In this document: piece by piece, positions 1-64,000 of the stretch | How positions within the stretch are numbered: position 1 is the first letter of the stretch | How the letters are laid out: the number at the start of each line of letters is the position of its first letter | Origin: Callorhinchus milii | Lineage: Eukaryota | Length of the DNA stretch: 64,000 nt | Direction: 5' to 3' | NCBI RefSeq assembly: GCF_018977255.1 | Contig: NW_024704749.1 | Span: 19,034,001-19,098,000, forward strand | The notes under the pieces: generated by a model | Told to the model about the DNA's origin: nothing | The model's database searches: none | Seen by the model: only the letters and a program-made list of their open reading frames with translations | Program-made: the position numbers and the translations under genes

Positions 1-631
1 CGTCTCTGTGATGTGATAAGGTGCTATTTCACATGCAAGGATTGTTATTAGTATCATCTTTACCCCCTTAACTTTCCTCATCTTTTCTTCCTCCATAGGT
101 TCTTTACCTAAATGGACTTTACCTTAGCACTTTACTTTAGCACTTTATCTAAATGGCCATTCTTTATGAACCTGCCTAATGCCATGTGTTTTGAAGCGAG
201 CATTCCCACCCACCTCTGGTTCAAGAGATCGCGGAAGGTGTGGGAGTGGGGGGATGGATGGAGGTGAGGGAGGGGGAGATTGAAGGGGAGAAGTGGGGAG
301 GGAAAAGGTTGATTGAGGGAGGAGGGATGCAAGGAGTGAGGGGTGGAAGTGGTTGAGAGAGTGGGGTGGGGGTTGGAAGGGGTGAGGGAGGGGGGGGGGA
401 ATTGAAGAGGGGAGGGATGGAAGGGGAGAGGGAGGGAAGGAGGGGGAGGGAAGGGGTTACTAAAGGGCACTTGGATGTGGGATGGTGGTTGGAATAAAAG
501 TGGTGGAGCCAGTTGCACTGCTGATGCGGAAGTTTGAGAGTATGCATTTAAGTGTGAGTGAGTGAGTGAGTGAGTGAGCTCGGGTTACCTGATAGCAGGT
601 GAGGCACTGGACAGCAACACTCAACGCTCAG

Positions 632-656
632 ATGGCTCTCGATTTACAGAACCCAA
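632..656 (+). CDS. TOR1AIP-like gene, putative coding exon 1 (MALDLQNP)
   Basis: ATG at 632, consensus donor A|gtaagt at 657; phase 1 matches the acceptor at 1686. Confidence 0.55.
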
Positions 657-1686
657 GTAAGTAAATCTCATTTCAAAATGCCTGGGATTTCGTCTCGGTG
701 AGAGATACGTTCTTGAAGCGATGGGAGTCGCTGGTGGGATGTAGGGCAGGAATATTGTACTCTATTTCCTAATTGCTATACAGGAATGTTAGTACTGTGT
801 CCTTCACTGACTTAGGACTATAAAACACCCCTTTCCTCTCAAGGCGTTTATGTTTAAGGTGATTCCTAAATTAGAAATTCCACCTGGGTTCAGATTAACT
901 CTCCTTTTTTCTTGTTGGCATTTCAAGGAGTTTTCACTGGCAAACTGTTAAATTTAGTCTTAATTCTGAAGCTCCCCCCACCCTCCCCGCAAATAATAAT
1001 CTTACATTTGATAAAGCGCCTTTCGCATTGCGGGGATGTCTTGCAAACTTCCCACTGTTTGACCCACCCTACCCATCAGGGCTTTGTTTTTTTGTTTAAG
1101 GGTTAACAGGAGATTTATGGGAATAATAATAATAATCCTTGCATTTGATATAGCGCCTTATCATGTCTAAGAGACGTTTCAAAGCGCTTCACAGCATATA
1201 CTGTAGAGTGAATTGACTGCCTATTTTGTGGGCAAAACCCGGCAGCCAATTGCACACAGCAGTGACCCACAAACAGTGGTGGATTGAGTGACCAAATTAT
1301 TATTATTTCTGAAGGGATTATTACCCCCAGAAAAGCGATCCGATAAATAACCAGGTTCCTGCATGCTGCTAAGTAAACAGAGGTGTGTGGAGTAAGGAAA
1401 TTTGCCGAACGTTTCTCCCTGCCCGGTAATCCTAATCGCTGCGTATTTTTATGGGTAAACACAGTAGCCAATTATACACACAGCAATGTCGCGCAAACAG
1501 CCGTGAATTTTAATAACCAATTTTATTTGGGGGTTTGTTGGCCAGAACCCCAGGAAAGAAACTCGCTTCTTTTTTTGAATCGTGTCATGAGATCGTTAAA
1601 GTCCACCCCTGGCAATTCAGCAACCCCCCCCCAAAACCTATATGAGTATCAGCTTTGACTGTAATGATGGCGTATGTTTGGTACAG

Positions 1687-2513
1687 GGCAAGAGTTACCA
1701 GGCAATCAGACGGCAGAGGCGACAGACGGCTCCTTCAGCTCCGAGAGCAACTCCTGCAGACGTGGGCTGGATGCGGGCGGCTCTGACCCCGTCCCTACTC
1801 CCCCCTCCCCGGACGCAGGCTCGCCGCGGCACGAGGACTCTGATTATCTGCCCTCCCTCAAGCTGGCCTGCGTCCTGGCCTGTGTCTTCCTCTCCGTCAC
1901 TTTCCTGCTGGTTTCCAGCGGCACCAACAACACCATTAGCCGCTCGAGCCACGCCAACGCCAGCAAACAGAGGCTGTTTGGTCACAAACTCAACCGACTG
2001 AAGCTGTTGTTCCCATCGCAGTCTGACTCTCTCTGGGCGGAGCTAGAAAGTGCTCTGAATCGGCGTCTCCGGGACCAGGGGGATACCCTGCGAGCCCCCC
2101 TGATCGGAGTGGGAATGCGAGACGCCTGGAATACAATGCTCTGTCTGTCCAGGAACATTGTCGGCTTGTTACTGGGTGGCGGCAATGGGCTGACTCCCAA
2201 TATCACCAGTAAGGTGCTGCCTTACAGCAGCTCGGCTGTGGGGGTCAGGTCTCAGGGTATCGCTGTGGCTGTGATAGCAGAGAGTGCAGCAAAGCAGGGT
2301 TACTCAGTGCTGCTGGGGTCCCAGCCTCCTGCCCTCGTTGCCGTCCTGCCAGCCAGCATGGAGCAGGCAGAAGAGATCTTGCTCCATAACCTGACCTTGA
2401 GCGTTCTGACTGAGGTCCTGGGGCACATGAACCTATCTGGGCTGGCAGTGCTGCCAGCATCCCTCCTGGCTGTGAGAGCTGAGGACTATCTGGAGAGCGG
2501 ATTCGTTTGCTGA
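1687..2513 (+). CDS. Torsin-1A-interacting protein (LAP1/LULL1)-like type II membrane protein, main/last exon
   Basis: Ser/Pro/acidic N-terminal region, one TM segment (LACVLACVFLSVTFLLV), then LAP1C-like motifs LKLLFPSQSDSLW and TMLCLSRNIV, and C-terminal AVRAEDYLESGFVC*; acceptor cag at 1684-1686. Confidence 0.75.
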
Positions 2514-4686
2514 GGCCAAGCTATATTTAGGTGTTTTGTTTCTTGGGTAATGTGATGAGCAATAGTGGAAGTTCATCTACGCAAAACCACATGTTGACCA
2601 TTTGTCTGTGTGATCAGGGCTCCCTCTGTCTCCTTGTCCTCCCATTTTTCTGCTGTTTCTGACACTGTTGACTAGATCAGAACGCCTCTTGTCATTCCAC
2701 CTCCCCAGGACCACACTCTTCCAATTCCAGTCCTACCTGATCCATCGTCTCCACTTTGCCTCCTCCAGTACTCTCTCCCCCCCGCCACACCCCCACCAGA
2801 CCTCTAGCCTCCCTCAGCCCTCTCTCCTCTTCCTCACCCACACAAACCCTACTTGGCGACATTATCTGCACACACAGGGTTAACTGACACCCAAATCTTC
2901 TCCACTTCTAATTTGGATTCCAAGTCTTCTGATGTTCTGTCAGACATGAAGGCCTGGCTGAGCCTCAAATTCTTACAGCTTAATGTGAACAAGACCGAAA
3001 CCCACCTATAAACCTGTACCTCTTTGACCTTGTTGACAGTTCCCTCCTTAGGTAGCACATTGTTATTGGAGGCGAATGTGGCATCTAATCGGCGCAAAGG
3101 ATCAACCCCACCCCTACACATACCCCACACCTCCCACCCCCCACTCCCCCACCACCAGAGTGAGTGAAATTAAAACTGCAAACCGGTTTTGTATAGCATT
3201 CTTCACATGAGTAGCGTCTCAGAAGAATCGAGCCATTCTCTGCTGCTCCATTGCTCCGGATGTCCTTTTGCATTCCCTGCATTGAGCCAACCCATTGCAT
3301 CCCTTTCTGCTCCCGATGATTAGTCACGTTCATAACAAAAGATATTTTGTTTTGGTTTCATGTGAAAGTATTGAACATTATGTGAGGAGTCACAAGAAAA
3401 TATGTTGAACTCAAATATAAATCTTTTATATAATAAACAATTTGTGACTCATTCTTGTCCGGATATACAAGGGATAGTGGACGGGCGCTCTTTCAAATGC
3501 AAGGATTATTATTATAAGGGAGGAGGCAGATAAGAAGCCTAAAATCAGCCTGTGTCTTAATATTTAAGGACAGAATTGTGGGAAATAATAATTAAAATCA
3601 TAATAATCCTCACATTTGGAATAGCTCCTCACAGGATATACTGTAAAGTGCAGTGGCGGATTTTGTGGGCAATGCGGCAACTAATTTGCACACAGCAATG
3701 CTCCTCCACACACAACCATGAAGTGGATGGTTTGAAATAAAAACAGAAGTCGCTGAGTTAACGTTTCCTATGAAAGGTCATCGACCTGAAACGTTAATTC
3801 AGTTTCCTCTCTCCATAGATGTTGCCTGACCTGCTGAGTGTTCCCAGACAAGTCTGATTTTTATTCCAGATTTCCAGCATCTGCAGTATTTTGCCTTTTG
3901 CCTTTTAGTGAATGATTATATTTGGGGAGGGAATGTCAGCCAGGATCCTGGGAGAAACTCTTTTCTCGTTTCAAATCGTGCCGGGGGATCTTTAATACTG
4001 CCAGGAATACCACCGAACAACACAAAACAACACCTTGGTTTAACGTCTGGTCCGAAGAATATTTTACGGAAAAAGGCTTCCAGGTTGAGACTGGACTTAA
4101 GAGTTGGACGGTGTTCGAAATCTTAAAATGGTCCCGCAGGCTCGGACCAGGTGGAATTTTGGGACCTTTTGTATTTGGAAATGGATGTTGTACAGGCTGA
4201 GCCGTTCTCTCCCTGACCCTCTCCGCCTGTTGCGAGGGGCAGATGGGGTTCAGGCCACTGGAGAAGGTAATTAGCTGTGGGAGCAGATTAAACAGTGAGT
4301 GTCTCTGTGTGTAATCTCTGCCCAGGGATTATCGACACAGACGCCTCCCCGCACCCCCCACCCCCCCCCACACACACTCTGCCCTGGTACTCAACCCTGT
4401 CCCCCCACCCCGACCAGAGCCCAGCCCCCTCCCCACCCCACCCATCACTGGACCTGGTGATTAATGTTCTTTTGATATCCTAACAATGAGGCTGTGAAAT
4501 GAACAGGTTTACGTTCTCCGTTGCTGGAGTGTTAACGCTTCTCGAATTGAACAGATGGCTGTCTGATCGCAGTGAGTGACAGCTGCTTGTCAGTGTGTCC
4601 GGGAAGAGGGATTAACGCAGGACAGGGAGGCCGTCAGTCAGTCATTCACAGGCAGAACATAACTGGCCTCGTTCTGCAGTGCAAGA

Positions 4687-4692
4687 ATGAGG
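4687..4692 (+). CDS. Laminin exon 1 (start, MR)
   Basis: ATG AGG|gtaagt; phase 0 joins 5262 to give the signal peptide MRRLWAPAGGCCVLCAQLCLAVLGAEG. Confidence 0.65.
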
Positions 4693-5261
4693 GTAAGTGT
4701 AAATTACTCACAAGTTACTGTGATGTACATTGGTGTGTGCTGTCACCGACCTGGGAGTGTGGACGGATAGTGTAAGAGGGAGCTTTACTCTGAATCTAAC
4801 CAACGAGTCCCGTAATTCCCCTTTAGCCAGTTTAGCAGTCGTCTTCTCTTTAAAAATCGAGGTAAAAGGCTTTCAAGATCCACCACGTTAAGATGCCCCC
4901 GTGGAAGGGCGCTCTATAAATGCAAGTCACTGATTAAGAATAAAATGATGATAATAATAATAATCCTTGCATTTGATACAGCGCCTCATCAGGTTTTCGA
5001 GACGTCTCAAAGGGCTTCGCAGAATATACCGTAAAGTGAATTGACTGTGTGTTTTTGTGGGCAAAGAATGTTGCACAATTCTGCGTTCTCTTAATTTTGG
5101 GGACCGGGAGGGTACGGAGGGCAGGGACAGGGTGGAATTTCAGATCTCAGCGCCTTGGGACGTGCTCCCGATGCGAAAGGTGCTCTAACAAATCGCCGTT
5201 TATTGTTCCGGTTGTTATCTCCTCGTAATCGGACTTTTGTTTGTGTCCTGCGTCTTTGCAG

Positions 5262-5957
5262 AGGCTCTGGGCTCCCGCTGGTGGCTGCTGCGTGCTGTGC
5301 GCCCAGCTGTGCCTGGCCGTGCTTGGTGCGGAGGGCACGGCGGCGGTGGGCGAGCGGAGCGGGGGCGCCTGCGGGGCCGGGCGGGCCTGCCACCCCACCT
5401 TCGAGGACCTGCTGCAGGAGCTGGAGTCCTTCCCGCGGCACCGCGGCGTCTCGGCCAACTCCACGTGCGGCCGGGAGCCCGAGCGGTACCGGAGGGGCGA
5501 GGAGCAGACGGAGACGTGCGACGCTTCGCGCCCTGACCTGCGCCATCCGCTCTCCTCCATCTGCGACGGCCTCAGTCGGAGGAGCGGTGCGGTCAGCCTG
5601 GGGGGCAGCTCGCTGGCTCTCGCCCACTCCTACCCTGACCTGGGCAGCTGGTGGCAGTCGGAGAGGGGCGTGTCGCCCGTCCACGTCCAACTCAGTCTAA
5701 CCCACCGCTTCCTGTTTGCCAGGACCGAGCTGGCCTTTGTCAGCCAGCGGCCCGACAGCCTGGTGCTGGAGGCCAGCGCCGACCAGGGCCACAGCTGGAA
5801 GGTCTGGCAGTACCTTGCTCATGACTGCTCGCTCTCCTTCCCCCACATCCCCACCCAGCCTGATCCCAGCCACTGGGACCCCACCGTGCCCCACTGCGAC
5901 CAGAGTTATTTTGCTCGGGAGACGTCTCTGCAGGGATCTCACTTACAATACCAGAGG
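5262..5957 (+). CDS. Laminin exon 2: signal peptide and most of a beta-type LN domain
   Basis: CGAGRACHP..DLL, SANSTCG, WWQSERGV.PV.VQL.L, RPDSLVLEASADQG.SWKVWQYLAHDC..SFP; acceptor ttgcag, donor gtaatg. Confidence 0.92.
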
Positions 5958-5967
5958 GTAATGTCCG

Positions 5968-6500
5968 CAACCGGGTGTCTGGCACGCGCGGAAACCCATC
6001 ACCGTCACCGGGCTCAAGAGTCTCCCCAATCAAACAGAGCTCCTTGTGTTCCAGCTACGTGTGGGGATTCCTGTGCACTGGAATGGAATGCGCATCCTCT
6101 CCCTGGAGAGACATGTCCTGCTTACCTAATTCCATAAGAGTATTAAGCACAGGCTGGCAAGGGCCAAGACTTGGGGACCATAGAGTGCGTGTTGGGGTAA
6201 CTGCTGGACGCTAACCAGCTAAAACAGTCATAGATCACCATCAATAGCACTGTCTGGTGGTTGTCCAGCTAGGAACACCCTACCTGTTAGGGATTTTACT
6301 TGAAGTGGTAACAGATGGTGAATGGGAAGAGTCTCTGCCCTGATTGACTGGTGAACTCTTCCAAATCCTACCAATGAACCAAGACCAGCTGCAGTGTCCT
6401 CAGCAGTGCCCTGGAGTACTGTGGACCCACCTGCCTCAGGCACTGGACTAGAGACCAGCTCAGAGGGTGGACTCGATCCTGATATTCCACTTCCATGAAT
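5968..6500 (+). mobile_element. Unclassified dispersed repeat (~500 bp)
   Basis: Shared motifs ccgggtgtctg..gaaacccatcacc, ggaatggaatgcgca and ggggtaactgctgga..ccagctaaaac recur near 10500-10810(-), 17155-17400, 25625-25920, 30660-31060 and 45650-46110(-). Confidence 0.7.
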
Positions 6501-7034
6501 ATCACTTTGGAGCTAGTTCAACCCTGAGGAGATCCTGCTTACCCCCCCCCCCTGCCCCACCCACCAAAAGCCTTCCCCGGGAGGGGACATTCCTCCGACG
6601 TGAAAGGCGCTATGCAAATGTAATTCTGTTGCTGTGGTCACAAATGGTCATTTGCAGGTTTGAGCCCTCACTGGGTGGACGGCAGGAACTTCCTGCGAGC
6701 TTCCAGAGGGTGAAAGATGTCATTGTGTTTCAGGGCAATGCCACGAGCTCTGCCTGCAGTTTCACTCTGCCTGAAGTGTAGTTTCGCTTCGCCTGTAGCA
6801 TCGCTCCACCTATAGTCCCGCACTGCCTGCATGCTCGCTCCCCCCTGAAATCCTGCCCCGCCTGTAGCCTCTCTCCGCCTGTAGTCTGGCCCTGCATGTA
6901 CTTGGTGCTTGGACCTGCCATTGCTGTGGCCTAGCTGCACGGAGTGTGTGTGTGTGTGTGTGTGTGGGTGTGTGTGTGTGTGGGTGTGTGGCTGGGGGTC
7001 TCAGGCTGATGCTCTCTGTCTCCTCACCGTCCAG

Positions 7035-7241
7035 GTGTTCTATAATGCAGCAGCCCGGCTGGGCGGGGCGTACCTGCGGAACGAGACGCTGTACCGGCAT
7101 TTCATCTTCACCGACTTGAGAATCACCTTCACCGGCTTCGGGGGCCGGGCTGCCGAGCTGCAGGATTACTACGCCGTGGCTGACTGGTCCGTCACCGGCC
7201 AGTGTGCCTGCTTCGGTCACTCCCACACGTGCAGCGGTCAA
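7035..7241 (+). CDS. Laminin exon 3: end of LN, start of LE1
   Basis: TDLRITFT...YYAVADWSVTGQCACFGH; ccag acceptor, gtcagt donor. Confidence 0.92.
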
Positions 7242-7263
7242 GTCAGTTATCCTCTACATCCCA

Positions 7264-7530
7264 CTCGCTGTCTCTGTCGCCCCTCACTGTGCGTCTGTGG
7301 CCCCTCACTGTCTCTGTAACCCCTCAATGTCTCTGTAGCCTCTCACTGTGCGTCTGTGGCCCCTCGCTGTCTCTGTCGCCCCTCACTGTGTGTCTGTAAC
7401 CCCTCACTGTCGCCCCTCACTGTGCGTCTGTGGCCCCTCGCTGTCTCTGTCGCCCCTCACTGTGCGTCTGTGGCCCCTCGCTGTCTCTGTCGCCCCTCAC
7501 TGTGCGTCTGTGGCCCCTCTCTGTCTCTGT
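7264..7530. repeat. ~40-bp minisatellite
   Basis: Tandem ctcgctgtctctgtcgcccctcactgtgcgtctgtggccc units. Confidence 0.9.
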
Positions 7531-7714
7531 CTGCCTGCCTACAGCTTCCTCCCTCTCTCGCCGGATTGCACCTTCAACCACCTTGCTCTCCCACCCGGCT
7601 CGGGCTCCCACTTCATCTCTGTGACCCGCTTCGAGATGCCCTCCGACATGAAAGTAGAATGCAGTGTAAGTAGAAGATGTTGTTGTTGTTGTTGGTGGTG
7701 GTGATAATTCATTT

Positions 7715-7751
<37 letters not shown>

Positions 7752-7765
7752 CTGCTGCTCCTCAG

Positions 7766-7886
7766 AACAAAGCGGAGTGTGAGTGTGAGCACGGCACGAC
7801 CGGAGCCCACTGCCAGCACTGCTTGCCCCTCCTCAACCAGCAGCCGTGGGCAATGGCGATGCCAGGCAACGGGAGTGTTTGTCAGG
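7766..7886 (+). CDS. Laminin exon 4: LE1
   Basis: CECEHGTTGAHCQHCLPLLNQQPW..CQ; ctcag / gtgagt. Confidence 0.9.
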
Positions 7887-7972
7887 GTGAGTAATGCTGT
7901 AACAGAGAGAGAGAGAGAGAGAGCGAGCAGCCGCCCTCAGTAACGAGTACACAACAGGGTAAAGGCGGTCTG

Positions 7973-8012
<40 letters not shown>

Positions 8013-8352
8013 CCTTGCATTTGATATAGCGCCTTGTCACGTCTTCGAGACGTCACAAAGCGTTTCACAGCATATACTGTAAAGTGAATTTTGTGGGCGA
8101 AACGCGGTAGCTAATTGCGCCCAACAGTGTCCCACGAACCGTCGTGACTCGAGTGACCAAATTATTATGAATCATTTTTTTTAAAAGTCGAGCGGGACTT
8201 TAGCTGTTGGTTTGAAAACCTTATGACGAATGCTAGGAATGGGCGAGGGGTTGGGTTGGGTAGGGAAAGGGTGGGTTGGGTTAGATGAGGGGGTTGTTTT
8301 GACGGGTATTGTGAGTGCGAGTGCTCTATCAGTCTGGCTGTGAAAGTCCTGT

Positions 8353-8674
8353 GGAGTCCTGTAGCTCAGTGGTTAGAGCACTCGCTTTGCAAGTGAGAGA
8401 CCTGAGTTCAATTCCAGGCAGAGGGCGAAACCTTGGGCAAGTTTCCTTACTCCACACAGAGCCTAATAATAATCCCTCCAAAAACCCCAAACAATAATAA
8501 ATTGGTCATTTTCAATCCACGACTGTTTGTGGGACATTGCTGTGCGCCATTGGCTGCCGCGTTCGCCCACAAATATACAGTCAATTCACTTTACAGTGTG
8601 TTCTGTGAAGCGCTTTGGGACGTCCTCCCGACATGAAAAGCGCTATATCAAATGCAAGGATTATTATTATTATT
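8353..8674 (+). mobile_element. Near full-length tRNA-derived SINE with Deu-like core and (TTA)n tail
   Basis: tRNA-like head with A/B boxes (tagctcagtgg..gttcaattcc), core gtttgtgggacattgctgtgcgc..ttggctgccgcg, tail gcgctatatcaaatgcaaggattattatt. Confidence 0.85.
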
Positions 8675-8744
8675 AAAGGCTGACGGTGACTGTTTGCTGA
8701 CTTGCTGGCTGTGTTGTTACGAGAGGGTGGATCGTGTGTTACAG

Positions 8745-8900
8745 ACTGTGGCTGTGCCGGCCGGGCTCTCAGCTGTTACTTCGATGCGGTGAAAGGTTTC
8801 GGCGTCTGTGAGAACTGCAGTGAGAACACCACAGGCGAGAAATGCCACCTGTGCCGTCCGTCTTACTACAGCGACCCCGACAACACCTCACGCTGCACAG
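8745..8900 (+). CDS. Laminin exon 5: LE2
   Basis: CGCAGRALSCYFD..GVCENCSENTTGEKCHLC; acag / gtaatc. Confidence 0.9.
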
Positions 8901-9180
8901 GTAATCTCTCACACAGGTAACCTCCAACACAGGTAACCTCCAACACAGGTAACCTCCAACGCAGGTAACCTCCAACACAGGTAACCTCTCACACAGGTAA
9001 CCTCCAACACAGGTAACCTCCAACGCAGGTAATCTCCAACGCAGGTAATCTCTTACACAGGTAACCTCCAACACAGGTAACCTCCAACACAGGTAACCTC
9101 TCACACAGGTAACCTCCAATGCAGGTAACCTCCAACACAGGTAACCTCCAACACAGGTAACCTCTCACACAGGTAACCTC
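8896..9180. repeat. 16-bp minisatellite starting at a splice donor
   Basis: Tandem acaggtaacctccaac units. Confidence 0.92.
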
Positions 9181-9259
9181 TGTACATGTAATCTCAGCAC
9201 CCAGGTGACCTTTCTGATCTCTCCTTTTTCTCTCTCTCTCTCTCTTTCTCTGTGCCCAG

Positions 9260-9415
9260 CGTGTAACTGCGCAGGGGCCGGAGTTGTTGACGATGGCGTG
9301 TGCCATAACGTGACTGGGCAGTGCCACTGCAAGGCCTCTGTGCGTGGCAGGCGATGTGTTGAGTGTAAGGATGGATTCTGGGACCTCAGCGCCCGCAACC
9401 CAGATGGATGCCAAG
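9260..9415 (+). CDS. Laminin exon 6: LE3
   Basis: CNC..G..C..VTGQCHCKASVRGRRCVECKDGFWDLSARNPDGCQ. Confidence 0.92.
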
Positions 9416-9460
9416 GTAGGTGGGAGTCCCTGATACACCTGTCAAGACCTTGCACAGCTG

Positions 9461-9491
<31 letters not shown>

Positions 9492-9664
9492 CATAAAATA
9501 ATAATCCCCCAAATATTTTAAAATAATAATCATCATCTGCTGTGCGCAATTGGCTGCCGCGTTTCGCCCACAAAAACACACAGTATTTTGTGGGCCATCG
9601 GTATCATTATTATCGTTGTCCTTAACAATGATAAGGTAGAATTTTGTGTGTGATTCTTTCCCAG

Positions 9665-9774
9665 GATGTCGCTGCACCGAGGCGGGCACACTGCCAGGAA
9701 GCTACTGTGACAAAGTGACCGGACAGTGTCAGTGTAAGGCTAGTGTGCAAGGCCGCCAGTGCAGCCAGTGTAAG
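9665..9774 (+). CDS. Laminin exon 7: LE4
   Basis: CRCTEAGTLPGSYCDKVTGQCQCKASVQGRQCSQCK|gtgagt. Confidence 0.92.
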
Positions 9775-10147
9775 GTGAGTGTGTCGAGAGGTGGGCTGGG
9801 GAGGTGGGAGTGGAGCGGGATGATGGATATCAGTTCCACCGTCAGCGACTGTGCTTTCAACCACTACACCCCGAAACTCTGGAACTCTCTCCCTCGATCC
9901 CTCCGCCTTGCCCCCTCCTTCCCCATTTTCAGATCACGCTTCAAGACCTTCCACTTGGTCCGTGCTTACGATCACCTCCCCTCCTCAGCCCCTCCGACTC
10001 GGTGTCGTGCTCCGCCACTGTTAAGCGCCCTGAGACACTGCCCTGTGTGAGGGGAGATATACACAAATGCAAGTTGTTGTCATTGTTGTCGTACGAGGGG
10101 ACCTCTCCAATCAGGCTGCGTTTGAGCCGGTCGTGATGTTGTTACAG

Positions 10148-10388
10148 CCTGGAACCTGGAATCTATCTGCCGAGAGTGAGAGTGGGTGTGATGTATGTGA
10201 CTGTGACCTCGGGGGTGCGCACACACACCTGTGCTCAGCAGACACAGGCCAGTGTTCGTGCCGAGGCAACATTCAAGGGCGTCGATGCGATGCCCCACGG
10301 CCTATGTTCTTCATTCCCAGCCTGGACAGTCTGCACGCTAAGGCCGAGATCTTGACTGCTGATGCCAGCAAGGTTATTCACATTGCAG
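10148..10388 (+). CDS. Laminin exon 8: end of LE4, truncated LE5, start of LF (beta domain IV)
   Basis: CDCDLGGA...CSADTGQCSCRGNIQGRRC..P.FF.PSLD.L..KAE, the typical beta-chain LE5/LF junction; G|gtaagt. Confidence 0.92.
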
Positions 10389-10903
10389 GTAAGTGTCTGT
10401 AACTCTGGACCTGACTATCGTCCTGGGGAGGAGGGGTGGGTGGTGGGGCGGGGGGGGGGGGGGTGTTGGGTGGGAGGCAAGCGGGGACTCTTTGGCGCTG
10501 AACTGGCTCCAAGGTGACATGTTTTGCCACAGAATGTCAGGGTCAAGCCAACTCTCCGTGGAATCTCGCTAGTCCAGTTCCTGAGCCAGGTGGGCGCGCA
10601 GTATTCCAGGGCACTGCCAATGGTAGACTTCAGCAGTTACCCCCAACGCACACTCTGGAGTCCCCAAGCCTTGGAGTCGAGCCAACCTGAACCTAATACT
10701 TTCCGGAATTAGGTAAGCAGGATGCATCCCTCCAGCGGGAGAGAGCGAGAGAGAGAGAAAGTCTGCATTCCATTCCAATAAACGTCTCTGGAAATTTCAT
10801 GTGTCGGCGGGATGCATGGAATTCTCAGTTTGTGCCAGGCTGACATGATTGATGTGACTTCAAATCAACACTGTTGACAAGGACCCTCTTTCTTTCATTC
10901 CAG

Positions 10904-11025
10904 ATCCTATGGGATTGGCTTTGCACTCCGGCTCTGGAGTCCTGGAACTGGGAGAGAATGACGTAGTGAGAGCCAATCTCTCCGTGCCTCGGAGTCAGCA
11001 TTACCACATCATTGCTCGCTACTTG
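10904..11025 (+). CDS. Laminin exon 9: LF domain
   Basis: SGSGVLELGENDVVRANLSVPRSQHYHIIARY resembles beta LF; phases fit. Confidence 0.85.
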
Positions 11026-11459
11026 GTAAAGGCCATCAGCAGCCTGGGCTTCCTTCTAACAGCAGCGAACTCCATAACAACAATAACAATAGCAACAACA
11101 ACAACAATAATAACAACAATAATTAATAGTAACAATAATAAAATAACTTGGTCACTCAATCCACATCTATTTGTGGGACATTGCTGTGTGCAATTGACTG
11201 CCGTATTTATCCCACAAAATACACAGTTGATCCATTTTATAATATAATGCGTGTAGAATGGTTTGGAAGAGCCACGCGACTTTGAATCTAAAGTTCCCAA
11301 AGCTTTCCACTCCGATGGAGACTAATCCGTACAGAATTAATTGCTATCAACATCTCCATTATAGTAGCAGGCGACTAGTAGGATAGTAGAAGGCCGACAA
11401 GATGGATCAAGATCATTTTTGGTCTAGCAATTCCTATGTTCCTATGTTCTCTTTGGCAG

Positions 11460-11610
11460 AGCTCAAGCGCCTCGGGATTGGGAACACTGCGGATCAAAGG
11501 GCCGGACCTCATGGCTGGGTCGTGCCGCTCAAAGCCGGAACAGGAGACGGGAACAGCTGACGCTGTGACCACCTTGTACGCTCGTTTAGAGCAGAGTTTG
11601 AACCCATCAG
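11460..11610 (+). CDS. Laminin exon 10: LF domain
   Basis: ggcag acceptor, G|gtcagt donor; open frame with one Cys (GSCR). Confidence 0.8.
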
Positions 11611-12068
11611 GTCAGTCAGCCCTGTGTGTGGGCACAGTGAATGGACATGTGCACAAGGGTGCCCTCAAATTCGCGGGAATTTCTGTGTGTGGGTGGCACG
11701 CGTATGTGTAACTCTCAGTTCGGTTTGGACACTCTTAAGCGCAGTGATGGGTTTCCGCATGTGTCACACACCCGGCTGATCATAAGAAGTCCTAATCCCT
11801 CTTTTCTTGGACGCTCTAATCCCCTTCCTTCCTCGTATTCATGTCTCATTTGTGAAGTGCGCTATATAAATGCAAGTTGTTCTTGTTGTTGTTGTTGTAA
11901 TCTGAAACACATGCCTTTGTTTCCTCAAAACAGCCACAAACAGAAGTTCCCCAGCGTTTATCCTCTCAACCTCGCTTTGGGGTCTTAAACACCCCCATCG
12001 TGTCAACCCTCAACCTGCTCGGCTCAGATGGAAAGTGTCCTGACCTCAGTTACTCTCCTGTTTTACAG

Positions 12069-12181
12069 AAGCGGTTTCCTTCGGGGCAGTTTGCTTGAGG
12101 AGAGGCTCACTGTACAGGCTGTCGCTGGCCTACAAACCCTCAGGGACCATCGCCCCACAGCCTTCTTTACTCCTGGACACA
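12069..12181 (+). CDS. Laminin exon 11: LF domain
   Basis: AVSFGAVCLRRGSLYRLSL...LLLDT, similar to beta PVCFEKG.NY.V.L...LIDS; gtgagt donor. Confidence 0.85.
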
Positions 12182-12270
12182 GTGAGTTCCAAATCATTTC
12201 AAACAACTTGCTGACTGACACACATCTGTGGTCTGTTTTACCTGACCTGATCTCCCTTCTTTTCCTGCAG

Positions 12271-12451
12271 ATCCTCCTCCTACCCGACCTCCCGGCTCTA
12301 CGAGCTTACAGCGCCCTGCCCAGCCCCCAGCGCGCTCAGGCAGAGCATTGCCTCCAGGGTAGGTGGGCTCCAGGCCGGCAGAGACCGGGAGACGGGCAGT
12401 GCCAACCGCTGGAGTTCTCTATCATGGCGGAAGTGTACGATGGGGCACAAG
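12271..12451 (+). CDS. Laminin exon 12: end of LF domain
   Basis: ILLLP..C..CQPLEFSIMAEVYDGAQ; weak donor G|gttatt. Confidence 0.85.
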
Positions 12452-12530
12452 GTTATTACATGTCACTGTATAGACACGGACAGCGAGAGAGAATCAGCAT
12501 TTACACAACCCGGTTCAGATCAGACGTGTG

Positions 12531-12905
12531 TCAGCCTGGCTCAGTTGGTAGCTCTCTCGCCTCAGATTCAGAAGGTTGTGGGTTCAAGCCCCACTTCGGG
12601 ACTTGGAATCACGTCGTCTAAGCAATGCTGGGGGTGTGGGGTCGGAGGTGTCCTCCTTCGGATGAGACGTTGAGCCCAGGTCCCGTCCGCCTGTTCGGGT
12701 GGACGCTAAAGATCCCGCGGTGCTATTCGAAAAGAGAAGGGAGTTTCTCTCTCCTGATGCTCTGACCAACAATCCCCAAATAAAATTGGTCGCTGCCTCC
12801 ATGGCTGTTGTGGGTACGTTGCTGTGCGCAATTGGCTGCTGCGTTTCGCCCACAAAACGCAGTCACGGCACTTTACAGTATATCCCGCGAAGCGCTTTTG
12901 TAAGA
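12531..12905 (+). mobile_element. Second tRNA-headed DeuSINE-type family
   Basis: ggctcagttggtagc..ggttgtgggttcaagcccc head plus the same core; related copies near 15380-15780(-), 38415-38835(-) and 60060-60350. Confidence 0.75.
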
Positions 12906-13106
12906 CATTCGGATGGAGACGGCCAATAAAGCGGTGTAATAATCCAAGGTTTATTAAGTAATACAAACAGCCTAACTTATTCTTAAACCTGAGACCATAG
13001 ATACAGTAGAATCGAATTTGGTTCCACTGGACAGTGTGCTGACCCTCTACGGCAACCCCAACTAGAGAGAATGGCATTCATTTTGGGACACAATAAAGTC
13101 CCCCTC

Positions 13107-13232
13107 GCCTGTCTGCCCCATTGCCTGTCTGCCCCATTGCCTGTCTGCCCCATTGCCTGTCTGCCCCATTGCCTGTCTGCCCCATTGCCTGTCTGCCCCA
13201 TTGCCTGTCTGCCCCATTGCCTGTCTGCCCAA
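13107..13232. repeat. 16-bp minisatellite
   Basis: Tandem gcctgtctgccccatt units. Confidence 0.9.
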
Positions 13233-13300
13233 TTCCTGTCTGATGGTTTGTCTGCCTGTTGTTTGCCTGCCGTGTGTTCTAATAACCTGTTTCTGTGCAG

Positions 13301-13447
13301 AGTGTGACTGTGATGTCTCGGGGTCTCGCAGCCGGTTGTGCCAGGGGGCGGGAGGTCAGTGTGACTGTAAGCCGCTGGTCACCGGGCGTCGGTGTGACAC
13401 GTGCGGCCCCTTCTCTTACGGCTTCCATTCATTGCACGGCTGCAGAG
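13301..13447 (+). CDS. Laminin exon 13: LE
   Basis: CDCDVSGSRSRLCQGAGGQCDCKPLVTGRRCDTCGPFSYGF..GC. Confidence 0.92.
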
Positions 13448-13718
13448 GTGAGCGATGGCACCGGGGAAGGCACCTTCAGACCCGGCAGCACCACAGTGCC
13501 AGTCACTACACCGACGGTCAACGGTCTCCCCAGCTCCACCATACACAAAACACTCCACGATCCAATTAATCCAAAACACCACCGGCCGCACACTCACCCG
13601 CACTAAACTCCGTACCCCCATCCCCCACCCCCCCGTCACACCGGCTCTAGCCGGGCCCCGCTGGCTCGGTGTCGCTGATCGGATGGATTTCAAGGTGATG
13701 CGGTCGTTGTGGTTACAG

Positions 13719-13859
13719 GGTGCGAGTGCCAGGCTGGCGGGGCGCTGAACCAGGCGTGTGATGGGCACAGTGGGCAGTGCGCCTGCAAGAGCAACGTGAC
13801 TGGACGGAGGTGCGACACCTGCGTCCAGGGATACCACGGCCTCGGTCGGGCCTCCACAG
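13719..13859 (+). CDS. Laminin exon 14: LE (Cys1-Cys7)
   Basis: CECQAGGALNQACDGHSGQCACKSNVTGRRCDTCVQGYHGLG; eighth Cys supplied by exon 16. Confidence 0.92.
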
Positions 13860-14225
13860 GTAACAGGCGCCACGTCTCCGCGGGCAACCGACACAACGCA
13901 CACACCTGGGTTCACCGACACAGCGGCACATTTACACATCGACCGACGTACCCGCACAGCGACGACATACCAACACACTCACAAAGCAGCACTCACACAC
14001 ACACACACACACCATCCTGCTTGCTGATACACTCGCTCATTCACCCCCCACCCCACCCCACCTCACCGCCACACGCACACGCACACACACACGCACACGT
14101 ACACACACACATTGTCTCTCTTAACTTCAAACTTACAGGATATTTGGCTGCACACTGACAGCGAACTCTCTCTCGCTCTCCCTTTCTCCCTTTCTCTCTC
14201 TCGCGCTCTCTGTCCATGGCTCTAG

Positions 14226-14348
14226 CTGGCTGTGCGGTAGCTGAGGGCGACAGGCTGGCATGTGGACCTCCCACCATCTCCGCTGTTGGGTGCCAGCTCC
14301 GGGGGTGCTGCTACGACAACACTTCAGGCTCGTGTTACTATTTTGGAG
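14226..14348 (+). CDS. Laminin exon 15: trefoil (P-type) domain
   Basis: CAVAEGDRLACGPPTISAVGCQLRGCCYDNTSGSCYY follows the trefoil pattern C..R..CG.P.I....C..RGCC.D....C.Y; tag / gtaatt, 123 nt, phase 1-1. Confidence 0.88.
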
Positions 14349-14504
14349 GTAATTCAGTCCCTCCTGCACTATCTGTAATAGGCCATATACCATCCCCATC
14401 ACCATATTATCTTCTTTCTTATCTTCTTTCTTATCTTCTTTCTCATCCCTCCCTCCCTCCCTCCCATCCTATCTTTCTTATCTTTCTTATCTTTCCTATC
14501 TCAT

Positions 14505-15000
14505 AGAGCTCAGTGTTTAGAGCGCTCGCCTCACAAGCGAGAGGACCTGGGTTCGATTCCCGGCAGGGCCAAACGTTGGCCAAGTTTCCTTACTCCACAT
14601 CCCTCTGTTTACCTGGCAGTAAGCAATGTTAGTCGATTGGCGAATCACTTTTCCGGGGGTAATAATTCCTTCAAAAANTAATAATAATTTGGACACTTAA
14701 TCCACGACTGTTTGAGGGACACTGCTGGTGTACTAATGGGCTGCTGCGTTTCACCCACAAAACATAGTCAATTCACTTTACACTTCTGTGAAGCTCTTTG
14801 AGACTATAAGGGAAAAGTAGATAGTTATTTGAGGAGGACGTTTGCAGGGCTCTGGAGAGAGAGCGGGGGAATGGGATTGATTTGAGTAGCTATTTTCAAA
14901 GAGCCGAATGGCCTCCTTCTGTGCTGTATAATTCTATGGTTCTGTGAGACATCTAGAAGATGTGAGAAGGCACTATATCAAATATAAAGATGATTATTAT
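14505..15000 (+). mobile_element. tRNA-derived SINE interrupted by a CR1-like 3' fragment
   Basis: SINE head and core; insert ending gaatggcctccttctgtgctgtataattctatggttct; SINE tail resumes near 14945. Confidence 0.65.
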
Positions 15001-15155
15001 ACCCTCCCCATCACCATGTACATTCCCCATCACCCTATACCCTTCTCGTCAGTGTACACCCCACCTCCGCTGCTCCCCTCCCACCTGTATCACGCTGTAT
15101 CTCTGCTCAGCTCGTGTGTCCTGGCCCCTCTCTAACGCTGTGTTTTTCCCGGCAG

Positions 15156-15279
15156 GGCTGGGCTGCCGCCCGTGTGCTTGTGACCTGGAATTCTCCGTGA
15201 ACAACACGTGCACTGAGACTGGGCAATGTGTGTGCAAAGCGGGGGTCACTGGGTTAAAGTGTACAGAGTGCTTACCCAG
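15156..15279 (+). CDS. Laminin exon 16: LE
   Basis: GLGCRPCACDLEFSVNNTCTETGQCVCKAGVTGLKCTECLP. Confidence 0.9.
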
Positions 15280-15895
15280 GTTAGCAGCTCCATGATATCC
15301 ACGTTAGTACGGTTTGTATAAGAATGGCACTACAGCCCAGAACTGCCTGTAACAGGTCATCACCATAAACACAGAGATAGATAATAATAATCCTTGCATT
15401 TGATATAGCGCTTTTCACGTCGGGAGGACGTCCCAAAGCGCTTCACAGAACACACTGTAAAGTGAATTGACTGTACATTTGTGGGCGAACGCGGCAGCCA
15501 ATTGCGCACAGCAATGTCCCACAAAGAGTCACAGAAACCAGTGATCAATTATTGGTGAGATTGGTGGCCAGGATACCAGGAGAGAGAAACTCTTCCCGAA
15601 CAGGCAGATGGGACCTTGGTTTAACGTCTCATCCCAAGGACGGCACTTCCGACAATGCAGCGTATCCCCCCACCACCGCACTGGGGTGCCATCTTAGACT
15701 ATGTGAGTTCAAGTCCTGACGTGGGGCTTGAATCCACAACCTTCTGTTTCAGAGGCGAGAGTGTTAGCACCGCCCCAAGGATGTGTGCGCTACCCACTGG
15801 GGCTCCGAGGCATCTGTTGTCCGTTGGGTGTTTGGTGCGGGTGGGTTGGGGGCCGGACAAGCGTACACACATTGACTCTGGTTTCTCGCCCTCAG

Positions 15896-16044
15896 GAAGC
15901 CTGGCCCCGGCCCGCTCTCTGCTGCCTGTCGGCCGTGCGCCTGTCACCAGCACGGCAGCCTGAAGCAAACGTGTAGGGCGCGCAGTGGCCAGTGTGAGTG
16001 CAAACGGGCCGCCATGGGGCAGCGCTGTGACCGGTGCAAGCCAG
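15896..16044 (+). CDS. Laminin exon 17: LE
   Basis: CRPCACHQHGSLKQTCRARSGQCECKRAAMGQRCDRCKP. Confidence 0.9.
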
Positions 16045-16625
16045 GTGAGAGCCCCAGCTACAGGCGGAGACGCCTGTCATATCGGGAGAGAGAAAACGAG
16101 AGAAAGAACGAAGCTAACCGCCGGAGCCCTCAAGAGGCCGACCTGCAGGCACAGCTACCTATCACCCCTCAAAGAGAGAGCGTGAGAGACTGAGCGCAGA
16201 GAAGCCTGTGACAGCTCAAAGGGACCAGGATACAGGCAGAGATGCTTGTTCAGTTTAGAGAGGCTGAGCTACACACAGAAATGTTGTCACGGTTCAGAGA
16301 GAGATTGAGCTACGCTCAGGCAGATGGGGGTGTGGGAGGGGGGGCGGCGGAGTGGGGGGGCGGAATTGATCCTCGGTTTAATGTCTCATCTGAAAAGCGG
16401 CGCCTGCGATAATGGGGCGTTCTCCCCAGCGCCGCACTGGAGCGTCGGCCGAGAATGTGAGCTCCCAAAGTCCCTGATTCGGGGCTTCTGACCCAGGAGT
16501 GAGAGCGAGTGACAGGCTGACACGTTGTGGGCCTGGGGTAGGTGCTGATGGGATTGCCCGGCGTAGCAGGCTGGGTTGGCGTTCGAAACGCACCCTCGGG
16601 TTAACATTATACCGTGTTTTGTCAG

Positions 16626-16842
16626 GATATTACGGGCTGGGACCCTGGGGTAGGGATGGCTGTATCCCTTGCTTCTGCTTCGGACACTCAACGAGCTGCA
16701 CCTCGGCTCCCGGCTTCACCCTGACCGCGGTCCGGCATCAACGCACCATCTTCAACCCCGAGGATCTCTTGAGCAGACCCTGGAAGGGAGTGGACGGCCA
16801 AGGGCGGGAGGTTGCAGTGACTGAACTGGCGGAACTGCCCAG
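16626..16842 (+). CDS. Laminin exon 18: LE and start of gamma-type L4 domain
   Basis: GYYGL..GCIPCFCFGHSTSCTSAPGF...WKGVDGQG, the gamma-chain style entry into L4. Confidence 0.92.
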
Positions 16843-17624
16843 GTACAACCACCAGGGGGCGATCCTAGCCATCGCCGGCTTCACCCACCGGGGCACGTTT
16901 TACTGGACGTGGAAACGTTCTTTCATCCTGAGGTTCAGGGCTTCGCAGCGTCGCTGAGAGAGAGTCTCGGAGAGAGGGAGCGGGAAAGAGAAACCAGGGA
17001 GGGAGGGAGGGAGGGAGCGAGAGAAAGAGGGGGAACGGGAAAGAGAAAAGGGGGAGAGAGAGAGAGAGAGAGAGAGAGCGAGTGAGAAAGACACAACGCA
17101 GGAGAGCGAGGGCGGGCGGGGGGGGTGGGGGGGTGGTAAAGAGGTAATTGAGAATCAGCCGGGAGTCGGGTGACACACGCGGACACCCGTGTGGAAGCCC
17201 GGAGATAGACTGTTGGAATGGAACGCGCGCAGGGACGCGTCCTGCTTACCTAATTCCGGGAAGTCTCAGGCGCAGGTTGACAAGAGCCAAAAGGCTTGAG
17301 GACCCCAGAGCGTGCGGGTTGGGGTAACTGCTGGAATCTCACCAGCTAACACCGCATAACTTGCCATTGATATTGCTGTCCGGCAAGCCTTCCCCCCCCC
17401 TGCTTCTCCGGCTGAGAACGTTAGAGCTGCTCGCGGAAGTACTGGAGCTCTCTAAATCTAATCCCGTTTCCTCCTCTCTCTCTCTCTCTCTCTCTCTCCC
17501 CATCGTGTCTGTGCTGGTCCTCGCTCCCCCCCGCCCCCCCCCCCCATTGGAGCTCTCTACTCTAATCCCATTCACTCAGCTCCTTGTGGGTGGAATACTA
17601 AGACGCTATGTTTGACATTTGCAG

Positions 17625-17749
17625 GTTTGTGTACCAGATACGCTCTGCTGACCCGGATGTGTTTTTTTCAGCTCCACCTGAGTTTTTAGGTGATAAAAGA
17701 ACCGCTTACCTGCAGCACCTGAGCTTCACACTCAGCCAGTCCCACACAG
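17625..17749 (+). CDS. Laminin exon 19: L4 domain
   Basis: VFFSAPPEFLGDKRTAYLQHLSFTL. Confidence 0.92.
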
Positions 17750-17974
17750 GTAGGACGTACACAGCCCTGAGCTCAGACCTCTATCCCAGGCTCCGAACCA
17801 AAGCCCCGAGCAAGAAGGGGATAGGGAGGTCACTGTAGACGTGGTAGTTCTTTTTAGGGGGGGATTTAAAGACGAATGGGGGGGGGTCGGGGCGGTGACA
17901 AGACTGAGGCGTGAATGTTCGGGGTTTACATGTCCGTGTGGGTTGTCCTGAGCTGCTCTGTCGTTTCTCCGCAG

Positions 17975-18087
17975 ACTCCCAAATGGTGTCGGAGGCTGGG
18001 GACGTGTTTCTAGAAGGACGGCTGCTGTCAGCGCCCCTGGTGACCCGTCTGCCCGAGACCCCGTCTGTCAATCCCACCGAGTACAGG
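17975..18087 (+). CDS. Laminin exon 20: L4 domain
   Basis: GDVFLEG...PSVNPTEYR|gtacgt. Confidence 0.88.
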
Positions 18088-18567
18088 GTACGTGCCCGGG
18101 GGTGAGGGGGGAGGAGGGTGGAGCAGGATGGGGGTGGGGGTGGGGGTGGGAGATACAAATCTCATCCAACACATTCACTGCATAAATCACACTAAAATCA
18201 ATTGGTTCAAAGTGACTCCGGACTGACTCCTATTTAATACCTAATAATAAAATTATCCTTATGTTTCCCATTGAGGCGATGTCCTTGCCTGGCAAGGTTC
18301 ACTGTTGAAGTGTAGTGACTGTGCGCTGCAGACTGTACTGCTATCTGAGCCTTTAAATCCATACAAATTGACAGCAAACAGCAACTTGTTGCTCAGAGAG
18401 CGCTACAGGGCATGGGCGCAGATAACCTACAAACACACAGTCACTTGACACCCATTCGCTGTGAATTGCTTTGAAAACATTGCGATGTTACAGGCAGAGA
18501 AAGGCTCATCGCTGCTGTTGGTGTCGACGGTGACGGCAGGTTCTGGCTCCTGTTTGTGTCTCCGCAG

Positions 18568-18693
18568 GTGAAGCTGGAGGACGGTGTGTGGTTCCTGGGG
18601 AGTGTGGCGCTGGGCACAGTGGCCAGCGCACAGCAGCTGATGAGAGTCCTGACCGAGATCAGCAGCATTAAAATTCGAGCCAAGTACAGCCAG
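18568..18693 (+). CDS. Laminin exon 21: L4 domain
   Basis: VKLEDGVW...LMRVLTEISSIKIRAKYS. Confidence 0.92.
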
Positions 18694-18841
18694 GTCAGAG
18701 CGATCGCACTCCTCCCTCTCCCTTACCCCACCCCACTGCCCCCCACGGGGTCTCCCCCCTCTTCTCTGAAGTCTCCACCCCTTCCCCCCCACCCCCTCCC
18801 ACCCCGGCTCTCGCTGTGTCTGATTCTGGTTTGATTGACAG

Positions 18842-18958
18842 GTGCCAGGGAGCTGGGTGGTCCTGCACTCGGCGGCGATCACCCTGGCAGCTCCTGGCAG
18901 CAACGCTTCACCTCCTGTGGGCATCGTGGAGCAATGTTCCTGCCCTGAGGAGTACACG
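18842..18958 (+). CDS. Laminin exon 22: end of L4, LE resumes
   Basis: ITLAAPG...VEQCSCPEEYT|gtgagc. Confidence 0.9.
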
Positions 18959-19009
18959 GTGAGCACAACAACAACAACTTGCATTTATATAGCGCCCTTC
19001 ACTCGGGGC

Positions 19010-19365
19010 AGCGTCTCAGAGCGCTTAACAGTGGCGGAGCCTGACGCCGAGCTGAGGGGAGGGAGGAGAGGAAGGTCGTGATCTTAAAGAGGGGAAGAAG
19101 TGGGGGCAAGGCGGAGGGATTGGGGGAGAGAGTTCCAAAGCTTCAGGGCACAGTGGCTGAAAGCACGGCCATTGATGGTGGAGCAGCGGGAACGAGGGGC
19201 AAGCAGGAGGCCAGAGCCAGCTGGGCGGAGGCAGCGGGTAGTGAATTGGGTAGAGAGGAGGTCAGAAAGGTAGGGAGGTGGTGGAGCTGGGGAGACCGGT
19301 GAGGGGAGGGCATTGGAGCATTCGAGGCGGGAGGTGACGAAGCTGTGGGCGAGGGTTTCGGCTGC
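19010..19365 (-). mobile_element. L2-type LINE 3' fragment
   Basis: Translates as AETLAHSFVTSRLECSNAL...GRAFSHCALKLWNSLPQSLR; similar fragments near 9840-10080, 42770-42995, 44390-44660 and 63620-63870. Confidence 0.75.
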
Positions 19366-19573
19366 ACTGGGGGTGAGGTTCCTCCGAGGAGGAAGTGTGC
19401 GTTTCATTCCCGGCACGGGAATTCCCACGTGTCGGTGGCGTTGATACACGCGTGGAATTCGCAGTCTGGTTGGGATCCTCCTAAACATGATGATGGGTTA
19501 CCGTGGGGGTTGAATGGGACTGAGTGGTTGTAGCTGTCGCTGAGGGTGTGTTTTCCCCGTGTGGGTTGCGCAG

Positions 19574-19793
19574 GGCCGCTCCTGTGAGCGCTGTGCTGTG
19601 GGATACACCCGAGCGCTCCTTCAGGAATTCCAGGATCCGTTCGGAATCTGCCGCCCATGTTACTGCCACAAGCACTCGGCCAGCGCCTGTGATCCGGAGA
19701 GCGGCCGCTGTGACTGTCAGCACTTCACCGACGGTGATCACTGCCAGAGATGCCGGCAGGGTTTCTATGGAGACTCCACTCGAGGCCGGTCAG
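19574..19793 (+). CDS. Laminin exon 23: LE
   Basis: GRSCERCAVGYTR..PFGICRPCYCHKHSASACDPESGRCDCQHFTDGDHCQRCRQGFYGDSTRG (gamma-like LEb). Confidence 0.93.
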
Positions 19794-19824
19794 GTCAGTG
19801 GCCGTGTGATATGCACTGTGTGGC

Positions 19825-20180
19825 CGTGTGATCCCATAGCGCAGTGGTTAGCATCCTCGACTCGCAGGAATGAGGACCCGGGTTCAACTCTTGCACGGGG
19901 TAAAACCTCAGGCACCTTATTCCACACTCCTCTCTTTACCTAACAGTCAGTAAGAACCTGGTTGTTACTCGATTGGTGGATCGCTTTCCAGGGGTAATGA
20001 TTAATATTCCCTTCAAACCAATTTGGTCTGCAATTGTTTGTGGGACACTGCTGTGCGCAATTGGCTGTCCGGTTTCGCCCACAAAATACACAGTTAATTC
20101 ATCTTACAATATATTGTGTGAAGCGCTTTGAGACGTCTCGATGACATGATAAGGCGCTGTATCAAATGCAAGGATTATAA
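19825..20180 (+). mobile_element. tRNA-derived SINE
   Basis: Same head, core and tail as the 8353 copy. Confidence 0.8.
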
Positions 20181-20637
20181 TATGTTGGTGTGTAATACAC
20201 ATTATGTGACTCAGAGTCACTGTGTAGTGCGAGCGCGCAGTTCTTGGCTATTTCATGGCAGACACATGTTTACGCTTCAGATCTCTCCCGCAGCTGCTGA
20301 AGTTTCTCTTAACTTGAGGGTTGTTTCTGTGTAACTTGGGTTGTAGTTTGTAAACTCATCTCTTCTGCTTTGGAATCGCTCCACGCTCTTCACTCTGTGC
20401 ATCTGCAAAGCACTTGGCTGGGTCGATTGTGCTCTCGCCTCTGGGTCAGAAGGTTGTAGGTTCAACTCCCATTTCGGGGACATTGAGATCACAGTCTAGA
20501 CTGACACTCCAGCCCTGTTCTGGGGGAGTGCCGGACTGTCAAGAGGTGCTGTCCTTCAGATAAGACGTTAAACCGAGGTCCCGCCCGCCTGGTTCAGGTG
20601 CACATGCTAAAGATCCCATGGCACATTTGAGAAAGAG

Positions 20638-20963
20638 AATAATAATAATAATAATAATAATAATCGTTGCATTTGATATAGCGCTTTTTCACGTCTTCGA
20701 GACGTCTCAAAGCGCTTCACAGAATATACTGTAAAGTGAATTGATTGTATAATTGTGGGCGAAACGCGGCAGCACACAGCAGTGTCCCACGAACAGCCGT
20801 GGATTGAGCGACCAAATTATTATCTATTTGTTTTTTTTTTCTTGAGGGATTATTATCAGGCGTGCGGAGTAAGAAAATTTGCCCAAGGTTTCGCCCTGCG
20901 GGAATCGAACCCGGCTCTCTGGCTTGCGAGGCGAGTGCTCTAACCACTGAGCTACAGGACTCC
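20638..20963 (-). mobile_element. tRNA-derived SINE
   Basis: Reverse-complement copy of the 8353 family. Confidence 0.85.
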
Positions 20964-22283
20964 ACGAAGCTTCTCTCTCCTGGTCGCTCACTCCACGGCT
21001 GTTTGTGAGACATTGCTGGGTGCAAATTGACTGTCATGTTTGCCTACACAGTCACTGTACCTCACAGTAAATCCTGTTAAGCGTTTTGAGACTTTGAGAC
21101 GCAGCGAGAGGCACTCTACCAAGTACAAGTATTATTATTATTATTGTAATAATCGCTGTAAAGAGTTTGACATGTTTCCGTGCGATAAGGCGCCATAAAA
21201 ATGTCAGGTTCTTCGTTTCGTCCTGATAAAAAACAAGTCTCGAGGCTTTCGCTGGTGGAGTTATTGTCTGCTTGGCTTAATGAAAGCCAGACTTGCAGAG
21301 GTAGGTAGGCGAGGGATGTAGACACGGAGTTCCTGCTGCCGGTGGAATGGAGGCCACACATTGTGGCGATTGTGTGGAGAAGAGGTATAGAGTAACAAGA
21401 CAAACTTCCAGCACAGCGATCAAATCCAATAAAGGCCAACAGCTGTGAGCAAGAGTTGGCTCGGGCAGCGAGCTCGTCTGCACAGCGCCTTGGACTGGGG
21501 AAGTGTCCGGCCGTGCCTGTCAGGGCTCTGGGCCGTCCGACAGTCAGACACGTTCGACTGTCTGGAGTCACCGTGCAGGAATGGTGATTACAAGCCCCCT
21601 TTTGTTAAGGAATGAGTGACCGTCTGCGGAACTCAACACATGTGCGGTTGCCAGACGCCTGTTGCTGCTGTCAGACCCGAACAGCCAAGACACTGTGCGC
21701 GCAAGCTTCCTCCTGCCACGGGGTTCAACCACACATTCTTACAGTGGGGCTGGATTCCTTGTGTAACTTTAATGGTTGTTTGGAGCGCTCGTGGGGTTTT
21801 TGTTGGACTTGTGACGGCTGCTCCTGCTAAAGCAGCTAATGTAGAACGCTCTATAAAGCTTTATACCCCAGCAATGTATTATTGCACAACACACACGCGG
21901 CAGGAGTCAGGCAGACTCCAAGATATATTGTTCTGGCCCCAGACACTGTACCGCTCGGAACCGCACTGCAGAGAGATGTGCTTTCAGGGGAAGGTTTCAA
22001 ACTATTTAATTTGAGGAGTTATGTGAAGTATTTACAAAGCTATGTAGAATGGAGCGGTGAGTTTCCTCTCTCTGAATGTGCGAACAGCTTGCAAACCCAG
22101 CTTGGGAGAGGAGGCTTCCTACCCCAGGGAGCAGGTTAATCGCAGCCATAAATTAGCTTTCCCCACCCCCACCAATGTCTGTCAAGAGAGAAAAAAGCTT
22201 CCAAGACTGTATCGCTACTCACAAGATCACAACATCAGTTCCTGTATTGTGGGGTCTATATATATATTATATATATATAAAAA

Positions 22284-22635
22284 ATAATCCTTGCATTTGA
22301 TATAGCACCTTATCACGTCGCTGAAACGTGTCAAAGTGCTTCACACCATATATTCTGAAGCGAATTGACTGTATATTTTGTGGGTGAAACGCGGCAGCCA
22401 ATTGTGCACAGCAGTGTCTCACAAACAGTTGCGGATTGAGTGATCAAGCTATTATTTATTTATTTATTTGAAGCGATTATTACCCTAGAAAGCGACTTTC
22501 TATTCAACTAACATCTGGGGTCCTACTTACTGCTGGGTAAACAGAGGCGTGAGGAGTAAGGAAGCTTGGCTAAGGTATCGCCCGAGTCCTCTCGCTTGCG
22601 AGGCGAGTGCTCTAACTACTATGCTACAGGACTCC
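22284..22635 (-). mobile_element. tRNA-derived SINE
   Basis: Reverse-complement copy; further copies near 1120-1430, 30130-30420, 31790-32060, 32930-33298 and 34330-34620. Confidence 0.82.
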
Positions 22636-23340
22636 ACGCTTACAGCACAGGAGAAGACCATTTGGCCCAATGTGTCTGTGCTATAACTGCTTTAAAAGCA
22701 ATCCTTTCAGTCCCATTTTTTTCGGTAATTAACTAGTGCCCTTTTTGAAAGCTAATACGGACTCTGCCTCAGTGTGTTCCACCTCCCAACCACGCTGTGA
22801 GTTACATGATGGTTGTTGTTGTTGTTGTTGCGTTTTGGATGAAGAAGACCCTTTGGTCCATCTGATCTTGTCCCATCACAGCATCAAGCTGCTGTTTAAA
22901 TGTGTCCCAGTGTCCTGGCCTCAGCCACCCTTCCTGGTAACGAGTCGTTAATCACTAGATGTACTGGACCCGGACAGAGAGACACACACTCGCCACATTC
23001 AGGGGGAATGGGCTTGCTGCTCGGGAGATGTTGCCGTGTTGGACTCGCTGTGAACTGCTCCCGGCCTCTCCCGAGCGCTGTCTGCTTTCCGTCACTCTGA
23101 CCACCTGTCCGGTGAGCACAGCTGAGAGACAGCCTGCGGCAGTGTGGTGCAAGCAGTCAGCGTCACTCAACACCAGCCTCAACCCCCAAACCCCAGCCCC
23201 GACCCTCAGCCCCAGCCGCAACTCCAAGCCCCAACTCCCGGCCCCAAGCCTCAACTCTCAACCCCAGCCCCAAACCCCTGGCCCCACCATCTCAACACGT
23301 CTTTCTCTCTTCCACTCTCTCTCTCTCTCGCTCTCTGCAG

Positions 23341-23528
23341 ATGACTGTCAGCCATGTTTCTGCCCCGGGATAGTGGGCTTCTCTCCGTCCCTCAATGCCT
23401 TTGCTGCCAGCTGTGTGCTGGAGACAGATGGTAACACCACCTGCCTCGGCTGTGCTGAAGGCCACACGGGTCGGCACTGCCAGCTCTGTGACACTGGTTA
23501 CTACGGAGACCCACAGAGCACCGACCAG
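23341..23528 (+). CDS. Laminin exon 24: LE (GC donor)
   Basis: DDCQPCFCPG...C..CLGCAEGHTGRHCQLCDTGYYGDP; the only phase-compatible donor is CAG|gcaag. Confidence 0.88.
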
Positions 23529-23866
23529 GCAAGAGAGCAGCCCTAACCCTGTTGTCTTCAAAATAAATCCCTCGTTCTCCCTCACTCCTCTCTCTCTCTG
23601 CTTTCCCTCTCTCCTCTCTCTCAATCTGTCTCTCACTCCTTTCCCTCTCTCCCTAACTCCCCCCTCCCTCTCTCTCTCTCCCCCTCCCACTCCCCTTCTC
23701 TCCATCTTTCCCTCGTCTTTAATCCTGTCTCTGATGGTTTAGACGATAAGCTGGTGCTGAACGCTGTGCGTTATGTTATCTTTTCTCAGACCAAGCGCTC
23801 TGAGATGCTAACCCTGAGTGGGAGGGCGCTATCTAAGTGCACGTTGTCGTTGTTGTTTTCTCTCAG

Positions 23867-24038
23867 ATTGAAGGGGGAGCCTGCAGGCGATGTCGGTGCA
23901 CCAACAGCCCTGCTCTGTGCGACAGAACGACAGGACTCTGCACCCATTGTGCCCAGGACACCTCTGGCTTTCACTGTGAGCAGTGTAAGGAGGGATACTT
24001 CGGGCAGGTCACCCCAGGACTGGGCAGTAACTGCACAG
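23867..24038 (+). CDS. Laminin exon 25: LE
   Basis: GGACRRCRC..CDRTTGLCTHCAQDTSGFHCEQCKEGYFG..NCT. Confidence 0.92.
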
Positions 24039-25393
24039 GTATGCGTTGGGCAAAAATACAGGTCAGGCTCTTAAGCTGAATCCGACTGGAAGAGCTCAAT
24101 AAATTACAAGAGTGGGTTGGGCCCCAGTCCCAGGACTCTGACCCTAACACTAACCCTAAACCCGATCCCAACTCCAAATCTGCTTCTGAATCTAATCCAA
24201 AACTCTGATCCAAACCAGGACTCCTACTCTAACACCAAACCTGACGTTAACCCTAACCAATCCAAGAGACAGAGTTACATAGAGTGATACTAACCTCGAC
24301 CCAGTCACTAACCCTGACCCAACCCTAACACTAACCTTAACCAAATCCTCAGTCTGCAGCTTAGACCCTGAATCCTTTAACACAAACTATCCCGACCCCT
24401 AAACCCTAATCCTAAAAAAATGAAATGCACAGCTTGGGGCTTGCCTTCACCAAAACACCAGCCTGCAATTTAGATCCCTGTACCCACGGCCCCAAGAAAG
24501 GATTAAATATGAAATTAATAAGTTTCAAGTCATTGAACGTTCTGACAAAAGGTCATCGACCTGAAATATTAACTCACTTTCCTCTTTCCATAGATGTCTG
24601 ACCTGCTGAGTGTTCCCAGCGACTTCTGTTTTTGTTTCAGATTTCCAGCCATTGCAGTATTTTGCCATATGCAATTAATAAACCCCGACAAAACCAAGAA
24701 GAGAATCCCACACTCAAATGGGATTTAAAACCTAACGTCTAAAATTCTTGTTCAACATTTCGAGTAAGGCAATACATTCCCAACCCCGGGGAAATTTGAT
24801 CAAACTTCAGAACCCGGAGGGACCAGGAACACGAGATGTGTCTAATGCCTATCCGTCCGCAAAGTTAAAATCTAACACTAGCCTCAACCCTATCACTGTG
24901 TCTGAATCCAACCGCAGTGCTGTGAATGGAAGTGAAATGTCTCCCTGTGACTGTGAGGTGCAGACCACTGAGCTGGCACAGGGCTCAGTGAGGAAATGGG
25001 GAAGGGAGGGAGGGGATGAGGGGGGGAGAGAGAGAGAGAGAGAGAGAAAGAGAGGGGGATGGAAGTAGGGAGGGAAGGAGGGAGGGAATGGGGAGAGAGA
25101 GGGAATGGGGGAGAGGGAATGGGGGAAAGAGGGCAGGAATGGGGTAACGAAAGAAGGAATGGGGGAACGAGAGAAGGAATGGGGAGAGAGAGAGGGGGAA
25201 TGGGGGAGAATGGTGACGAGAGAGGTGAGGGGAGGGTCTCCTGGTTGTGTGCAGGCTGCTCTCAGGCCAGACTGATGTTTCTCACCAAAGCCAGTTTAGG
25301 ATAAAGGGAGAGAAAGGATGAAGGAAGCGGGAACTGCTAGGATGTCGAGTGCCTGCGGCCGCAAGTAATGATTCCTGTGCATCTCTCCGGCAG

Positions 25394-25593
25394 CGTGTGA
25401 CTGTGAGCCATCAGGCAGCGCAGGGTGGTGTGACAGGCAGTCGGGAACGTGTCCTTGTCTCCGCAACGTGGCGGGGCCCAAGTGCAGCGGATGCCGGAGT
25501 GCCAGCTTCTGGGGCTTTCACAGCAGCCAGTTCCTGGGATGTCAGCCCTGTGCCTGTCACCAGCCAGGGTCAGCCTCCTCTGCCTGTCACCCT
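25394..25593 (+). CDS. Laminin exon 26: LE
   Basis: CDCEPSGSAGWCDRQSGTCPCLRNVAGPKC..FWGF..GCQPCACHQPGSASSACHP. Confidence 0.92.
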
Positions 25594-26209
25594 GTGAGTA
25601 CCTGGCGGGTTTCCTTTGGAGGGGTTTAGCCGGGTGTCTGACACATGTGGAACCCTATCACCAAGCTTAAGAATATCCAAACCACACGGAGAATTCCATG
25701 CATCCCACCTCCACGTGGAAATCCCAGGGATAGATTGTTGGAATGGAGTGTGCACTCTCTCGCTCTCTCCCTGGAGGGACTCATCCTGTTTACCTAATCC
25801 GGGAGTGTATTCAGCTCAGGTTGGCAAGAGCCAAGGCTTGGGGAGCCCAGAGTGTGCGTTAGGGTAATTGCTGGAATCTAAGCAGCTAAAACCACATGGT
25901 CTGGCAAGCTTTCCTCTTATTTGACCATCTAGGACCACCCTAGCCATTAGGACTGCACACTCTGGACTCTGATGCTGGCAGAGACCTTATCCTAAAGTGA
26001 AGGAGCTGTGAGAGAGCTTTTGGTGACCACTCAACCCCTGACAGCTGCGATGACAATCTGCCTGTAGTGGTTGGGTGTAGTTCTGACTGTCATGTTTTGG
26101 GGGTGAGAGTCTGACTGTAATGGTGCTGTAGTGTGTGTCAGGTCAGTGTCTCCAGTAGGACGGGTGTCTTCGGAAGGAGGCTGAGGTCAGTGGTGTCTTG
26201 TGGTTCCAG

Positions 26210-26306
26210 GTGACAGGCCAGTGCGAGTGCCTGGCTCACACTGTGGGTCAGCACTGTGAGGACTGTGAGGACGGCTTCTACTGGGATTCGCTGCAGAGGT
26301 GCACAG
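26210..26306 (+). CDS. Laminin exon 27: LE
   Basis: VTGQCECLAHTVGQHCEDCEDGFYWDSLQRCT. Confidence 0.9.
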
Positions 26307-26665
26307 GTATGTCTCCGACATCAGCCCCACTCCACAACGCAGAAAAACCCAACCCCCCCACCACATCACCCCCCCCCCCACCTCACCAATCACACACGCA
26401 CACATATATACACAGTCACTCACTCACACACACGTACACACAGATACAGACACACATTCACACACACACACAAATATACACAGACACACACATAGACGGA
26501 CACATACAGACATAGATAGACACACACCACACGATGCTTTAGCACTCGCAGAATCTTCCTCCCACAGGACAATCGTTGCATCCCTCCCCCCAACCCCCTC
26601 CACCCCACCCCATGCCTCAGGCCAGGTTCGTGACTGACCGGCTTGTGTTGTGATCTATCTCTCAG

Positions 26666-26794
26666 CGTGTGAGTGTGACGTGCGGGGCACGAGAGCCCGA
26701 GCTGTGACCTGCGACCTTCACACTGGCCAGTGTCACTGCCTTCCAGATGTGGTAGGGCAGCACTGTGACCGGTGTCAGCCCTTCGGCACCCAGG
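26666..26794 (+). CDS. Laminin exon 28: LE
   Basis: CECDVRGT..TCDLHTGQCHCLPDVVGQHCDRC; G|gtaagc. Confidence 0.92.
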
Positions 26795-27018
26795 GTAAGC
26801 GACCGCACCGGAGGGGGTGGGGGGAGCGACAGACCTCGGGGGTGGTGGTGGTGGTGGGCTGGGGGGGGTTGGTGGTGGGCTGGGGCGGAGTGACGTTACT
26901 CAGTTTAAGGGGTATTACAGTACTCGTAGCACCATTGTTGACCAGGTTGAGAGTTACCGACAGACGTAAAGTGTTTCCACGCCCAGGAATCCTGACTGTT
27001 TTATTCCTTGTTTCCCAG

Positions 27019-27158
27019 AGGATTTCCCCCGTTGTCACCCGTGTCCTGAGTGTTTTGTTCAGTGGAACCACACGCTCCGGGACCTGGGCTCTGAGTTGTT
27101 GCGGCTGTCAGGCACACTGCAGTCTGAGGCGCTAATTTACAGTGAGAATAACCCACAG
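27019..27158 (+). CDS. Laminin exon 29: last LE Cys, CxxC, start of coiled coil
   Basis: FPRCHPCPECFVQWNHTLRDL matches the beta-chain FP.C.PC..CF..W junction. Confidence 0.9.
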
Positions 27159-27548
27159 GTACGCATGCCCGCTCACACCCCACGGTGTCTTCCCCTCCCC
27201 ACCACGTCTTTCCCGGCCCCCTGGCACCTCCCTACCACTCTGATCTGTTCACTCCCCGACCCACTACCCACTGTCTCCGCTCGTCTGAATCTGGCCTCCC
27301 GCTTGTCCCTCGTTCGCGCCCTCCGTTCCACCATCAGTGGCCGCACTTTCACCCATTACTCCCCGGAACACTCTTCCTCTACCCCTCCACCTCGGTCCCA
27401 TCCTGTGAAGCGCTCGGGGACATCCTTCCGATGTGAAAGGCGCTGTCTCAAATGTAAGGTCGCGGGCGTGGTGAAAAATAAAGTGTGACCGGAGACGGGT
27501 GGTGGGGAGGGGGTGTGTTTGTAGCTTTGTTACTTTTCTCTTACGCAG

Positions 27549-27665
27549 AATCTCTCGCTGGAAGTGAGATCGGTGGTGAGCGAGTGGGAACGTGCCAGGC
27601 AGAGCCTGGGCAAAGAGCTGTTGGCAAGTTCAGCCTTCACAGCGATGGATGTATCTCTGAGCAAA
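27549..27665 (+). CDS. Laminin exon 30: coiled coil
   Basis: gcag / gtgggt, phase 0-0, helical NLSLEVRSVVSEWERARQSL. Confidence 0.75.
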
Positions 27666-28015
27666 GTGGGTATCACCTCCCGCCAGCTTCCCCCCCTCCT
27701 TTCCACCCCCACCGCCACCCCAACCCCCACCGGCTCGGGTTCAGCTCGCGCAGTAACACTGTAGGTGGGGGCTGTGGGTAAGGGTCAAAATTAAATCTTC
27801 CTTGGGGGGGGGTGTGGGGCGGTGGGGGACGGTGAAGGGGTCACGTGGGAGTTGAGCTGGCTCAGTGGTGACCTGCCTGACCACAAGATGTCAGAATCGA
27901 GCCCACCCTCCGTGACGGTCTCCGGTTCGGTTCCTGAACCAAACGGCTCCGCGGTGCTCCAGGGCAAGGGTTGACGACAGCACAGCGAGTCAATTTAACG
28001 TCTCCTGTGCCTCAG

Positions 28016-28572
28016 CTCTCCGCAGGTATCAGCAGGTGCTCCGGGCTGCTGGAGGAGAGCCGGCGAGAGCTGTCGTCGCAGAACGAGACCCTGCGGCAGC
28101 TGCTGCGGTTGGACCCAATTTCCAGCCTCGGCTCAAGCGACCTCTCTGGGCTGCGTGGGACCATCGACGGGTTCCTCGGCGCTGTGCGGCACCTCCGCAG
28201 CCAGGCCAACGCCACCGCGCAGCAGACCCGCCTGCACCTCTCTCGCTCGCGCTCCGCAGCGGCCCGCTCACACGCGCTGGCTGCAGAGAGCCGGACGCTG
28301 AGAGACGCCGCCGCTCGCAGCCTGAGCGCCCTTCGCTCCCTGCGGCAGGAGGCGGACGGTTGGACCTCCAGCGAAGCCGCAAGGACGTTACAGAGACAAG
28401 CCGCCCAGCTGGACACCCGGCTGGCGCAACTCCAGCCGGACCTGAGCCTCTTAAAGGGGCAGATCCACAATTGACCCTCGCTCGGGCCTTGGCAGACAGC
28501 CAGGTTCGCACGGCCGTCCTCGACACCACCAACAACCTGAGCCGAGTGTTGGAGGATTTACACCACGTTCAG
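28016..28572 (+). CDS. Laminin exon 31: coiled coil, with an apparent 1-nt frameshift at ~28471
   Basis: Heptad-like ORF to TGA at 28472-28474; helical sequence continues in another frame (LTLARALADSQVRTAVLDTTNNLSRVLEDLHHVQ) to donor gtgtgt. Confidence 0.75.
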
Positions 28573-28877
28573 GTGTGTCTGGAAGTAATGTTCTGCGTTC
28601 GCTTTCTCTCTCTCTCTCTCATCTCACGTCTCGTAAAGCTCTATAAGGCTCCCCATGAGATGTCTCAGCGCTCCCAGGCGCTATCCTGCGCGAAGAGGAT
28701 TATGTACACCCATGCTGTTGCTGTTTTCTAAGCGTCCTGTCGTACATAAGAGTTCCTCACAGTTCGTCTGATATCATTTACGTTCTATCAAGAGGGTTCC
28801 AGCACCTACCCCTTAGTGATATGATAAGGCGCAGAGGATTATATAAATGCAAGGATTATTATTATTATTATTTGCAG

Positions 28878-29056
28878 GAAACCCGGTTGCACCTGCGGCA
28901 TTCTCAGGAGCAGAGTGAGGAGTCGGGGCGGGCTGTGGGCGCTCTGGGTGCCCTGACAGAGAAGACGAGACGGGAGCTGGTTGCACACCTGGAGCAGCTG
29001 CAGCAGAAGCAGCGCAGGGCGGACTCAGTGCTGCAAGGGACTGAGTCGCTGCACCG
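28878..29056 (+). CDS. Laminin exon 32: coiled coil
   Basis: ETRLHLRHSQEQ...LEQLQQKQRRADSVLQ; ttgcag / gtgaga. Confidence 0.8.
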
Positions 29057-29648
29057 GTGAGAGGCGCAGGATTAGACCTCTCTGCTCTCTCCGCTTGGCG
29101 GGCACTGACCTGCTCCACCATCAGCAGTCAGGCATTCAGCCTTTCAACATCCACCTTCTACAACTCCATCAAACAGTCTCTCAGCCTCGCCTCCTCCTTT
29201 GCCTCCTTTAAGACCCACCTCAAGAACTCCCTGTTCGACCGTGCCTTCAGTCACTCTCCCTCCAACCGTAGCCCCCCCCACCCTCCTCCCCTTTCTGATC
29301 CCAACCTGCAGCTCGGGTGCAAACCCATCACTATCCAGTGCCTTGAGATGTGCTCCTGACGTGAAAGGCGCTGTGTAAATGTAAATTGTTGTTGCTCAAG
29401 GTCTTGCGAGACACTAGACGAGAGGTGGTTGGGGTTCAATATGTTCAGCAGGCGAGCGCTGGGGGGAGGGAAAGGAGGGGTGGGGGGGCGCTGACACTCA
29501 ACGCAGCAACATAAGCCAGAGCCATGAGTAGGGGGAAGATGAACCTGGAGATCCCAGGGCCCAGGTATACCAGATCACAGAGAGCCCAGGGTGTGTGGTT
29601 GGGGTTAGCTGGGCTCAGTGTGGAGCTGTCATACGTTTGTCATCTAAG

Positions 29649-29822
29649 TCTCTTGCAGGACACAACGTCCAGTCCCCCAGCAGCTCTGCAGAACATTCTG
29701 GAAGTCGTGGATGAGCTGACGGCAATGAGTGCCAGTGATGGTGATGTGACAGTGGCCAGGACAGAGGCTGAGGCTGGGCGTCAGGTGGCACAGAGCTCCC
29801 TGCACAGATCCACACAGGCTTT
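29649..29822 (+). CDS. Laminin exon 33: coiled coil
   Basis: SPPAALQNILEVVDELTAM...AEAGRQVAQ; needs the aag acceptor at 29646-29648 to keep phase; gtaagt donor. Confidence 0.7.
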
Positions 29823-32730
29823 GTAAGTCAGAGAGGGGGACATGAGGTGTCAGCCAGCGTTACCCTGATCCTAACTCTCTGCTCTTTCCCCGTCCGCACA
29901 TATCCCCTTCCCCCTGTATGCCTCTCTCATTCCTTTTAATTGCCCCAATTAGCTCTGCTCCAACAGCAACCCCTGGCAACTCATTCCGCCCTCTCTCTCT
30001 CTCTCTCTCTTTCCTTCGCTCCCTCTCTCTCCTCCACCCTCTCTCTCTCTCCTCGCTGTTGACAGTTGTGGGTTAGAACTCTGCCCGGCAATGTGACCAC
30101 GCACTAACAGCAGCACAGCACACTTACAAGTAATAATAATAGCAAAACCTATCCCAGTGCTTCGTGGAATCAAGTGTAGTGACTGGGCAAAACGCGGCAG
30201 CCAATTGTGCACAGCAGTGTCCCGCAATCAGTCATGGATTGAGTGACCCCAATTTTTTTTTAGAGACGTTATTACCTCTGGAAAGCAATCCGCCAATTGA
30301 CCTAACAACCGAGTTCCTACTTACTGCTACGTAAACAGAGGCAAGTAGTAAGGAAACTTGCCTAAGGTTTCGCCCTGTCTGGGAATCGAAGCTGGGTCTT
30401 CTCGCTTACGAAGCGAGCGCTCAGAAATGTGCCACAATGGGTAAGGAAGAGAGGAAAATCTTTCGTTGATTTATGCGACATTTCAGTGTGTCCAGAATTT
30501 GACAAATTCTCAGATATCAGTCATAATTTTAAAGCTGTTTTTCTGTAAGTTGTTATAAGTTCTTCGTCGCCAGCACTGAATTCAATAATTTGTCAAATTC
30601 CAGACACTCAGAGGCCTTAAATCTATATCCAGCTGGAATTTCTCCCTTATGATCCTTACATTACTGGCTGGGTGTGTGACACATGAGGAAACCCATCACT
30701 CGGCTTAAGAATCTCCAAACCAGACTGAGAGCACCACGTATGTTTGCCACCTGCACGTGGAAATTTCCCTGTGTCTGGAATGGAATGCGCACTCTCTCCC
30801 TAGAGGGATGCACCCGGTTTACTCGATTCCAGAAAGTATTAGGCACAGGATGGTAGGGGGTCAAGGCTTGGGGCCCCCAGAGTGTGTGGGGTAACCGGTG
30901 GAGTCCAACCAGCTGAAAACGCATAGCTTGCCATTGAGAGCACTGTCTGGGACACTTTCCTGCTGCTCGTCCAGGTAGGACCACCCTACCCGCTATGGCT
31001 TTGGCTTGCAGGGTTAGCAGGAGCTGAGTGGGAAGAATCCCTGCCCCGAATGACCCGCCATTCATACATGTTATTGGGAGCCCTGGGGAGCCTGCATCGG
31101 ACAGGTCTGTGTTGACCATATCCCTCTGAAATCCTGAACCCCCCCCACCCCATTAAAGCATCCCGAGCCCCTCCACCCCACCACCACCTGCTAGAGAATT
31201 GCTGCCCCTGTGACTGCGGTGCGCTGTGTTTTCTCTTGTGCACCTCGCAGGTCATGTCAGGATTGAGTGAACCTCACAGGAAAGCAGTTCGCCGGCTGGA
31301 GCAGTGAGGAAGTGGGTGTGAGGGACGCAGACGCTGGCTGGGGAGGGGGATGTACGGTGGGTGGGTGGGTGGGTGGGTGCGGTGGGGAGAGGGAGGAGGG
31401 AGGGGGAGAGATTTCAAGGTGTCAACCAAAACCCGCATTTTTTTTCGTACACCCCGATTCTGAAGGAATTCTACAATATGCTTTATACAGGACCTTTCGG
31501 GTCGAGAGGAAGTCTCAAAGAGCTTAATTCAGCGAGCAGACATACACACAGAGAGGTGCCCACTGCCGCCCAGAGTCCATTTCATTCTGATGTTTGGCGT
31601 CTCGCTCTCTCTCTCTCTCTCTCTCTCGGGTCGAATTACGTTCCCCAGATGCTGCTTAAAATGACCCCTGTGCAGCCAAACCACAGAGCCTGCCCCTCAG
31701 CCAAACCCACCGTGAATGGGCAGGGGCCGTGCAGCAAGCTGCGTCTCCTTGTAAAGTGTAGTATCATTTGAAGAGCAGTTATTTCATCCGTGCATTTGAT
31801 ATTGCGCCTTATCACGTCGTTGAGACTTCCCAAAGCGCTTCACGGAATCTATTGTAAAGTGGAGTGACTGTGTATTTTGTGGGTGAAACGCAGCAGCCAA
31901 AGGTGCACAACAGTGTCCCACAAACAGTCAGCATTGAGTGGACAGATTTTTTTTTGGAGGGATTATTACACCCGGAAAGCGACTTAACAACTAACTTACT
32001 GCTAGGTAAACAGTGCCTAACGTTTTGCCCCCCCCCACCCCGGGAATTGAACGCGGGTCCTCTCTGGTATCATTTGCAGAGCAAATATTAACTTACACAC
32101 AACACTGCGAGGCCCTTGGTCTCCGGGCCATGGATAAACTTAACGGGGAGCGACACCGAGTCGCTCTGCGTCACCTCCTGGCCTGTGGCTGCGGTGAGCG
32201 GGTGACGTGCCGCTGCTTTGCTTGGAAGCTTCTCCAGAAACGTAAGCTCGCGCGCGGCGAGTATTACATCTCCTGCCAGTCTGCACAATGCTTTGCGGTA
32301 GCACAATGAATTCTTTTGAGCAAACCGACCGCAGCCCACTAGTAAAACAAGCCCCTAACTATGTGGAGCAGAGCCCAGCCGGCTCCAGAATGTGGCAATT
32401 GATGCATTTTTTGATATTAAATAATGAGCAGAAAGGAAGAAGAATATCGTATTTTTCTTCTTGTCCGGTCAGTATTATAATATCAGGTACAACAGAGTGC
32501 GTCATCCATCATAGCAGACGTGTGTGTGTGTCTGTGTCTGTAGGGGTGGAGGTTCTTGCCCTGTGTTTGCACCAGACTGAGCACTACATTGATCGATCCT
32601 AAAGGCTGCTTAGTTTTAATGATAATCGTAATAATAATAATAATCCTTGCATTTGATGTAGCGCAAGGATTATTTGGTGATTGCAGGTATCAGACACCCG
32701 GCTAACCAGAAAAAAATCTTGATTTTGCAG

Positions 32731-32872
32731 GCTTGCAGCTCAAGGTGTTGTATCAGCGAGGCGAGACATGGAAACACAGACAGCGACTGTGAGGAGCGAG
32801 CTACAACGTGTACAAACCACACTGGAGCACATCGCACCACTGCTAGCGGTTTCTCAGAAGAGAGCCAGGCGT
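32731..32872 (+). CDS. Laminin exon 34: coiled coil
   Basis: LAAQGVVSARRDMETQTATVRSELQRVQTTLEHI; phase 2-0, gtaagt donor. Confidence 0.75.
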
Positions 32873-33516
32873 GTAAGTTAGTCGTTAGCTGTCGAGTGCC
32901 TTAATTTTGCACTCAAGAGAGCACATGGTGTAATAATAAATAATAATCCTTGCATTTGATATAGCACCTTGTCATGTTCTTCGGATGTCTCAAAATGCTT
33001 CACAGAATATAATGTAAAATTAATCGACTGTATATTTTGTGGGCAAAACGTGGCAGTCAATAATTGCGCGAAGCAATGTCTCACAAACAGTTGTGGATAG
33101 TGATTTTTTTTTTGAAGGAATTATAATCCCCCGGAAAGCGATCCACCAATTGACTTAACAATTGGGTTCCTACTTACCGCTCGGTAAACAGAAACGTGTG
33201 GAGTGAGGAAACTTGCCAAAGGTTTTGACCTGCCGGGGAATCGAACTTGGGTCCTCTGGCTTGTGAGGCGAGCATGTTAACTACTACGCTACAGGACCCA
33301 AGCGAGAATCGTCAGCTGTAGAGTGCTGGAAGAGTCCCCTACTCTCCCTACCCTCCATCCGCCCCCTGAACCCAGTCCCCTGCTCGAGTCCAAATCTCTG
33401 ACTGTCCAGCACCTCGGGATGTCCTTCCGAGGTGAAAGGCTCCATACAAATGTAATTTGTTGTTGTAATCTACACCTAACTCAATACTTACTTGATTGCT
33501 TTTATTTTGTTAACAG

Positions 33517-33681
33517 GAGGAGGAATTGCTAGAGATCAGACTGCAGGACGTTGCTGAGGTTGAGACGCTGGTGGCGGAGGTGGAGCGAGAGACTGAGTGC
33601 CACACCTCCCAGCGACTACAGCTGTCCCAGCTCCACACTCACCTGCTCAGCCTACACCAAGCACTGCAACATAATGTCCAG
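33517..33681 (+). CDS. Laminin exon 35: coiled coil
   Basis: EEELLEIRLQDVAEVETLVAEVERE...; aacag / gtaact. Confidence 0.78.
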
Positions 33682-35004
33682 GTAACTCCCCTCACTGCCC
33701 AGGTAACTACAGCCACTGCCCAGGTAACTCCCCTCGCTGCCCAGGTAACTGCAATCACCGGTGGAGATTAGTCCAGCACCACACCCTCTGGATTCCTGCA
33801 CTTCCTGTCCCGGAGCTCTTTCTAAGCAGCCTTTTGCATCACAGTTCTCTGTAGGAATGCTTGGCCCCATTCCCGGATTTGTTTTAAGGGATTTATTATT
33901 GTGCGGATTCCACGGTTACAACGTCTGTAGCGTCTTGGAAGCGAGTCCATTCGGAATGTCCTCCAGATGGTTAGGTGCCACTCGATACCTTCACACAAGT
34001 TGGACAGCCTCCTGTCTGACCAAGGCTGCCGCTCCGCACAGTGGGAGTGCTACACATACCTGTCAGGAGCATCTATTAAAGGCTGGAGTGAAGGCTGCAC
34101 ACACAGGAGCCTCTGACATATCACTGGCACAAAGCGATTGCACTCATTTAATTAGGAAACCACTTTGAGACTTTGCTGAATGGCAGGCCAGGCCTTCTGT
34201 CTATTGCAGTCTGTTTTGTAATGGTTTATATTATGGCTGGGATTCCGAGGAAGGGTGTTAAGAAGGTACTGGGAAAGAGCAGGGAAGTGAGGTTGGAGTA
34301 GTTAGCATTGATGGATTGGTACTTTTTAAACGGGGCGAAACCTTAGGCCTCTGTTTACCTAGTAGTAAGTAGGAACCCAGGTGTTAGTCAATTGGTGGAT
34401 CGCTTTTTGGGGTAATAATCTCTTAAAAAATATATAATAATTTGGTCAATCAATTCACGAATATTTGTGGGACACAGCTATGCGCTATTGGCTGCCGCGT
34501 TCTACCCACAAATTACAGTCAATCCACTTTACAATATATTCTGTGAAGTCCTTCGAGACGTCTCAGGATTGTGATAAGGCGCTATATCAAATGCAGGGAT
34601 TATTATTATTACTATTACCCAGCCATACACCTCTGTACTGGAATTTGTGCTGCTAAGACTGTAGCAGAATCTTAAAATTATGGCAGAAAAGTCATCATAA
34701 ATGATCTCCCACATAAATTGGTCACTTGCTTCTATTTGTGTGTGTGCGCAAATTGACTGTCGAGTTTGTCTACAATTAAACAGTCACTACACTTCACAGC
34801 ATCCGGGAATGGGGCAAGTGTTTTGATGTTACAGATACTGCAACAAATGCAAAGATTGTTATTATTAATAATAATAATAATGTGGTCTTACGGGCTAAGA
34901 CCAGGTGGAATTCTGGCCTCAATTCTCCTAATCGTTTGATTTGTTGCTTTGGAAAAGGGAAAGTTGCACAGAATAACTTTTCAGCCAAACTTGTGGTTTC
35001 ACAG

Positions 35005-35173
35005 AGGAGGAGAAACAGAAGTGGAGCAATGTCAGTGGCGGAGAGCTGTGTGGAGCAGGAGAGTCGGGTTACAGGCGCAGCCCTGGAGCGAGCTTCCCAA
35101 GCCCAGCGACGCATAGAGCAGCTGGCCCGAGCCCAGACCCAACTCACCCACAACACGCTGCAGGAACTGAGAG
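35005..35173 (+). CDS. Laminin exon 36: coiled coil
   Basis: ALERASQAQRRIEQLARAQTQLTHNTLQELR; acag / gtcggt. Confidence 0.8.
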
Positions 35174-35844
35174 GTCGGTAGTGTTTGAGCGCTCTGGGAC
35201 GCCAACCCTCCTCGCGGAGGGTGCCGTACATCTGCAGGTTGTTGTTGTTGTGGTGCTGAACGTCCGGCGTTTCGACTATTTCTGAGCGACCAGTTCGGGA
35301 GAATCACCGGTTTCTTTGCGAAAGGTTTAAATCTTAAAACAAATCTTGGGGAAAAAAAACAAACAGAAAAAATAATAATTTGGTCACTCGACCCGCTGCT
35401 GTCCGTTTGTGGGACACTGCTGTGCGCAATGGGCTGCCTCGTTGCGCCCGCAAAATATACAATCAATTCCATTTGGAATGTATTCTGTGAAACGCTTTGA
35501 GACATCTTGAAGACGTGATAGGGCGCTATATCAAATGCAAGGATTATTATTATTATTGAGGACTACAGTAGAGCCCTGTTATAAGATAAGCGCTGGGGTC
35601 TATAAAATGACAACCCGCCTTATTCGACTGTATTCCACTCACCTGTTGAAAATACCTGCGTTTATGGCTTCGGATTAAATATCCAGTGTAGCTCCTTTTG
35701 TATGTCTCCAAGCAATTGCTCCCCACTGAATACTCCATTCCCCTGCACTTCTCCCCACTCCACGTGCCATTCCCCTGCACCACTCCCCGCTGCACATACT
35801 ACCCCTGCCGTGGCCACCCCTGGTCTCTCTGCCTGTTGTTCCAG

Positions 35845-35975
35845 AGGTCCTTCAAGTCTTTAGGAAACAAGAGGAAGCTCTGAGTTCGCTGGAGAAGAGA
35901 GTCACCAGATTGCAGGAGCAGCAGGGCCACTTACTGGCCGGTTTCCAGCAGGCAGAACCACCGGCCTGTAACTGA
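35845..35975 (+). CDS. Laminin terminal exon
   Basis: FRKQEEALSSLEKRVTRLQEQQ...PACN*; penultimate Cys as in beta chains. Confidence 0.82.
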
Positions 35976-36470
35976 GACGTTGAAACGCCGCCCGTCTGCA
36001 ATTCTCTCCGCTATGGGACCGGGAATAACAGTCGCAGGTCCCTGGGAGATAGTTAAACGCGTGTTGCTGATCAGCGACTGGAATCTTTACCGTGTTGGTT
36101 CTTGATTTCGTCCCAAGTGTCAGCGCACATTGCATTTATACAGCCCATCTCATGTCGGAAGGACGTCTCAAGGCGCTGGACAGTGAAGGGTTTGCACCCG
36201 AGCTTTGGGGCTGGCTTTGTGTCTCAGGTGAACGTGTTAAGTTTAAGGGAGGATAGAGGAGCAGGAGTGACCCGCTGGGGTTCAGGGGTCTGCAGAAACC
36301 TGGCTCCACCTCGGGGGTCCAGGCATAGAGTCACTGAATGTCCCCGCACAGAAACAGACCACTCAACCTATCAGACTTCTGCTTGTAGTTGTCTCCCTCT
36401 GCAAGTCACAGCTCGAAGCACTGCTGCCACGGCTGCTCTGTGTTTATGAGGCTGTTACCAAACCTGTGCT

Positions 36471-36476
36471 AATAAA
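36471..36476 (+). terminator. Candidate polyadenylation signal of the laminin gene
   Basis: AATAAA about 500 nt after the stop, followed by T/GT-rich sequence. Confidence 0.6.
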
Positions 36477-36508
36477 CTAGCTTTAAGTGTACTTCATGTC
36501 CTGTTATT

Positions 36509-36514
36509 TTTATT
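36509..36514 (-). terminator. MYMK: Candidate polyadenylation signal of MYMK
   Basis: tttatt on + (AATAAA on -), about 1.2 kb downstream of the MYMK stop. Confidence 0.45.
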
Positions 36515-37688
36515 GCTACGTTTCCCACCTTGTGCTCCAATCACCCTCCGCCTGATGCCGAGCTCCGCACCTCTCCGTCTTCCCTGTGATTTACCAGTGT
36601 TTCGTGTCAGTCTGGCTCAGTCGGTAGAAATCCTGCCGCTGTGGGCGGGAAGGTTGTGGGTTCAAATCCCACATTTGGGACTTGGGGTCATATGGTCTAG
36701 TCTGATACTCCGATGCGGTGCTGGGGGAAGAGTTGCATTAGCCAGGGGTGCGGTCACACCTCCACTGTACACTTAAGACAGGAACCACAGATTTAGGGAA
36801 AACTTCTCACTTTATACACTTGGGACCACAACAATATTATAATCTGGAAATCATCACAACATGTCACTCAGTATATTATACAGTTGACGGAATGCCTGCT
36901 CTGTCTGTTACACACCGAATGGTGAGAATACAACCACAACAACAACTTGGATTTAAATAGCGCCTTTTGCGTGGGGTAGGGTCCCGGAGCGCTTGAAATA
37001 CCGAGGGGACTGTAAACGCCGCTGACGCAGGACCTAGTGGAGCCAGTGGCCTGGGATTTGCTCGTCGCCCACGGCGCTCAATGCCCACATTTGCCTGCTT
37101 GGAATTTCGCCGCCTTAACCGGTGGCGGGTTTGCCGAGTTTGTGAATATCGGAAATTAGACCCCAACTGCGTCATGGTGCCTGGCACAGTGGGTAGCACT
37201 TTCGCCTCCGAGACAGACGATTGTGTATTCAAACCCAACGTCAGGACTTTGAACACCTTGCATTTATATAGCGTCCCAGAGCGCTTCCCAGCATGAGGGG
37301 CACTATATAACATACACAGCCTAGGTTGACGCTACAATGCATCCCTGGTGGTGGTGGTAGTAGTGGGGGGGGGGCGGGGAAGGATGTTGCACCATTGAAG
37401 ATGCCAGCCTTCGGATGTTCAAGTGGACGTTAAGCATCCCGTTGCGCTGCTCAAAAAGAGAAGCAAGTTTCTCTCTCTCCCGTTCATTTCACGGCTGATT
37501 GTGGGGCAACGCTGTACGCAAACTGGCTGCCGCGTTCGCCTACAAATACACAGCTCTGAGAGAGCTTTGAAAAGCGCAGGATACCAAACGTAAGGATTGT
37601 TCGTGCTGCGCGGAGGAATGGTCACGCGGCTGACGCAGCTGTAGAACACCACGCGATGCTGACGCGGGGAAAGCCGCAGCCAAAGCGT

Positions 37689-37835
37689 TCAGGCGCAGCA
37701 GCAGAGGGTGCAGCAGCTGAGCTTCATCGGGTTGCCTCCGCCTGTGCCCTGGGAGTTAGTTTTCGGCAGCAGCAGGATGAAGGAGGCGGCCAGGCTGCAG
37801 TGGTAGAAGCTGTGCACGTAGCTGTAATCCCATTC
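37689..37835 (-). CDS. MYMK: Myomaker exon 5 (terminal)
   Basis: EWDYSYVHSFYHCSLAASFILLLPK...KLSCCTLCCCA*. Confidence 0.96.
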   Translation of the reverse strand, partial: EWDYSYVHSFYHCSLAASFILLLPKTNSQGTGGGNPMKLSCCTLCCCA

Positions 37836-38258
37836 CTGCAAAGCAAAGAGCGAGTGTCTGCGCTGGCAACTCAGTCACGGCCCGCTGTAGCACTACCCGT
37901 CTGTCAGCGATGCTCGCCTGCTCTTAATTATGTCACCGACAACCTTTGCTAATTCCTTCTTGTTGTGACGGTTAATTTAATTGTTAACGTCCTGGCCATC
38001 AATGCTCCAAATCAAACTGGTCATTTGCCCACAAAATACAAGTCAATCCACTTTACAATATATTCTGTGAAGCGCTTTGAGACGTGATCAGCCGCTATAT
38101 CAGATGATAGGATTATTATTATTATTAGAGGAGGGCAGGGATGAGGAGGCGTCTGCGTGATGCTGTATGTGGACACTTGTGTACCGCTGTGTGCACAGAG
38201 GGAAATCTGATGCTATGTTTTACCGGGAGTGGAGTGGTGGGAATAGGGTGAGACGTAC

Positions 38259-38375
38259 CTGGAAGAAGAAACGCAGCATTAGAGCCAGCGCCCCAAAGCA
38301 GCAGCCAGGTCCAATCTGCTGTGTGTACACACTCTTATCCGGGTACAGCCCTCTCTTTTCTTTCATCTTCTTTAG
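38259..38375 (-). CDS. MYMK: Myomaker exon 4
   Basis: LKKMKEKRGLYPDKSVYTQQIGPGCCFGALALMLRFFFQ, 117 nt. Confidence 0.96.
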
Positions 38376-40089
38376 CTAAAAAACAAGAGATGATTTTGTA
38401 GATTAATGTTGAAATAATCCTTGCATTTTTATATAGCAAATTTTATCATCATGTGATCGAGATACCTCAGAGCGCTTCACAGGACTTGACTGTAGAGTAT
38501 AGTGACTACGTGTATTTTGTCGGCAAACTCAATTGCCAGTGTGTGCCTAGCAATGTCCCACAAACAGCCATGGATTGAGTGACCAATTTTACCCGGGGGG
38601 TGGTTGGCCAGGACACTGGGAGAGAGAAACTCCCTTCTCCTTTCAAATCGTGCCATGTGGTCATTAAAATCCACCTGAAGAGCTGGACGGCATCTCAGTT
38701 TAACATTTTATCCGAAGGACAGCACCTCTGACATTGCAGCGCTGCCAGCCTAGACTATGAGCTCAAAGTCCCAATGTGGGACTTGAACCCACAACCTTGA
38801 CTCCGAAGCGAGAGTGCTGCCTTTCGAGCCTAACTGCACGATTGAAGTAGAAGGTCTGAAATTACACTCGGTATTAGCCTGCAGGGTCATTTTGTCTGTC
38901 TAAAATGCAAATTTGTGGAAAATCCCGGCTGAATTTGGAAACTGTTGTGCTGGAGTTCTTAAAGAATTACCAGCAACCAAATTAGGACTGAATTTTAATC
39001 TGTAAATGAAAACAGTCTCACAGGCTAAGACTAGGTGGAATTTCGAATCCCCCTTGTTTTCTCCACGTCATTGAAAACCTTATTTCATCTGATCTACTTT
39101 CCGCTGGCAGACAAGCGTTAGGATGTGGAAGCTTCGAGCAGTGTCTCCTTTGCGTCTGCCGCTCGTGAGTTCCACTCGGTGTGGCCAACCTCCAAGAAAA
39201 GCAGGTTGTTTTCATTGTGAAGTGTGAGTGACGCTGTCGGCGGCTCAGTGAGTGATAGCACCTCGCAAGCGAGGGGACCCGGGTTCAATCCCCAGGAGGG
39301 GCGAAACCGTAGGCAAGTTTCCTTATTCCTCGGAGTCAAAAGGTTTTGGGTTCAAGCCCCATGTCGAGACTTTGAGCTCAGTCTAGAAAATGACAGTGCG
39401 CCACCACGTGGCAGCACGTGGTTATTGTTCACATTCCCCCACTGAGTTGGGCAAGAAGTCACTGTGCAGAGTGTGGGGAGGGAAGGTCCAGAGGAGGTGT
39501 GTATTTGGATTGGGGAAGAGGGCTGGAGAGATAATGGTTTGCGTGGGATGTTGGAACAGACTGTAAAAATACACCATTCTAGAACCCAGGAGGATGGCAG
39601 ACCCAAATAGGGCTGAGAACATGGCTTGTTGAGTTTTGTTTCCCAGTTTTCTGAGAAACAGAGATGCAGATACAGAGATTAAGTACAGACACAGACAGAC
39701 ATACTTAGAGGTACACACACAAAAAGATGTACACACCTACATAAACACAGATATATACACACAGATACGTAGATACACACACAAGATGAAGATCACATGA
39801 GAGGTTTGGATGAAGAAGGCCTTTTGGTCCATTTGATCTCATCCTCACAGAATATCTACTATTGTACCCATTGTAGCATTAAGCTGTTTTTTTTAAATGA
39901 GTCCAGTGTCCTGATCTCAAACAACATAGACATAGTAAGAGATGCATAGAGATAAACACAGAGATTGAGACAGAGTCAGACACAGAGCAGCTATTCTGTA
40001 CTGTATTCTTTGATCACATCTTGCATGTGCAGGAATCTGAAGATGAGAGACTTGATACACACACACACGACATAGATAAAATCACGTAC

Positions 40090-40238
40090 AAACTTCACTG
40101 TGATCATGAAGACAGCTGTTCCAATCGGACCCGAGTAAACTCCGTAGCCCCATCGGTTTTGATAAATCCGCACATTCAGTGTCAGAATTCCAAACATAAC
40201 CAGCGTTGACCGTCTGGGCTCCTCAAATTCTGCTAAAG
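40090..40238 (-). CDS. MYMK: Myomaker exon 3
   Basis: LAEFEEPRRSTLVMFGILT..RWGYGVYSGPIGTAV, 149 nt. Confidence 0.96.
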
Positions 40239-40342
40239 CTGATTGGAAAACAGCACATTAATTCCCGTAGCTCAGACTGTGTATGCAATCACCCAGGCAC
40301 TCAGTTCCATCACTATTATGTGCCAGGACCTCGGGTACTTAC

Positions 40343-40457
40343 CTATTAAGGTGACCCACATGGACAGGGCAGTGCCGTAAACGCTGAAATATTCCAGGAT
40401 CTCGTATCTCATGATACAGAGCACGGAGAACCCCGGTCCCTCACATGCATGGAAAAA
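40343..40457 (-). CDS. MYMK: Myomaker exon 2
   Basis: FFHACEGPGFSVLCIMRYEILEYFSVYGTALSMWVTLI, 115 nt. Confidence 0.96.
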
Positions 40458-40627
40458 CTGAAACACAAAACACAGCTCGGTTTTAGCAGAGACACAAAGT
40501 CAGAAACACCATCTCTCCCACTGACAATCTGATAGCCAACTCATCCGAGCATCGACTTTATAACTAAGTAAAGTCTGTCTCCAACATCCCATCAGAGTCT
40601 GCCTCTATCAACATATGTGTCAGTCTC

Positions 40628-40882
40628 TTATCACCTTATGCGTCTGTCTCAATCACCTTATGCGTCTGTCTGTATTACCTTATGCGTCTGTCTCTATTAC
40701 CTTATGCGTCTGTCTCTATTACCTTATGCGTCTGTCTCTATTACCTTATGCGTCTGTCTCTATTACCTTATGCGTCTGTCTCTATTACCTTATGCGTCTG
40801 TCTCTATTACCTTATGCGTCTGTCTCTATTACCTTATGCGTCTGTCTCTATTACCTTATGCGTCTGTCTCTACCACCTTAAG
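40628..40882. repeat. 22-bp minisatellite in MYMK intron 1
   Basis: Tandem ttaccttatgcgtctgtctcta units. Confidence 0.92.
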
Positions 40883-41263
40883 CATCTTAGTCTTTATCAC
40901 CATATGTGTCTGTCTCTATCATTGTGTGCATTTCTTCCGGTATCCCGGCTGAAAATCCCCCAATACAAAAATTGATTGTTCACTTCCTGAATGTTTGTGA
41001 GACATTGTTGTTGGCAAATTGGCTGCCGCGTTCACTTAAGAATACACAGTCACTCCATTTTACAATCCTCTCGATATGAAAAGTGCTCTATCAAATGTAA
41101 GGATTATTATTATTATCACTCTGTGTGTCTGTCTCACTGATTCTTTGGTTTTCTGTCTCCACCTCCGTGTCTGTCTCCGCTCTGTGTTTGTCTCCACCTC
41201 TGAGTATCTATCTCCTGGAGGGAAAGCTCTGAAATGTTGTGTGATGTCCCAGTCGTTTCTCAC

Positions 41264-41398
41264 CGCTATGAAGAACATGGTGAAGAAGTAGACCATGGCC
41301 TCCATGTGGAAGCCCCGCCGGGCCGCGATGGTGATGGTCGGCAGGAAGACCAGGCTGCTGAGAGTTGGGAGAAGGAGTTTGGCGATGGCGGCTCCCAT
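41264..41398 (-). CDS. MYMK: Myomaker (TMEM8C) first coding exon
   Basis: MGAAIAKLLLPTLSSLVFLPTITIAARRGFHMEAMVYFFTMFFIA; the five exons total 663 nt = 220 aa plus stop. Confidence 0.96.
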
Positions 41399-41499
41399 CT
41401 GAAGGACATGAAATCAACAGCTCCAAGAAATCACATCCAGCACGTTTAAAGGTCCCGTTCATCTGGGTTAATGGTTTGAAACATGCTGCATGGCTGCTG

Positions 41500-41965
41500 A
41501 GTGCTGAAAAAACAGCTGCACTAAAAAGGGTTTAAAGTTTAAATGGCCAACACTCAGCCCTTTGTAATTCCTCACTGGAGCCAACAGCTGGTCACCCAGG
41601 AATGGGAGCTCCAGCCACAACTCAGGAAGCACATGTCTGATCTGGATTCACTGGTCGAGACGTTATACTAGTCACGTAAAAAAAAAATCCTTTAAGACAT
41701 TTACAGCTTTAGCAGTATCTCTCTTCTGAGCTGCAGCTCCACAGCTCCAGGTCTCCATGATACTGACTTTTTAGGAAGTTTCTGTGAAATTAAACTGATT
41801 GTCTTTTAATGAGCTACATGATACTGCAAAACCTCCAGCAGCTGACAATATTTATAATGCAGTAAAAACAGCCTCCCCCTGACACAGCCTTTTCCCTAAC
41901 ATCTTGTGGGTAACATTTACATGCCAGTGGGTCAGGCTTTATAAAAGCACCTGTCACCAGTTGAT
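41500..41965 (-). promoter_or_regulatory. MYMK: Candidate myogenic E-box cluster and TATA-like element upstream of MYMK
   Basis: CAGCTG at 41513, 41585 and 41839, CACCTG at 41948, TATAAA on - at 41938-41943. Confidence 0.45.
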
Positions 41966-43254
41966 AGATGTGTACCCCGTTCACCTTCAAACTCTGCCAA
42001 CAACAAGGAAACCAACCCTTCCCCGACGAGCTCTCCAGCAGATGTCAGATTGGTAGCACTCTTGCCTCTAGGTCAGAAGGTTCTAGGTTTTTGACCAACG
42101 CAGGGCGGACACTCTATTGCAGTTCTGGGAGCGTTAATTTTCATAGGTGCTGTGCTTCAAACAAAGAGGATCCTACTAAGGTTATACTGGAAAAGAGAAG
42201 GGGGTTTCTCCCAGCATCCTGACTTGACAATATTCCTCATCGTGTGTGCAAACTTGCTGCTGGGTTTTGCTACAAGAAGCACACAAGAGAAGTTGGAACG
42301 ATTGTAATGTTTTTGGAGCTACACCAAATGCAAGGGTTACTTATTTCTTTTAATCCATCTCCTACACACACACCCCCCCGAGAAATCAATCAGACACAAA
42401 CTTCCCTTTGCAAACCATGCTGGGTATCAGCTCCATAATCTCTACATATTCAGCAACAATGTCCTCAAACAGCTTACCTGCCATTGGCGTGAGACTCACC
42501 AGCCTATGGTTCCCCAGCTCTTCCTCTTTCCCCCTTCTGAACAACGTTTGTGCTGCATTGTCTGCTGTTCTGCGGATGAGACATTAACTCAAGGTCCCGT
42601 CTCCCGTTCAGGTAGACGTTATATATCCCTGGCACTACTTGAAAAGAGTTTCTTCTGGTGTCCTGGCTGACAATCACTCAATTAGATTTGGTCATTCACT
42701 CCATGGCGCTTCATTGCTTTGTACAAATTTGTTTCCATGTTCCCTTACAAGACACAGTCATGACACTTTCCAGTATATCTTTGAAAACTCTGGAACTCTA
42801 ACTTTTGCACTCCCTGCCTCAAACCCTTCGCTTCGCCCCCTCCTTCCCCATCTTCAGGTCGCGCCCGAAGGCCTTCCTCTTCGACAGTGCCTATGGTCAC
42901 CTTCCCCCCCCCCGGCTCGGCCTTGGGCTCTGCCATAGTCAAGCGCTCTGAGACGCCGCACGGCGTGGAGGGCGCTATACAGATGCAAGTTGTTGTTGTT
43001 ATATCGTGTGAAGTGCTTTGAGACGTCCACCCGATGTGAAAGGCACTGTACCAAATGTAAGGATTATTATTACTCTCACCACCATCCTCTTCCTCAGTAA
43101 ATACCGAGGCAAAATATTGAGCTTCTTCTCTATCATACAAGACATTTATTTATTTTTGGTCAGCCGACTGTTTGATACATGCTGATACCCTTCACCATGC
43201 TTGAAAGCATTTAAAACAAACTACTTAAAGTTCCACATATGCATGGAAATTTCC

Positions 43255-43850
43255 CTTTGCCTCGGCCCATCTAGCCTGCCCCACCATTCAATAAGATCAT
43301 GGCTGATCTATTCTAACTCCACCTTCCTGCCTTATCCCCATATCCCTTAATCCACAAGAAATCTATCAATCTCAGTCTTGAATATGTTCAAGGACTGAGC
43401 ATCTACAGCTCTTTGGGGTAGAGAATTCCATAAATTCACTACCCTCTGAGTGAAGAAGTTTTTCCTCAACTCAGTGCGAAAGGGCTTACCCCAAATTTTA
43501 AGACTGTGACCCCTGGTTATAGTTTCTCCAACCAGGGGAAAAAGTCTCCCACGGTCTATTCTGTCATGCCCCTTAATAATCTTATAGGTTTCTAAAAGAT
43601 CACCTCTCATGCTTCTATATTCTAGAGAATATAGGCCTAAATTGCTCAACCTATCCTCATAACTCATCCCCCTCATCCCTGGTACCAACCTAGTGAATCT
43701 ACGTTGTACCCCCTCCAAGGCGAGTACATCCTTTCTTAAATAAGGAGACTAAAACTGCACACAATAATCTAGGTGCGGTCTCACCAGACCCCTATACAGT
43801 TGCAGCAAGACTTCCCTACTCTTATATTCTAACCCCTTTGTAACAAATGC
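43255..43850 (-). mobile_element. CR1-clade LINE 3' fragment (ORF2 C-terminus)
   Basis: ORF 43347-43718: EGVQRRFTRLVPGMRGMSYEDRL..LYSLE..RGDLLETYKIIKG..FFTQRVVNLWNSLP. Confidence 0.9.
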
Positions 43851-46339
43851 CTGCGTAAAGACCCTGCACATCTAATCCGGGAATTTATTAAATGCAGGTT
43901 GGTAAGAGTCAACTGGGGAACTGCTGGAGTTTAAACAGCTAAAAGATATCCACTGTATTTTGCCTCGGTATTTTGCCTCGGTATCCACTGTGCTTTGTGT
44001 TTAAAATGTTTGTGGTTAAATTAATTGAATGGTTTCTGCACTGAGAAATGAACCTCAATGAATTTGGTTCTTATTGATTATTATTCAATAATTCAATTAA
44101 TCTTCAGTGAAATTATGGCTTGTTTCTCTATGTTATATATTTTAAAGTGACACAGAGTATGCTCACTTGTGTTGAATTGTCAAATATATTAATAATGATC
44201 CTTGCATTTGATATAGTGCCTTATATCATCGTTGAGACATCTCAAAGCACTTCACAGAATATATTGTAAAGTGGATTGACTGTATGTTTTGCGGACAATT
44301 TTTTTNCCCGTACATAATATTAAAAAAAACTTGTATTTGATATTGTGTCTTATATTAGCAGGTCTACCTGTCTCTTCCTTCCACAATCTACAGGTTATTC
44401 AGAAATCTGCAGTTCACGTCCTGTCCCGCACTTAGCTCTGTGAGCCTATTACCCCCATCCTTGACCAGCTCTGTTGGCTCCCTATCCCCTCGTGGTTTGA
44501 GTTCAAGATCTTCATCCGAATCTAAATCTCTCCATACTCTTGCTCCCACCCTACCTCTGCGACCTCCTTACCAACTGCTCAGCAGGCACTGGTCCACTTC
44601 ATGTCCCCCACCCCATCAATGGCGGTCAGGCTTTCAGCGTATCTTCCTCCACTTTCTGGAACTCCCGGAATCCATTTGACTCGCACGTTCTCGCCTTTCA
44701 CGTCAGGCGGACATCTCAAAGTACTTCACAAGATTTACTATAAAGTGCAGCCTATGTATTTTTGCAGGAAAATATGGAATATGGAAGTTATCCTTTATAT
44801 TAGAGGCTCTAAATAATGTATGCAACTACCATGCATGAACTTTCAGAAAATATACATCCCATTGTGGAACACCTAACAGCAACTTGCATTTGTATAGCGC
44901 TGTATGGCATCTCGGAGCTGACGTGGAACTGTGGTTGAGGTCGAACTCGTATTCATTTCTAAGAGGAAATTACCTAAATAACTGAAAAGGGAGGAATATA
45001 AAAGGGTGGGTGTGGTTGGGGAGGAAGGAAAGGCGGGAGAATGGATCCAAATGCATTGCTCTTTCAGGGAGTTGGGAAGGGCACGATGCCTGAATGGCTT
45101 CCTTGTCTGTGCTATACATTTCTCCAGTTCTATGTTCTCAATGGATCACAGTCAATGATCTGTTTATGTCACCGCGAGTGTGGTATTAAAATAATAATGG
45201 AAAAACCTTTGGTTTTCTTCATTAAATCAACATTTAACATTTTCCATTTCTTTCTGCGGAGTGATTTTCATGCCTCTTTGGAACACTTGTGATCTTCAAA
45301 TCACATCAATTGGTTAAACGTTAAAAAACAGTAATAACAACTGCTGGAGAAACCATATCCAGTTGTGTTTTTTTTTTCACCATCCAATTATTTATGACTC
45401 CTGTTTCTAATTCACCAATTTAGCAAAGGGAATTCTTTATTCTCGTCTCCCACAGCTCCACGAAGACATTTGAGTTCTGACGTTCGTCTGAAGCTGCTGC
45501 TGGTCTCCGAATGCTGTTTCATGTTACACACAGTTCCCTCCAGCTTACCTTCTCTCTTAGTAACTTGTCACAGTTCGTTTCCCTGACTTTCTGCCACTCC
45601 AAACAATAACAAGACCATAAATAAAATAAAAGTACTGGCAATGTGTCCTTTACCATTAACCACTGTGACCAGAGACACGCACTGATTCCCCCCCACTGCG
45701 GTTCCTTGAATTGGGGCAGGGATTCTTCTCACTCGGCTTCTGTTGTCCCTGCAAAGCCAAAGCTCTTAATGGGTCGGGTGGTCCAAGGTGGACCAGCAGT
45801 GGGAAGTTGGCCAAAGAGTGTTTGCAATGGCAAAGCTGTGCGTTCTTTCTGCTTAAACTCCAGCAGTGCCTTTCAGTGCACCCTCTGGGGTTCCCCAAGT
45901 CCTGGCTCCTGCCCATCTCCAACTAAACTCTGCTGGATTCCGCGAGCAAGGGGGTGCTGCACCCCTCTGCTCTGGGTGGGGGACAGGGACAGAGTGTACA
46001 CTCCATTCCAGGTAAAGGGAATATTTCCAGGGATAAGTGGTACTCAGTCTGGTTTGGAGACTCCTCAGCATGGCCAAGGGTTTCTGTGTATGTTAGACAC
46101 CCGGCTGACTAAAAAAAAAAAAAAAAAAAATCAGTTCCTTTGCAACTTGCCAATTTAAAAATATATTTATGTTTACTGTGCCAACCAGACATGGAAATAA
46201 AAAAAAAAAAAAACTGGGTTTTCTGGCAAAGCATCAACTGTAATGTGGTCACAGCACTGGCTGCGGCTGTCTGCGGAAATGAAAGAATTAGGCTCTATCA
46301 ATTCAATGGGATTTATGAAATATTTTACCTGACTGCATC

Positions 46340-46966
46340 TCCAGGCCGAGCGCCAACGTGGAACAGCCGATCCAGGAGCAGCACACAGCAGGCGGTCTGG
46401 TCTGGCCACGAGGCTGCGGCAGGTGCGTTTGAAAAGCCCGCGCTCCGAGGTGCGAGCGACGCAGGCGCAGTGCCTGACAGAGGGCGGGGCGGCGCAGACT
46501 CACTGCGCTCCGGGGTAAAGCGGGGAAGGGGGCGCAGGCGCAGTACGTACCCCGGAGCAGCACGAGGAGGAGGAGGAGAGGGGGGGGGCGGGGCCGGAGC
46601 GTGTCTGCGCGCGCAGGCGGGTAGGCGGGGCGGGGGCTGGTGGCTGGTGGTTCGGGCGGCGCAGGCGCAGTTCGGGGCGCGGGCGCGGTGCCGCCGGAGG
46701 GCGGGAAGGGCTGCGCTGGGCGGGAAGTGCGAAGCGGCGTCAGCTATAAAATGGGGTATGGAGCGTGCGGCCGGCGGCAGCGGCAACGAGCGAGGCTCCG
46801 GGACCGGCCCCGCACCTGCGCCCCGGGCAGCCCCAGCGAGTACTCACCTCGTCCGTCAGTCAGTCAGTCAGTCACAGCCGGAGGGGGAAGGCAGGACCCG
46901 AGGTACCGGCGGCCATCGTGTCCGGTGGCGCCCACGAGCGGGAACGGTGCGGTGCGCTCGGCGGCC

Positions 46967-46997
<31 letters not shown>

Positions 46998-47140
46998 GGA
47001 GTGAGAGAGAGGGAGAGCCGAGTCGCTGCACTGCACTGTCCGGGGATCCAGCGTACAGGTGAGTGCCAGTCGGCTGCTCGCCTTGGCCTCCCCGAGCGGC
47101 CCAGGTGTAGCTCAGCGCCCACTGCCCGGTCTGTGCCTCG
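46340..47140 (+). promoter_or_regulatory. ADAMTSL2: CpG-island promoter and non-coding exon 1 of ADAMTSL2
   Basis: CpG-rich, several GGGCGG boxes, TATAAAA at 46745, donor CAG|gtgagt at 47058/47059. Confidence 0.75.
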
Positions 47141-47374
47141 CGATGGTTCTCTGTCTGTCTGTCTCTTGAGTGTCCTTTACTCCCCTCATCCTCACCCCCT
47201 CACCCCCTCCCCCTTATAAGTGCAATTCGCTCCTCGAGTTGAGTGAACGAGGAACGTCGCGATCCTGGAGCTAAATATTGGTACAAACGTGTGTGTACCG
47301 GTACTTAAACACACTCTGAAATACAGTGAGAATGTCATAGGCGAATTGTGTTATATGTGTGAAAGACACTGTAC

Positions 47375-48456
47375 ACCACCCACCAGCCTCCCCCCCCCAC
47401 CACCAGCCTCCCCCCCCCCCACCACCAGCCTCCCCCCCCCACCACCAGCCTCCCCCCCCCACCACCAGCCTCCCCCCCCCACCAGCCTCCCCCCCCCACC
47501 AGCCTCCCCCCCCCCCACCAGCCTCCCCCCCCCCACCAGCCTCCCCCCCCCCCACCACCAGCCTCCCCCCCCCCCACCACCAGCCTCCCCCCCCCCCCAC
47601 CACCAGCCCCCCCCCCCCACCACCACCTCCCCCCCCCCCCACCAGCCTCCCCCCCCCCCCCCACCACCCCCCCCCCCACCACCAGCCTCCCCCCCCCCAC
47701 CACCAGCCTCCCCCCCCCACCACCAGCCTCCCCCCCCCCCACCACCAGCCTCCCCCCCCCCACCACCAGCCTCCCCCCCCCACCACCACCTCCCCCCCCC
47801 CCCACCACCTCCCCCCCCCCCACCAGCCTCCCCCCCCACCCCCCCCCCCCCCCCCCCCCACCAGCCTCCCCCCCCCCACCAGCCTCCCCCCCCCACCAGC
47901 CTCCCCCCCCCCACCAGCCTCCCCCCCCCCACCAGCCTCCCCCCCCCCACCAGCCTCCCCCCACCACCTCCCCCCCCCCACCAGCCTCCCCCCCCCCAGC
48001 CTCCCCCCCCCCCCCCCCCCCCCCCCCCCAGCCTCCCCCCCCCCCAGCCTCCCCCCCCCCCACCAGCCTCCCCCCCCCCACCAGCCTCCCCCCCCCACCA
48101 CCCCCCCCCCCCACCAGCCTCCCCCCCCCCCCACCCCCCCCCCCCCACCAGCCTCCCCCCCCCCCACCAGCCTCCCCCCCCCCCCACCAGCCTCCCCCCC
48201 CCCCACCAGCCTCCCCCCCCCCCACCAGCCTCCCCCCCCCCCACCCCCCCCCCCCACCAGCCTCCCCCCCCCCCCCTCCCCCCCCCCACCAGCCTCCCCC
48301 CCCCCACCAGCCTCCCCCCCCACCAGCCTCCCCCCCCCCACCAGCCTCCCCCCCCCCCCACCAGCCTCCCCCCCCCCCACCAGCCTCCCCCACCCCCCCC
48401 CACCACCCCCCCCCCCCCACCAGCCTCCCCCCCCCCACCAGCCTCCCCCCCCACCA
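47375..48456. repeat. C-rich minisatellite (ccaccagcct + poly-C), ~1.1 kb
   Basis: Dozens of accagcct(c)n units with variable C-run length. Confidence 0.95.
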
Positions 48457-49742
48457 CACATACACATAACTCGAATAAGTTCTCACTGTATTTTAGAGTA
48501 ATAACTGTTTTGCTCATGGACTCTTTTTTTCACAGGCACCAATGGTCCCAGACCAGTGCAGTACCGTTACACTGCGACTTCTAGTGTTTTGGTTAATGTC
48601 CTGGGCGCAATTCTCAAGTGGTATTTTTTTGGTTACAATTACTATTATTACTATGCAGTCGCTGTTTTGCTTAAAGGGTTGCAGGAGCTCTCGACATGTC
48701 TGCCCCAGTGGCTTTAAAAATGATGTTCCTCAGCTATTTTTGGCCGACACTGTCCAATTGAGGTTGTAAAACGTTTGTTTTCATTCTTGATTTTATTCCT
48801 AGAATGTCTGAATTTAATCAATACCAGGTGCTCGTGTAGTTTTAGCCACCTGCCATCAGGGCTCAGTTGTTGCCAGGAAATCGAGAGTGTTTTACATAAA
48901 GCAACCTTATTCTCTTTTTAATAGACTTTTGCACTTATCCACAAAAACTGATTGTAAGAGAAGGGTTGTGTATTATTGCAAAGAGTGGTGCAATGCTGTA
49001 TTAGATTTTAAAATCGATACCGCATTTTGATATTCCCTCCTATGTAATAGCAGTTTAGTGCTGTTTAAAATATGAATGAAACTTACCGAGTTATCCAATA
49101 GCATTTGTTGAAAAAAATAAAGTGAATCCACTCTGAGCAGCAATGTTAGCTGACTCTGCCCTCCCCTCCGAAATAACTGTTCCAAGTAATTTCCTCCATT
49201 CTTGTGCTGGAAATGCCCCAAATAGGTTGTGACTGTTCAGGGAGTTGAAGGAAGCAATTAATGACTGGAAGTACAGTAATGAGTTGCTTTCTGCTTTTTG
49301 AATTCTTGTCTCGTCTTTTCATTGTGTTGCCTCTCGCACATTGGATACATTTGTTGGTCCTGATAATAACCGTAATTAAAGCAAGAGTCCTCTAATAGGT
49401 CTCAGCAGTCGTTGCTCAGACGAGCTGTGTGTCTGTTCCTCTCGTTGCTTGATGGAACAATGGAAAACATAGCTGTGTGGTCCTGATCTAAACCACGCAA
49501 TGTTACCAGAACAAGGTGCCAAGTGGAAGGGAATGAGATGCATGTATTTCCCACAGAGGGAACAATCTGAGGCTGATTCAATCAGTGCGACTGTCATACA
49601 ACACTTGTGAGACATTAGTTACCGTGTTCAATTTTATTCCTGATCAATGTAAGTATTGCCAGTTTCTGCTCAATACCGTTTGCTGTGAAGCAAATTGCTG
49701 AGCTGGAGTAAGAATGTTCTGTATTTTTGATTTCTTTCCAGT

Positions 49743-49859
49743 ATGACGGTAGCTAAATGGAGTTCCAAAGGTGTTTGCGGCTGGGATGCAGCTATTTACG
49801 TGCACTACCTGATCACGGTTGCATTATTTGTTGAAAATCTTGCTGTCATTGCCGTACAA
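49743..49859 (+). CDS. ADAMTSL2: ADAMTSL2 first coding exon (signal peptide-like)
   Basis: Acceptor tttctttccag just before ATG, hydrophobic stretch YLITVALFVENLAVIA, phase 0 donor gtaagt. Confidence 0.7.
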
Positions 49860-51409
49860 GTAAGTCATTTCTATTTTTGGGATGTGAAAGGCGTTTTACA
49901 AATGTAATATTGTAGTTGTTTACGGGGAGATATTGTGCAGTAATGTGTTCTGTTTCTGTGAACTGTTTGTATTAAGACTGAAATGTGCTGCACAATACAG
50001 GTGCTGTTCCTTTCTGTGAAAATGTGGTTTATGAAGCCAATGCACAATGTCACAAGATCTCCTGTTTAACTTCTGTCCTGATTTTCTGTAACCACTGCCC
50101 CCTCAACTAGAGACCGGAGAGTAAACCTCACTCCACAGTTTTCAGGCTGATTTGCAGATTATTATTAAGGAGCTGGTGACCTGTAGGGCAAGTATTTTCA
50201 GATACCTCCACATTGGGGGATATTTTGACTGGATCCTCCACCACTGTGGATGATGTGCTACAACCGTCTGTGCTTTATTGCTGCTTGCTGATGACCTTGT
50301 CACCCCATCATGGCATTTTCGAGAAAGATTTTATCCTTTGCTTCAAGATCTTAGTCTTCTGCAAGTTGCATTAATGTGATTTTTTTAAAAAAACCTTAGC
50401 AAATTCCAAAATGCAACCTATTCTAATTCTGTCATGCCAAGAATTTGTCTTGTTTTTTTATAAATGAAATTATTGTTTTATTAAGAGTGGGTGTGGGACA
50501 GCAACACGTATTTTTTCCTGCTTTAGTGCTTCATGTTGTGTTCACTTTCCTCCATCCCAGTGGGAAGTGCCTCCCAGACAGATGTGGAATTCAGTGTTTG
50601 TGGGACAGTACAGGAAAGCTCGCCAGCTGCTTTTATTGAAATTAAAATGAGGCGGTAATCTGCTTACAGTGGGTGGCATGATGGTGACTGGGTTTGTGTC
50701 TGGTCCCAGGTCTGTTTATGAGGTTACGTGTTATTGTGAGTGCACTAGTTATTTGGCACAATCTTACCTGCCAAAGTATCCTCACATTCTGCCTGCATAG
50801 CGCACTGCCGATTAACACAAAATGGCAAAAGCCCGACATTAATATAACGTGTCCACGATGGGATTCAGTGTTTTTGAAACCAGATCTTTGTTTAGCCTTT
50901 GTCTGTAGTTCTATGAGATGCCTAGTTAGATGTCTGCTGAAGTTAGTGTTGTGCATGTCCGTTGGGCACAGTGCCCAGCCCCAGCTGTGCCCTGCGGGAC
51001 ACTTGTTTCTGTTGGTTTTTGCAGACGACTAATAAACAACAATTTTTGCAACTTAATAGAAGGGAGGATGGGCGCAGTCGTCTGGGAGAGTATTTGTTCT
51101 TCATGGTGTAACTTTATTTACACTTAATGCAATTTGGTACAAACCAGAAACCGCTTTCATGTTGAACGCCAGAAGCTGTGTGCAGCTAGAGGAGGAATTT
51201 GTAGCCATTTGAAAGCTCCTGCAGTTTTTGCTGTCCTCTGTTCCTCACGTGTTTACTGTTCAATGGCTTCTAAAACTGGGGAAGGGATGCTGCTCACTGC
51301 CCCCATCTTTGGTACGTGTTAAATTCAGCAAGCACCATTTCCCCCTCATCATCTTGAACATTTCAAAAGATTCACGACGGAATAGGGTTCAAAGGTACTT
51401 TCCTCTCAG

Positions 51410-51551
51410 CAGGAGGCCCAGGCATCCAATAGTTTAGAAGAAGCAGCGGACAACACTGCCTCCTGGTGGGGTGAATGGGCCAAATGGACAGGATGCACCG
51501 GACCTGCGGAGGTGGAGTGAAAACGCAAGAAAGGCACTGCTTACGGCAAAG
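51410..51551 (+). CDS. ADAMTSL2: ADAMTSL2 exon 3 (TSR1), with an apparent 1-nt deletion at ~51498
   Basis: SNSLEE..WWGEWAKWTGC[T-R]TCGGGVKTQERHCLRQR once one C is restored; tandem cagcag acceptor. Confidence 0.88.
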
Positions 51552-53208
51552 GTAGAGTGTTATAGTATTAGACTGGCACAGTGGGCAGGGGTGGGTTACA
51601 GTATAACAGACTGGCTGTAATGGGGCACCTTTCATTGGAGCATCTGTGGGCATGGCCTCTACCTCACAGTTCCAGTGTACTGTATATAGACTTATTTATT
51701 CCACACTGGACTGAGACAGCAGGTAGTTTGTTGCCACCCAAATTGTTTCCTTCTCACATTGCATGTTAATGTCTAGTTTGTTCTTTCCCTCCGTACTTAA
51801 AATACTACAATCCAGCTCCCCTGCTGTTGGGGAGAAGCGGAAGGGGGGGAGAGAGGAACTCGATGTCTAGCCTCACACATGAGTGGAATGTCCACTTTGT
51901 CTAGGTATTTGAGGGTGGCCGAACTGCTCCCAGCATAAGCCAACACCTTCAGCAGAGGAAGGGGAAATTGAAAGGAACAAGCTGAAATAGCAGAATTGAC
52001 ATTTATCCAACTCCGTAACTACAAACTGAAACTTTGTGGTACAATAGAAGAGCTGCACTCTGTCTGAATGTGGACTGTACTGCTTACTGCAGTCACACAG
52101 TCTGGAGCTACAAGGGGGCGTTGGCACTTTTCTCTATGCATGACTGAAGGAGAAAGAGGGGGATTGAGGACAGAGAAACTGATAAAGACAAATGTGTTTT
52201 AAAAACATAGTGACAAATGTTTATTTGTCCCTGTTTACATAGGGAAACAAAAATGACACACCCCTCCCCCATCCCTCCATTTAGAGAGGAGGGATGGTGA
52301 GCAGAAATGCGCCGAGTGTACATTCTAGGGAAAGCGAGAAACCTGACATTAATCCTTGCCAAAAAGATGTCTATCGTGCCAATCATTAATAAATAATTCT
52401 TGCATTTGACATGGCGCCTTTCACATTTGGAGGGCACCTAAATTGCTTCACAGGACCTACTGTAAAGTGTAGTTTGAAGTGATTGTACTTTGTAGGCAAA
52501 CTAACACTGGACACCAGAGATGAAACAAAATTCCTTTTCTCGGCATAAGATGAATCTAGCATATTCTAGGAGAGTTGGCAATTGTGTAATGTTTTTCTTA
52601 CATGGAAATAAATATTAATATTCTCAGTCACTATGCCCTCTCTCTGGAACTCTCTCTCCCCACCCCAAAAAAAACTCTCCTCTGCTTACAAAACTTTTCC
52701 ATCTTTTTGACCCTGCCATAGGTCAGCACCATCCTATTCCTGCCCCCAAGTCTCATCTTTTGTTTTGCAGAGAAGTTAGTACGTGGAATACCCTGTCTGG
52801 AGCAGTGGTTAAGTGCTTTGGGACGTCCTCCCAATGTGAAAGGCATTCCAGTCCATGTTCTTAGGACCCTCTGGCGTGAAGAGATATTTTATCGTCTTCC
52901 CCTTTCACCAGTAGCTCTAATTTTGAAGGTGTTTCTTCTTATCCAGGATTTCCCAACGAGAAGGGAATGGTCACTGACTATTGACTTTGTCAGTGCCCTT
53001 CACTATTTTTAAAATCTCAATCTGATCACTGCTCAAATTCCTGAACATGTATTAATCCACCTCTCTTCATTGTCCAGTCATATCATCTTGACAAATTCTC
53101 TCTGAATTTCCTCGGGTTGGGTGTGAAGTGGGTGATTTATATTGTGTGTACCAATATGCTACCGATGACCACAAAATCCTTTGATATAATGAATGCTTTG
53201 TTTGACAG

Positions 53209-53284
53209 GAAAACCACTATAACAAGAGCTGGCAACCAGACGTGTACAGGAACAGCCAAAAGATATCAACTCTGCGATGTTCAA
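53209..53284 (+). CDS. ADAMTSL2: ADAMTSL2 exon 4
   Basis: GNQTCTGTAKRYQLCDVQ. Confidence 0.92.
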
Positions 53285-56200
53285 GTAGGTGGGGGCACTA
53301 CTTACTGCTGGAATCTTAAGAAAGTCACTTTGGATTTGGTAATTTGAACTAGCACTGATAAACTAGCCGCAAGACTGTGGTTTTAAAAACCCCACTGGTT
53401 CATTAACGTCCTTAACAATGGCCAACAATAATACTTGCATTTATGTAGCGCTCTTCACGCAGCGCATGGTTGACTTTTTGGCAGGGTCAGCTGGGTGTCT
53501 GATGCGTGTGGAAACCCATCACCCTTCTTAAAAGTATCCAAACTGAAAAATCCGTGCATTCCACCTACACGAGGAGATTTAAGAGATGTTTGGTGAGCCT
53601 GGCGGGGGGCTGCATCGTCTACCTATTGCCACCAAGTGGTGCTGTTACTTTAAAAACGGTGACAAATGGGTCCTGCAGTTCGTGCATTCCTGTTTGAAAT
53701 ACCGGAGATGTACTGAAATCCACTCCAGTGCTGTTTTAAGTTCATTCTAAACAATAGCACAACGACCCTCTGGGTCAGAAAGTTGTGGGTTCCAGCCCCA
53801 TGTTGGGACTTGGGCTCGCAATCCACACTGGCCCACTCCAGTGCAGTACCAGGGGCTGCTCAGTTTTGTAACGGTGCAGAGGCTTTGTCCACCTGTTTGG
53901 CTGTAAATTGTAGACCCCATAATGTTATTGAAAAAGTGATGGGAATTTTCCCCAGTGTCCTGGCTGGCAATTTATTCCTATATATTCCTTATCACACCTG
54001 TATTTCTGTTGGTGGGTTGAGGCAGGCTTTGTTTCAGTTACTGGTTAACAGAAGCAATGCAGAGCAAGGTTCCTAGCCAGGGCATTTTAGGACACTCTGG
54101 ACCTGTTGCCAGCCTTATTATTAGCAGAGTGAAGTTGCTCAAAAATGTACTAATGTTTCCTACTAATGAAACCTGAGTATTGAGCATAAACACAGATTTG
54201 ACCATTTCATCTAAAATTGTAATAATGGTTTGCCTCTGCCAGCAATACTCCAGTTGCCCTTGTTATTTCAATTCATCTTATTACAAATCTATCAAACAGA
54301 ATCCAGTTTAGGACACTCTGATCTGTTTCTCTCTCTGTTCCAGGCCTCACTTTTTAAAACCTTGCTTGTGTTTTGGAAGCTGATCTTTGTTTGCATGCAA
54401 TTAAACTTGTTGCTGAAGGCCATGGCTCATTTAACAGCAGCACAATCACATTGAAGCAACCCCTGATCCAGTGCTGTAGTGCTGTTTGTTGAGATAAACC
54501 ATTGAAGGATGAGCTGCTTCCACAGAGCTCTGCAATCTGCTCCTGTGGGCCTTACCTCCCTCTGTCATTGTCCTGAGGGAAAGTTCTGTGCCAGACGCTC
54601 TCTGATCCTGATTGTTTATTAAGCAAAACTTAATATTCATAAAATGTTTCAGCCTGAAAATGGGCCATTTCACCCATAGAGTATGCGGTGGTGTTTTTCT
54701 CCACCTGAGGCCCTTAATCTACTCCCCCTCTCATGTTCGCTTCCTATATTCTTTACTCTTCCTCTCGCATTTGAAAGAATTGATAAGCTTTGTTTTATTT
54801 TCTGGGTTGTGGCAGAATTCTAATGTTTCAATTACTCTCTGTGTAAATGTCCATTGAATAACATCCCCTTTAATTATTTTTGTGATTATTCCCTTCGCGC
54901 CTGTTTGTGGGACGTTGCAGTGCGTAAATTGGCTGCTGCATTCGCCCACAAAATAGTCACAGCGCTTTACAGTTAATCCTGTAAAATTCTTTGAGACATC
55001 CTCCCAATATAAAAGGCAATGTATTAAATGTAAAGTTTGTGCCTCGTGTTGGCTTGCTGCCCAGTGTAAGTTAGTTACTTGCAGTGTACATTATTGAATG
55101 GTCCTTTATAATTCTGAAGACTCTTGTCAGGTCATCTTTAACCATCCTTGACTTTCTTGTGAACAAAAATCCCTAATCTCTCTCAACTCAACTGGTCTGT
55201 GCTGCTAGCACAGAATTGGATGTGATGTGCATATTTGAAGGGCTGGGCAATGTTTTGTCCTGTAGCATTTTGGTTAGAGTACTCGCCTCGCAAGCGAGAG
55301 GACCTGGGTTTGATTCCCAGGCAGGATGAAACCTGAGGCTAGTTTCTTTATTCCACAAGCCTCTGCTTACCTAGAAGTAAATAGGAAAGATTTGAGACGT
55401 CTCAACGATGTGATAAGGTGCTATATCAAATGCAAGTATTACTATTATTATTAATACTTGGACAAAATCCTTCTCCCTTCCCAGAAACATAAGGAATTGT
55501 TGTACCCCTGGGTAGTTGATCACCTCTGCCTTCTCCAAGCTGCGTGTTATCTCCTCTCCAGCTATTGCTTTTGAAGGAGTTAATCATTGCAGCATTAGCT
55601 GCTTTTCCTGAGTCTTCCATCAATTTCCTAGAATCTGTGGGTCTGTATATTTAAGAACCTCAGCAGCGTGAACTTAATGGACCCTTCATTGTAAAACCAC
55701 AACAAAGAGCCCTATTTTTAGCAATCGGCATATGCTAGACTTTCCTCTTCAGCGCATCTCCAGAATTCTTGCCTACTGACAGCAAGCAAGGCAGAATTGG
55801 ATGCTAATGGCTTTGATAATATGTGCTGCTGAATAAAATGGCAAAAAGTGCCTGCAGCCCTCATGAGACACAGGTCTCGGCACCCATGTTGACATACTGT
55901 GAGGAAACGGAGTCCAGCCAGCTGGTATTCTGTATTCTACGGGAAAGCTTATAAGTCTGTTCTGCACATAAATGAATGTTTTAGACCGTTCGAGACAGTA
56001 TAATGAAATACTAATAATCCTTACATTTGATGTAGTGCCTTTGATGTTTCAAACAGCTTTACAAAATATACTTTAAAATGGAGTGACTGTGCAGTGTGTG
56101 GGCGACTGTATTAGGCAATTTATGCACAACATTGTCCTACAAACAGCTATGAAGTGAATGACTATTTTTATTTGGAGTATTGATGGCCAAGAAACTAGGA

Positions 56201-57257
56201 AAAATGCTCACTTCTTTCAATCAGTGCCATGGAATCGTTAACATCCACTTGAAAAGGCAGGCAGGACCTCAGTTTAACATGTCATCCATACGGCAGCACC
56301 TCCAAGAATCCAGCACACCCCCAGCACTGTACTGGAGTGTTAGCCTAGACTGCATGAGTTTCAACTTCTGACGTGGGGCTTGAATGATTTTGACTTGAAT
56401 GACCTTCTGACTTTGAAGTGAAAGTGCTATCAACTGAGTCAGGCTGACATGCAAGTAAATGGACAGACACCTCATCCTAGGAAGGAGGGTTTAGAGAAGA
56501 ATTCATTCAGATGATGCAGGATATGAGATAATATCCATACAGTGAAAGTGTTTAATTCGGGGCTTTTTCCAATGGAGTTGAGTTTGAGAGGGATATGAAT
56601 TCTAGATATGAATTCTAATTCATTAGAATTCATTGTCACAAATTACTATTGAAGCCAGATCAATAAAATCATTCAAAAGGGAACTTTAAAAGCATTACAG
56701 CAGCTAATTATTTAAGGGATATGTGGGAGAAGAGCGGGAAAGTGAGATTAATAATACAGGCACAGTCTGCCACTTTCAGGATGAGTTATCCACAGACATG
56801 GGGTCAATTTCCCCATGTAGGCAGATGATGCCCAAAACTACTTCATCTCCTTCAGCTACAACCCTAGGTCCATCATATTCTGTTTACTTCTCGTCAGACA
56901 TCAAGGGCTGGGTGAACACAAATGTTCTGCCACTGAATGTTGACAAAACAGAAGCAGTCCTCCTTGAGTCCTGTCAATAGCTTCTCACCTGCAGTTCCTA
57001 CTTCCTCAGCCTTCCTAGCCTATCCCGCTTACCCGTATTCTCCCTATAACTCCACTATCTGCATGAAGGTTATATAAAGGCAAGTTTTGAGTCTGTTATT
57101 CATTCACTCTAGTCTGTTATACTCTTGCTCTCAGGACGAGATTGTTAAAACTGTTATATAGTCTCTCTGTATGACACTCAATATACAGGATATCTGCTGA
57201 TTTAATAATAATTCTGATTTTACACTGGAAACATGATTGTTATGTTACCTGGTTCAG

Positions 57258-57360
57258 GAGTGTCCACCGAATGGGCGCAGCTTTCGTGATGAGCAGTGTT
57301 CATCATTCAACTCCCGTGTGTATAATGGATGGACGTATCAATGGAAACCACTGTACCCAG
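57258..57360 (+). CDS. ADAMTSL2: ADAMTSL2 exon 5
   Basis: [27 protein letters not shown]. Confidence 0.93.
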
Positions 57361-58551
57361 GTGAGGCGAGGAGCCATTTGTTGCATTGTCGGCGTGCTTT
57401 TTTACAGTAAGTAGTAATGCACGAGAAAGCATGCATTTGTGGTGATCTTTAGTGCCTGTGGGACTGCACGAGTACAAGAAGTTGCAGTCCTTTAATTCCC
57501 AGAACTCTGAGCTCTTTTGTTCCGTTAACACTTGTGTCAGTTCTCATTGAAATTCTATGTGTTCTGTTGGTTGGGAATCTGAACAAAACGGTGAAAGTGT
57601 TGAAAGTCAGCAGCATCTTTTACCTTTGCCCATATTCCAGTAAACTATATTTTTAGCAAGAGGGTTAATTTCCTTACGTTAAATGGGCTGAAGAGCGTTC
57701 TTCATATCGCACGTGTGATCCTGGGACATGTTAGAAAGGATAAAGGCTACACAATTATTTCTACACTGTAGATTAATTATTTATTTGAAACCGGTTTTCC
57801 TTCTAGTAGTGTTTGCTGTAGACTGTAGAGCTGTTCCACAGCAACTACAAAGTTGCCCAACAACAACAAACTATTTATATAGGACGTCCCCGCAACAGGC
57901 AGCACAACACAGGGTTATCGTTTAAGCTCCACTCCTTGCTCCCCACCAGCCCAGGGCTTTGCCTGAAAACTGTCCTTCAGCCCATTGTATTTTGAATGTG
58001 AACACTGCACGGTAATGCCAAGTGCAGCTCCGTCAGAGTCGGCGTTCTGTGTTACCGATTATCTTTGAGTTTCAGTTCAAAGGGCAGATTAATTGTGAAG
58101 CTATATCAAATGCAAGGATTATTATTATTAAGTCTGAGGTCTGTGGCTTCAGAGAGGGTTATTCTCTGTATTTGCACTCGGCCAACATTGAGAGGAATAT
58201 CAGAGGTTGAAGTGCCTCTGAAACCAAGTGCATGGTTCAGGTGTCGAGCCATGGCACAATGAAGTGCTGCAGTTCAGACTTGTAGTGTGCAAGATGCGTA
58301 TGGTAAATTAGTAGGATGTGGTAAAATTAATAGGAACAGGAGGAGGCCATTTGTCCCATTGAGTCTGTCTCACCAGTTTATTTAGATCCCACAGATCTTT
58401 TAATCCCACTTCCCTGCCTTTTCTCCAAATCTACTTAATAAGATTACTTTCCAATCTGTTACCCTTTTAAGCTTTCCAATTGATCCCGCCTCTACGGCCT
58501 CCTCGCCTCCACATTCTCATCACTCTTTTTTTTTCACGTGTTGTCTTGCAG

Positions 58552-58697
58552 ATGATTATGTGCACATTTCAAGCAAGCCTTGTGACCTTCAGTGTACCAC
58601 AACGGATGGACAGCGGCAGCTAATGGTTCCAGCACGAGATGGAACGTCTTGTAAATACAAGGCATACCGAGGCGTGTGCGTCACAGGCAGATGTGAG
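58552..58697 (+). CDS. ADAMTSL2: ADAMTSL2 exon 6 (Cys-rich domain)
   Basis: [44 protein letters not shown]. Confidence 0.95.
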
Positions 58698-58785
58698 GTT
58701 GTGAATGTAATCGCAATACACATTCCTTTTGTCAGTCCTGCGAATACTGTGACCGCTCCTGATACATACCATCTCTGCCCTGCAG

Positions 58786-58909
58786 CCCATTGGATGCGAT
58801 GGGGTGCTCTTTTCCACCCAAACGTTGGATAAGTGTGGCGTGTGTGAGGGCAATGGGAGCAGCTGTATACGGATTACCGGCAACTACAGGAAAGGAGCAT
58901 CTCAACTGG
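58786..58909 (+). CDS. ADAMTSL2: ADAMTSL2 exon 7
   Basis: [34 protein letters not shown]. Confidence 0.95.
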
Positions 58910-59226
58910 GTAAGAATGCAGCCGTTGCTCTAATTTTAAGCTGAGTGAGTGTACAGTACCCTGCCCGGGTCGGGGATGGGGTCTTTGAGGTTTCTGAGCA
59001 GTTCTGTTTTAGAACAACCAGATCTGCCCTATGAGTCTTGTGAGGGCAGACATGAGGGTTTGGTGCTGTGGGTGGGAGAGGGTGCGGGTGGTGCTGTGTT
59101 GCTGTGTACCGGGGGAGAGGATGGACGGATGGACAGACTGGCTACATGTCGCTATTTTCAGTTCTCTGTGCTGTAGAGTATTTGGCTTCACTGACTCATG
59201 TGAAAATGCATCACCCGGTTTCCTAG

Positions 59227-59307
59227 GTTACTCCCTCATAACGCACATCCCAGCTGGTGCCACAGATATCCAGATAATCGAGAGAAGGAAATCAGGCGAT
59301 GTTTTAG
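59227..59307 (+). CDS. ADAMTSL2: ADAMTSL2 exon 8 (spacer)
   Basis: [27 protein letters not shown]. Confidence 0.95.
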
Positions 59308-60605
59308 GTACGTAGAATTTGTTTCCGCTGTCCAAGTCTGCTGCCTAATCCAATCCGCCCACTCCCCCACGCCAATTACTATTCAAGCATGCTCTTCAAG
59401 CTTCGAGCTATTGCCTTTTAAAGGAATCGGTGGGCTCAGCAACACTGAGGCAGACATTCCAACCACCCTCTGTGTAAAGATTTCAAAAACATTTGATGAT
59501 TATCGTATGATTTGCAGTACTATTTCAGATTGTAACTGTTTCTAGCTTGGCTCCATGACTCTTGTCGGACACTGTTGTGAGCACTTGGCCTCCGAGTTTC
59601 GCCCGCAAAATGCAGTCAATCCACTTTACAATAAATTCTGTGAAGCGCTTTATGATGTTTCAGCGACATGATAAGGTGCTATATTAAATGCAAGGATTAT
59701 TACTATTATTGGATCTTCTTGTAACTGTCGCACTTCATGAGATCACAAGATTGATTTGGATGAAGAAGTCCCTATAGCCCACTGAATCTCTTCCCTTCAG
59801 AATACCTACCGTACCGTACTGCCACCAGAGTATCAAGCTGCTTTTTAAACGAGTCTTGGCCTCAACCACCCTTCCTGGCAATCTGTTCAAGTCTAATTAC
59901 TTGCTGAGTAAAAAAACATCCTGAAATTGCCTTTTTAAACTCTAAAACTGTGTCCTCTTGTTCTGCTGTCTTGGTGCATCCTGGGTTTACTTTACTTTCA
60001 ATCCAGTTTAACATTTATATACCCTCTATGGGTTACTTTCTATGAAGAATGAAGAGCCCTAGCTTTGGGTCAGAAGTTTGTGGGTTGTTCAAACCCATGT
60101 CAGGGATTATGATCTCAGAATCCAACCTGATATTTCAGTGCAGTACTGAGTAGAGCACTAAATTGTTGGAGATGCTGTCCTTCAGATTAGATGTTAAACT
60201 GAGTTCCTATCTGTGCCTCTTCAGGTGGATATTAAAGATCTTGTGCTGCTATTGGAATAAAGAGAAGGCCGTTCCTTCCGGGGTGTTGGCCAACAATCCT
60301 CCAGATAAAATGGTTATTCACTTCACCTGTTGATGGACCCTTGCTGGAGCATACGGCTGAACATTTGATTCTTAAAAAAACATTTACTGCACTAGTAACA
60401 GCAATTAGCTATTAAGTGGTTTGGGATGTTTTAAAGTTCTAGGCAATGTATCAAATATAGTGATTATTAATGTATGTAGCTAGGCAGTATATACATTCTC
60501 ACCCCTAGATCAGAGTATGCCATTGTTGGTGCTATTCTCATCCATACTTCAGTGTGCCAATAGCTGGAGTGATTTCCATTTTGTTTCCCTTTAACCCATT
60601 TGCAG

Positions 60606-60781
60606 CTATCGCTGACGAGTCCGGTACCTTCTTTGTCAACGGCAATTTTAAAGTAGACGGCCCGAGGAATTTCCACCTGGCTGACACAGTGTTCAAATAC
60701 AGGCGGCCGACGGACGTTTACGAGACAGGGATTGAATACATCGTCGCTCAAGGGCCCACCAGTCGGGGACTTAACATCCTG
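60606..60781 (+). CDS. ADAMTSL2: ADAMTSL2 exon 9 (spacer)
   Basis: [45 protein letters not shown]. Confidence 0.95.
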
Positions 60782-61433
60782 GTATACCTTTCACTAACTG
60801 CCGAATGTTTCTGCAGTGCCCCAGAGGGTGGTGTGGGATTGCTTTTCCTTTCCTTTACTCTGAGACTGATCATTTGATCTTTTCCTACATTCCTTTATAA
60901 GCTTTAAGAAAACATGTAGAGTAACTGTAGCATTGCCACTTGTAAGATCACGTTTAACCCCTCTGTCCAGTTTGATTTTAGAGTTTGTGCCCCATTATTG
61001 ATTTGTTTTTATTATTTTTTTATTATTCTTTTGTCCTACTTAAACATCAGCCTGTCGACCCACTAGTGGCTAACCAAAAAAAAAGACCAAAAGAATAGTC
61101 AGGTACGTTTTGAGATGTTCCTTGAAGGAGGGAGGGAGCGAGCACCTGGAAATGGAGTTCTGGAGAGCTGACACCAAAAGGCTGAATGGTGGTGGGGTCG
61201 ATTAAAAATACAATTTACATTTCTATAATGCCTTTCACATCAGGGGAACATCTCAAATTCAGTCTTAATTTGGAAGCGGTTTCTTTTAAGAGATACAGAA
61301 AAAAGACTTTAAAGGTTTAAAACAGATAGAATTTCAGACTTATGATGCTTTAATTTTCTTTGAAATGTTCTCAGTTCTGCTGCAGTTGGGTTCATTCATT
61401 ATCTAATCAGCATTGTTTGCATTGCTTTCTTAG

Positions 61434-61770
61434 TTATTAATTCAAAGTGGGAAGAGACCTTATATTACCTATGAGTTCACAGTCCCTCGGAGCCCTGAAT
61501 TCAAGCACCTTCAGCCCTCTGTGGATGCCTATTATTACATGCCGGGAGCAGATTCTCACAGCAGTGAAAATGACGGTGAACTCATTGTCGAAGGCTGTGA
61601 CTTGGAGAGCAATCGGACTTTCAACGGAAAACCATCCAAGGAAATCACAGAGAGCGCTAACCAGGTGCTGGAGAAGATGAGGAGCCTGGATGAGTTTGAT
61701 GTCAGCAAGTCTCAGGATAGCAATGCCATTTATGGTGAAGCAGAAACTCCAGACAAAGAGCAAGTGGGAG
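61434..61770 (+). CDS. ADAMTSL2: ADAMTSL2 exon 10
   Basis: QSGKRPYITYEFTVP then acidic linker; tag / gtatgt; phase 0-1. Confidence 0.85.
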
Positions 61771-62420
61771 GTATGTAAGCTCTCATTGAGGGTGTAGTAA
61801 GCTGTTCCTAATCTGACCGAGTGTCATAAAATACATTCCAGTAGGTTTTACCTTTCTTCCCATCAGTCAGCTTTGCCCACAACGTATACAGTCTATTCAC
61901 TTTACAGTATATTCAATGAAGTGCTTTGAGATGGCTCCGTGACGTGATAATGTGCTATATCAAATATTATTATAATAAAGTAAAACTATTTCCTTTATCT
62001 GGGGAAAAGGAGGGGACCACGGACTCACAATTATTAGCACAGACACAGGACCAAAATGTTTATTTCGATTCCCTCTAGTTTCTTCCTCAATTTAATTTCT
62101 CATCTGCGGTGCACTGGCAGCCAAACTTCAGATTATTAACATAAGCCAACATACCTCCCCCACCATCACCAATCAGCATTTATATAGTACCTTTCACATC
62201 GGGAGGATGTCCCAAGGCACCAGACAGTTGAGGGTTTCCATCAAATGCAGCACCTGCACAGCCCATTAGCCTGCCTGGCACAGCCTGCAGTAACTTTGAT
62301 TTTTTTTTGAAAAAAAGGCTTTCTACATTCAAACTTTGCAAAATAGTTGCTCAGCTTTTGTCTGGTTTCAGGCTGTAATGTTTGCAGTTAATGCTGACTC
62401 CTCTTCATGCTTTGTCTCAG

Positions 62421-62808
62421 ACACCAGGAACAGCAGCCAGCCCAACAGTGTGGAAGACAGTGATTATACCACTATAGACCTGCTCTCACGGTTTACTTCC
62501 CAAGAATATTTATTTATGTCCAAGCATCAGCTGGTAGACGCATTTAAAAATGAACATTCCCCTGGTGTCAAGGGACCCGTTAAAGTGAGTGTTAATGTGA
62601 GTGAAAGCTCACTGGCCTCCTCTGCAGAGTCCAGCGCAACACACTTCCTGTTGGATTATGAAGACGGTGAAAGATTGGACCAGTTTAATATAAATGACAC
62701 ACTCTTGGAACTGACTGTTAACAGAGCATTGAACCTGTCAGCAGAGACCCCGTACTCCAATGAAACGCTTGTGCAAGTTATTCAAAGCAACCGGACACAG
62801 AAAGTACG
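62421..62808 (+). CDS. ADAMTSL2: ADAMTSL2 exon 11 (N-glycan-rich module); gene continues beyond the window
   Basis: Many N-x-S/T sites (NSS, NVS, NDT, NLS, NET, NRT); ctcag / gtacgt. Confidence 0.85.
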
Positions 62809-64000
62809 GTACGTATCTTTATTTATCGTTTGGAATTTCACATAGTGTTTTTTCTGGATAACAAACGAGCTTAAACTTCTTCAGACATGGAGCGTTATGT
62901 GTGGTTTCCATTCAAGGTCACAGAGAGGGTTTGATTTTTGTTTTTTGCCAGCTGGGTATCTTACATACGCAGAAACCCATCACCAATCTTAGGATTCTCC
63001 AAACTAGTTGAGAGTTGGGATGAAGTCCCTTTGTGCCATTTTGATCTCGTCTCAAAATTAAACTTGTTTCGTAAATTAGTCCAAAAACCTGGCCTCAACC
63101 ACCCATAATAACCCATTCCTGTTCATGACCCTCTGTGTTCCTGGTGTCTCTGGGACGCTACCCTGCGTGAGCGGCGCTATATAAATGCAAGTTGTTGTTG
63201 CCTGGCCTAAAGTTGCTTTCACACCCCCTAACCCATACCTTTTTGTCCTGCAACCTTGGTGTATTTAAAATGTTTGGTTTACTTTCTCAATCTGCTTGTA
63301 TACCTCTAAAAGGTCCCTCTGAGGTGCCTTTCTTTTTCTAGCTCACCCCTCTTAACATTGCGCATTGTTGTCATTGCTCTCCTTTGTACTGTCTGTACCC
63401 ACCCAGGAGAGAGGTAAGCCCAGCAATGGCTCCTGGGTGCGCAATGCTGGGGCTGTCTTGCTGAGTTGATGTTGTTTCTGGACAGTAATGTCAGATTATA
63501 GCTGCTTTGCACCTTCATAACGTCATTGAACGTGGATTGCCAGCCCTGGCCTAAGAGCGGGAGATGAGGTTAATAATACACGAGCAGTTTTTTCCCAAGC
63601 ATTAGAGTTTTTAGGGTAGTTTTGAGGATAGAGTTCAAAATCCTTGTCCTCGCCTTCAAAGCCCTCCATGGCCTTGCTCCTACCTACCTCTGTGACTTGT
63701 TAAGTCCCTATACACCTGTCCACTCCCCTCTATTCATCAGACACTGGCCTGCTCCATGTCCCCCACCTGGCCCGCCCACCATCGGCGGTCACGCCTTCAG
63801 CCTCTCTGCCTCCACCCTTTGGAACTCCATCTTACAGTACGACGTGCTACACAAATGTAGTTTGTTGTTGTTTTAAAAGACTGGCACGTTGTACAAGTCC
63901 TGTGTGCAGCATAGATCAGGTTGCTGTGTGCGTTGCAGAGCAGCAGCAATGTGCGGTTATCTCATGGTGCTTTAACAATACGGTTCATGTCAGAGCTTCT

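What the first reader, a model, noticed from the sequence alone, without database searches (positions are those of the whole stretch)
4687..35975. A laminin chain with beta/gamma hybrid architecture carrying both LF and L4 domains
Seen: one continuous, phase-compatible exon chain encodes a beta-type LN, LE1-5, a beta-type LF domain (10148-12451), further LEs, a gamma-type L4 domain embedded in a split LE (16626-18958), gamma-like then beta-like LEs, a beta-type FP.C.PC..CF..W junction, and a ~600-aa coiled coil ending in ..CN*. Known: vertebrate beta chains (LAMB1/2/4) have LF but no L4; gamma chains (LAMC1-3) have L4 but no LF; alpha3B/alpha5 have both but end in LG domains, which are absent here. 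I recall beta/gamma-like hybrids being reported from invertebrates but not from mammals. Inference: this is either an ancient extra chain class retained in this lineage or a recombination product, and it could form non-canonical laminin trimers.
Basis: partly seen in the sequence, partly recalled or inferred. Interest (0 to 1): 0.95.

Follow-up and report, generated by a model that had tools for sequence, protein, structure and literature searches.

The report
Fourth laminin chain type in chimaera
The elephant shark genome carries a laminin gene of an ancient extra chain type (with both LF and L4 domains) that is otherwise seen only in invertebrates, which would mean that vertebrates did not all reduce to the three classic laminin chain types.

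Summary
I traced 36 + strand exons (4687-35975). They encode a beta-like LN, five LE, LF, four LE, an L4 inside a split LE, more LE, a beta-type junction and a ~530-aa coiled coil ending ..ACN*. All exon junctions are phase-compatible.

The window is Callorhinchus milii: two UniRef fragments are 99-100% identical.

The gene is not a beta/gamma recombinant. It matches, collinearly and exon by exon, a family with the same architecture in echinoderms, hemichordates, molluscs, annelids, a brachiopod and cnidarians. Its LN sits inside that family's clade (97/87). An AU test does not reject a position beside the beta clade (p 0.116).

No other vertebrate member appeared in two large protein searches.

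Three caveats apply:
- One apparent 1-nt frame break lies in the first large coiled-coil exon (about 28.45 kb), either an assembly indel or a real lesion.
- One LF exon is placed by phase alone.

A complete trefoil domain sits on a phase 1-1 exon between two LE exons. A first-reader note of this scan (s1-905784) already flags it on this window.

Verdict: new member of a known kind.

The parts
4687..4692 (+). proposed first coding exon (ATG AGG), donor AGG|GTAAGT
   Evidence: Sequence read. Inferred only: the next exon has no in-frame ATG before its signal-peptide-like stretch.
5262..5957 (+). exon: signal-peptide-like stretch plus most of the LN domain
   Evidence: Pfam Laminin_N 6.1e-27. PDB beta-1 is the best match. 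Family profile 121.8 bits against beta 80.4 and gamma 13.5. Splice sites.
7035..7241 (+). exon: end of LN, start of LE1
   Evidence: Family profile 58.9 bits against beta 18.3. Phase 0-0.
7766..7886 (+). exon: LE1
8745..8900 (+). exon: LE2
   Evidence: Family 54.3 bits against beta 30.4. Acceptor.
9260..9415 (+). exon: LE3
9665..9774 (+). exon: LE4 (part)
10148..10388 (+). exon: LE5 and first ~25 residues of LF
   Evidence: Pfam EGF_laminin 2.1e-9. LF profile positions 2-27, E 3.2e-3.
10904..11025 (+). exon: LF
   Evidence: LF profile E 2.2e-7. Family 16.7 bits against beta 1.2.
11460..11610 (+). exon: LF middle (inferred)
   Evidence: The only open AG..GT candidate of the right phase between its neighbours. 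No profile support.
12069..12181 (+). exon: LF
   Evidence: LF profile positions 116-154, E 2.2e-4
12271..12451 (+). exon: end of LF
   Evidence: LF profile E 5e-10. Family 20.9 bits against beta 3.7.
13301..13447 (+). exon: LE6
13719..13859 (+). exon: LE7
14226..14348 (+). phase 1-1 exon encoding a whole trefoil (P-type) domain; inclusion in the mRNA is unknown
   Evidence: Pfam Trefoil 8.6e-11, profile 1-42 of 43. PDB TFF3 5.1e-5. None of the 23 family proteins lists a trefoil Pfam family.
15156..15279 (+). exon: LE8
   Evidence: Family 46.4 bits
15896..16044 (+). exon: LE9
16626..16842 (+). exon: first half of the split LE and start of L4
   Evidence: Family 51.9 bits against gamma 35.8 and beta 8.3
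17625..17749 (+). exon: L4
   Evidence: Pfam Laminin_B 4e-6. Family 29.3 bits against gamma 17.2.
17975..18087 (+). exon: L4
   Evidence: Family 21.1 bits against gamma -0.7
18568..18693 (+). exon: L4
   Evidence: Pfam Laminin_B 1.9e-4. Family 24.7 bits against gamma 8.5.
18842..18958 (+). exon: end of L4, start of the second half of the split LE
19574..19793 (+). exon: LE after L4
   Evidence: Pfam EGF_laminin 2.6e-12. Family 78.9 bits, gamma 66.0.
23341..23528 (+). exon: LE
   Evidence: Pfam. Family 63.8 bits.
23867..24038 (+). exon: LE that aligns with the nidogen-binding LE of gamma-1 but has a loop five residues shorter
   Evidence: Alignment
25394..25593 (+). exon: LE
26210..26306 (+). 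exon: LE
26666..26794 (+). exon: LE
27019..27158 (+). exon: beta-type junction (FP.C.PC..CF..W) and start of the coiled coil
   Evidence: Family 19.7 bits, beta 18.8, gamma -1.7. Translation.
28016..28572 (+). exon: coiled coil, with an apparent 1-nt frame break near 28450-28470 at a run of A and G
   Evidence: Three-frame reading. Exon lengths summed.
28878..29056 (+). exon: coiled coil
29649..29822 (+). exon: coiled coil
   Evidence: The acceptor is weaker than a neighbouring out-of-phase one at 29659.
32731..32872 (+). exon: coiled coil
33517..33681 (+). exon: coiled coil; a 21-nt tandem repeat follows the donor
35005..35173 (+). exon: coiled coil with the single conserved coil cysteine of the family
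   Evidence: Comparison with P0006 by eye.
35845..35975 (+). last exon: ..PPACN, stop at 35973-35975
   Evidence: C-termini of the family.

Best explanation
This is a single elephant-shark (Callorhinchus milii) gene. It encodes a member of an ancient laminin chain family that combines a beta-like LN domain, an LF domain, an L4 domain and a beta-like coiled-coil tail without LG domains. This is the 'chimeric beta/gamma-like' chain type of invertebrates.

Shown: the architecture, the collinear homology to that family, the species, and the absence of any closer vertebrate protein in the databases searched.

Inferred: the protein is secreted, joins a laminin heterotrimer through its coiled coil, and offers its LN domain as one of the three short arms of a laminin network. 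I think the beta slot most likely (about 55%). The reasons are that its LN is sister to beta LN, its junction motif and near-terminal cysteine are beta-like, and it lacks gamma-1's nidogen-binding loop and C-terminal glutamate. The gamma slot has about 25%, because NCBI's automatic annotation names its members in cnidarians gamma-1. The extra L4 and the optional trefoil module would give that arm additional binding surfaces.
For: - Species: P0001 and P0002 (UniRef, Callorhinchus milii) are 100% and 99% identical to the LN exon.
- Family: P0006 (Acanthaster planci XP_022106047, 2099 aa) and 22 more proteins carry LN plus LE plus L4, and most also the Pfam LF family PF21199. They rank above every alpha chain in a profile search.
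- Collinearity: the window's stop-free pieces hit a 9-member family profile in order, positions 32 to 1543 across 5370-27122.
- Per-exon class profiles: family 1083 bits, beta 686, gamma 618, alpha 619. The family wins for the LN, LF and L4 exons.
- Best BLAST hit is a family member for 17 of 28 exons, including 5 of 5 L4 exons.
- LN tree: the window row lies in a starred 97/87 set with 14 bilaterian family members. A beta clade of 16 rows (96/92) does not hold it.
- A profile of the family plus 7 window exon rows matches beta-2 LE5-LF-LE6 (5lf2_A, 1.5e-51) across the whole chain, and the perlecan L4 region (1.6e-74).
- The exon count between LF and L4 (four LE exons) equals the family's.
- The total of 6305 nt gives about 2101 aa, against 2035-2199 aa for most family members.
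- 0 of 17 family members and not the window have the gamma-1 loop NIDPNAV. The window ends ..ACN, like the family's near-terminal Cys.
Against: - One frame break lies inside the coil exon at about 28.45 kb, so the gene as assembled does not encode the full protein.
The run listing gives only a guess that X1 is RNA.
- The AU test does not reject the window's LN being one clade with beta (lnL difference 15.5, p 0.116).
- Support for the whole family clade is only 88/67.
- Pfam finds no LF on single exons. Single-exon searches against solved structures gave nothing for LF or L4.
- One LF exon and the first exon are inferred from phase alone.
- The coiled-coil exons match the family profile only weakly (E 0.08 to 3), though in order.
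- Generic LE exons do not discriminate between classes.
- The trimer slot is inference only.
Confidence: 0.8

Rival explanations
1. The locus is a unitary pseudogene, or a gene dying in this lineage. It belongs to the same ancient family, but the frame break in the coiled-coil exon is real, so no full-length chain is made.
For: - Frame break at about 28.45 kb. The exon sum is one short of a multiple of three.
- No other vertebrate member was found, so loss is the rule in vertebrates.
- The LN is divergent: at most 38% identity to any row of the tree, with an odd residue make-up.
- The Ensembl-derived models P0001 and P0002 are messy fragments.
Against: - Only one lesion in about 6.3 kb of coding sequence. 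The other 35 exons are open, with phase-compatible AG/GT sites.
- The LE cysteine patterns, the six trefoil cysteines and the family's coil and C-terminal cysteines are kept.
- The break sits at a run of A and G, a typical place for a consensus indel. A paper listing describes a long-read elephant-shark assembly (PMC8302630, listing). I do not know that the window comes from it.
Confidence: 0.27
2. A lineage-specific fusion or recombination of a vertebrate beta-type laminin gene (LN, LF) with a gamma-type one (L4 and the following LE).
For: LN is beta-like against solved structures. The LE exon right after L4 scores best with a lamprey gamma-1 in BLAST (87 against 81 bits).
Against: - The same architecture exists, full length, in at least six invertebrate phyla.
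- LN, LF and L4 exons all score higher with that family than with profiles that include vertebrate beta or gamma.
- The L4 exon rows lie nearest family members in a tree, though without starred support.
- The tail after L4 ends in a beta-type junction, not a gamma one.
Confidence: 0.03
3. Two neighbouring genes, or an assembly misjoin, read as one.
For: A single N at 14678 lies between the trefoil exon and the next LE exon. No transcript evidence links the halves.
Against: - No stop, terminal exon or new LN/signal exon lies between the halves.
- Phases match across the N (b=1 to a=1).
- The number of LE exons between LF and L4 is exactly the family's.
- The upstream half has no coiled coil of its own.
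Confidence: 0.04

Closest known systems
Invertebrate 'chimeric beta/gamma-like' laminin chains. Examples: Acanthaster planci XP_022106047 (named beta-1-like), Patiria miniata (gamma-1-like), Ptychodera flava (beta-1-like), Lingula anatina (lam-2), Hydra vulgaris (gamma-1). The chain type is named for sponges in PMC10280926, which cites Fahey and Degnan 2012.
   Same: - Same domain order and about the same length.
- Collinear profile match.
- LN in the same clade.
- Short loop in the LE that aligns with gamma-1's nidogen site, and a cysteine two residues from the end.
   Different: - Only 37-59% identity to P0006 per exon for the first seven exons.
- It carries a trefoil exon that none of the 23 family proteins lists.
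- It is in a vertebrate.
- It has one frame break.
Vertebrate laminin beta-1/beta-2 (LAMB1, LAMB2)
   Same: - LN closest to beta-1 among solved chains.
- LF after LE5. The family profile matches 5lf2_A over the whole chain.
- Beta-type junction motif, and a cysteine near the C-terminus.
   Different: - It has an L4 domain, which beta chains lack.
- No cysteine-rich knob is visible in the coil exons, which hold single cysteines only. The knob as a beta feature is recalled, not tested.
- LN lies outside the 16-row beta clade, although this is not rejected by AU.
Vertebrate laminin gamma-1 (LAMC1)
   Same: L4 inserted in a split LE, followed by LE repeats. The family profile matches gamma-1 LE7-9 (1npe_B, 3.6e-31).
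   Different: - LN is not gamma-type: 13.5 bits against 121.8, and the gamma clade at 100/99 excludes it.
- It has LF.
- It lacks the NIDPNAV loop present in 3 of 3 vertebrate gamma-1 references.
- It lacks the ..E.P tail.
Laminin alpha-3B/alpha-5
   Same: Long short arm with more than one globular insert.
   Different: No LG domains. The open frame stops at 35975, and the next gene is on the other strand. The alpha profile scores lowest on LN.
Trefoil factor (TFF) P-domains
   Same: The exon at 14226-14348 matches Pfam Trefoil end to end, and TFF3, TFF2 and TFF1 chains. It has six cysteines.
   Different: It sits as one symmetric exon inside a laminin gene, between the seventh and eighth cysteine of an LE module.

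Membership tests
beta/gamma-like (LF + L4) laminin chain family | N-terminal LN domain | tested here: met
   Pfam Laminin_N 6.1e-27
beta/gamma-like (LF + L4) laminin chain family | LF domain after the fifth LE | tested here: met
   Four exon pieces match the family's LF profile in order, E 5e-10 to 3.2e-3. The family's LF region matches 5lf2_A. Pfam PF21199 itself was not hit by single exons.
beta/gamma-like (LF + L4) laminin chain family | L4 (Laminin_B) domain inside a split LE, downstream of LF on the same chain | tested here: met
   Pfam Laminin_B on two exons. Five exons are collinear with profile positions 917-1154. Being on one chain rests on phase and order, not on a transcript.
beta/gamma-like (LF + L4) laminin chain family | Full-length collinear similarity, higher than to beta, gamma or alpha | tested here: met
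   1083 against 686, 618 and 619 bits. 17 of 28 exons have a family member as best BLAST hit.
beta/gamma-like (LF + L4) laminin chain family | LN groups with the family in a tree | tested here: inconclusive
   It lies inside a starred 97/87 set of 15 rows. The AU test does not reject a clade with beta (p 0.116).
beta/gamma-like (LF + L4) laminin chain family | Coiled coil without LG domains, cysteine close to the C-terminus | tested here: met
   Translations. C-termini of 17 members. Profile matches of the coil exons are weak.
beta/gamma-like (LF + L4) laminin chain family | Intact open reading frame, expressed | tested here: not met
   One frame break in exon 28016-28572.
canonical laminin beta chain | No L4 domain | tested here: not met
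   L4 is present
canonical laminin beta chain | Cysteine-rich knob interrupting the coiled coil (recalled feature) | tested here: not met
   The coil exons hold single cysteines only
canonical laminin gamma chain | Gamma-type LN; no LF | tested here: not met
   Gamma profile 13.5 bits on the LN exon. The gamma clade excludes it. LF is present.
canonical laminin gamma chain | Nidogen-binding loop NIDPNAV and glutamate third from the end (both recalled as gamma-1 features) | tested here: not met
   The loop is present in 4 of 10 gamma references, including 3 of 3 vertebrate ones. It is absent from the window's aligned exon. The window's tail is ..PPACN.
laminin alpha chain | C-terminal LG domains | tested here: not met
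   Stop at 35975. Downstream ORFs are MYMK-like (DUF3522) on the minus strand and ADAMTS-spacer on the plus strand.
trefoil (P-type) domain | Full-length match with six cysteines | tested here: met
   Pfam PF00088 8.6e-11, 42 bits against a cut-off of 21. TFF3 5.1e-5.

The most novel reading that the evidence does not exclude
Callorhinchus (perhaps holocephalans generally) keeps a working fourth class of laminin chain that every other sampled vertebrate has lost, and has added a trefoil module to it by exon shuffling. The chain replaces beta (or gamma) in tissue-specific heterotrimers, giving a laminin with a short arm that carries LF, trefoil and L4 together and cannot bind nidogen. This would be a basement-membrane or mucus-facing matrix type unknown in other vertebrates.
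Probability: 0.35. Interest if true: 0.8.

Novelty: new member of a known kind. Interest (0 to 1): 0.66.

Why it matters
Texts on the vertebrate matrix count laminin chains as alpha, beta and gamma only. [quoted passage not shown]

A vertebrate copy of the beta/gamma-like chain shows that this older type survived into jawed vertebrates, and it dates its loss in other lineages. It also gives a vertebrate in which the partners and role of this chain could be studied next to the classic chains.

The family's position as sister to beta in the LN tree (88/77) fits the suggestion in PMC10280926 that beta chains arose later than beta/gamma-like ones.

The trefoil exon would be a clean case of phase 1-1 exon shuffling into an LE module.

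Tried and rejected
- Pfam on LF pieces: no LF family hit on any of the pieces tried.
- Single exons against solved structures (LF exons J and H, L4 exons P and R): nothing significant. The top hits were Frizzled-10, NOMO2, perlecan at E 1.1, and designed armadillo proteins.
- A search for the missing middle LF exon with the family profile found nothing. I placed it by phase only, after a candidate at 11561-11776 gave no fitting splice sites.
- I considered a short intron instead of a frame break at 28.45 kb. The only GT donor in reach (28386) is weak. Using it would remove coil-like sequence in both frames, so I rejected this.
- I considered that the run X1 (share 0.22) shows expression, because the exons make up 0.21-0.24 of the stretch searched by my own sum. 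I did not use it as evidence. The run type is a guess, and 217 million letters of DNA over a genome of about 1 Gb (size recalled) would give a similar share.
- I looked for closer relatives among the unnamed fragments. 15 of 150 score best with the family profile. The best of them, P0004, is 61% identical to a sea-urchin member, so it is not a vertebrate. Names for the others were not on record.
- The sturgeon hit P0003 (48% over 84 residues) falls in the beta clade on a long branch.
- Papers: Fahey and Degnan 2012 and Whittaker et al. 2006 are not held. What they say about this chain type is known to me only through the passage of PMC10280926 and from recall.
- Searches for 'laminin delta', 'fourth laminin', 'hybrid laminin', 'laminin chain type', 'noncanonical laminin' and 'atypical laminin' found no description of this chain in a vertebrate. 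Nor did 'chimeric laminin', 'LamIVB', 'laminin IV type B', 'laminin-related protein' and 'LamIVA', or laminin with Callorhinchus / elephant shark.
- Supplementary files were not opened. Additional file 3 (Fig. S7b) of PMC10280926 may show the sponge architectures.
All searches were exon by exon, or with database proteins, so no whole-protein Pfam scan, fold or tree of the window's product was made.

Full report
WHAT IS THERE

The window is vertebrate DNA with many interspersed repeats. It holds single N letters at 14678 and 44306.

Stop-free pieces on the + strand between 5.2 and 36 kb carry laminin-like sequence. Of ten first pieces sent to Pfam:
- 5229-6134 gave Laminin_N, E 6.1e-27.
- One piece gave a laminin EGF domain.
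- 17608-17838 and 18475-18831 gave Laminin_B (the L4 domain).
- The two pieces from the middle and end of the supposed LF region gave nothing.

Among solved structures the LN exon is closest to laminin beta-1 (8dmk_B 1.1e-16, 4aqs_A 2e-16), then netrin-4. 18 sequences matched at E up to 0.001.

WHOSE GENOME, AND WHO ARE THE RELATIVES

A search of 1.84 billion representative proteins with the 200-residue LN exon gave:
- 346 hits at E up to 0.001
- 41 at E up to 1e-10
- 3 at E up to 1e-30.

The three best hits:
- Two are fragmentary UniRef predictions from Callorhinchus milii, 100% and 99% identical. One is named 'Netrin 5', the other 'Laminin N-terminal domain-containing protein'.
- The third is a sturgeon protein, 48% identical over 84 residues. 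It later fell in the beta clade.

All other hits are 45% identical or less. So the window is elephant shark, and no closer vertebrate LN exists in that library.

tblastn of P0006 on the window gives collinear matches from LN to the junction.

THE FAMILY

A search with residues 540-1180 of P0006 found 47 proteins at E up to 1e-10 among 8000 scored candidates. At the top are proteins of about 2100 aa from starfish, crinoids, sea urchins, a sea cucumber, a brittle star and an abalone. Most hold the Pfam families for LF (PF21199), L4 (PF00052), LN and LE.

A profile of nine of them plus seven window exons as separate rows (alignment A1) found 936 proteins at E up to 1e-20 among 8000 candidates. 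The 23 best are all of this type. They add:
- hemichordates (Ptychodera, Glandiceps)
- annelids (Owenia, Dimorphilus)
- Lingula
- Elysia
- cnidarians: Hydra, Nematostella, and a Logan protein whose cluster holds Montipora proteins.

Below them come alpha chains, among them alpha-5 of six sharks and rays. Elasmobranch proteomes were therefore among the candidates, yet no vertebrate protein of the LF+L4 type was listed. This is absence from annotated proteins within the candidates scored, not proof of absence from genomes.

NCBI's automatic annotation names the members beta-1-like, gamma-1-like, alpha-1-like or alpha-2-like without system. Canonical gamma-1-like proteins exist in the same species as family members: Ptychodera, Owenia and Haliotis.

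THE GENE MODEL

A profile of nine family members hits the window's stop-free pieces in strict order, profile positions 32 to 1543 over 5370-27122.

The LF region:
- An LF-only profile finds four exon pieces in order, with E 5e-10, 2.2e-7, 2.2e-4 and 3.2e-3.
- A fifth LF exon was needed to close the reading phase.
- 11460-11610 is the only open AG..GT candidate of the right phase.
- It looks like the family's variable LF middle by eye, but no profile supports it.

With simple splice-site scores I fixed 36 exons. Every junction has matching phases.

The trefoil exon:
- 14226-14348 is phase 1-1, so it can be in or out of the mRNA without changing the frame.
- It matches Pfam Trefoil end to end (8.6e-11), and TFF3, TFF2 and TFF1 chains.
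- None of the 23 family proteins lists that Pfam family.
- A note of this scan (s1-905784) had flagged it. My test agrees.

The last exon ends ..PPACN, with the stop at 35973-35975.

The coiled-coil exons match the family profile only weakly (E 0.08 to 3), but in the right order.

THE FLAW

In exon 28016-28572 the coil-like frame runs into TGA at 28469-28471. The neighbouring frame turns coil-like just there, and runs to a good donor at 28572.
- No usable donor/acceptor pair bypasses the site.
- The 36 exons sum to 6305 nt, one short of 6306, which would be 2101 codons plus the stop.
- That length is close to the family's 2035-2199 aa.
- The site is a short run of A and G.

I worked beside that stretch afterwards.

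The run listing shows one run, guessed to be RNA, that holds 0.22 of the sampled words of 10100-19100, and another from the same study with 0.06. This fits tissue-specific expression of the exons, but it equally fits thin DNA coverage. I do not count it as evidence.

ANCIENT CLASS OR RECOMBINANT?

I built one profile each for:
- the family: 17 proteins, none a vertebrate by name or nearest relative (some rows carry no name)
- beta: 13 proteins, with vertebrates
- gamma: 13 proteins, with vertebrates
- alpha: 10 proteins.

I then scored the 28 exons from LN to the junction one by one.

| Exons | Family (bits) | Best rival (bits) |
|---|---|---|
| All 28, summed | 1083 | beta 686, alpha 619, gamma 618 |
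| Main LN exon | 121.8 | beta 80.4 (gamma 13.5) |
| LF exons H, I, J | 16.7, 4.8, 20.9 | beta 1.2, 1.4, 3.7 |
| L4 exons O, P, Q, R, S | 51.9, 29.3, 21.1, 24.7, 11.3 | gamma 35.8, 17.2, -0.7, 8.5, 8.4 |

Plain BLAST against the same 53 proteins:
- A family member is best for 17 of 28 exons, including the four LN/LE1-2 exons, 2 of 4 LF-only exons (H, J), and 5 of 5 L4 exons.
- Beta is best for 5, gamma for 3 and alpha for 3.
- Those 11 are the generic LE exons, the unsupported LF exon, the trefoil exon and one tied LF exon, mostly within a few bits of the family's best score.

The exon after L4 is gamma-like, the junction exon is beta-like, and the LE exons between are ambiguous.

The LN tree has 53 rows and 237 columns (IQ-TREE with two supports):
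- The window's row sits in a starred set (97/87) with 14 bilaterian family members.
- Family plus window is one side of a branch at 88/67, next to a beta clade of 16 rows (96/92). The two together have 88/77.
- Gamma (100/99) and alpha lie outside.

Against this:
- The AU test does not reject a tree that holds the window together with all beta rows (lnL lower by 15.5, p 0.116).
- The window's row has a long branch (1.3) and an odd residue make-up.

In a quick tree of L4 domains, with the five window exons as separate short rows, the four rows reported have family members as their nearest rows. No starred set holds them, and the fifth row was not printed.

The A1 profile matches:
- beta-1 LN-LEa: 4aqs_A, 2.6e-122
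- the whole beta-2 LE5-LF-LE6 chain: 5lf2_A, 1.5e-51, profile 478-777
- a perlecan fragment with L4: 9i5a_A, 1.6e-74, profile 876-1275
- gamma-1 LE7-9: 1npe_B, 3.6e-31.

Taken together, architecture, collinearity, per-exon scores and the LN tree favour an old chain class kept in this lineage. A recent beta/gamma recombination, a misjoin or two genes are unlikely. The four LE exons between LF and L4 are exactly the family's number, and phases match across the N at 14678.

HOW IT LIKELY WORKS (INFERENCE)

The protein has what a laminin chain needs to join a heterotrimer and a network:
- a signal-peptide-like start
- LN
- a rod of LE modules
- paired cysteines at the start of the coil
- a long heptad-rich tail
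- a cysteine two residues from the end.

Beta-like traits:
- the LN relationship
- the junction motif (family 19.7 bits, beta 18.8, gamma -1.7)
- the near-terminal cysteine.

Gamma-1 traits that it lacks:
- The loop NIDPNAV is found in 4 of 10 gamma references, including 3 of 3 vertebrate ones. It is in 0 of 17 family members, and the window's aligned exon is five residues shorter there.
- It also lacks the ..E.P tail.

That these two features serve nidogen and integrin binding is recalled knowledge, not tested here. I therefore favour the beta slot. The gamma slot remains possible, since cnidarian members are the proteins named gamma-1 there. The coil exons show only single cysteines, so the beta knob (recalled) seems absent.

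WHAT IS KNOWN

[quoted passage not shown] It does so for sponges, citing Fahey and Degnan 2012 and Whittaker et al. 2006. [quoted passage not shown] Both cited papers are not held.

A review of echinoderm matrix counts five to eight laminin genes 'of all three types' and does not single this chain out (PMC10381214, passages). [quoted passage not shown]

My searches found no report of such a chain in a vertebrate. Subscription journals and supplements were not searched.

SURROUNDINGS

- Upstream, notes of this scan place a TOR1AIP-like gene at 632-2513 and an SNHG7-like/DIPK1B pair before the window. I did not test these.
- Downstream, a minus-strand exon at 41060-41398 matches DUF3522, the family of myomaker (6.1e-11).
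- Plus-strand pieces at 58.5-60.9 kb match ADAMTS cysteine-rich (weak, below cut-off) and spacer domains (3.2e-8). The gene names MYMK and ADAMTSL2 are my reading, not a tool result.

VERDICT

The gene is a new (first vertebrate) member of a known but poorly described chain type, with a lineage-specific trefoil exon. Whether it is alive is open.

Confidence:
- 0.8 that it is a single gene of this family
- about 0.6 to 0.7 that it is functional.

Noticed in passing
window 14226-14348: A complete trefoil (P-type) domain on one phase 1-1 exon, between the seventh and eighth cysteine of an LE module of the laminin gene. It is absent from the Pfam lists of the 23 invertebrate family proteins. Already noted by the scan as s1-905784.
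   Followed up: yes
window 28440-28475: Apparent 1-nt frame break at a short run of A and G inside a coiled-coil exon. The total exon length is one short of a multiple of three.
   Followed up: partly
window 41060-41398 (minus strand): First-exon-like ORF matching DUF3522 (6.1e-11), which I read as myomaker (MYMK). It lies tail to tail with the laminin gene.
   Followed up: partly
window 58560-60877 (plus strand): Pieces matching ADAMTS cysteine-rich (weak) and ADAMTS spacer (3.2e-8) domains, probably an ADAMTSL2-like gene.
   Followed up: partly
window 47270-48590: About 1.3 kb of very G+C-rich simple repeat (GC 0.67 in 46-48 kb), open in several frames on both strands (Gly/Trp-rich one way, Pro-rich the other). 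It lies beside a CpG-rich stretch at 46.1-47.2 kb.
   Followed up: no
window 33660-33750: A 21-nt tandem repeat directly after the donor of the coil exon 33517-33681. It repeats the donor site four times (equal scores at 33681, 33702, 33723 and 33744), so alternative donors could add 7-residue units.
   Followed up: no
window 632-2513 and the laminin gene: A TOR1AIP-like gene (scan note s1-905951) lies next to a laminin gene. From memory, TOR1AIP1/2 lie near LAMC1 in mammals, so an old linkage of the two gene families is conceivable.
   Followed up: no
proteins P0204, P0203/P0441, P0209: The cnidarian proteins that NCBI names laminin gamma-1 (Hydra, Montipora), and a Nematostella protein, carry LF and L4 and fall in the hybrid family's LN clade, not with bilaterian gamma.
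   Followed up: partly

Follow-up and report, generated by a model that had tools for sequence, protein, structure and literature searches.

A trefoil exon inside the seventh LE module of a predicted laminin beta/gamma-like gene in Callorhinchus milii

A 123-nt exon encoding six Cys lies between two laminin exons in the genome of Callorhinchus milii, which raises the questions of whether it is a genuine trefoil (P-type) domain, what kind of laminin carries it, where it came from and what it could do there. The exon is located at 14226..14348 (+) of the window, by which we mean the whole 64,000-nucleotide stretch of contig NW_024704749.1 that was analysed; it is exon 15 of the gene model described below. 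It is symmetric in phase 1-1, is bordered by a TAG acceptor and a GTAATT donor, and encodes the peptide GCAVAEGDRLACGPPTISAVGCQLRGCCYDNTSGSCYYFG. The coordinates, phases and translation agree with the original prediction, which had been made from the sequence alone and had proposed a trefoil domain on the basis of the Cys spacing. The HMMER comparison suggested there as a check matched the exon to Pfam Trefoil PF00088 with 42 bits (E 8.6e-11, profile positions 1-42 of 43), against a curated cut-off of 21 bits, and the six Cys (C2, C12, C22, C27, C28 and C36) were invariant in 5/5 aligned trefoils. Exon 15 thus encodes a trefoil domain. It contains one N-glycosylation sequon (NTS), which falls within a shortened loop 3.

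A phmmer search of exon 15 against PDB sequences returned TFF3, TFF2 and TFF1 (E 5e-5 to 6e-4), and an AlphaFold2 model built from a 5-row alignment reached a pLDDT of 80.6. The top Foldseek match of this 40-residue model was the trefoil of fish ZP1 (8rki_C; TMq 0.82, rmsd 0.7 A, prob 1.00, E 0.031), and the best 21 of 24 matches were trefoil-bearing protein chains, with 0/24 at E<=0.001. As a pseudo-exon control, 23,811 bp of the other introns of the gene were scanned, where one open symmetric phase-1 candidate with splice scores as good as those of exon 15 was found and none with six Cys. The trefoil exon is present as a single copy.

The host gene was modelled from 4687 to 35975 on the plus strand, to which all of its features belong, with 37 exons and a product of 2101 aa in which one frame offset is read through with X. 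Its introns comprise 35 of GT-AG type and one of GC-AG type, the GC donor (CAG/GCAAGA) being at window position 23528 after exon 24. The domain order is a signal-peptide-like leader, LN, LE1-5, LF, LE6-9, L4 inside LE10, more LEs and a coiled coil, without LG. Exons 2-3 (5262..7241) encode the hydrophobic leader and the LN domain, which matched Pfam Laminin_N with 96 bits; a structure model of the LN exon from the single sequence had a pLDDT of 33.9. Exons 8-12 (10148..12358) encode a truncated LE5 and a divergent LF (laminin IV type B), to which a canonical-beta profile gave 18 bits (E 8e-7); Pfam LF had no match when exons 8-12 were searched singly. Exons 18-22 (16626..18958) encode an L4 (laminin IV type A) inside an LE, two exons of which matched Pfam Laminin_B with 27.2 and 21.7 bits (cut-off 22.4). 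Exons 29-37 (27019..35975) encode a coiled coil of ~580 aa with a family-conserved Cys at its end; the tail of the chain, AEPPACN, has this Cys and no Glu in its last five residues. Two alternatives were discarded during modelling, namely a candidate exon at 31251-31303, which is out of phase, and an exon-18 donor at 16932, which was dropped for 16842 as the latter suits the length of the relatives.

When profiles were built from the relatives alone, excluding the window row, LN (25 relatives; 199 bits, vs 153 for LAMB1), LF (77 bits) and L4 (168 bits) of the host chain each scored highest of 9 test chains. The coil, with 36 bits, was third of 9, below LAMB1 (56) and LAMB2 (55). The chain keeps 138/139 of the family-conserved Cys and 94/107 of the other conserved columns. 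The database holds near-identical Callorhinchus milii fragments of this gene, A0A4W3J7S8 (named 'P-type domain protein') and A0A4W3IY84 (named 'Netrin 5'; 99% identity over the LN query), both of which are partial models with intron-derived sequence; the public entries among the matches returned (P0002-P0004) are all fragments, and none of these matches is full length.

The trefoil had been placed in the last loop of an LE module, and this placement holds. Exon 14 (13719..13859), whose translation closes with ...HGLGRAST and whose end is in phase 1, provides Cys1-7 of LE7, the second LE downstream of LF; exon 16 (15156..15279) starts with (G)LGC, which carries Cys8 of LE7, and continues with most of LE8. 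Both flanks match EGF_laminin. The insert therefore separates Cys7 from Cys8 in the seventh LE module, within the loop named d in the accessible text of PMC5338690, and all eight LE Cys are kept. The same text describes an aromatic residue of loop d that packs onto the next LE, and LE7 retains such a residue, a Tyr, ahead of the insert; the LE rod should hence run on unbroken, the trefoil projecting from its side as a knob. This arrangement would resemble that of LF and L4 in laminin short arms, which are globular domains carried on an LE array that is left intact (PMC5338690 and PMC6744579, as far as their available text goes). It differs from both in detail, since L4 is inserted between Cys3 and Cys4 and LF follows an LE without the 7-8 bond, whereas the trefoil-bearing LE7 keeps its full set of Cys. 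A trefoil in loop d would represent a third way of hanging a domain on an LE rod.

As to the class of the host, which the original prediction had missed, the chain appears to be a laminin beta/gamma-like chain and not an ordinary vertebrate laminin chain. It combines LN, LF and L4 on one chain with a coiled coil and without LG, which is the beta/gamma-like architecture; the class label follows from this architecture and from the part of PMC3516229 available to us. The model aligned end-to-end with ambulacrarian chains (Ptychodera, Anneissia, Acanthaster) over ~2050 aa at ~31-33% identity with ~970-1040 bits, the top score being 1036, against ~450 bits for the best-scoring beta-type chains shown. 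In a representative search an Acanthaster chain ranked first after the fragments of the species itself, among the matches listed, and a profile search, whose alignment query was dominated by its Acanthaster first row, returned chains with LN, LF and L4 from echinoderms, hemichordates, annelids, brachiopods, molluscs and cnidarians. Trees were built from rows hand-picked from ~290 fetched proteins to cover each class. In the LN+3LE tree (60 rows) the window gene and 7 ambulacrarian chains were sister groups (95/90) nested in a clade of bilaterian chains (100/98), the row of the window gene having a long branch (1.3) and an atypical composition; the L4 tree (38 rows) gave the same sister position with 99/93 and further supports of 97/91 and 100/98. 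In AU tests, grouping with 13 beta chains was rejected (p 0.010), as was grouping with netrin-G (p 1.5e-7). The gamma chains, several of whose rows were classed by architecture, formed their own clade (100/98) in the LN+3LE tree.

An identity as laminin beta (LAMB1/2/4) was rejected on the presence of L4 and on the AU test against the beta grouping, and an identity as laminin gamma on the presence of LF, the separate gamma clade and the lack of a Glu near the C-terminus (for which see the available text of PMC6744579). Moreover, the genome also holds LAMB1-like (exons 58-89% identical to bird LAMB1), LAMB2-like and gamma-like loci, so the host gene is an additional one. Like the beta/gamma-like chains of Acanthaster planci (XP_022106047, P0021), Ptychodera flava (P0179), Lingula (XP_023930665) and Lottia (XP_009065469), it is colinear in the order LN, LE, LF, LE, L4, LE and coiled coil, lacks LG, is ~2100 aa long and ends with the terminal Cys. 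Unlike them, it has a longer branch, a more divergent coil and a trefoil, and it occurs in a jawed vertebrate, although the consulted portion of PMC3516229 (citing Fahey and Degnan 2012) places the class in eumetazoans except ecdysozoans, urochordates and vertebrates.

Concerning the origin of the insert, extra sequence in loop d of LE7 was found in 0/28 aligned relatives, and a trefoil profile run over 305 fetched proteins detected only the domain of the window itself (P0001, P0002). The genome yielded six trefoil matches including exon 15; of the others, two lie in genes that we take to be glucosidase-like, a partial one is likewise regarded as glucosidase-like, another follows a signal peptide, and the last belongs to a gene that also encodes ZP-N and ZP-C. 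Among the four genome trefoils compared with exon 15, that of the ZP-N/ZP-C gene was the nearest (48% identity, vs 27-38% for the three others), and its exon is in phase 1-1 too. The two exons encode the same residue at 19/40 codons, with dS 1.4 and dN 0.53, an estimate from 40 codons only in which both lineages are mixed. In a neutral simulation, 0.55% of 20,000 draws at 0.2 substitutions per site kept the six Cys, the frame and both splice sites together; the share was 6.1% at 0.1 and 0.1% at 0.3. The rarity of such survival, together with the dS and dN values, points to an old insertion that is probably under constraint. The exon-shuffling origin by a symmetric exon that had been put forward is supported by the lack of an insert in the relatives and by the phase of the ZP-type exon, and the likeliest donor would be a trefoil of ZP1/ZP4 type (ZPB, choriogenin H; PDB 8rki/8bqu), which is the closest of the paralogues compared in the genome, is encoded by a phase 1-1 exon and gave the best structural match. 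The likeness is confined to the domain: no ZP-N/ZP-C module stands behind the laminin trefoil, which is flanked by LE exons and nested in a disulfide loop of another module, and intron sequence common to the two loci consists of repeat-like matches only. The trefoil after a signal peptide (L005; G000:C2:121171846-121171969, -) starts with Arg-Lys-Pro-Cys, has no Trp before its last Cys, and belongs to a TFF-like gene that likewise lacks the lectin residues treated below.

Several explanations compete with a working or recent laminin that carries a non-lectin trefoil. The original prediction had read the domain as a potential lectin module of the laminin short arm; a TFF-like lectin that ties this arm to mucin-type glycans has in its favour a predicted fold like that of TFF1 and TFF3 and their six-Cys spacing, the TFFs being the best PDB sequence matches. 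Binding in TFF3 is partly via the backbone, and other trefoils may bind sugars, such as the GAA trefoil with isomaltose, according to the available text of PMC7221086. The same text names Asp20 and Trp47 as the only TFF3 side chains that contact the sugar, and reports barely detectable mucin binding for D20A and none for W47A. In exon 15 the equivalent of Asp20, before the second Cys, is Ala, and that of Trp47, before the sixth Cys, is Ser; the absence of the Trp had been noticed earlier, and that of the Asp/Asn comes in addition. The laminin trefoil furthermore differs from TFF1-3 in not being a free peptide, it lacks the residues corresponding to Asp20/Asn14 and Trp47/Trp41, and its shortened loop 3 bears the N-glycan sequon. 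A TFF-like reading is thus unsupported by these residues; exon 15 is predicted not to be a TFF-type GlcNAc-alpha-1,4-Gal lectin, and we consider the tie to mucin-type glycans very unlikely. The trefoil of fish ZP1 is without both sugar-binding residues as well and protrudes from the filament, as stated in the accessible part of bioRxiv 10.1101/2023.06.21.544075. By this analogy, the trefoil, if included, would rather serve for protein contact or spacing; binding of some other glycan seems a less likely role, and a TFF-like one an improbable role. Another explanation takes the host itself as a vertebrate gene recently fused from a LAMB front and a LAMC or LAMA L4 segment, or as an assembly join, since LF and L4 are not known together from any vertebrate beta or gamma chain and one database fragment is named 'Netrin 5'. 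This is hardly credible, because the LN and L4 trees independently group the host with invertebrate beta/gamma-like chains, the AU test rejects the beta grouping, and colinearity with the relatives extends over ~2050 aa.

A further possibility is a functional laminin with a passenger trefoil exon, which would be spliced in rarely if ever or would belong to a distinct nested gene. The acceptor of exon 15 has the second lowest score of 36 and is the only TAG, although CAG at every other acceptor biases this score; the skip form 13859/15156 has an open frame and gives a normal complete LE, and UniRef A0A4W3J7S8 presents the trefoil as a stand-alone 88-aa protein. That 88-aa model, however, is a patchwork of intron-frame sequence and laminin sequence read out of frame, from which the sixth Cys is missing, and the joint preservation of Cys, frame and both splice sites would be improbable under neutral decay. 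Moreover, loop d of the skip form is 3 residues longer than that of most relatives, as if the linkers had adapted to the insert. We regard the passenger reading as improbable; some or all transcripts of the gene, be it working or recent, very probably include exon 15. The weak acceptor and the open skip form make the skippable cassette proposed earlier plausible, with the reservation on the acceptor score just given. The remaining explanation is that of a recent pseudogene, or a gene yielding only a truncated chain, in which the trefoil-bearing laminin worked in an ancestor and no longer does. In exon 31 as assembled, the frame is off by one base at a run of G (28455..28460), so that a stop falls at codon 1757, and a second phase conflict lies between exons 32 and 33 (29056..29673), where the exon 32 donor, next to a GG, is in phase 2 and the acceptor at 29659 in phase 0. 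The latter acceptor scores 6.8, against -11.7 for the in-phase one at 29673, and no convincing missing exon or alternative donor was found; the coil is divergent, the public entries are fragments only, and no vertebrate orthologue appeared among the matches listed. Against this, each offset lacks a single base at a G run, a typical consensus error of long reads, and this suggests errors of the assembly consensus. With 44 G/C runs of at least four bases in the coding exons, the coincidence of the offsets with G runs is modest evidence. The first 5.2 kb of coding sequence is free of stops and shifts, the exons past the offsets are open with the terminal Cys retained, and nearly all family Cys are kept. 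The pseudogene reading is accordingly unlikely, if less so than the passenger one, and judging from the sequence the gene is probably intact today.

The explanation that we prefer as a whole, with moderate confidence, is a working or recent, vertically inherited beta/gamma-like laminin with a ZP-type trefoil knob. The gene, working or very recently working, would have come down by vertical descent from ancestors among the invertebrate deuterostomes and persisted in the holocephalan lineage, and a symmetric phase 1-1 exon of ZP1/ZP4 type would have entered loop d of LE7 after the split from echinoderms and hemichordates. The chain would be secreted and use its coiled coil to join a laminin trimer, where it would most likely take the beta position, in keeping with a terminal Cys without a terminal Glu (available text of PMC6744579). 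The Cys7-Cys8 bond of LE7 would close around the trefoil, leaving the LE rod continuous by analogy with the LF and L4 inserts. The knob would not bind GlcNAc-alpha-1,4-Gal as TFFs do, and would most likely offer a protein-contact or spacing surface like the trefoil of ZP1/ZP4, possibly as an optional cassette. The strongest form of this proposal, that a fourth class of laminin chain is still produced in a living jawed vertebrate, with a splice-switched, egg-coat-derived trefoil as a new binding site on the short arm, is more doubtful. If the preferred explanation is true, the loss of beta/gamma-like chains moves from the base of the vertebrates to later, lineage-specific events. Furthermore, co-expression of this vertebrate chain with the alpha, beta and gamma chains of mammals could address which trimer position the class takes and whether it polymerises, for which we found no answer in the literature consulted.

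No vertebrate orthologue of the host gene was found among 18 matches, among the best 120 of 828 or among the best 150 of 1809 (19 of these 150 being named); the first of these searches, like the one that gave A0A4W3J7S8, covered entries of <=2000 aa only, so that a 2100-aa chain is outside its scope. The atlas matches comprised generic LN and trefoil clusters only, and a metagenome scan with 97 pattern matches yielded a single locus, whose match of 21 residues was judged to be chance. The laminin-trefoil architecture was absent among the 305 fetched proteins, and neither it nor a vertebrate beta/gamma-like chain was found in the literature searched, although the supplement of PMC3516229 may list relevant taxa. 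The supplement file of PMC3964593 contains neither 'laminin' nor 'trefoil', and genes may be present there by ID only; the available text of PMC5560861, PMC5395295, PMC11260871, PMC12749355 and PMC12549020 added nothing on the beta/gamma-like class.

Netrin-G has been described as derived from beta/gamma-like laminins (PMC3516229 and PMC10084454, in the text available). In the LN+3LE tree the beta/gamma-like architecture fell into two sets, that of the window gene and one that joins netrin-G (100/97). Despite their published derivation from this class, and although one netrin-G-like locus is ~2.4 Mb from the window gene on the same contig (C8), Netrin-G1/G2 group with the second set (Acanthaster XP_022106018, Ptychodera XP_070532358) and not with the host gene. 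Two netrin-G-like LN exons of this genome, L007 (G000:C8:21469157-21469789) and L008 (G000:C5:13694469-13695104), join the second set (P0073, P0105, P0078). The class thus appears to hold two paralogous sets, of which only the first appears at full length in this genome, and linkage of both sets is suggested in Acanthaster and in Ptychodera. Other divergent laminin-like loci were observed, namely L011-L016 (G000:C1:79.74-79.80 Mb), with LE and L4-like exons and no clear best class, and L017 (G000:C19:3.314-3.324 Mb), with a beta-type LN that is 41-49% identical to LAMB chains. A hagfish chain (Myxine glutinosa P0022) of 3843 aa is a beta-type laminin with 36 LE matches and ~2x the usual length.

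Other features were noted in and around the window. A long C-rich low-complexity repeat at 47341-48498 is open in several frames and is probably non-coding. Just upstream of the laminin, an open frame at 1830-2510 (+) with a transmembrane stretch matched Pfam LAP1_C weakly, below the cut-off (20.1 bits, cut-off 26.8; E 4e-4), and may be a divergent TOR1AIP/LULL1-like gene. Tail to tail with the laminin lies a gene at 37692-41531 (-) with a DUF3522 match of 29.6 bits, which we take to be myomaker-like, and an ADAMTS cysteine-rich exon at 58753-58941 (+; 19.7 bits) presumably belongs to a gene resembling ADAMTSL2. Upstream of the window, L006 (G000:C8:19024001-19034000, -) carries exons that we assume to be MRPS2-like. 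MRPS2, myomaker and ADAMTSL2 all lie in the human 9q34 region, so these neighbours can serve as anchors for locating the gene in other vertebrates.
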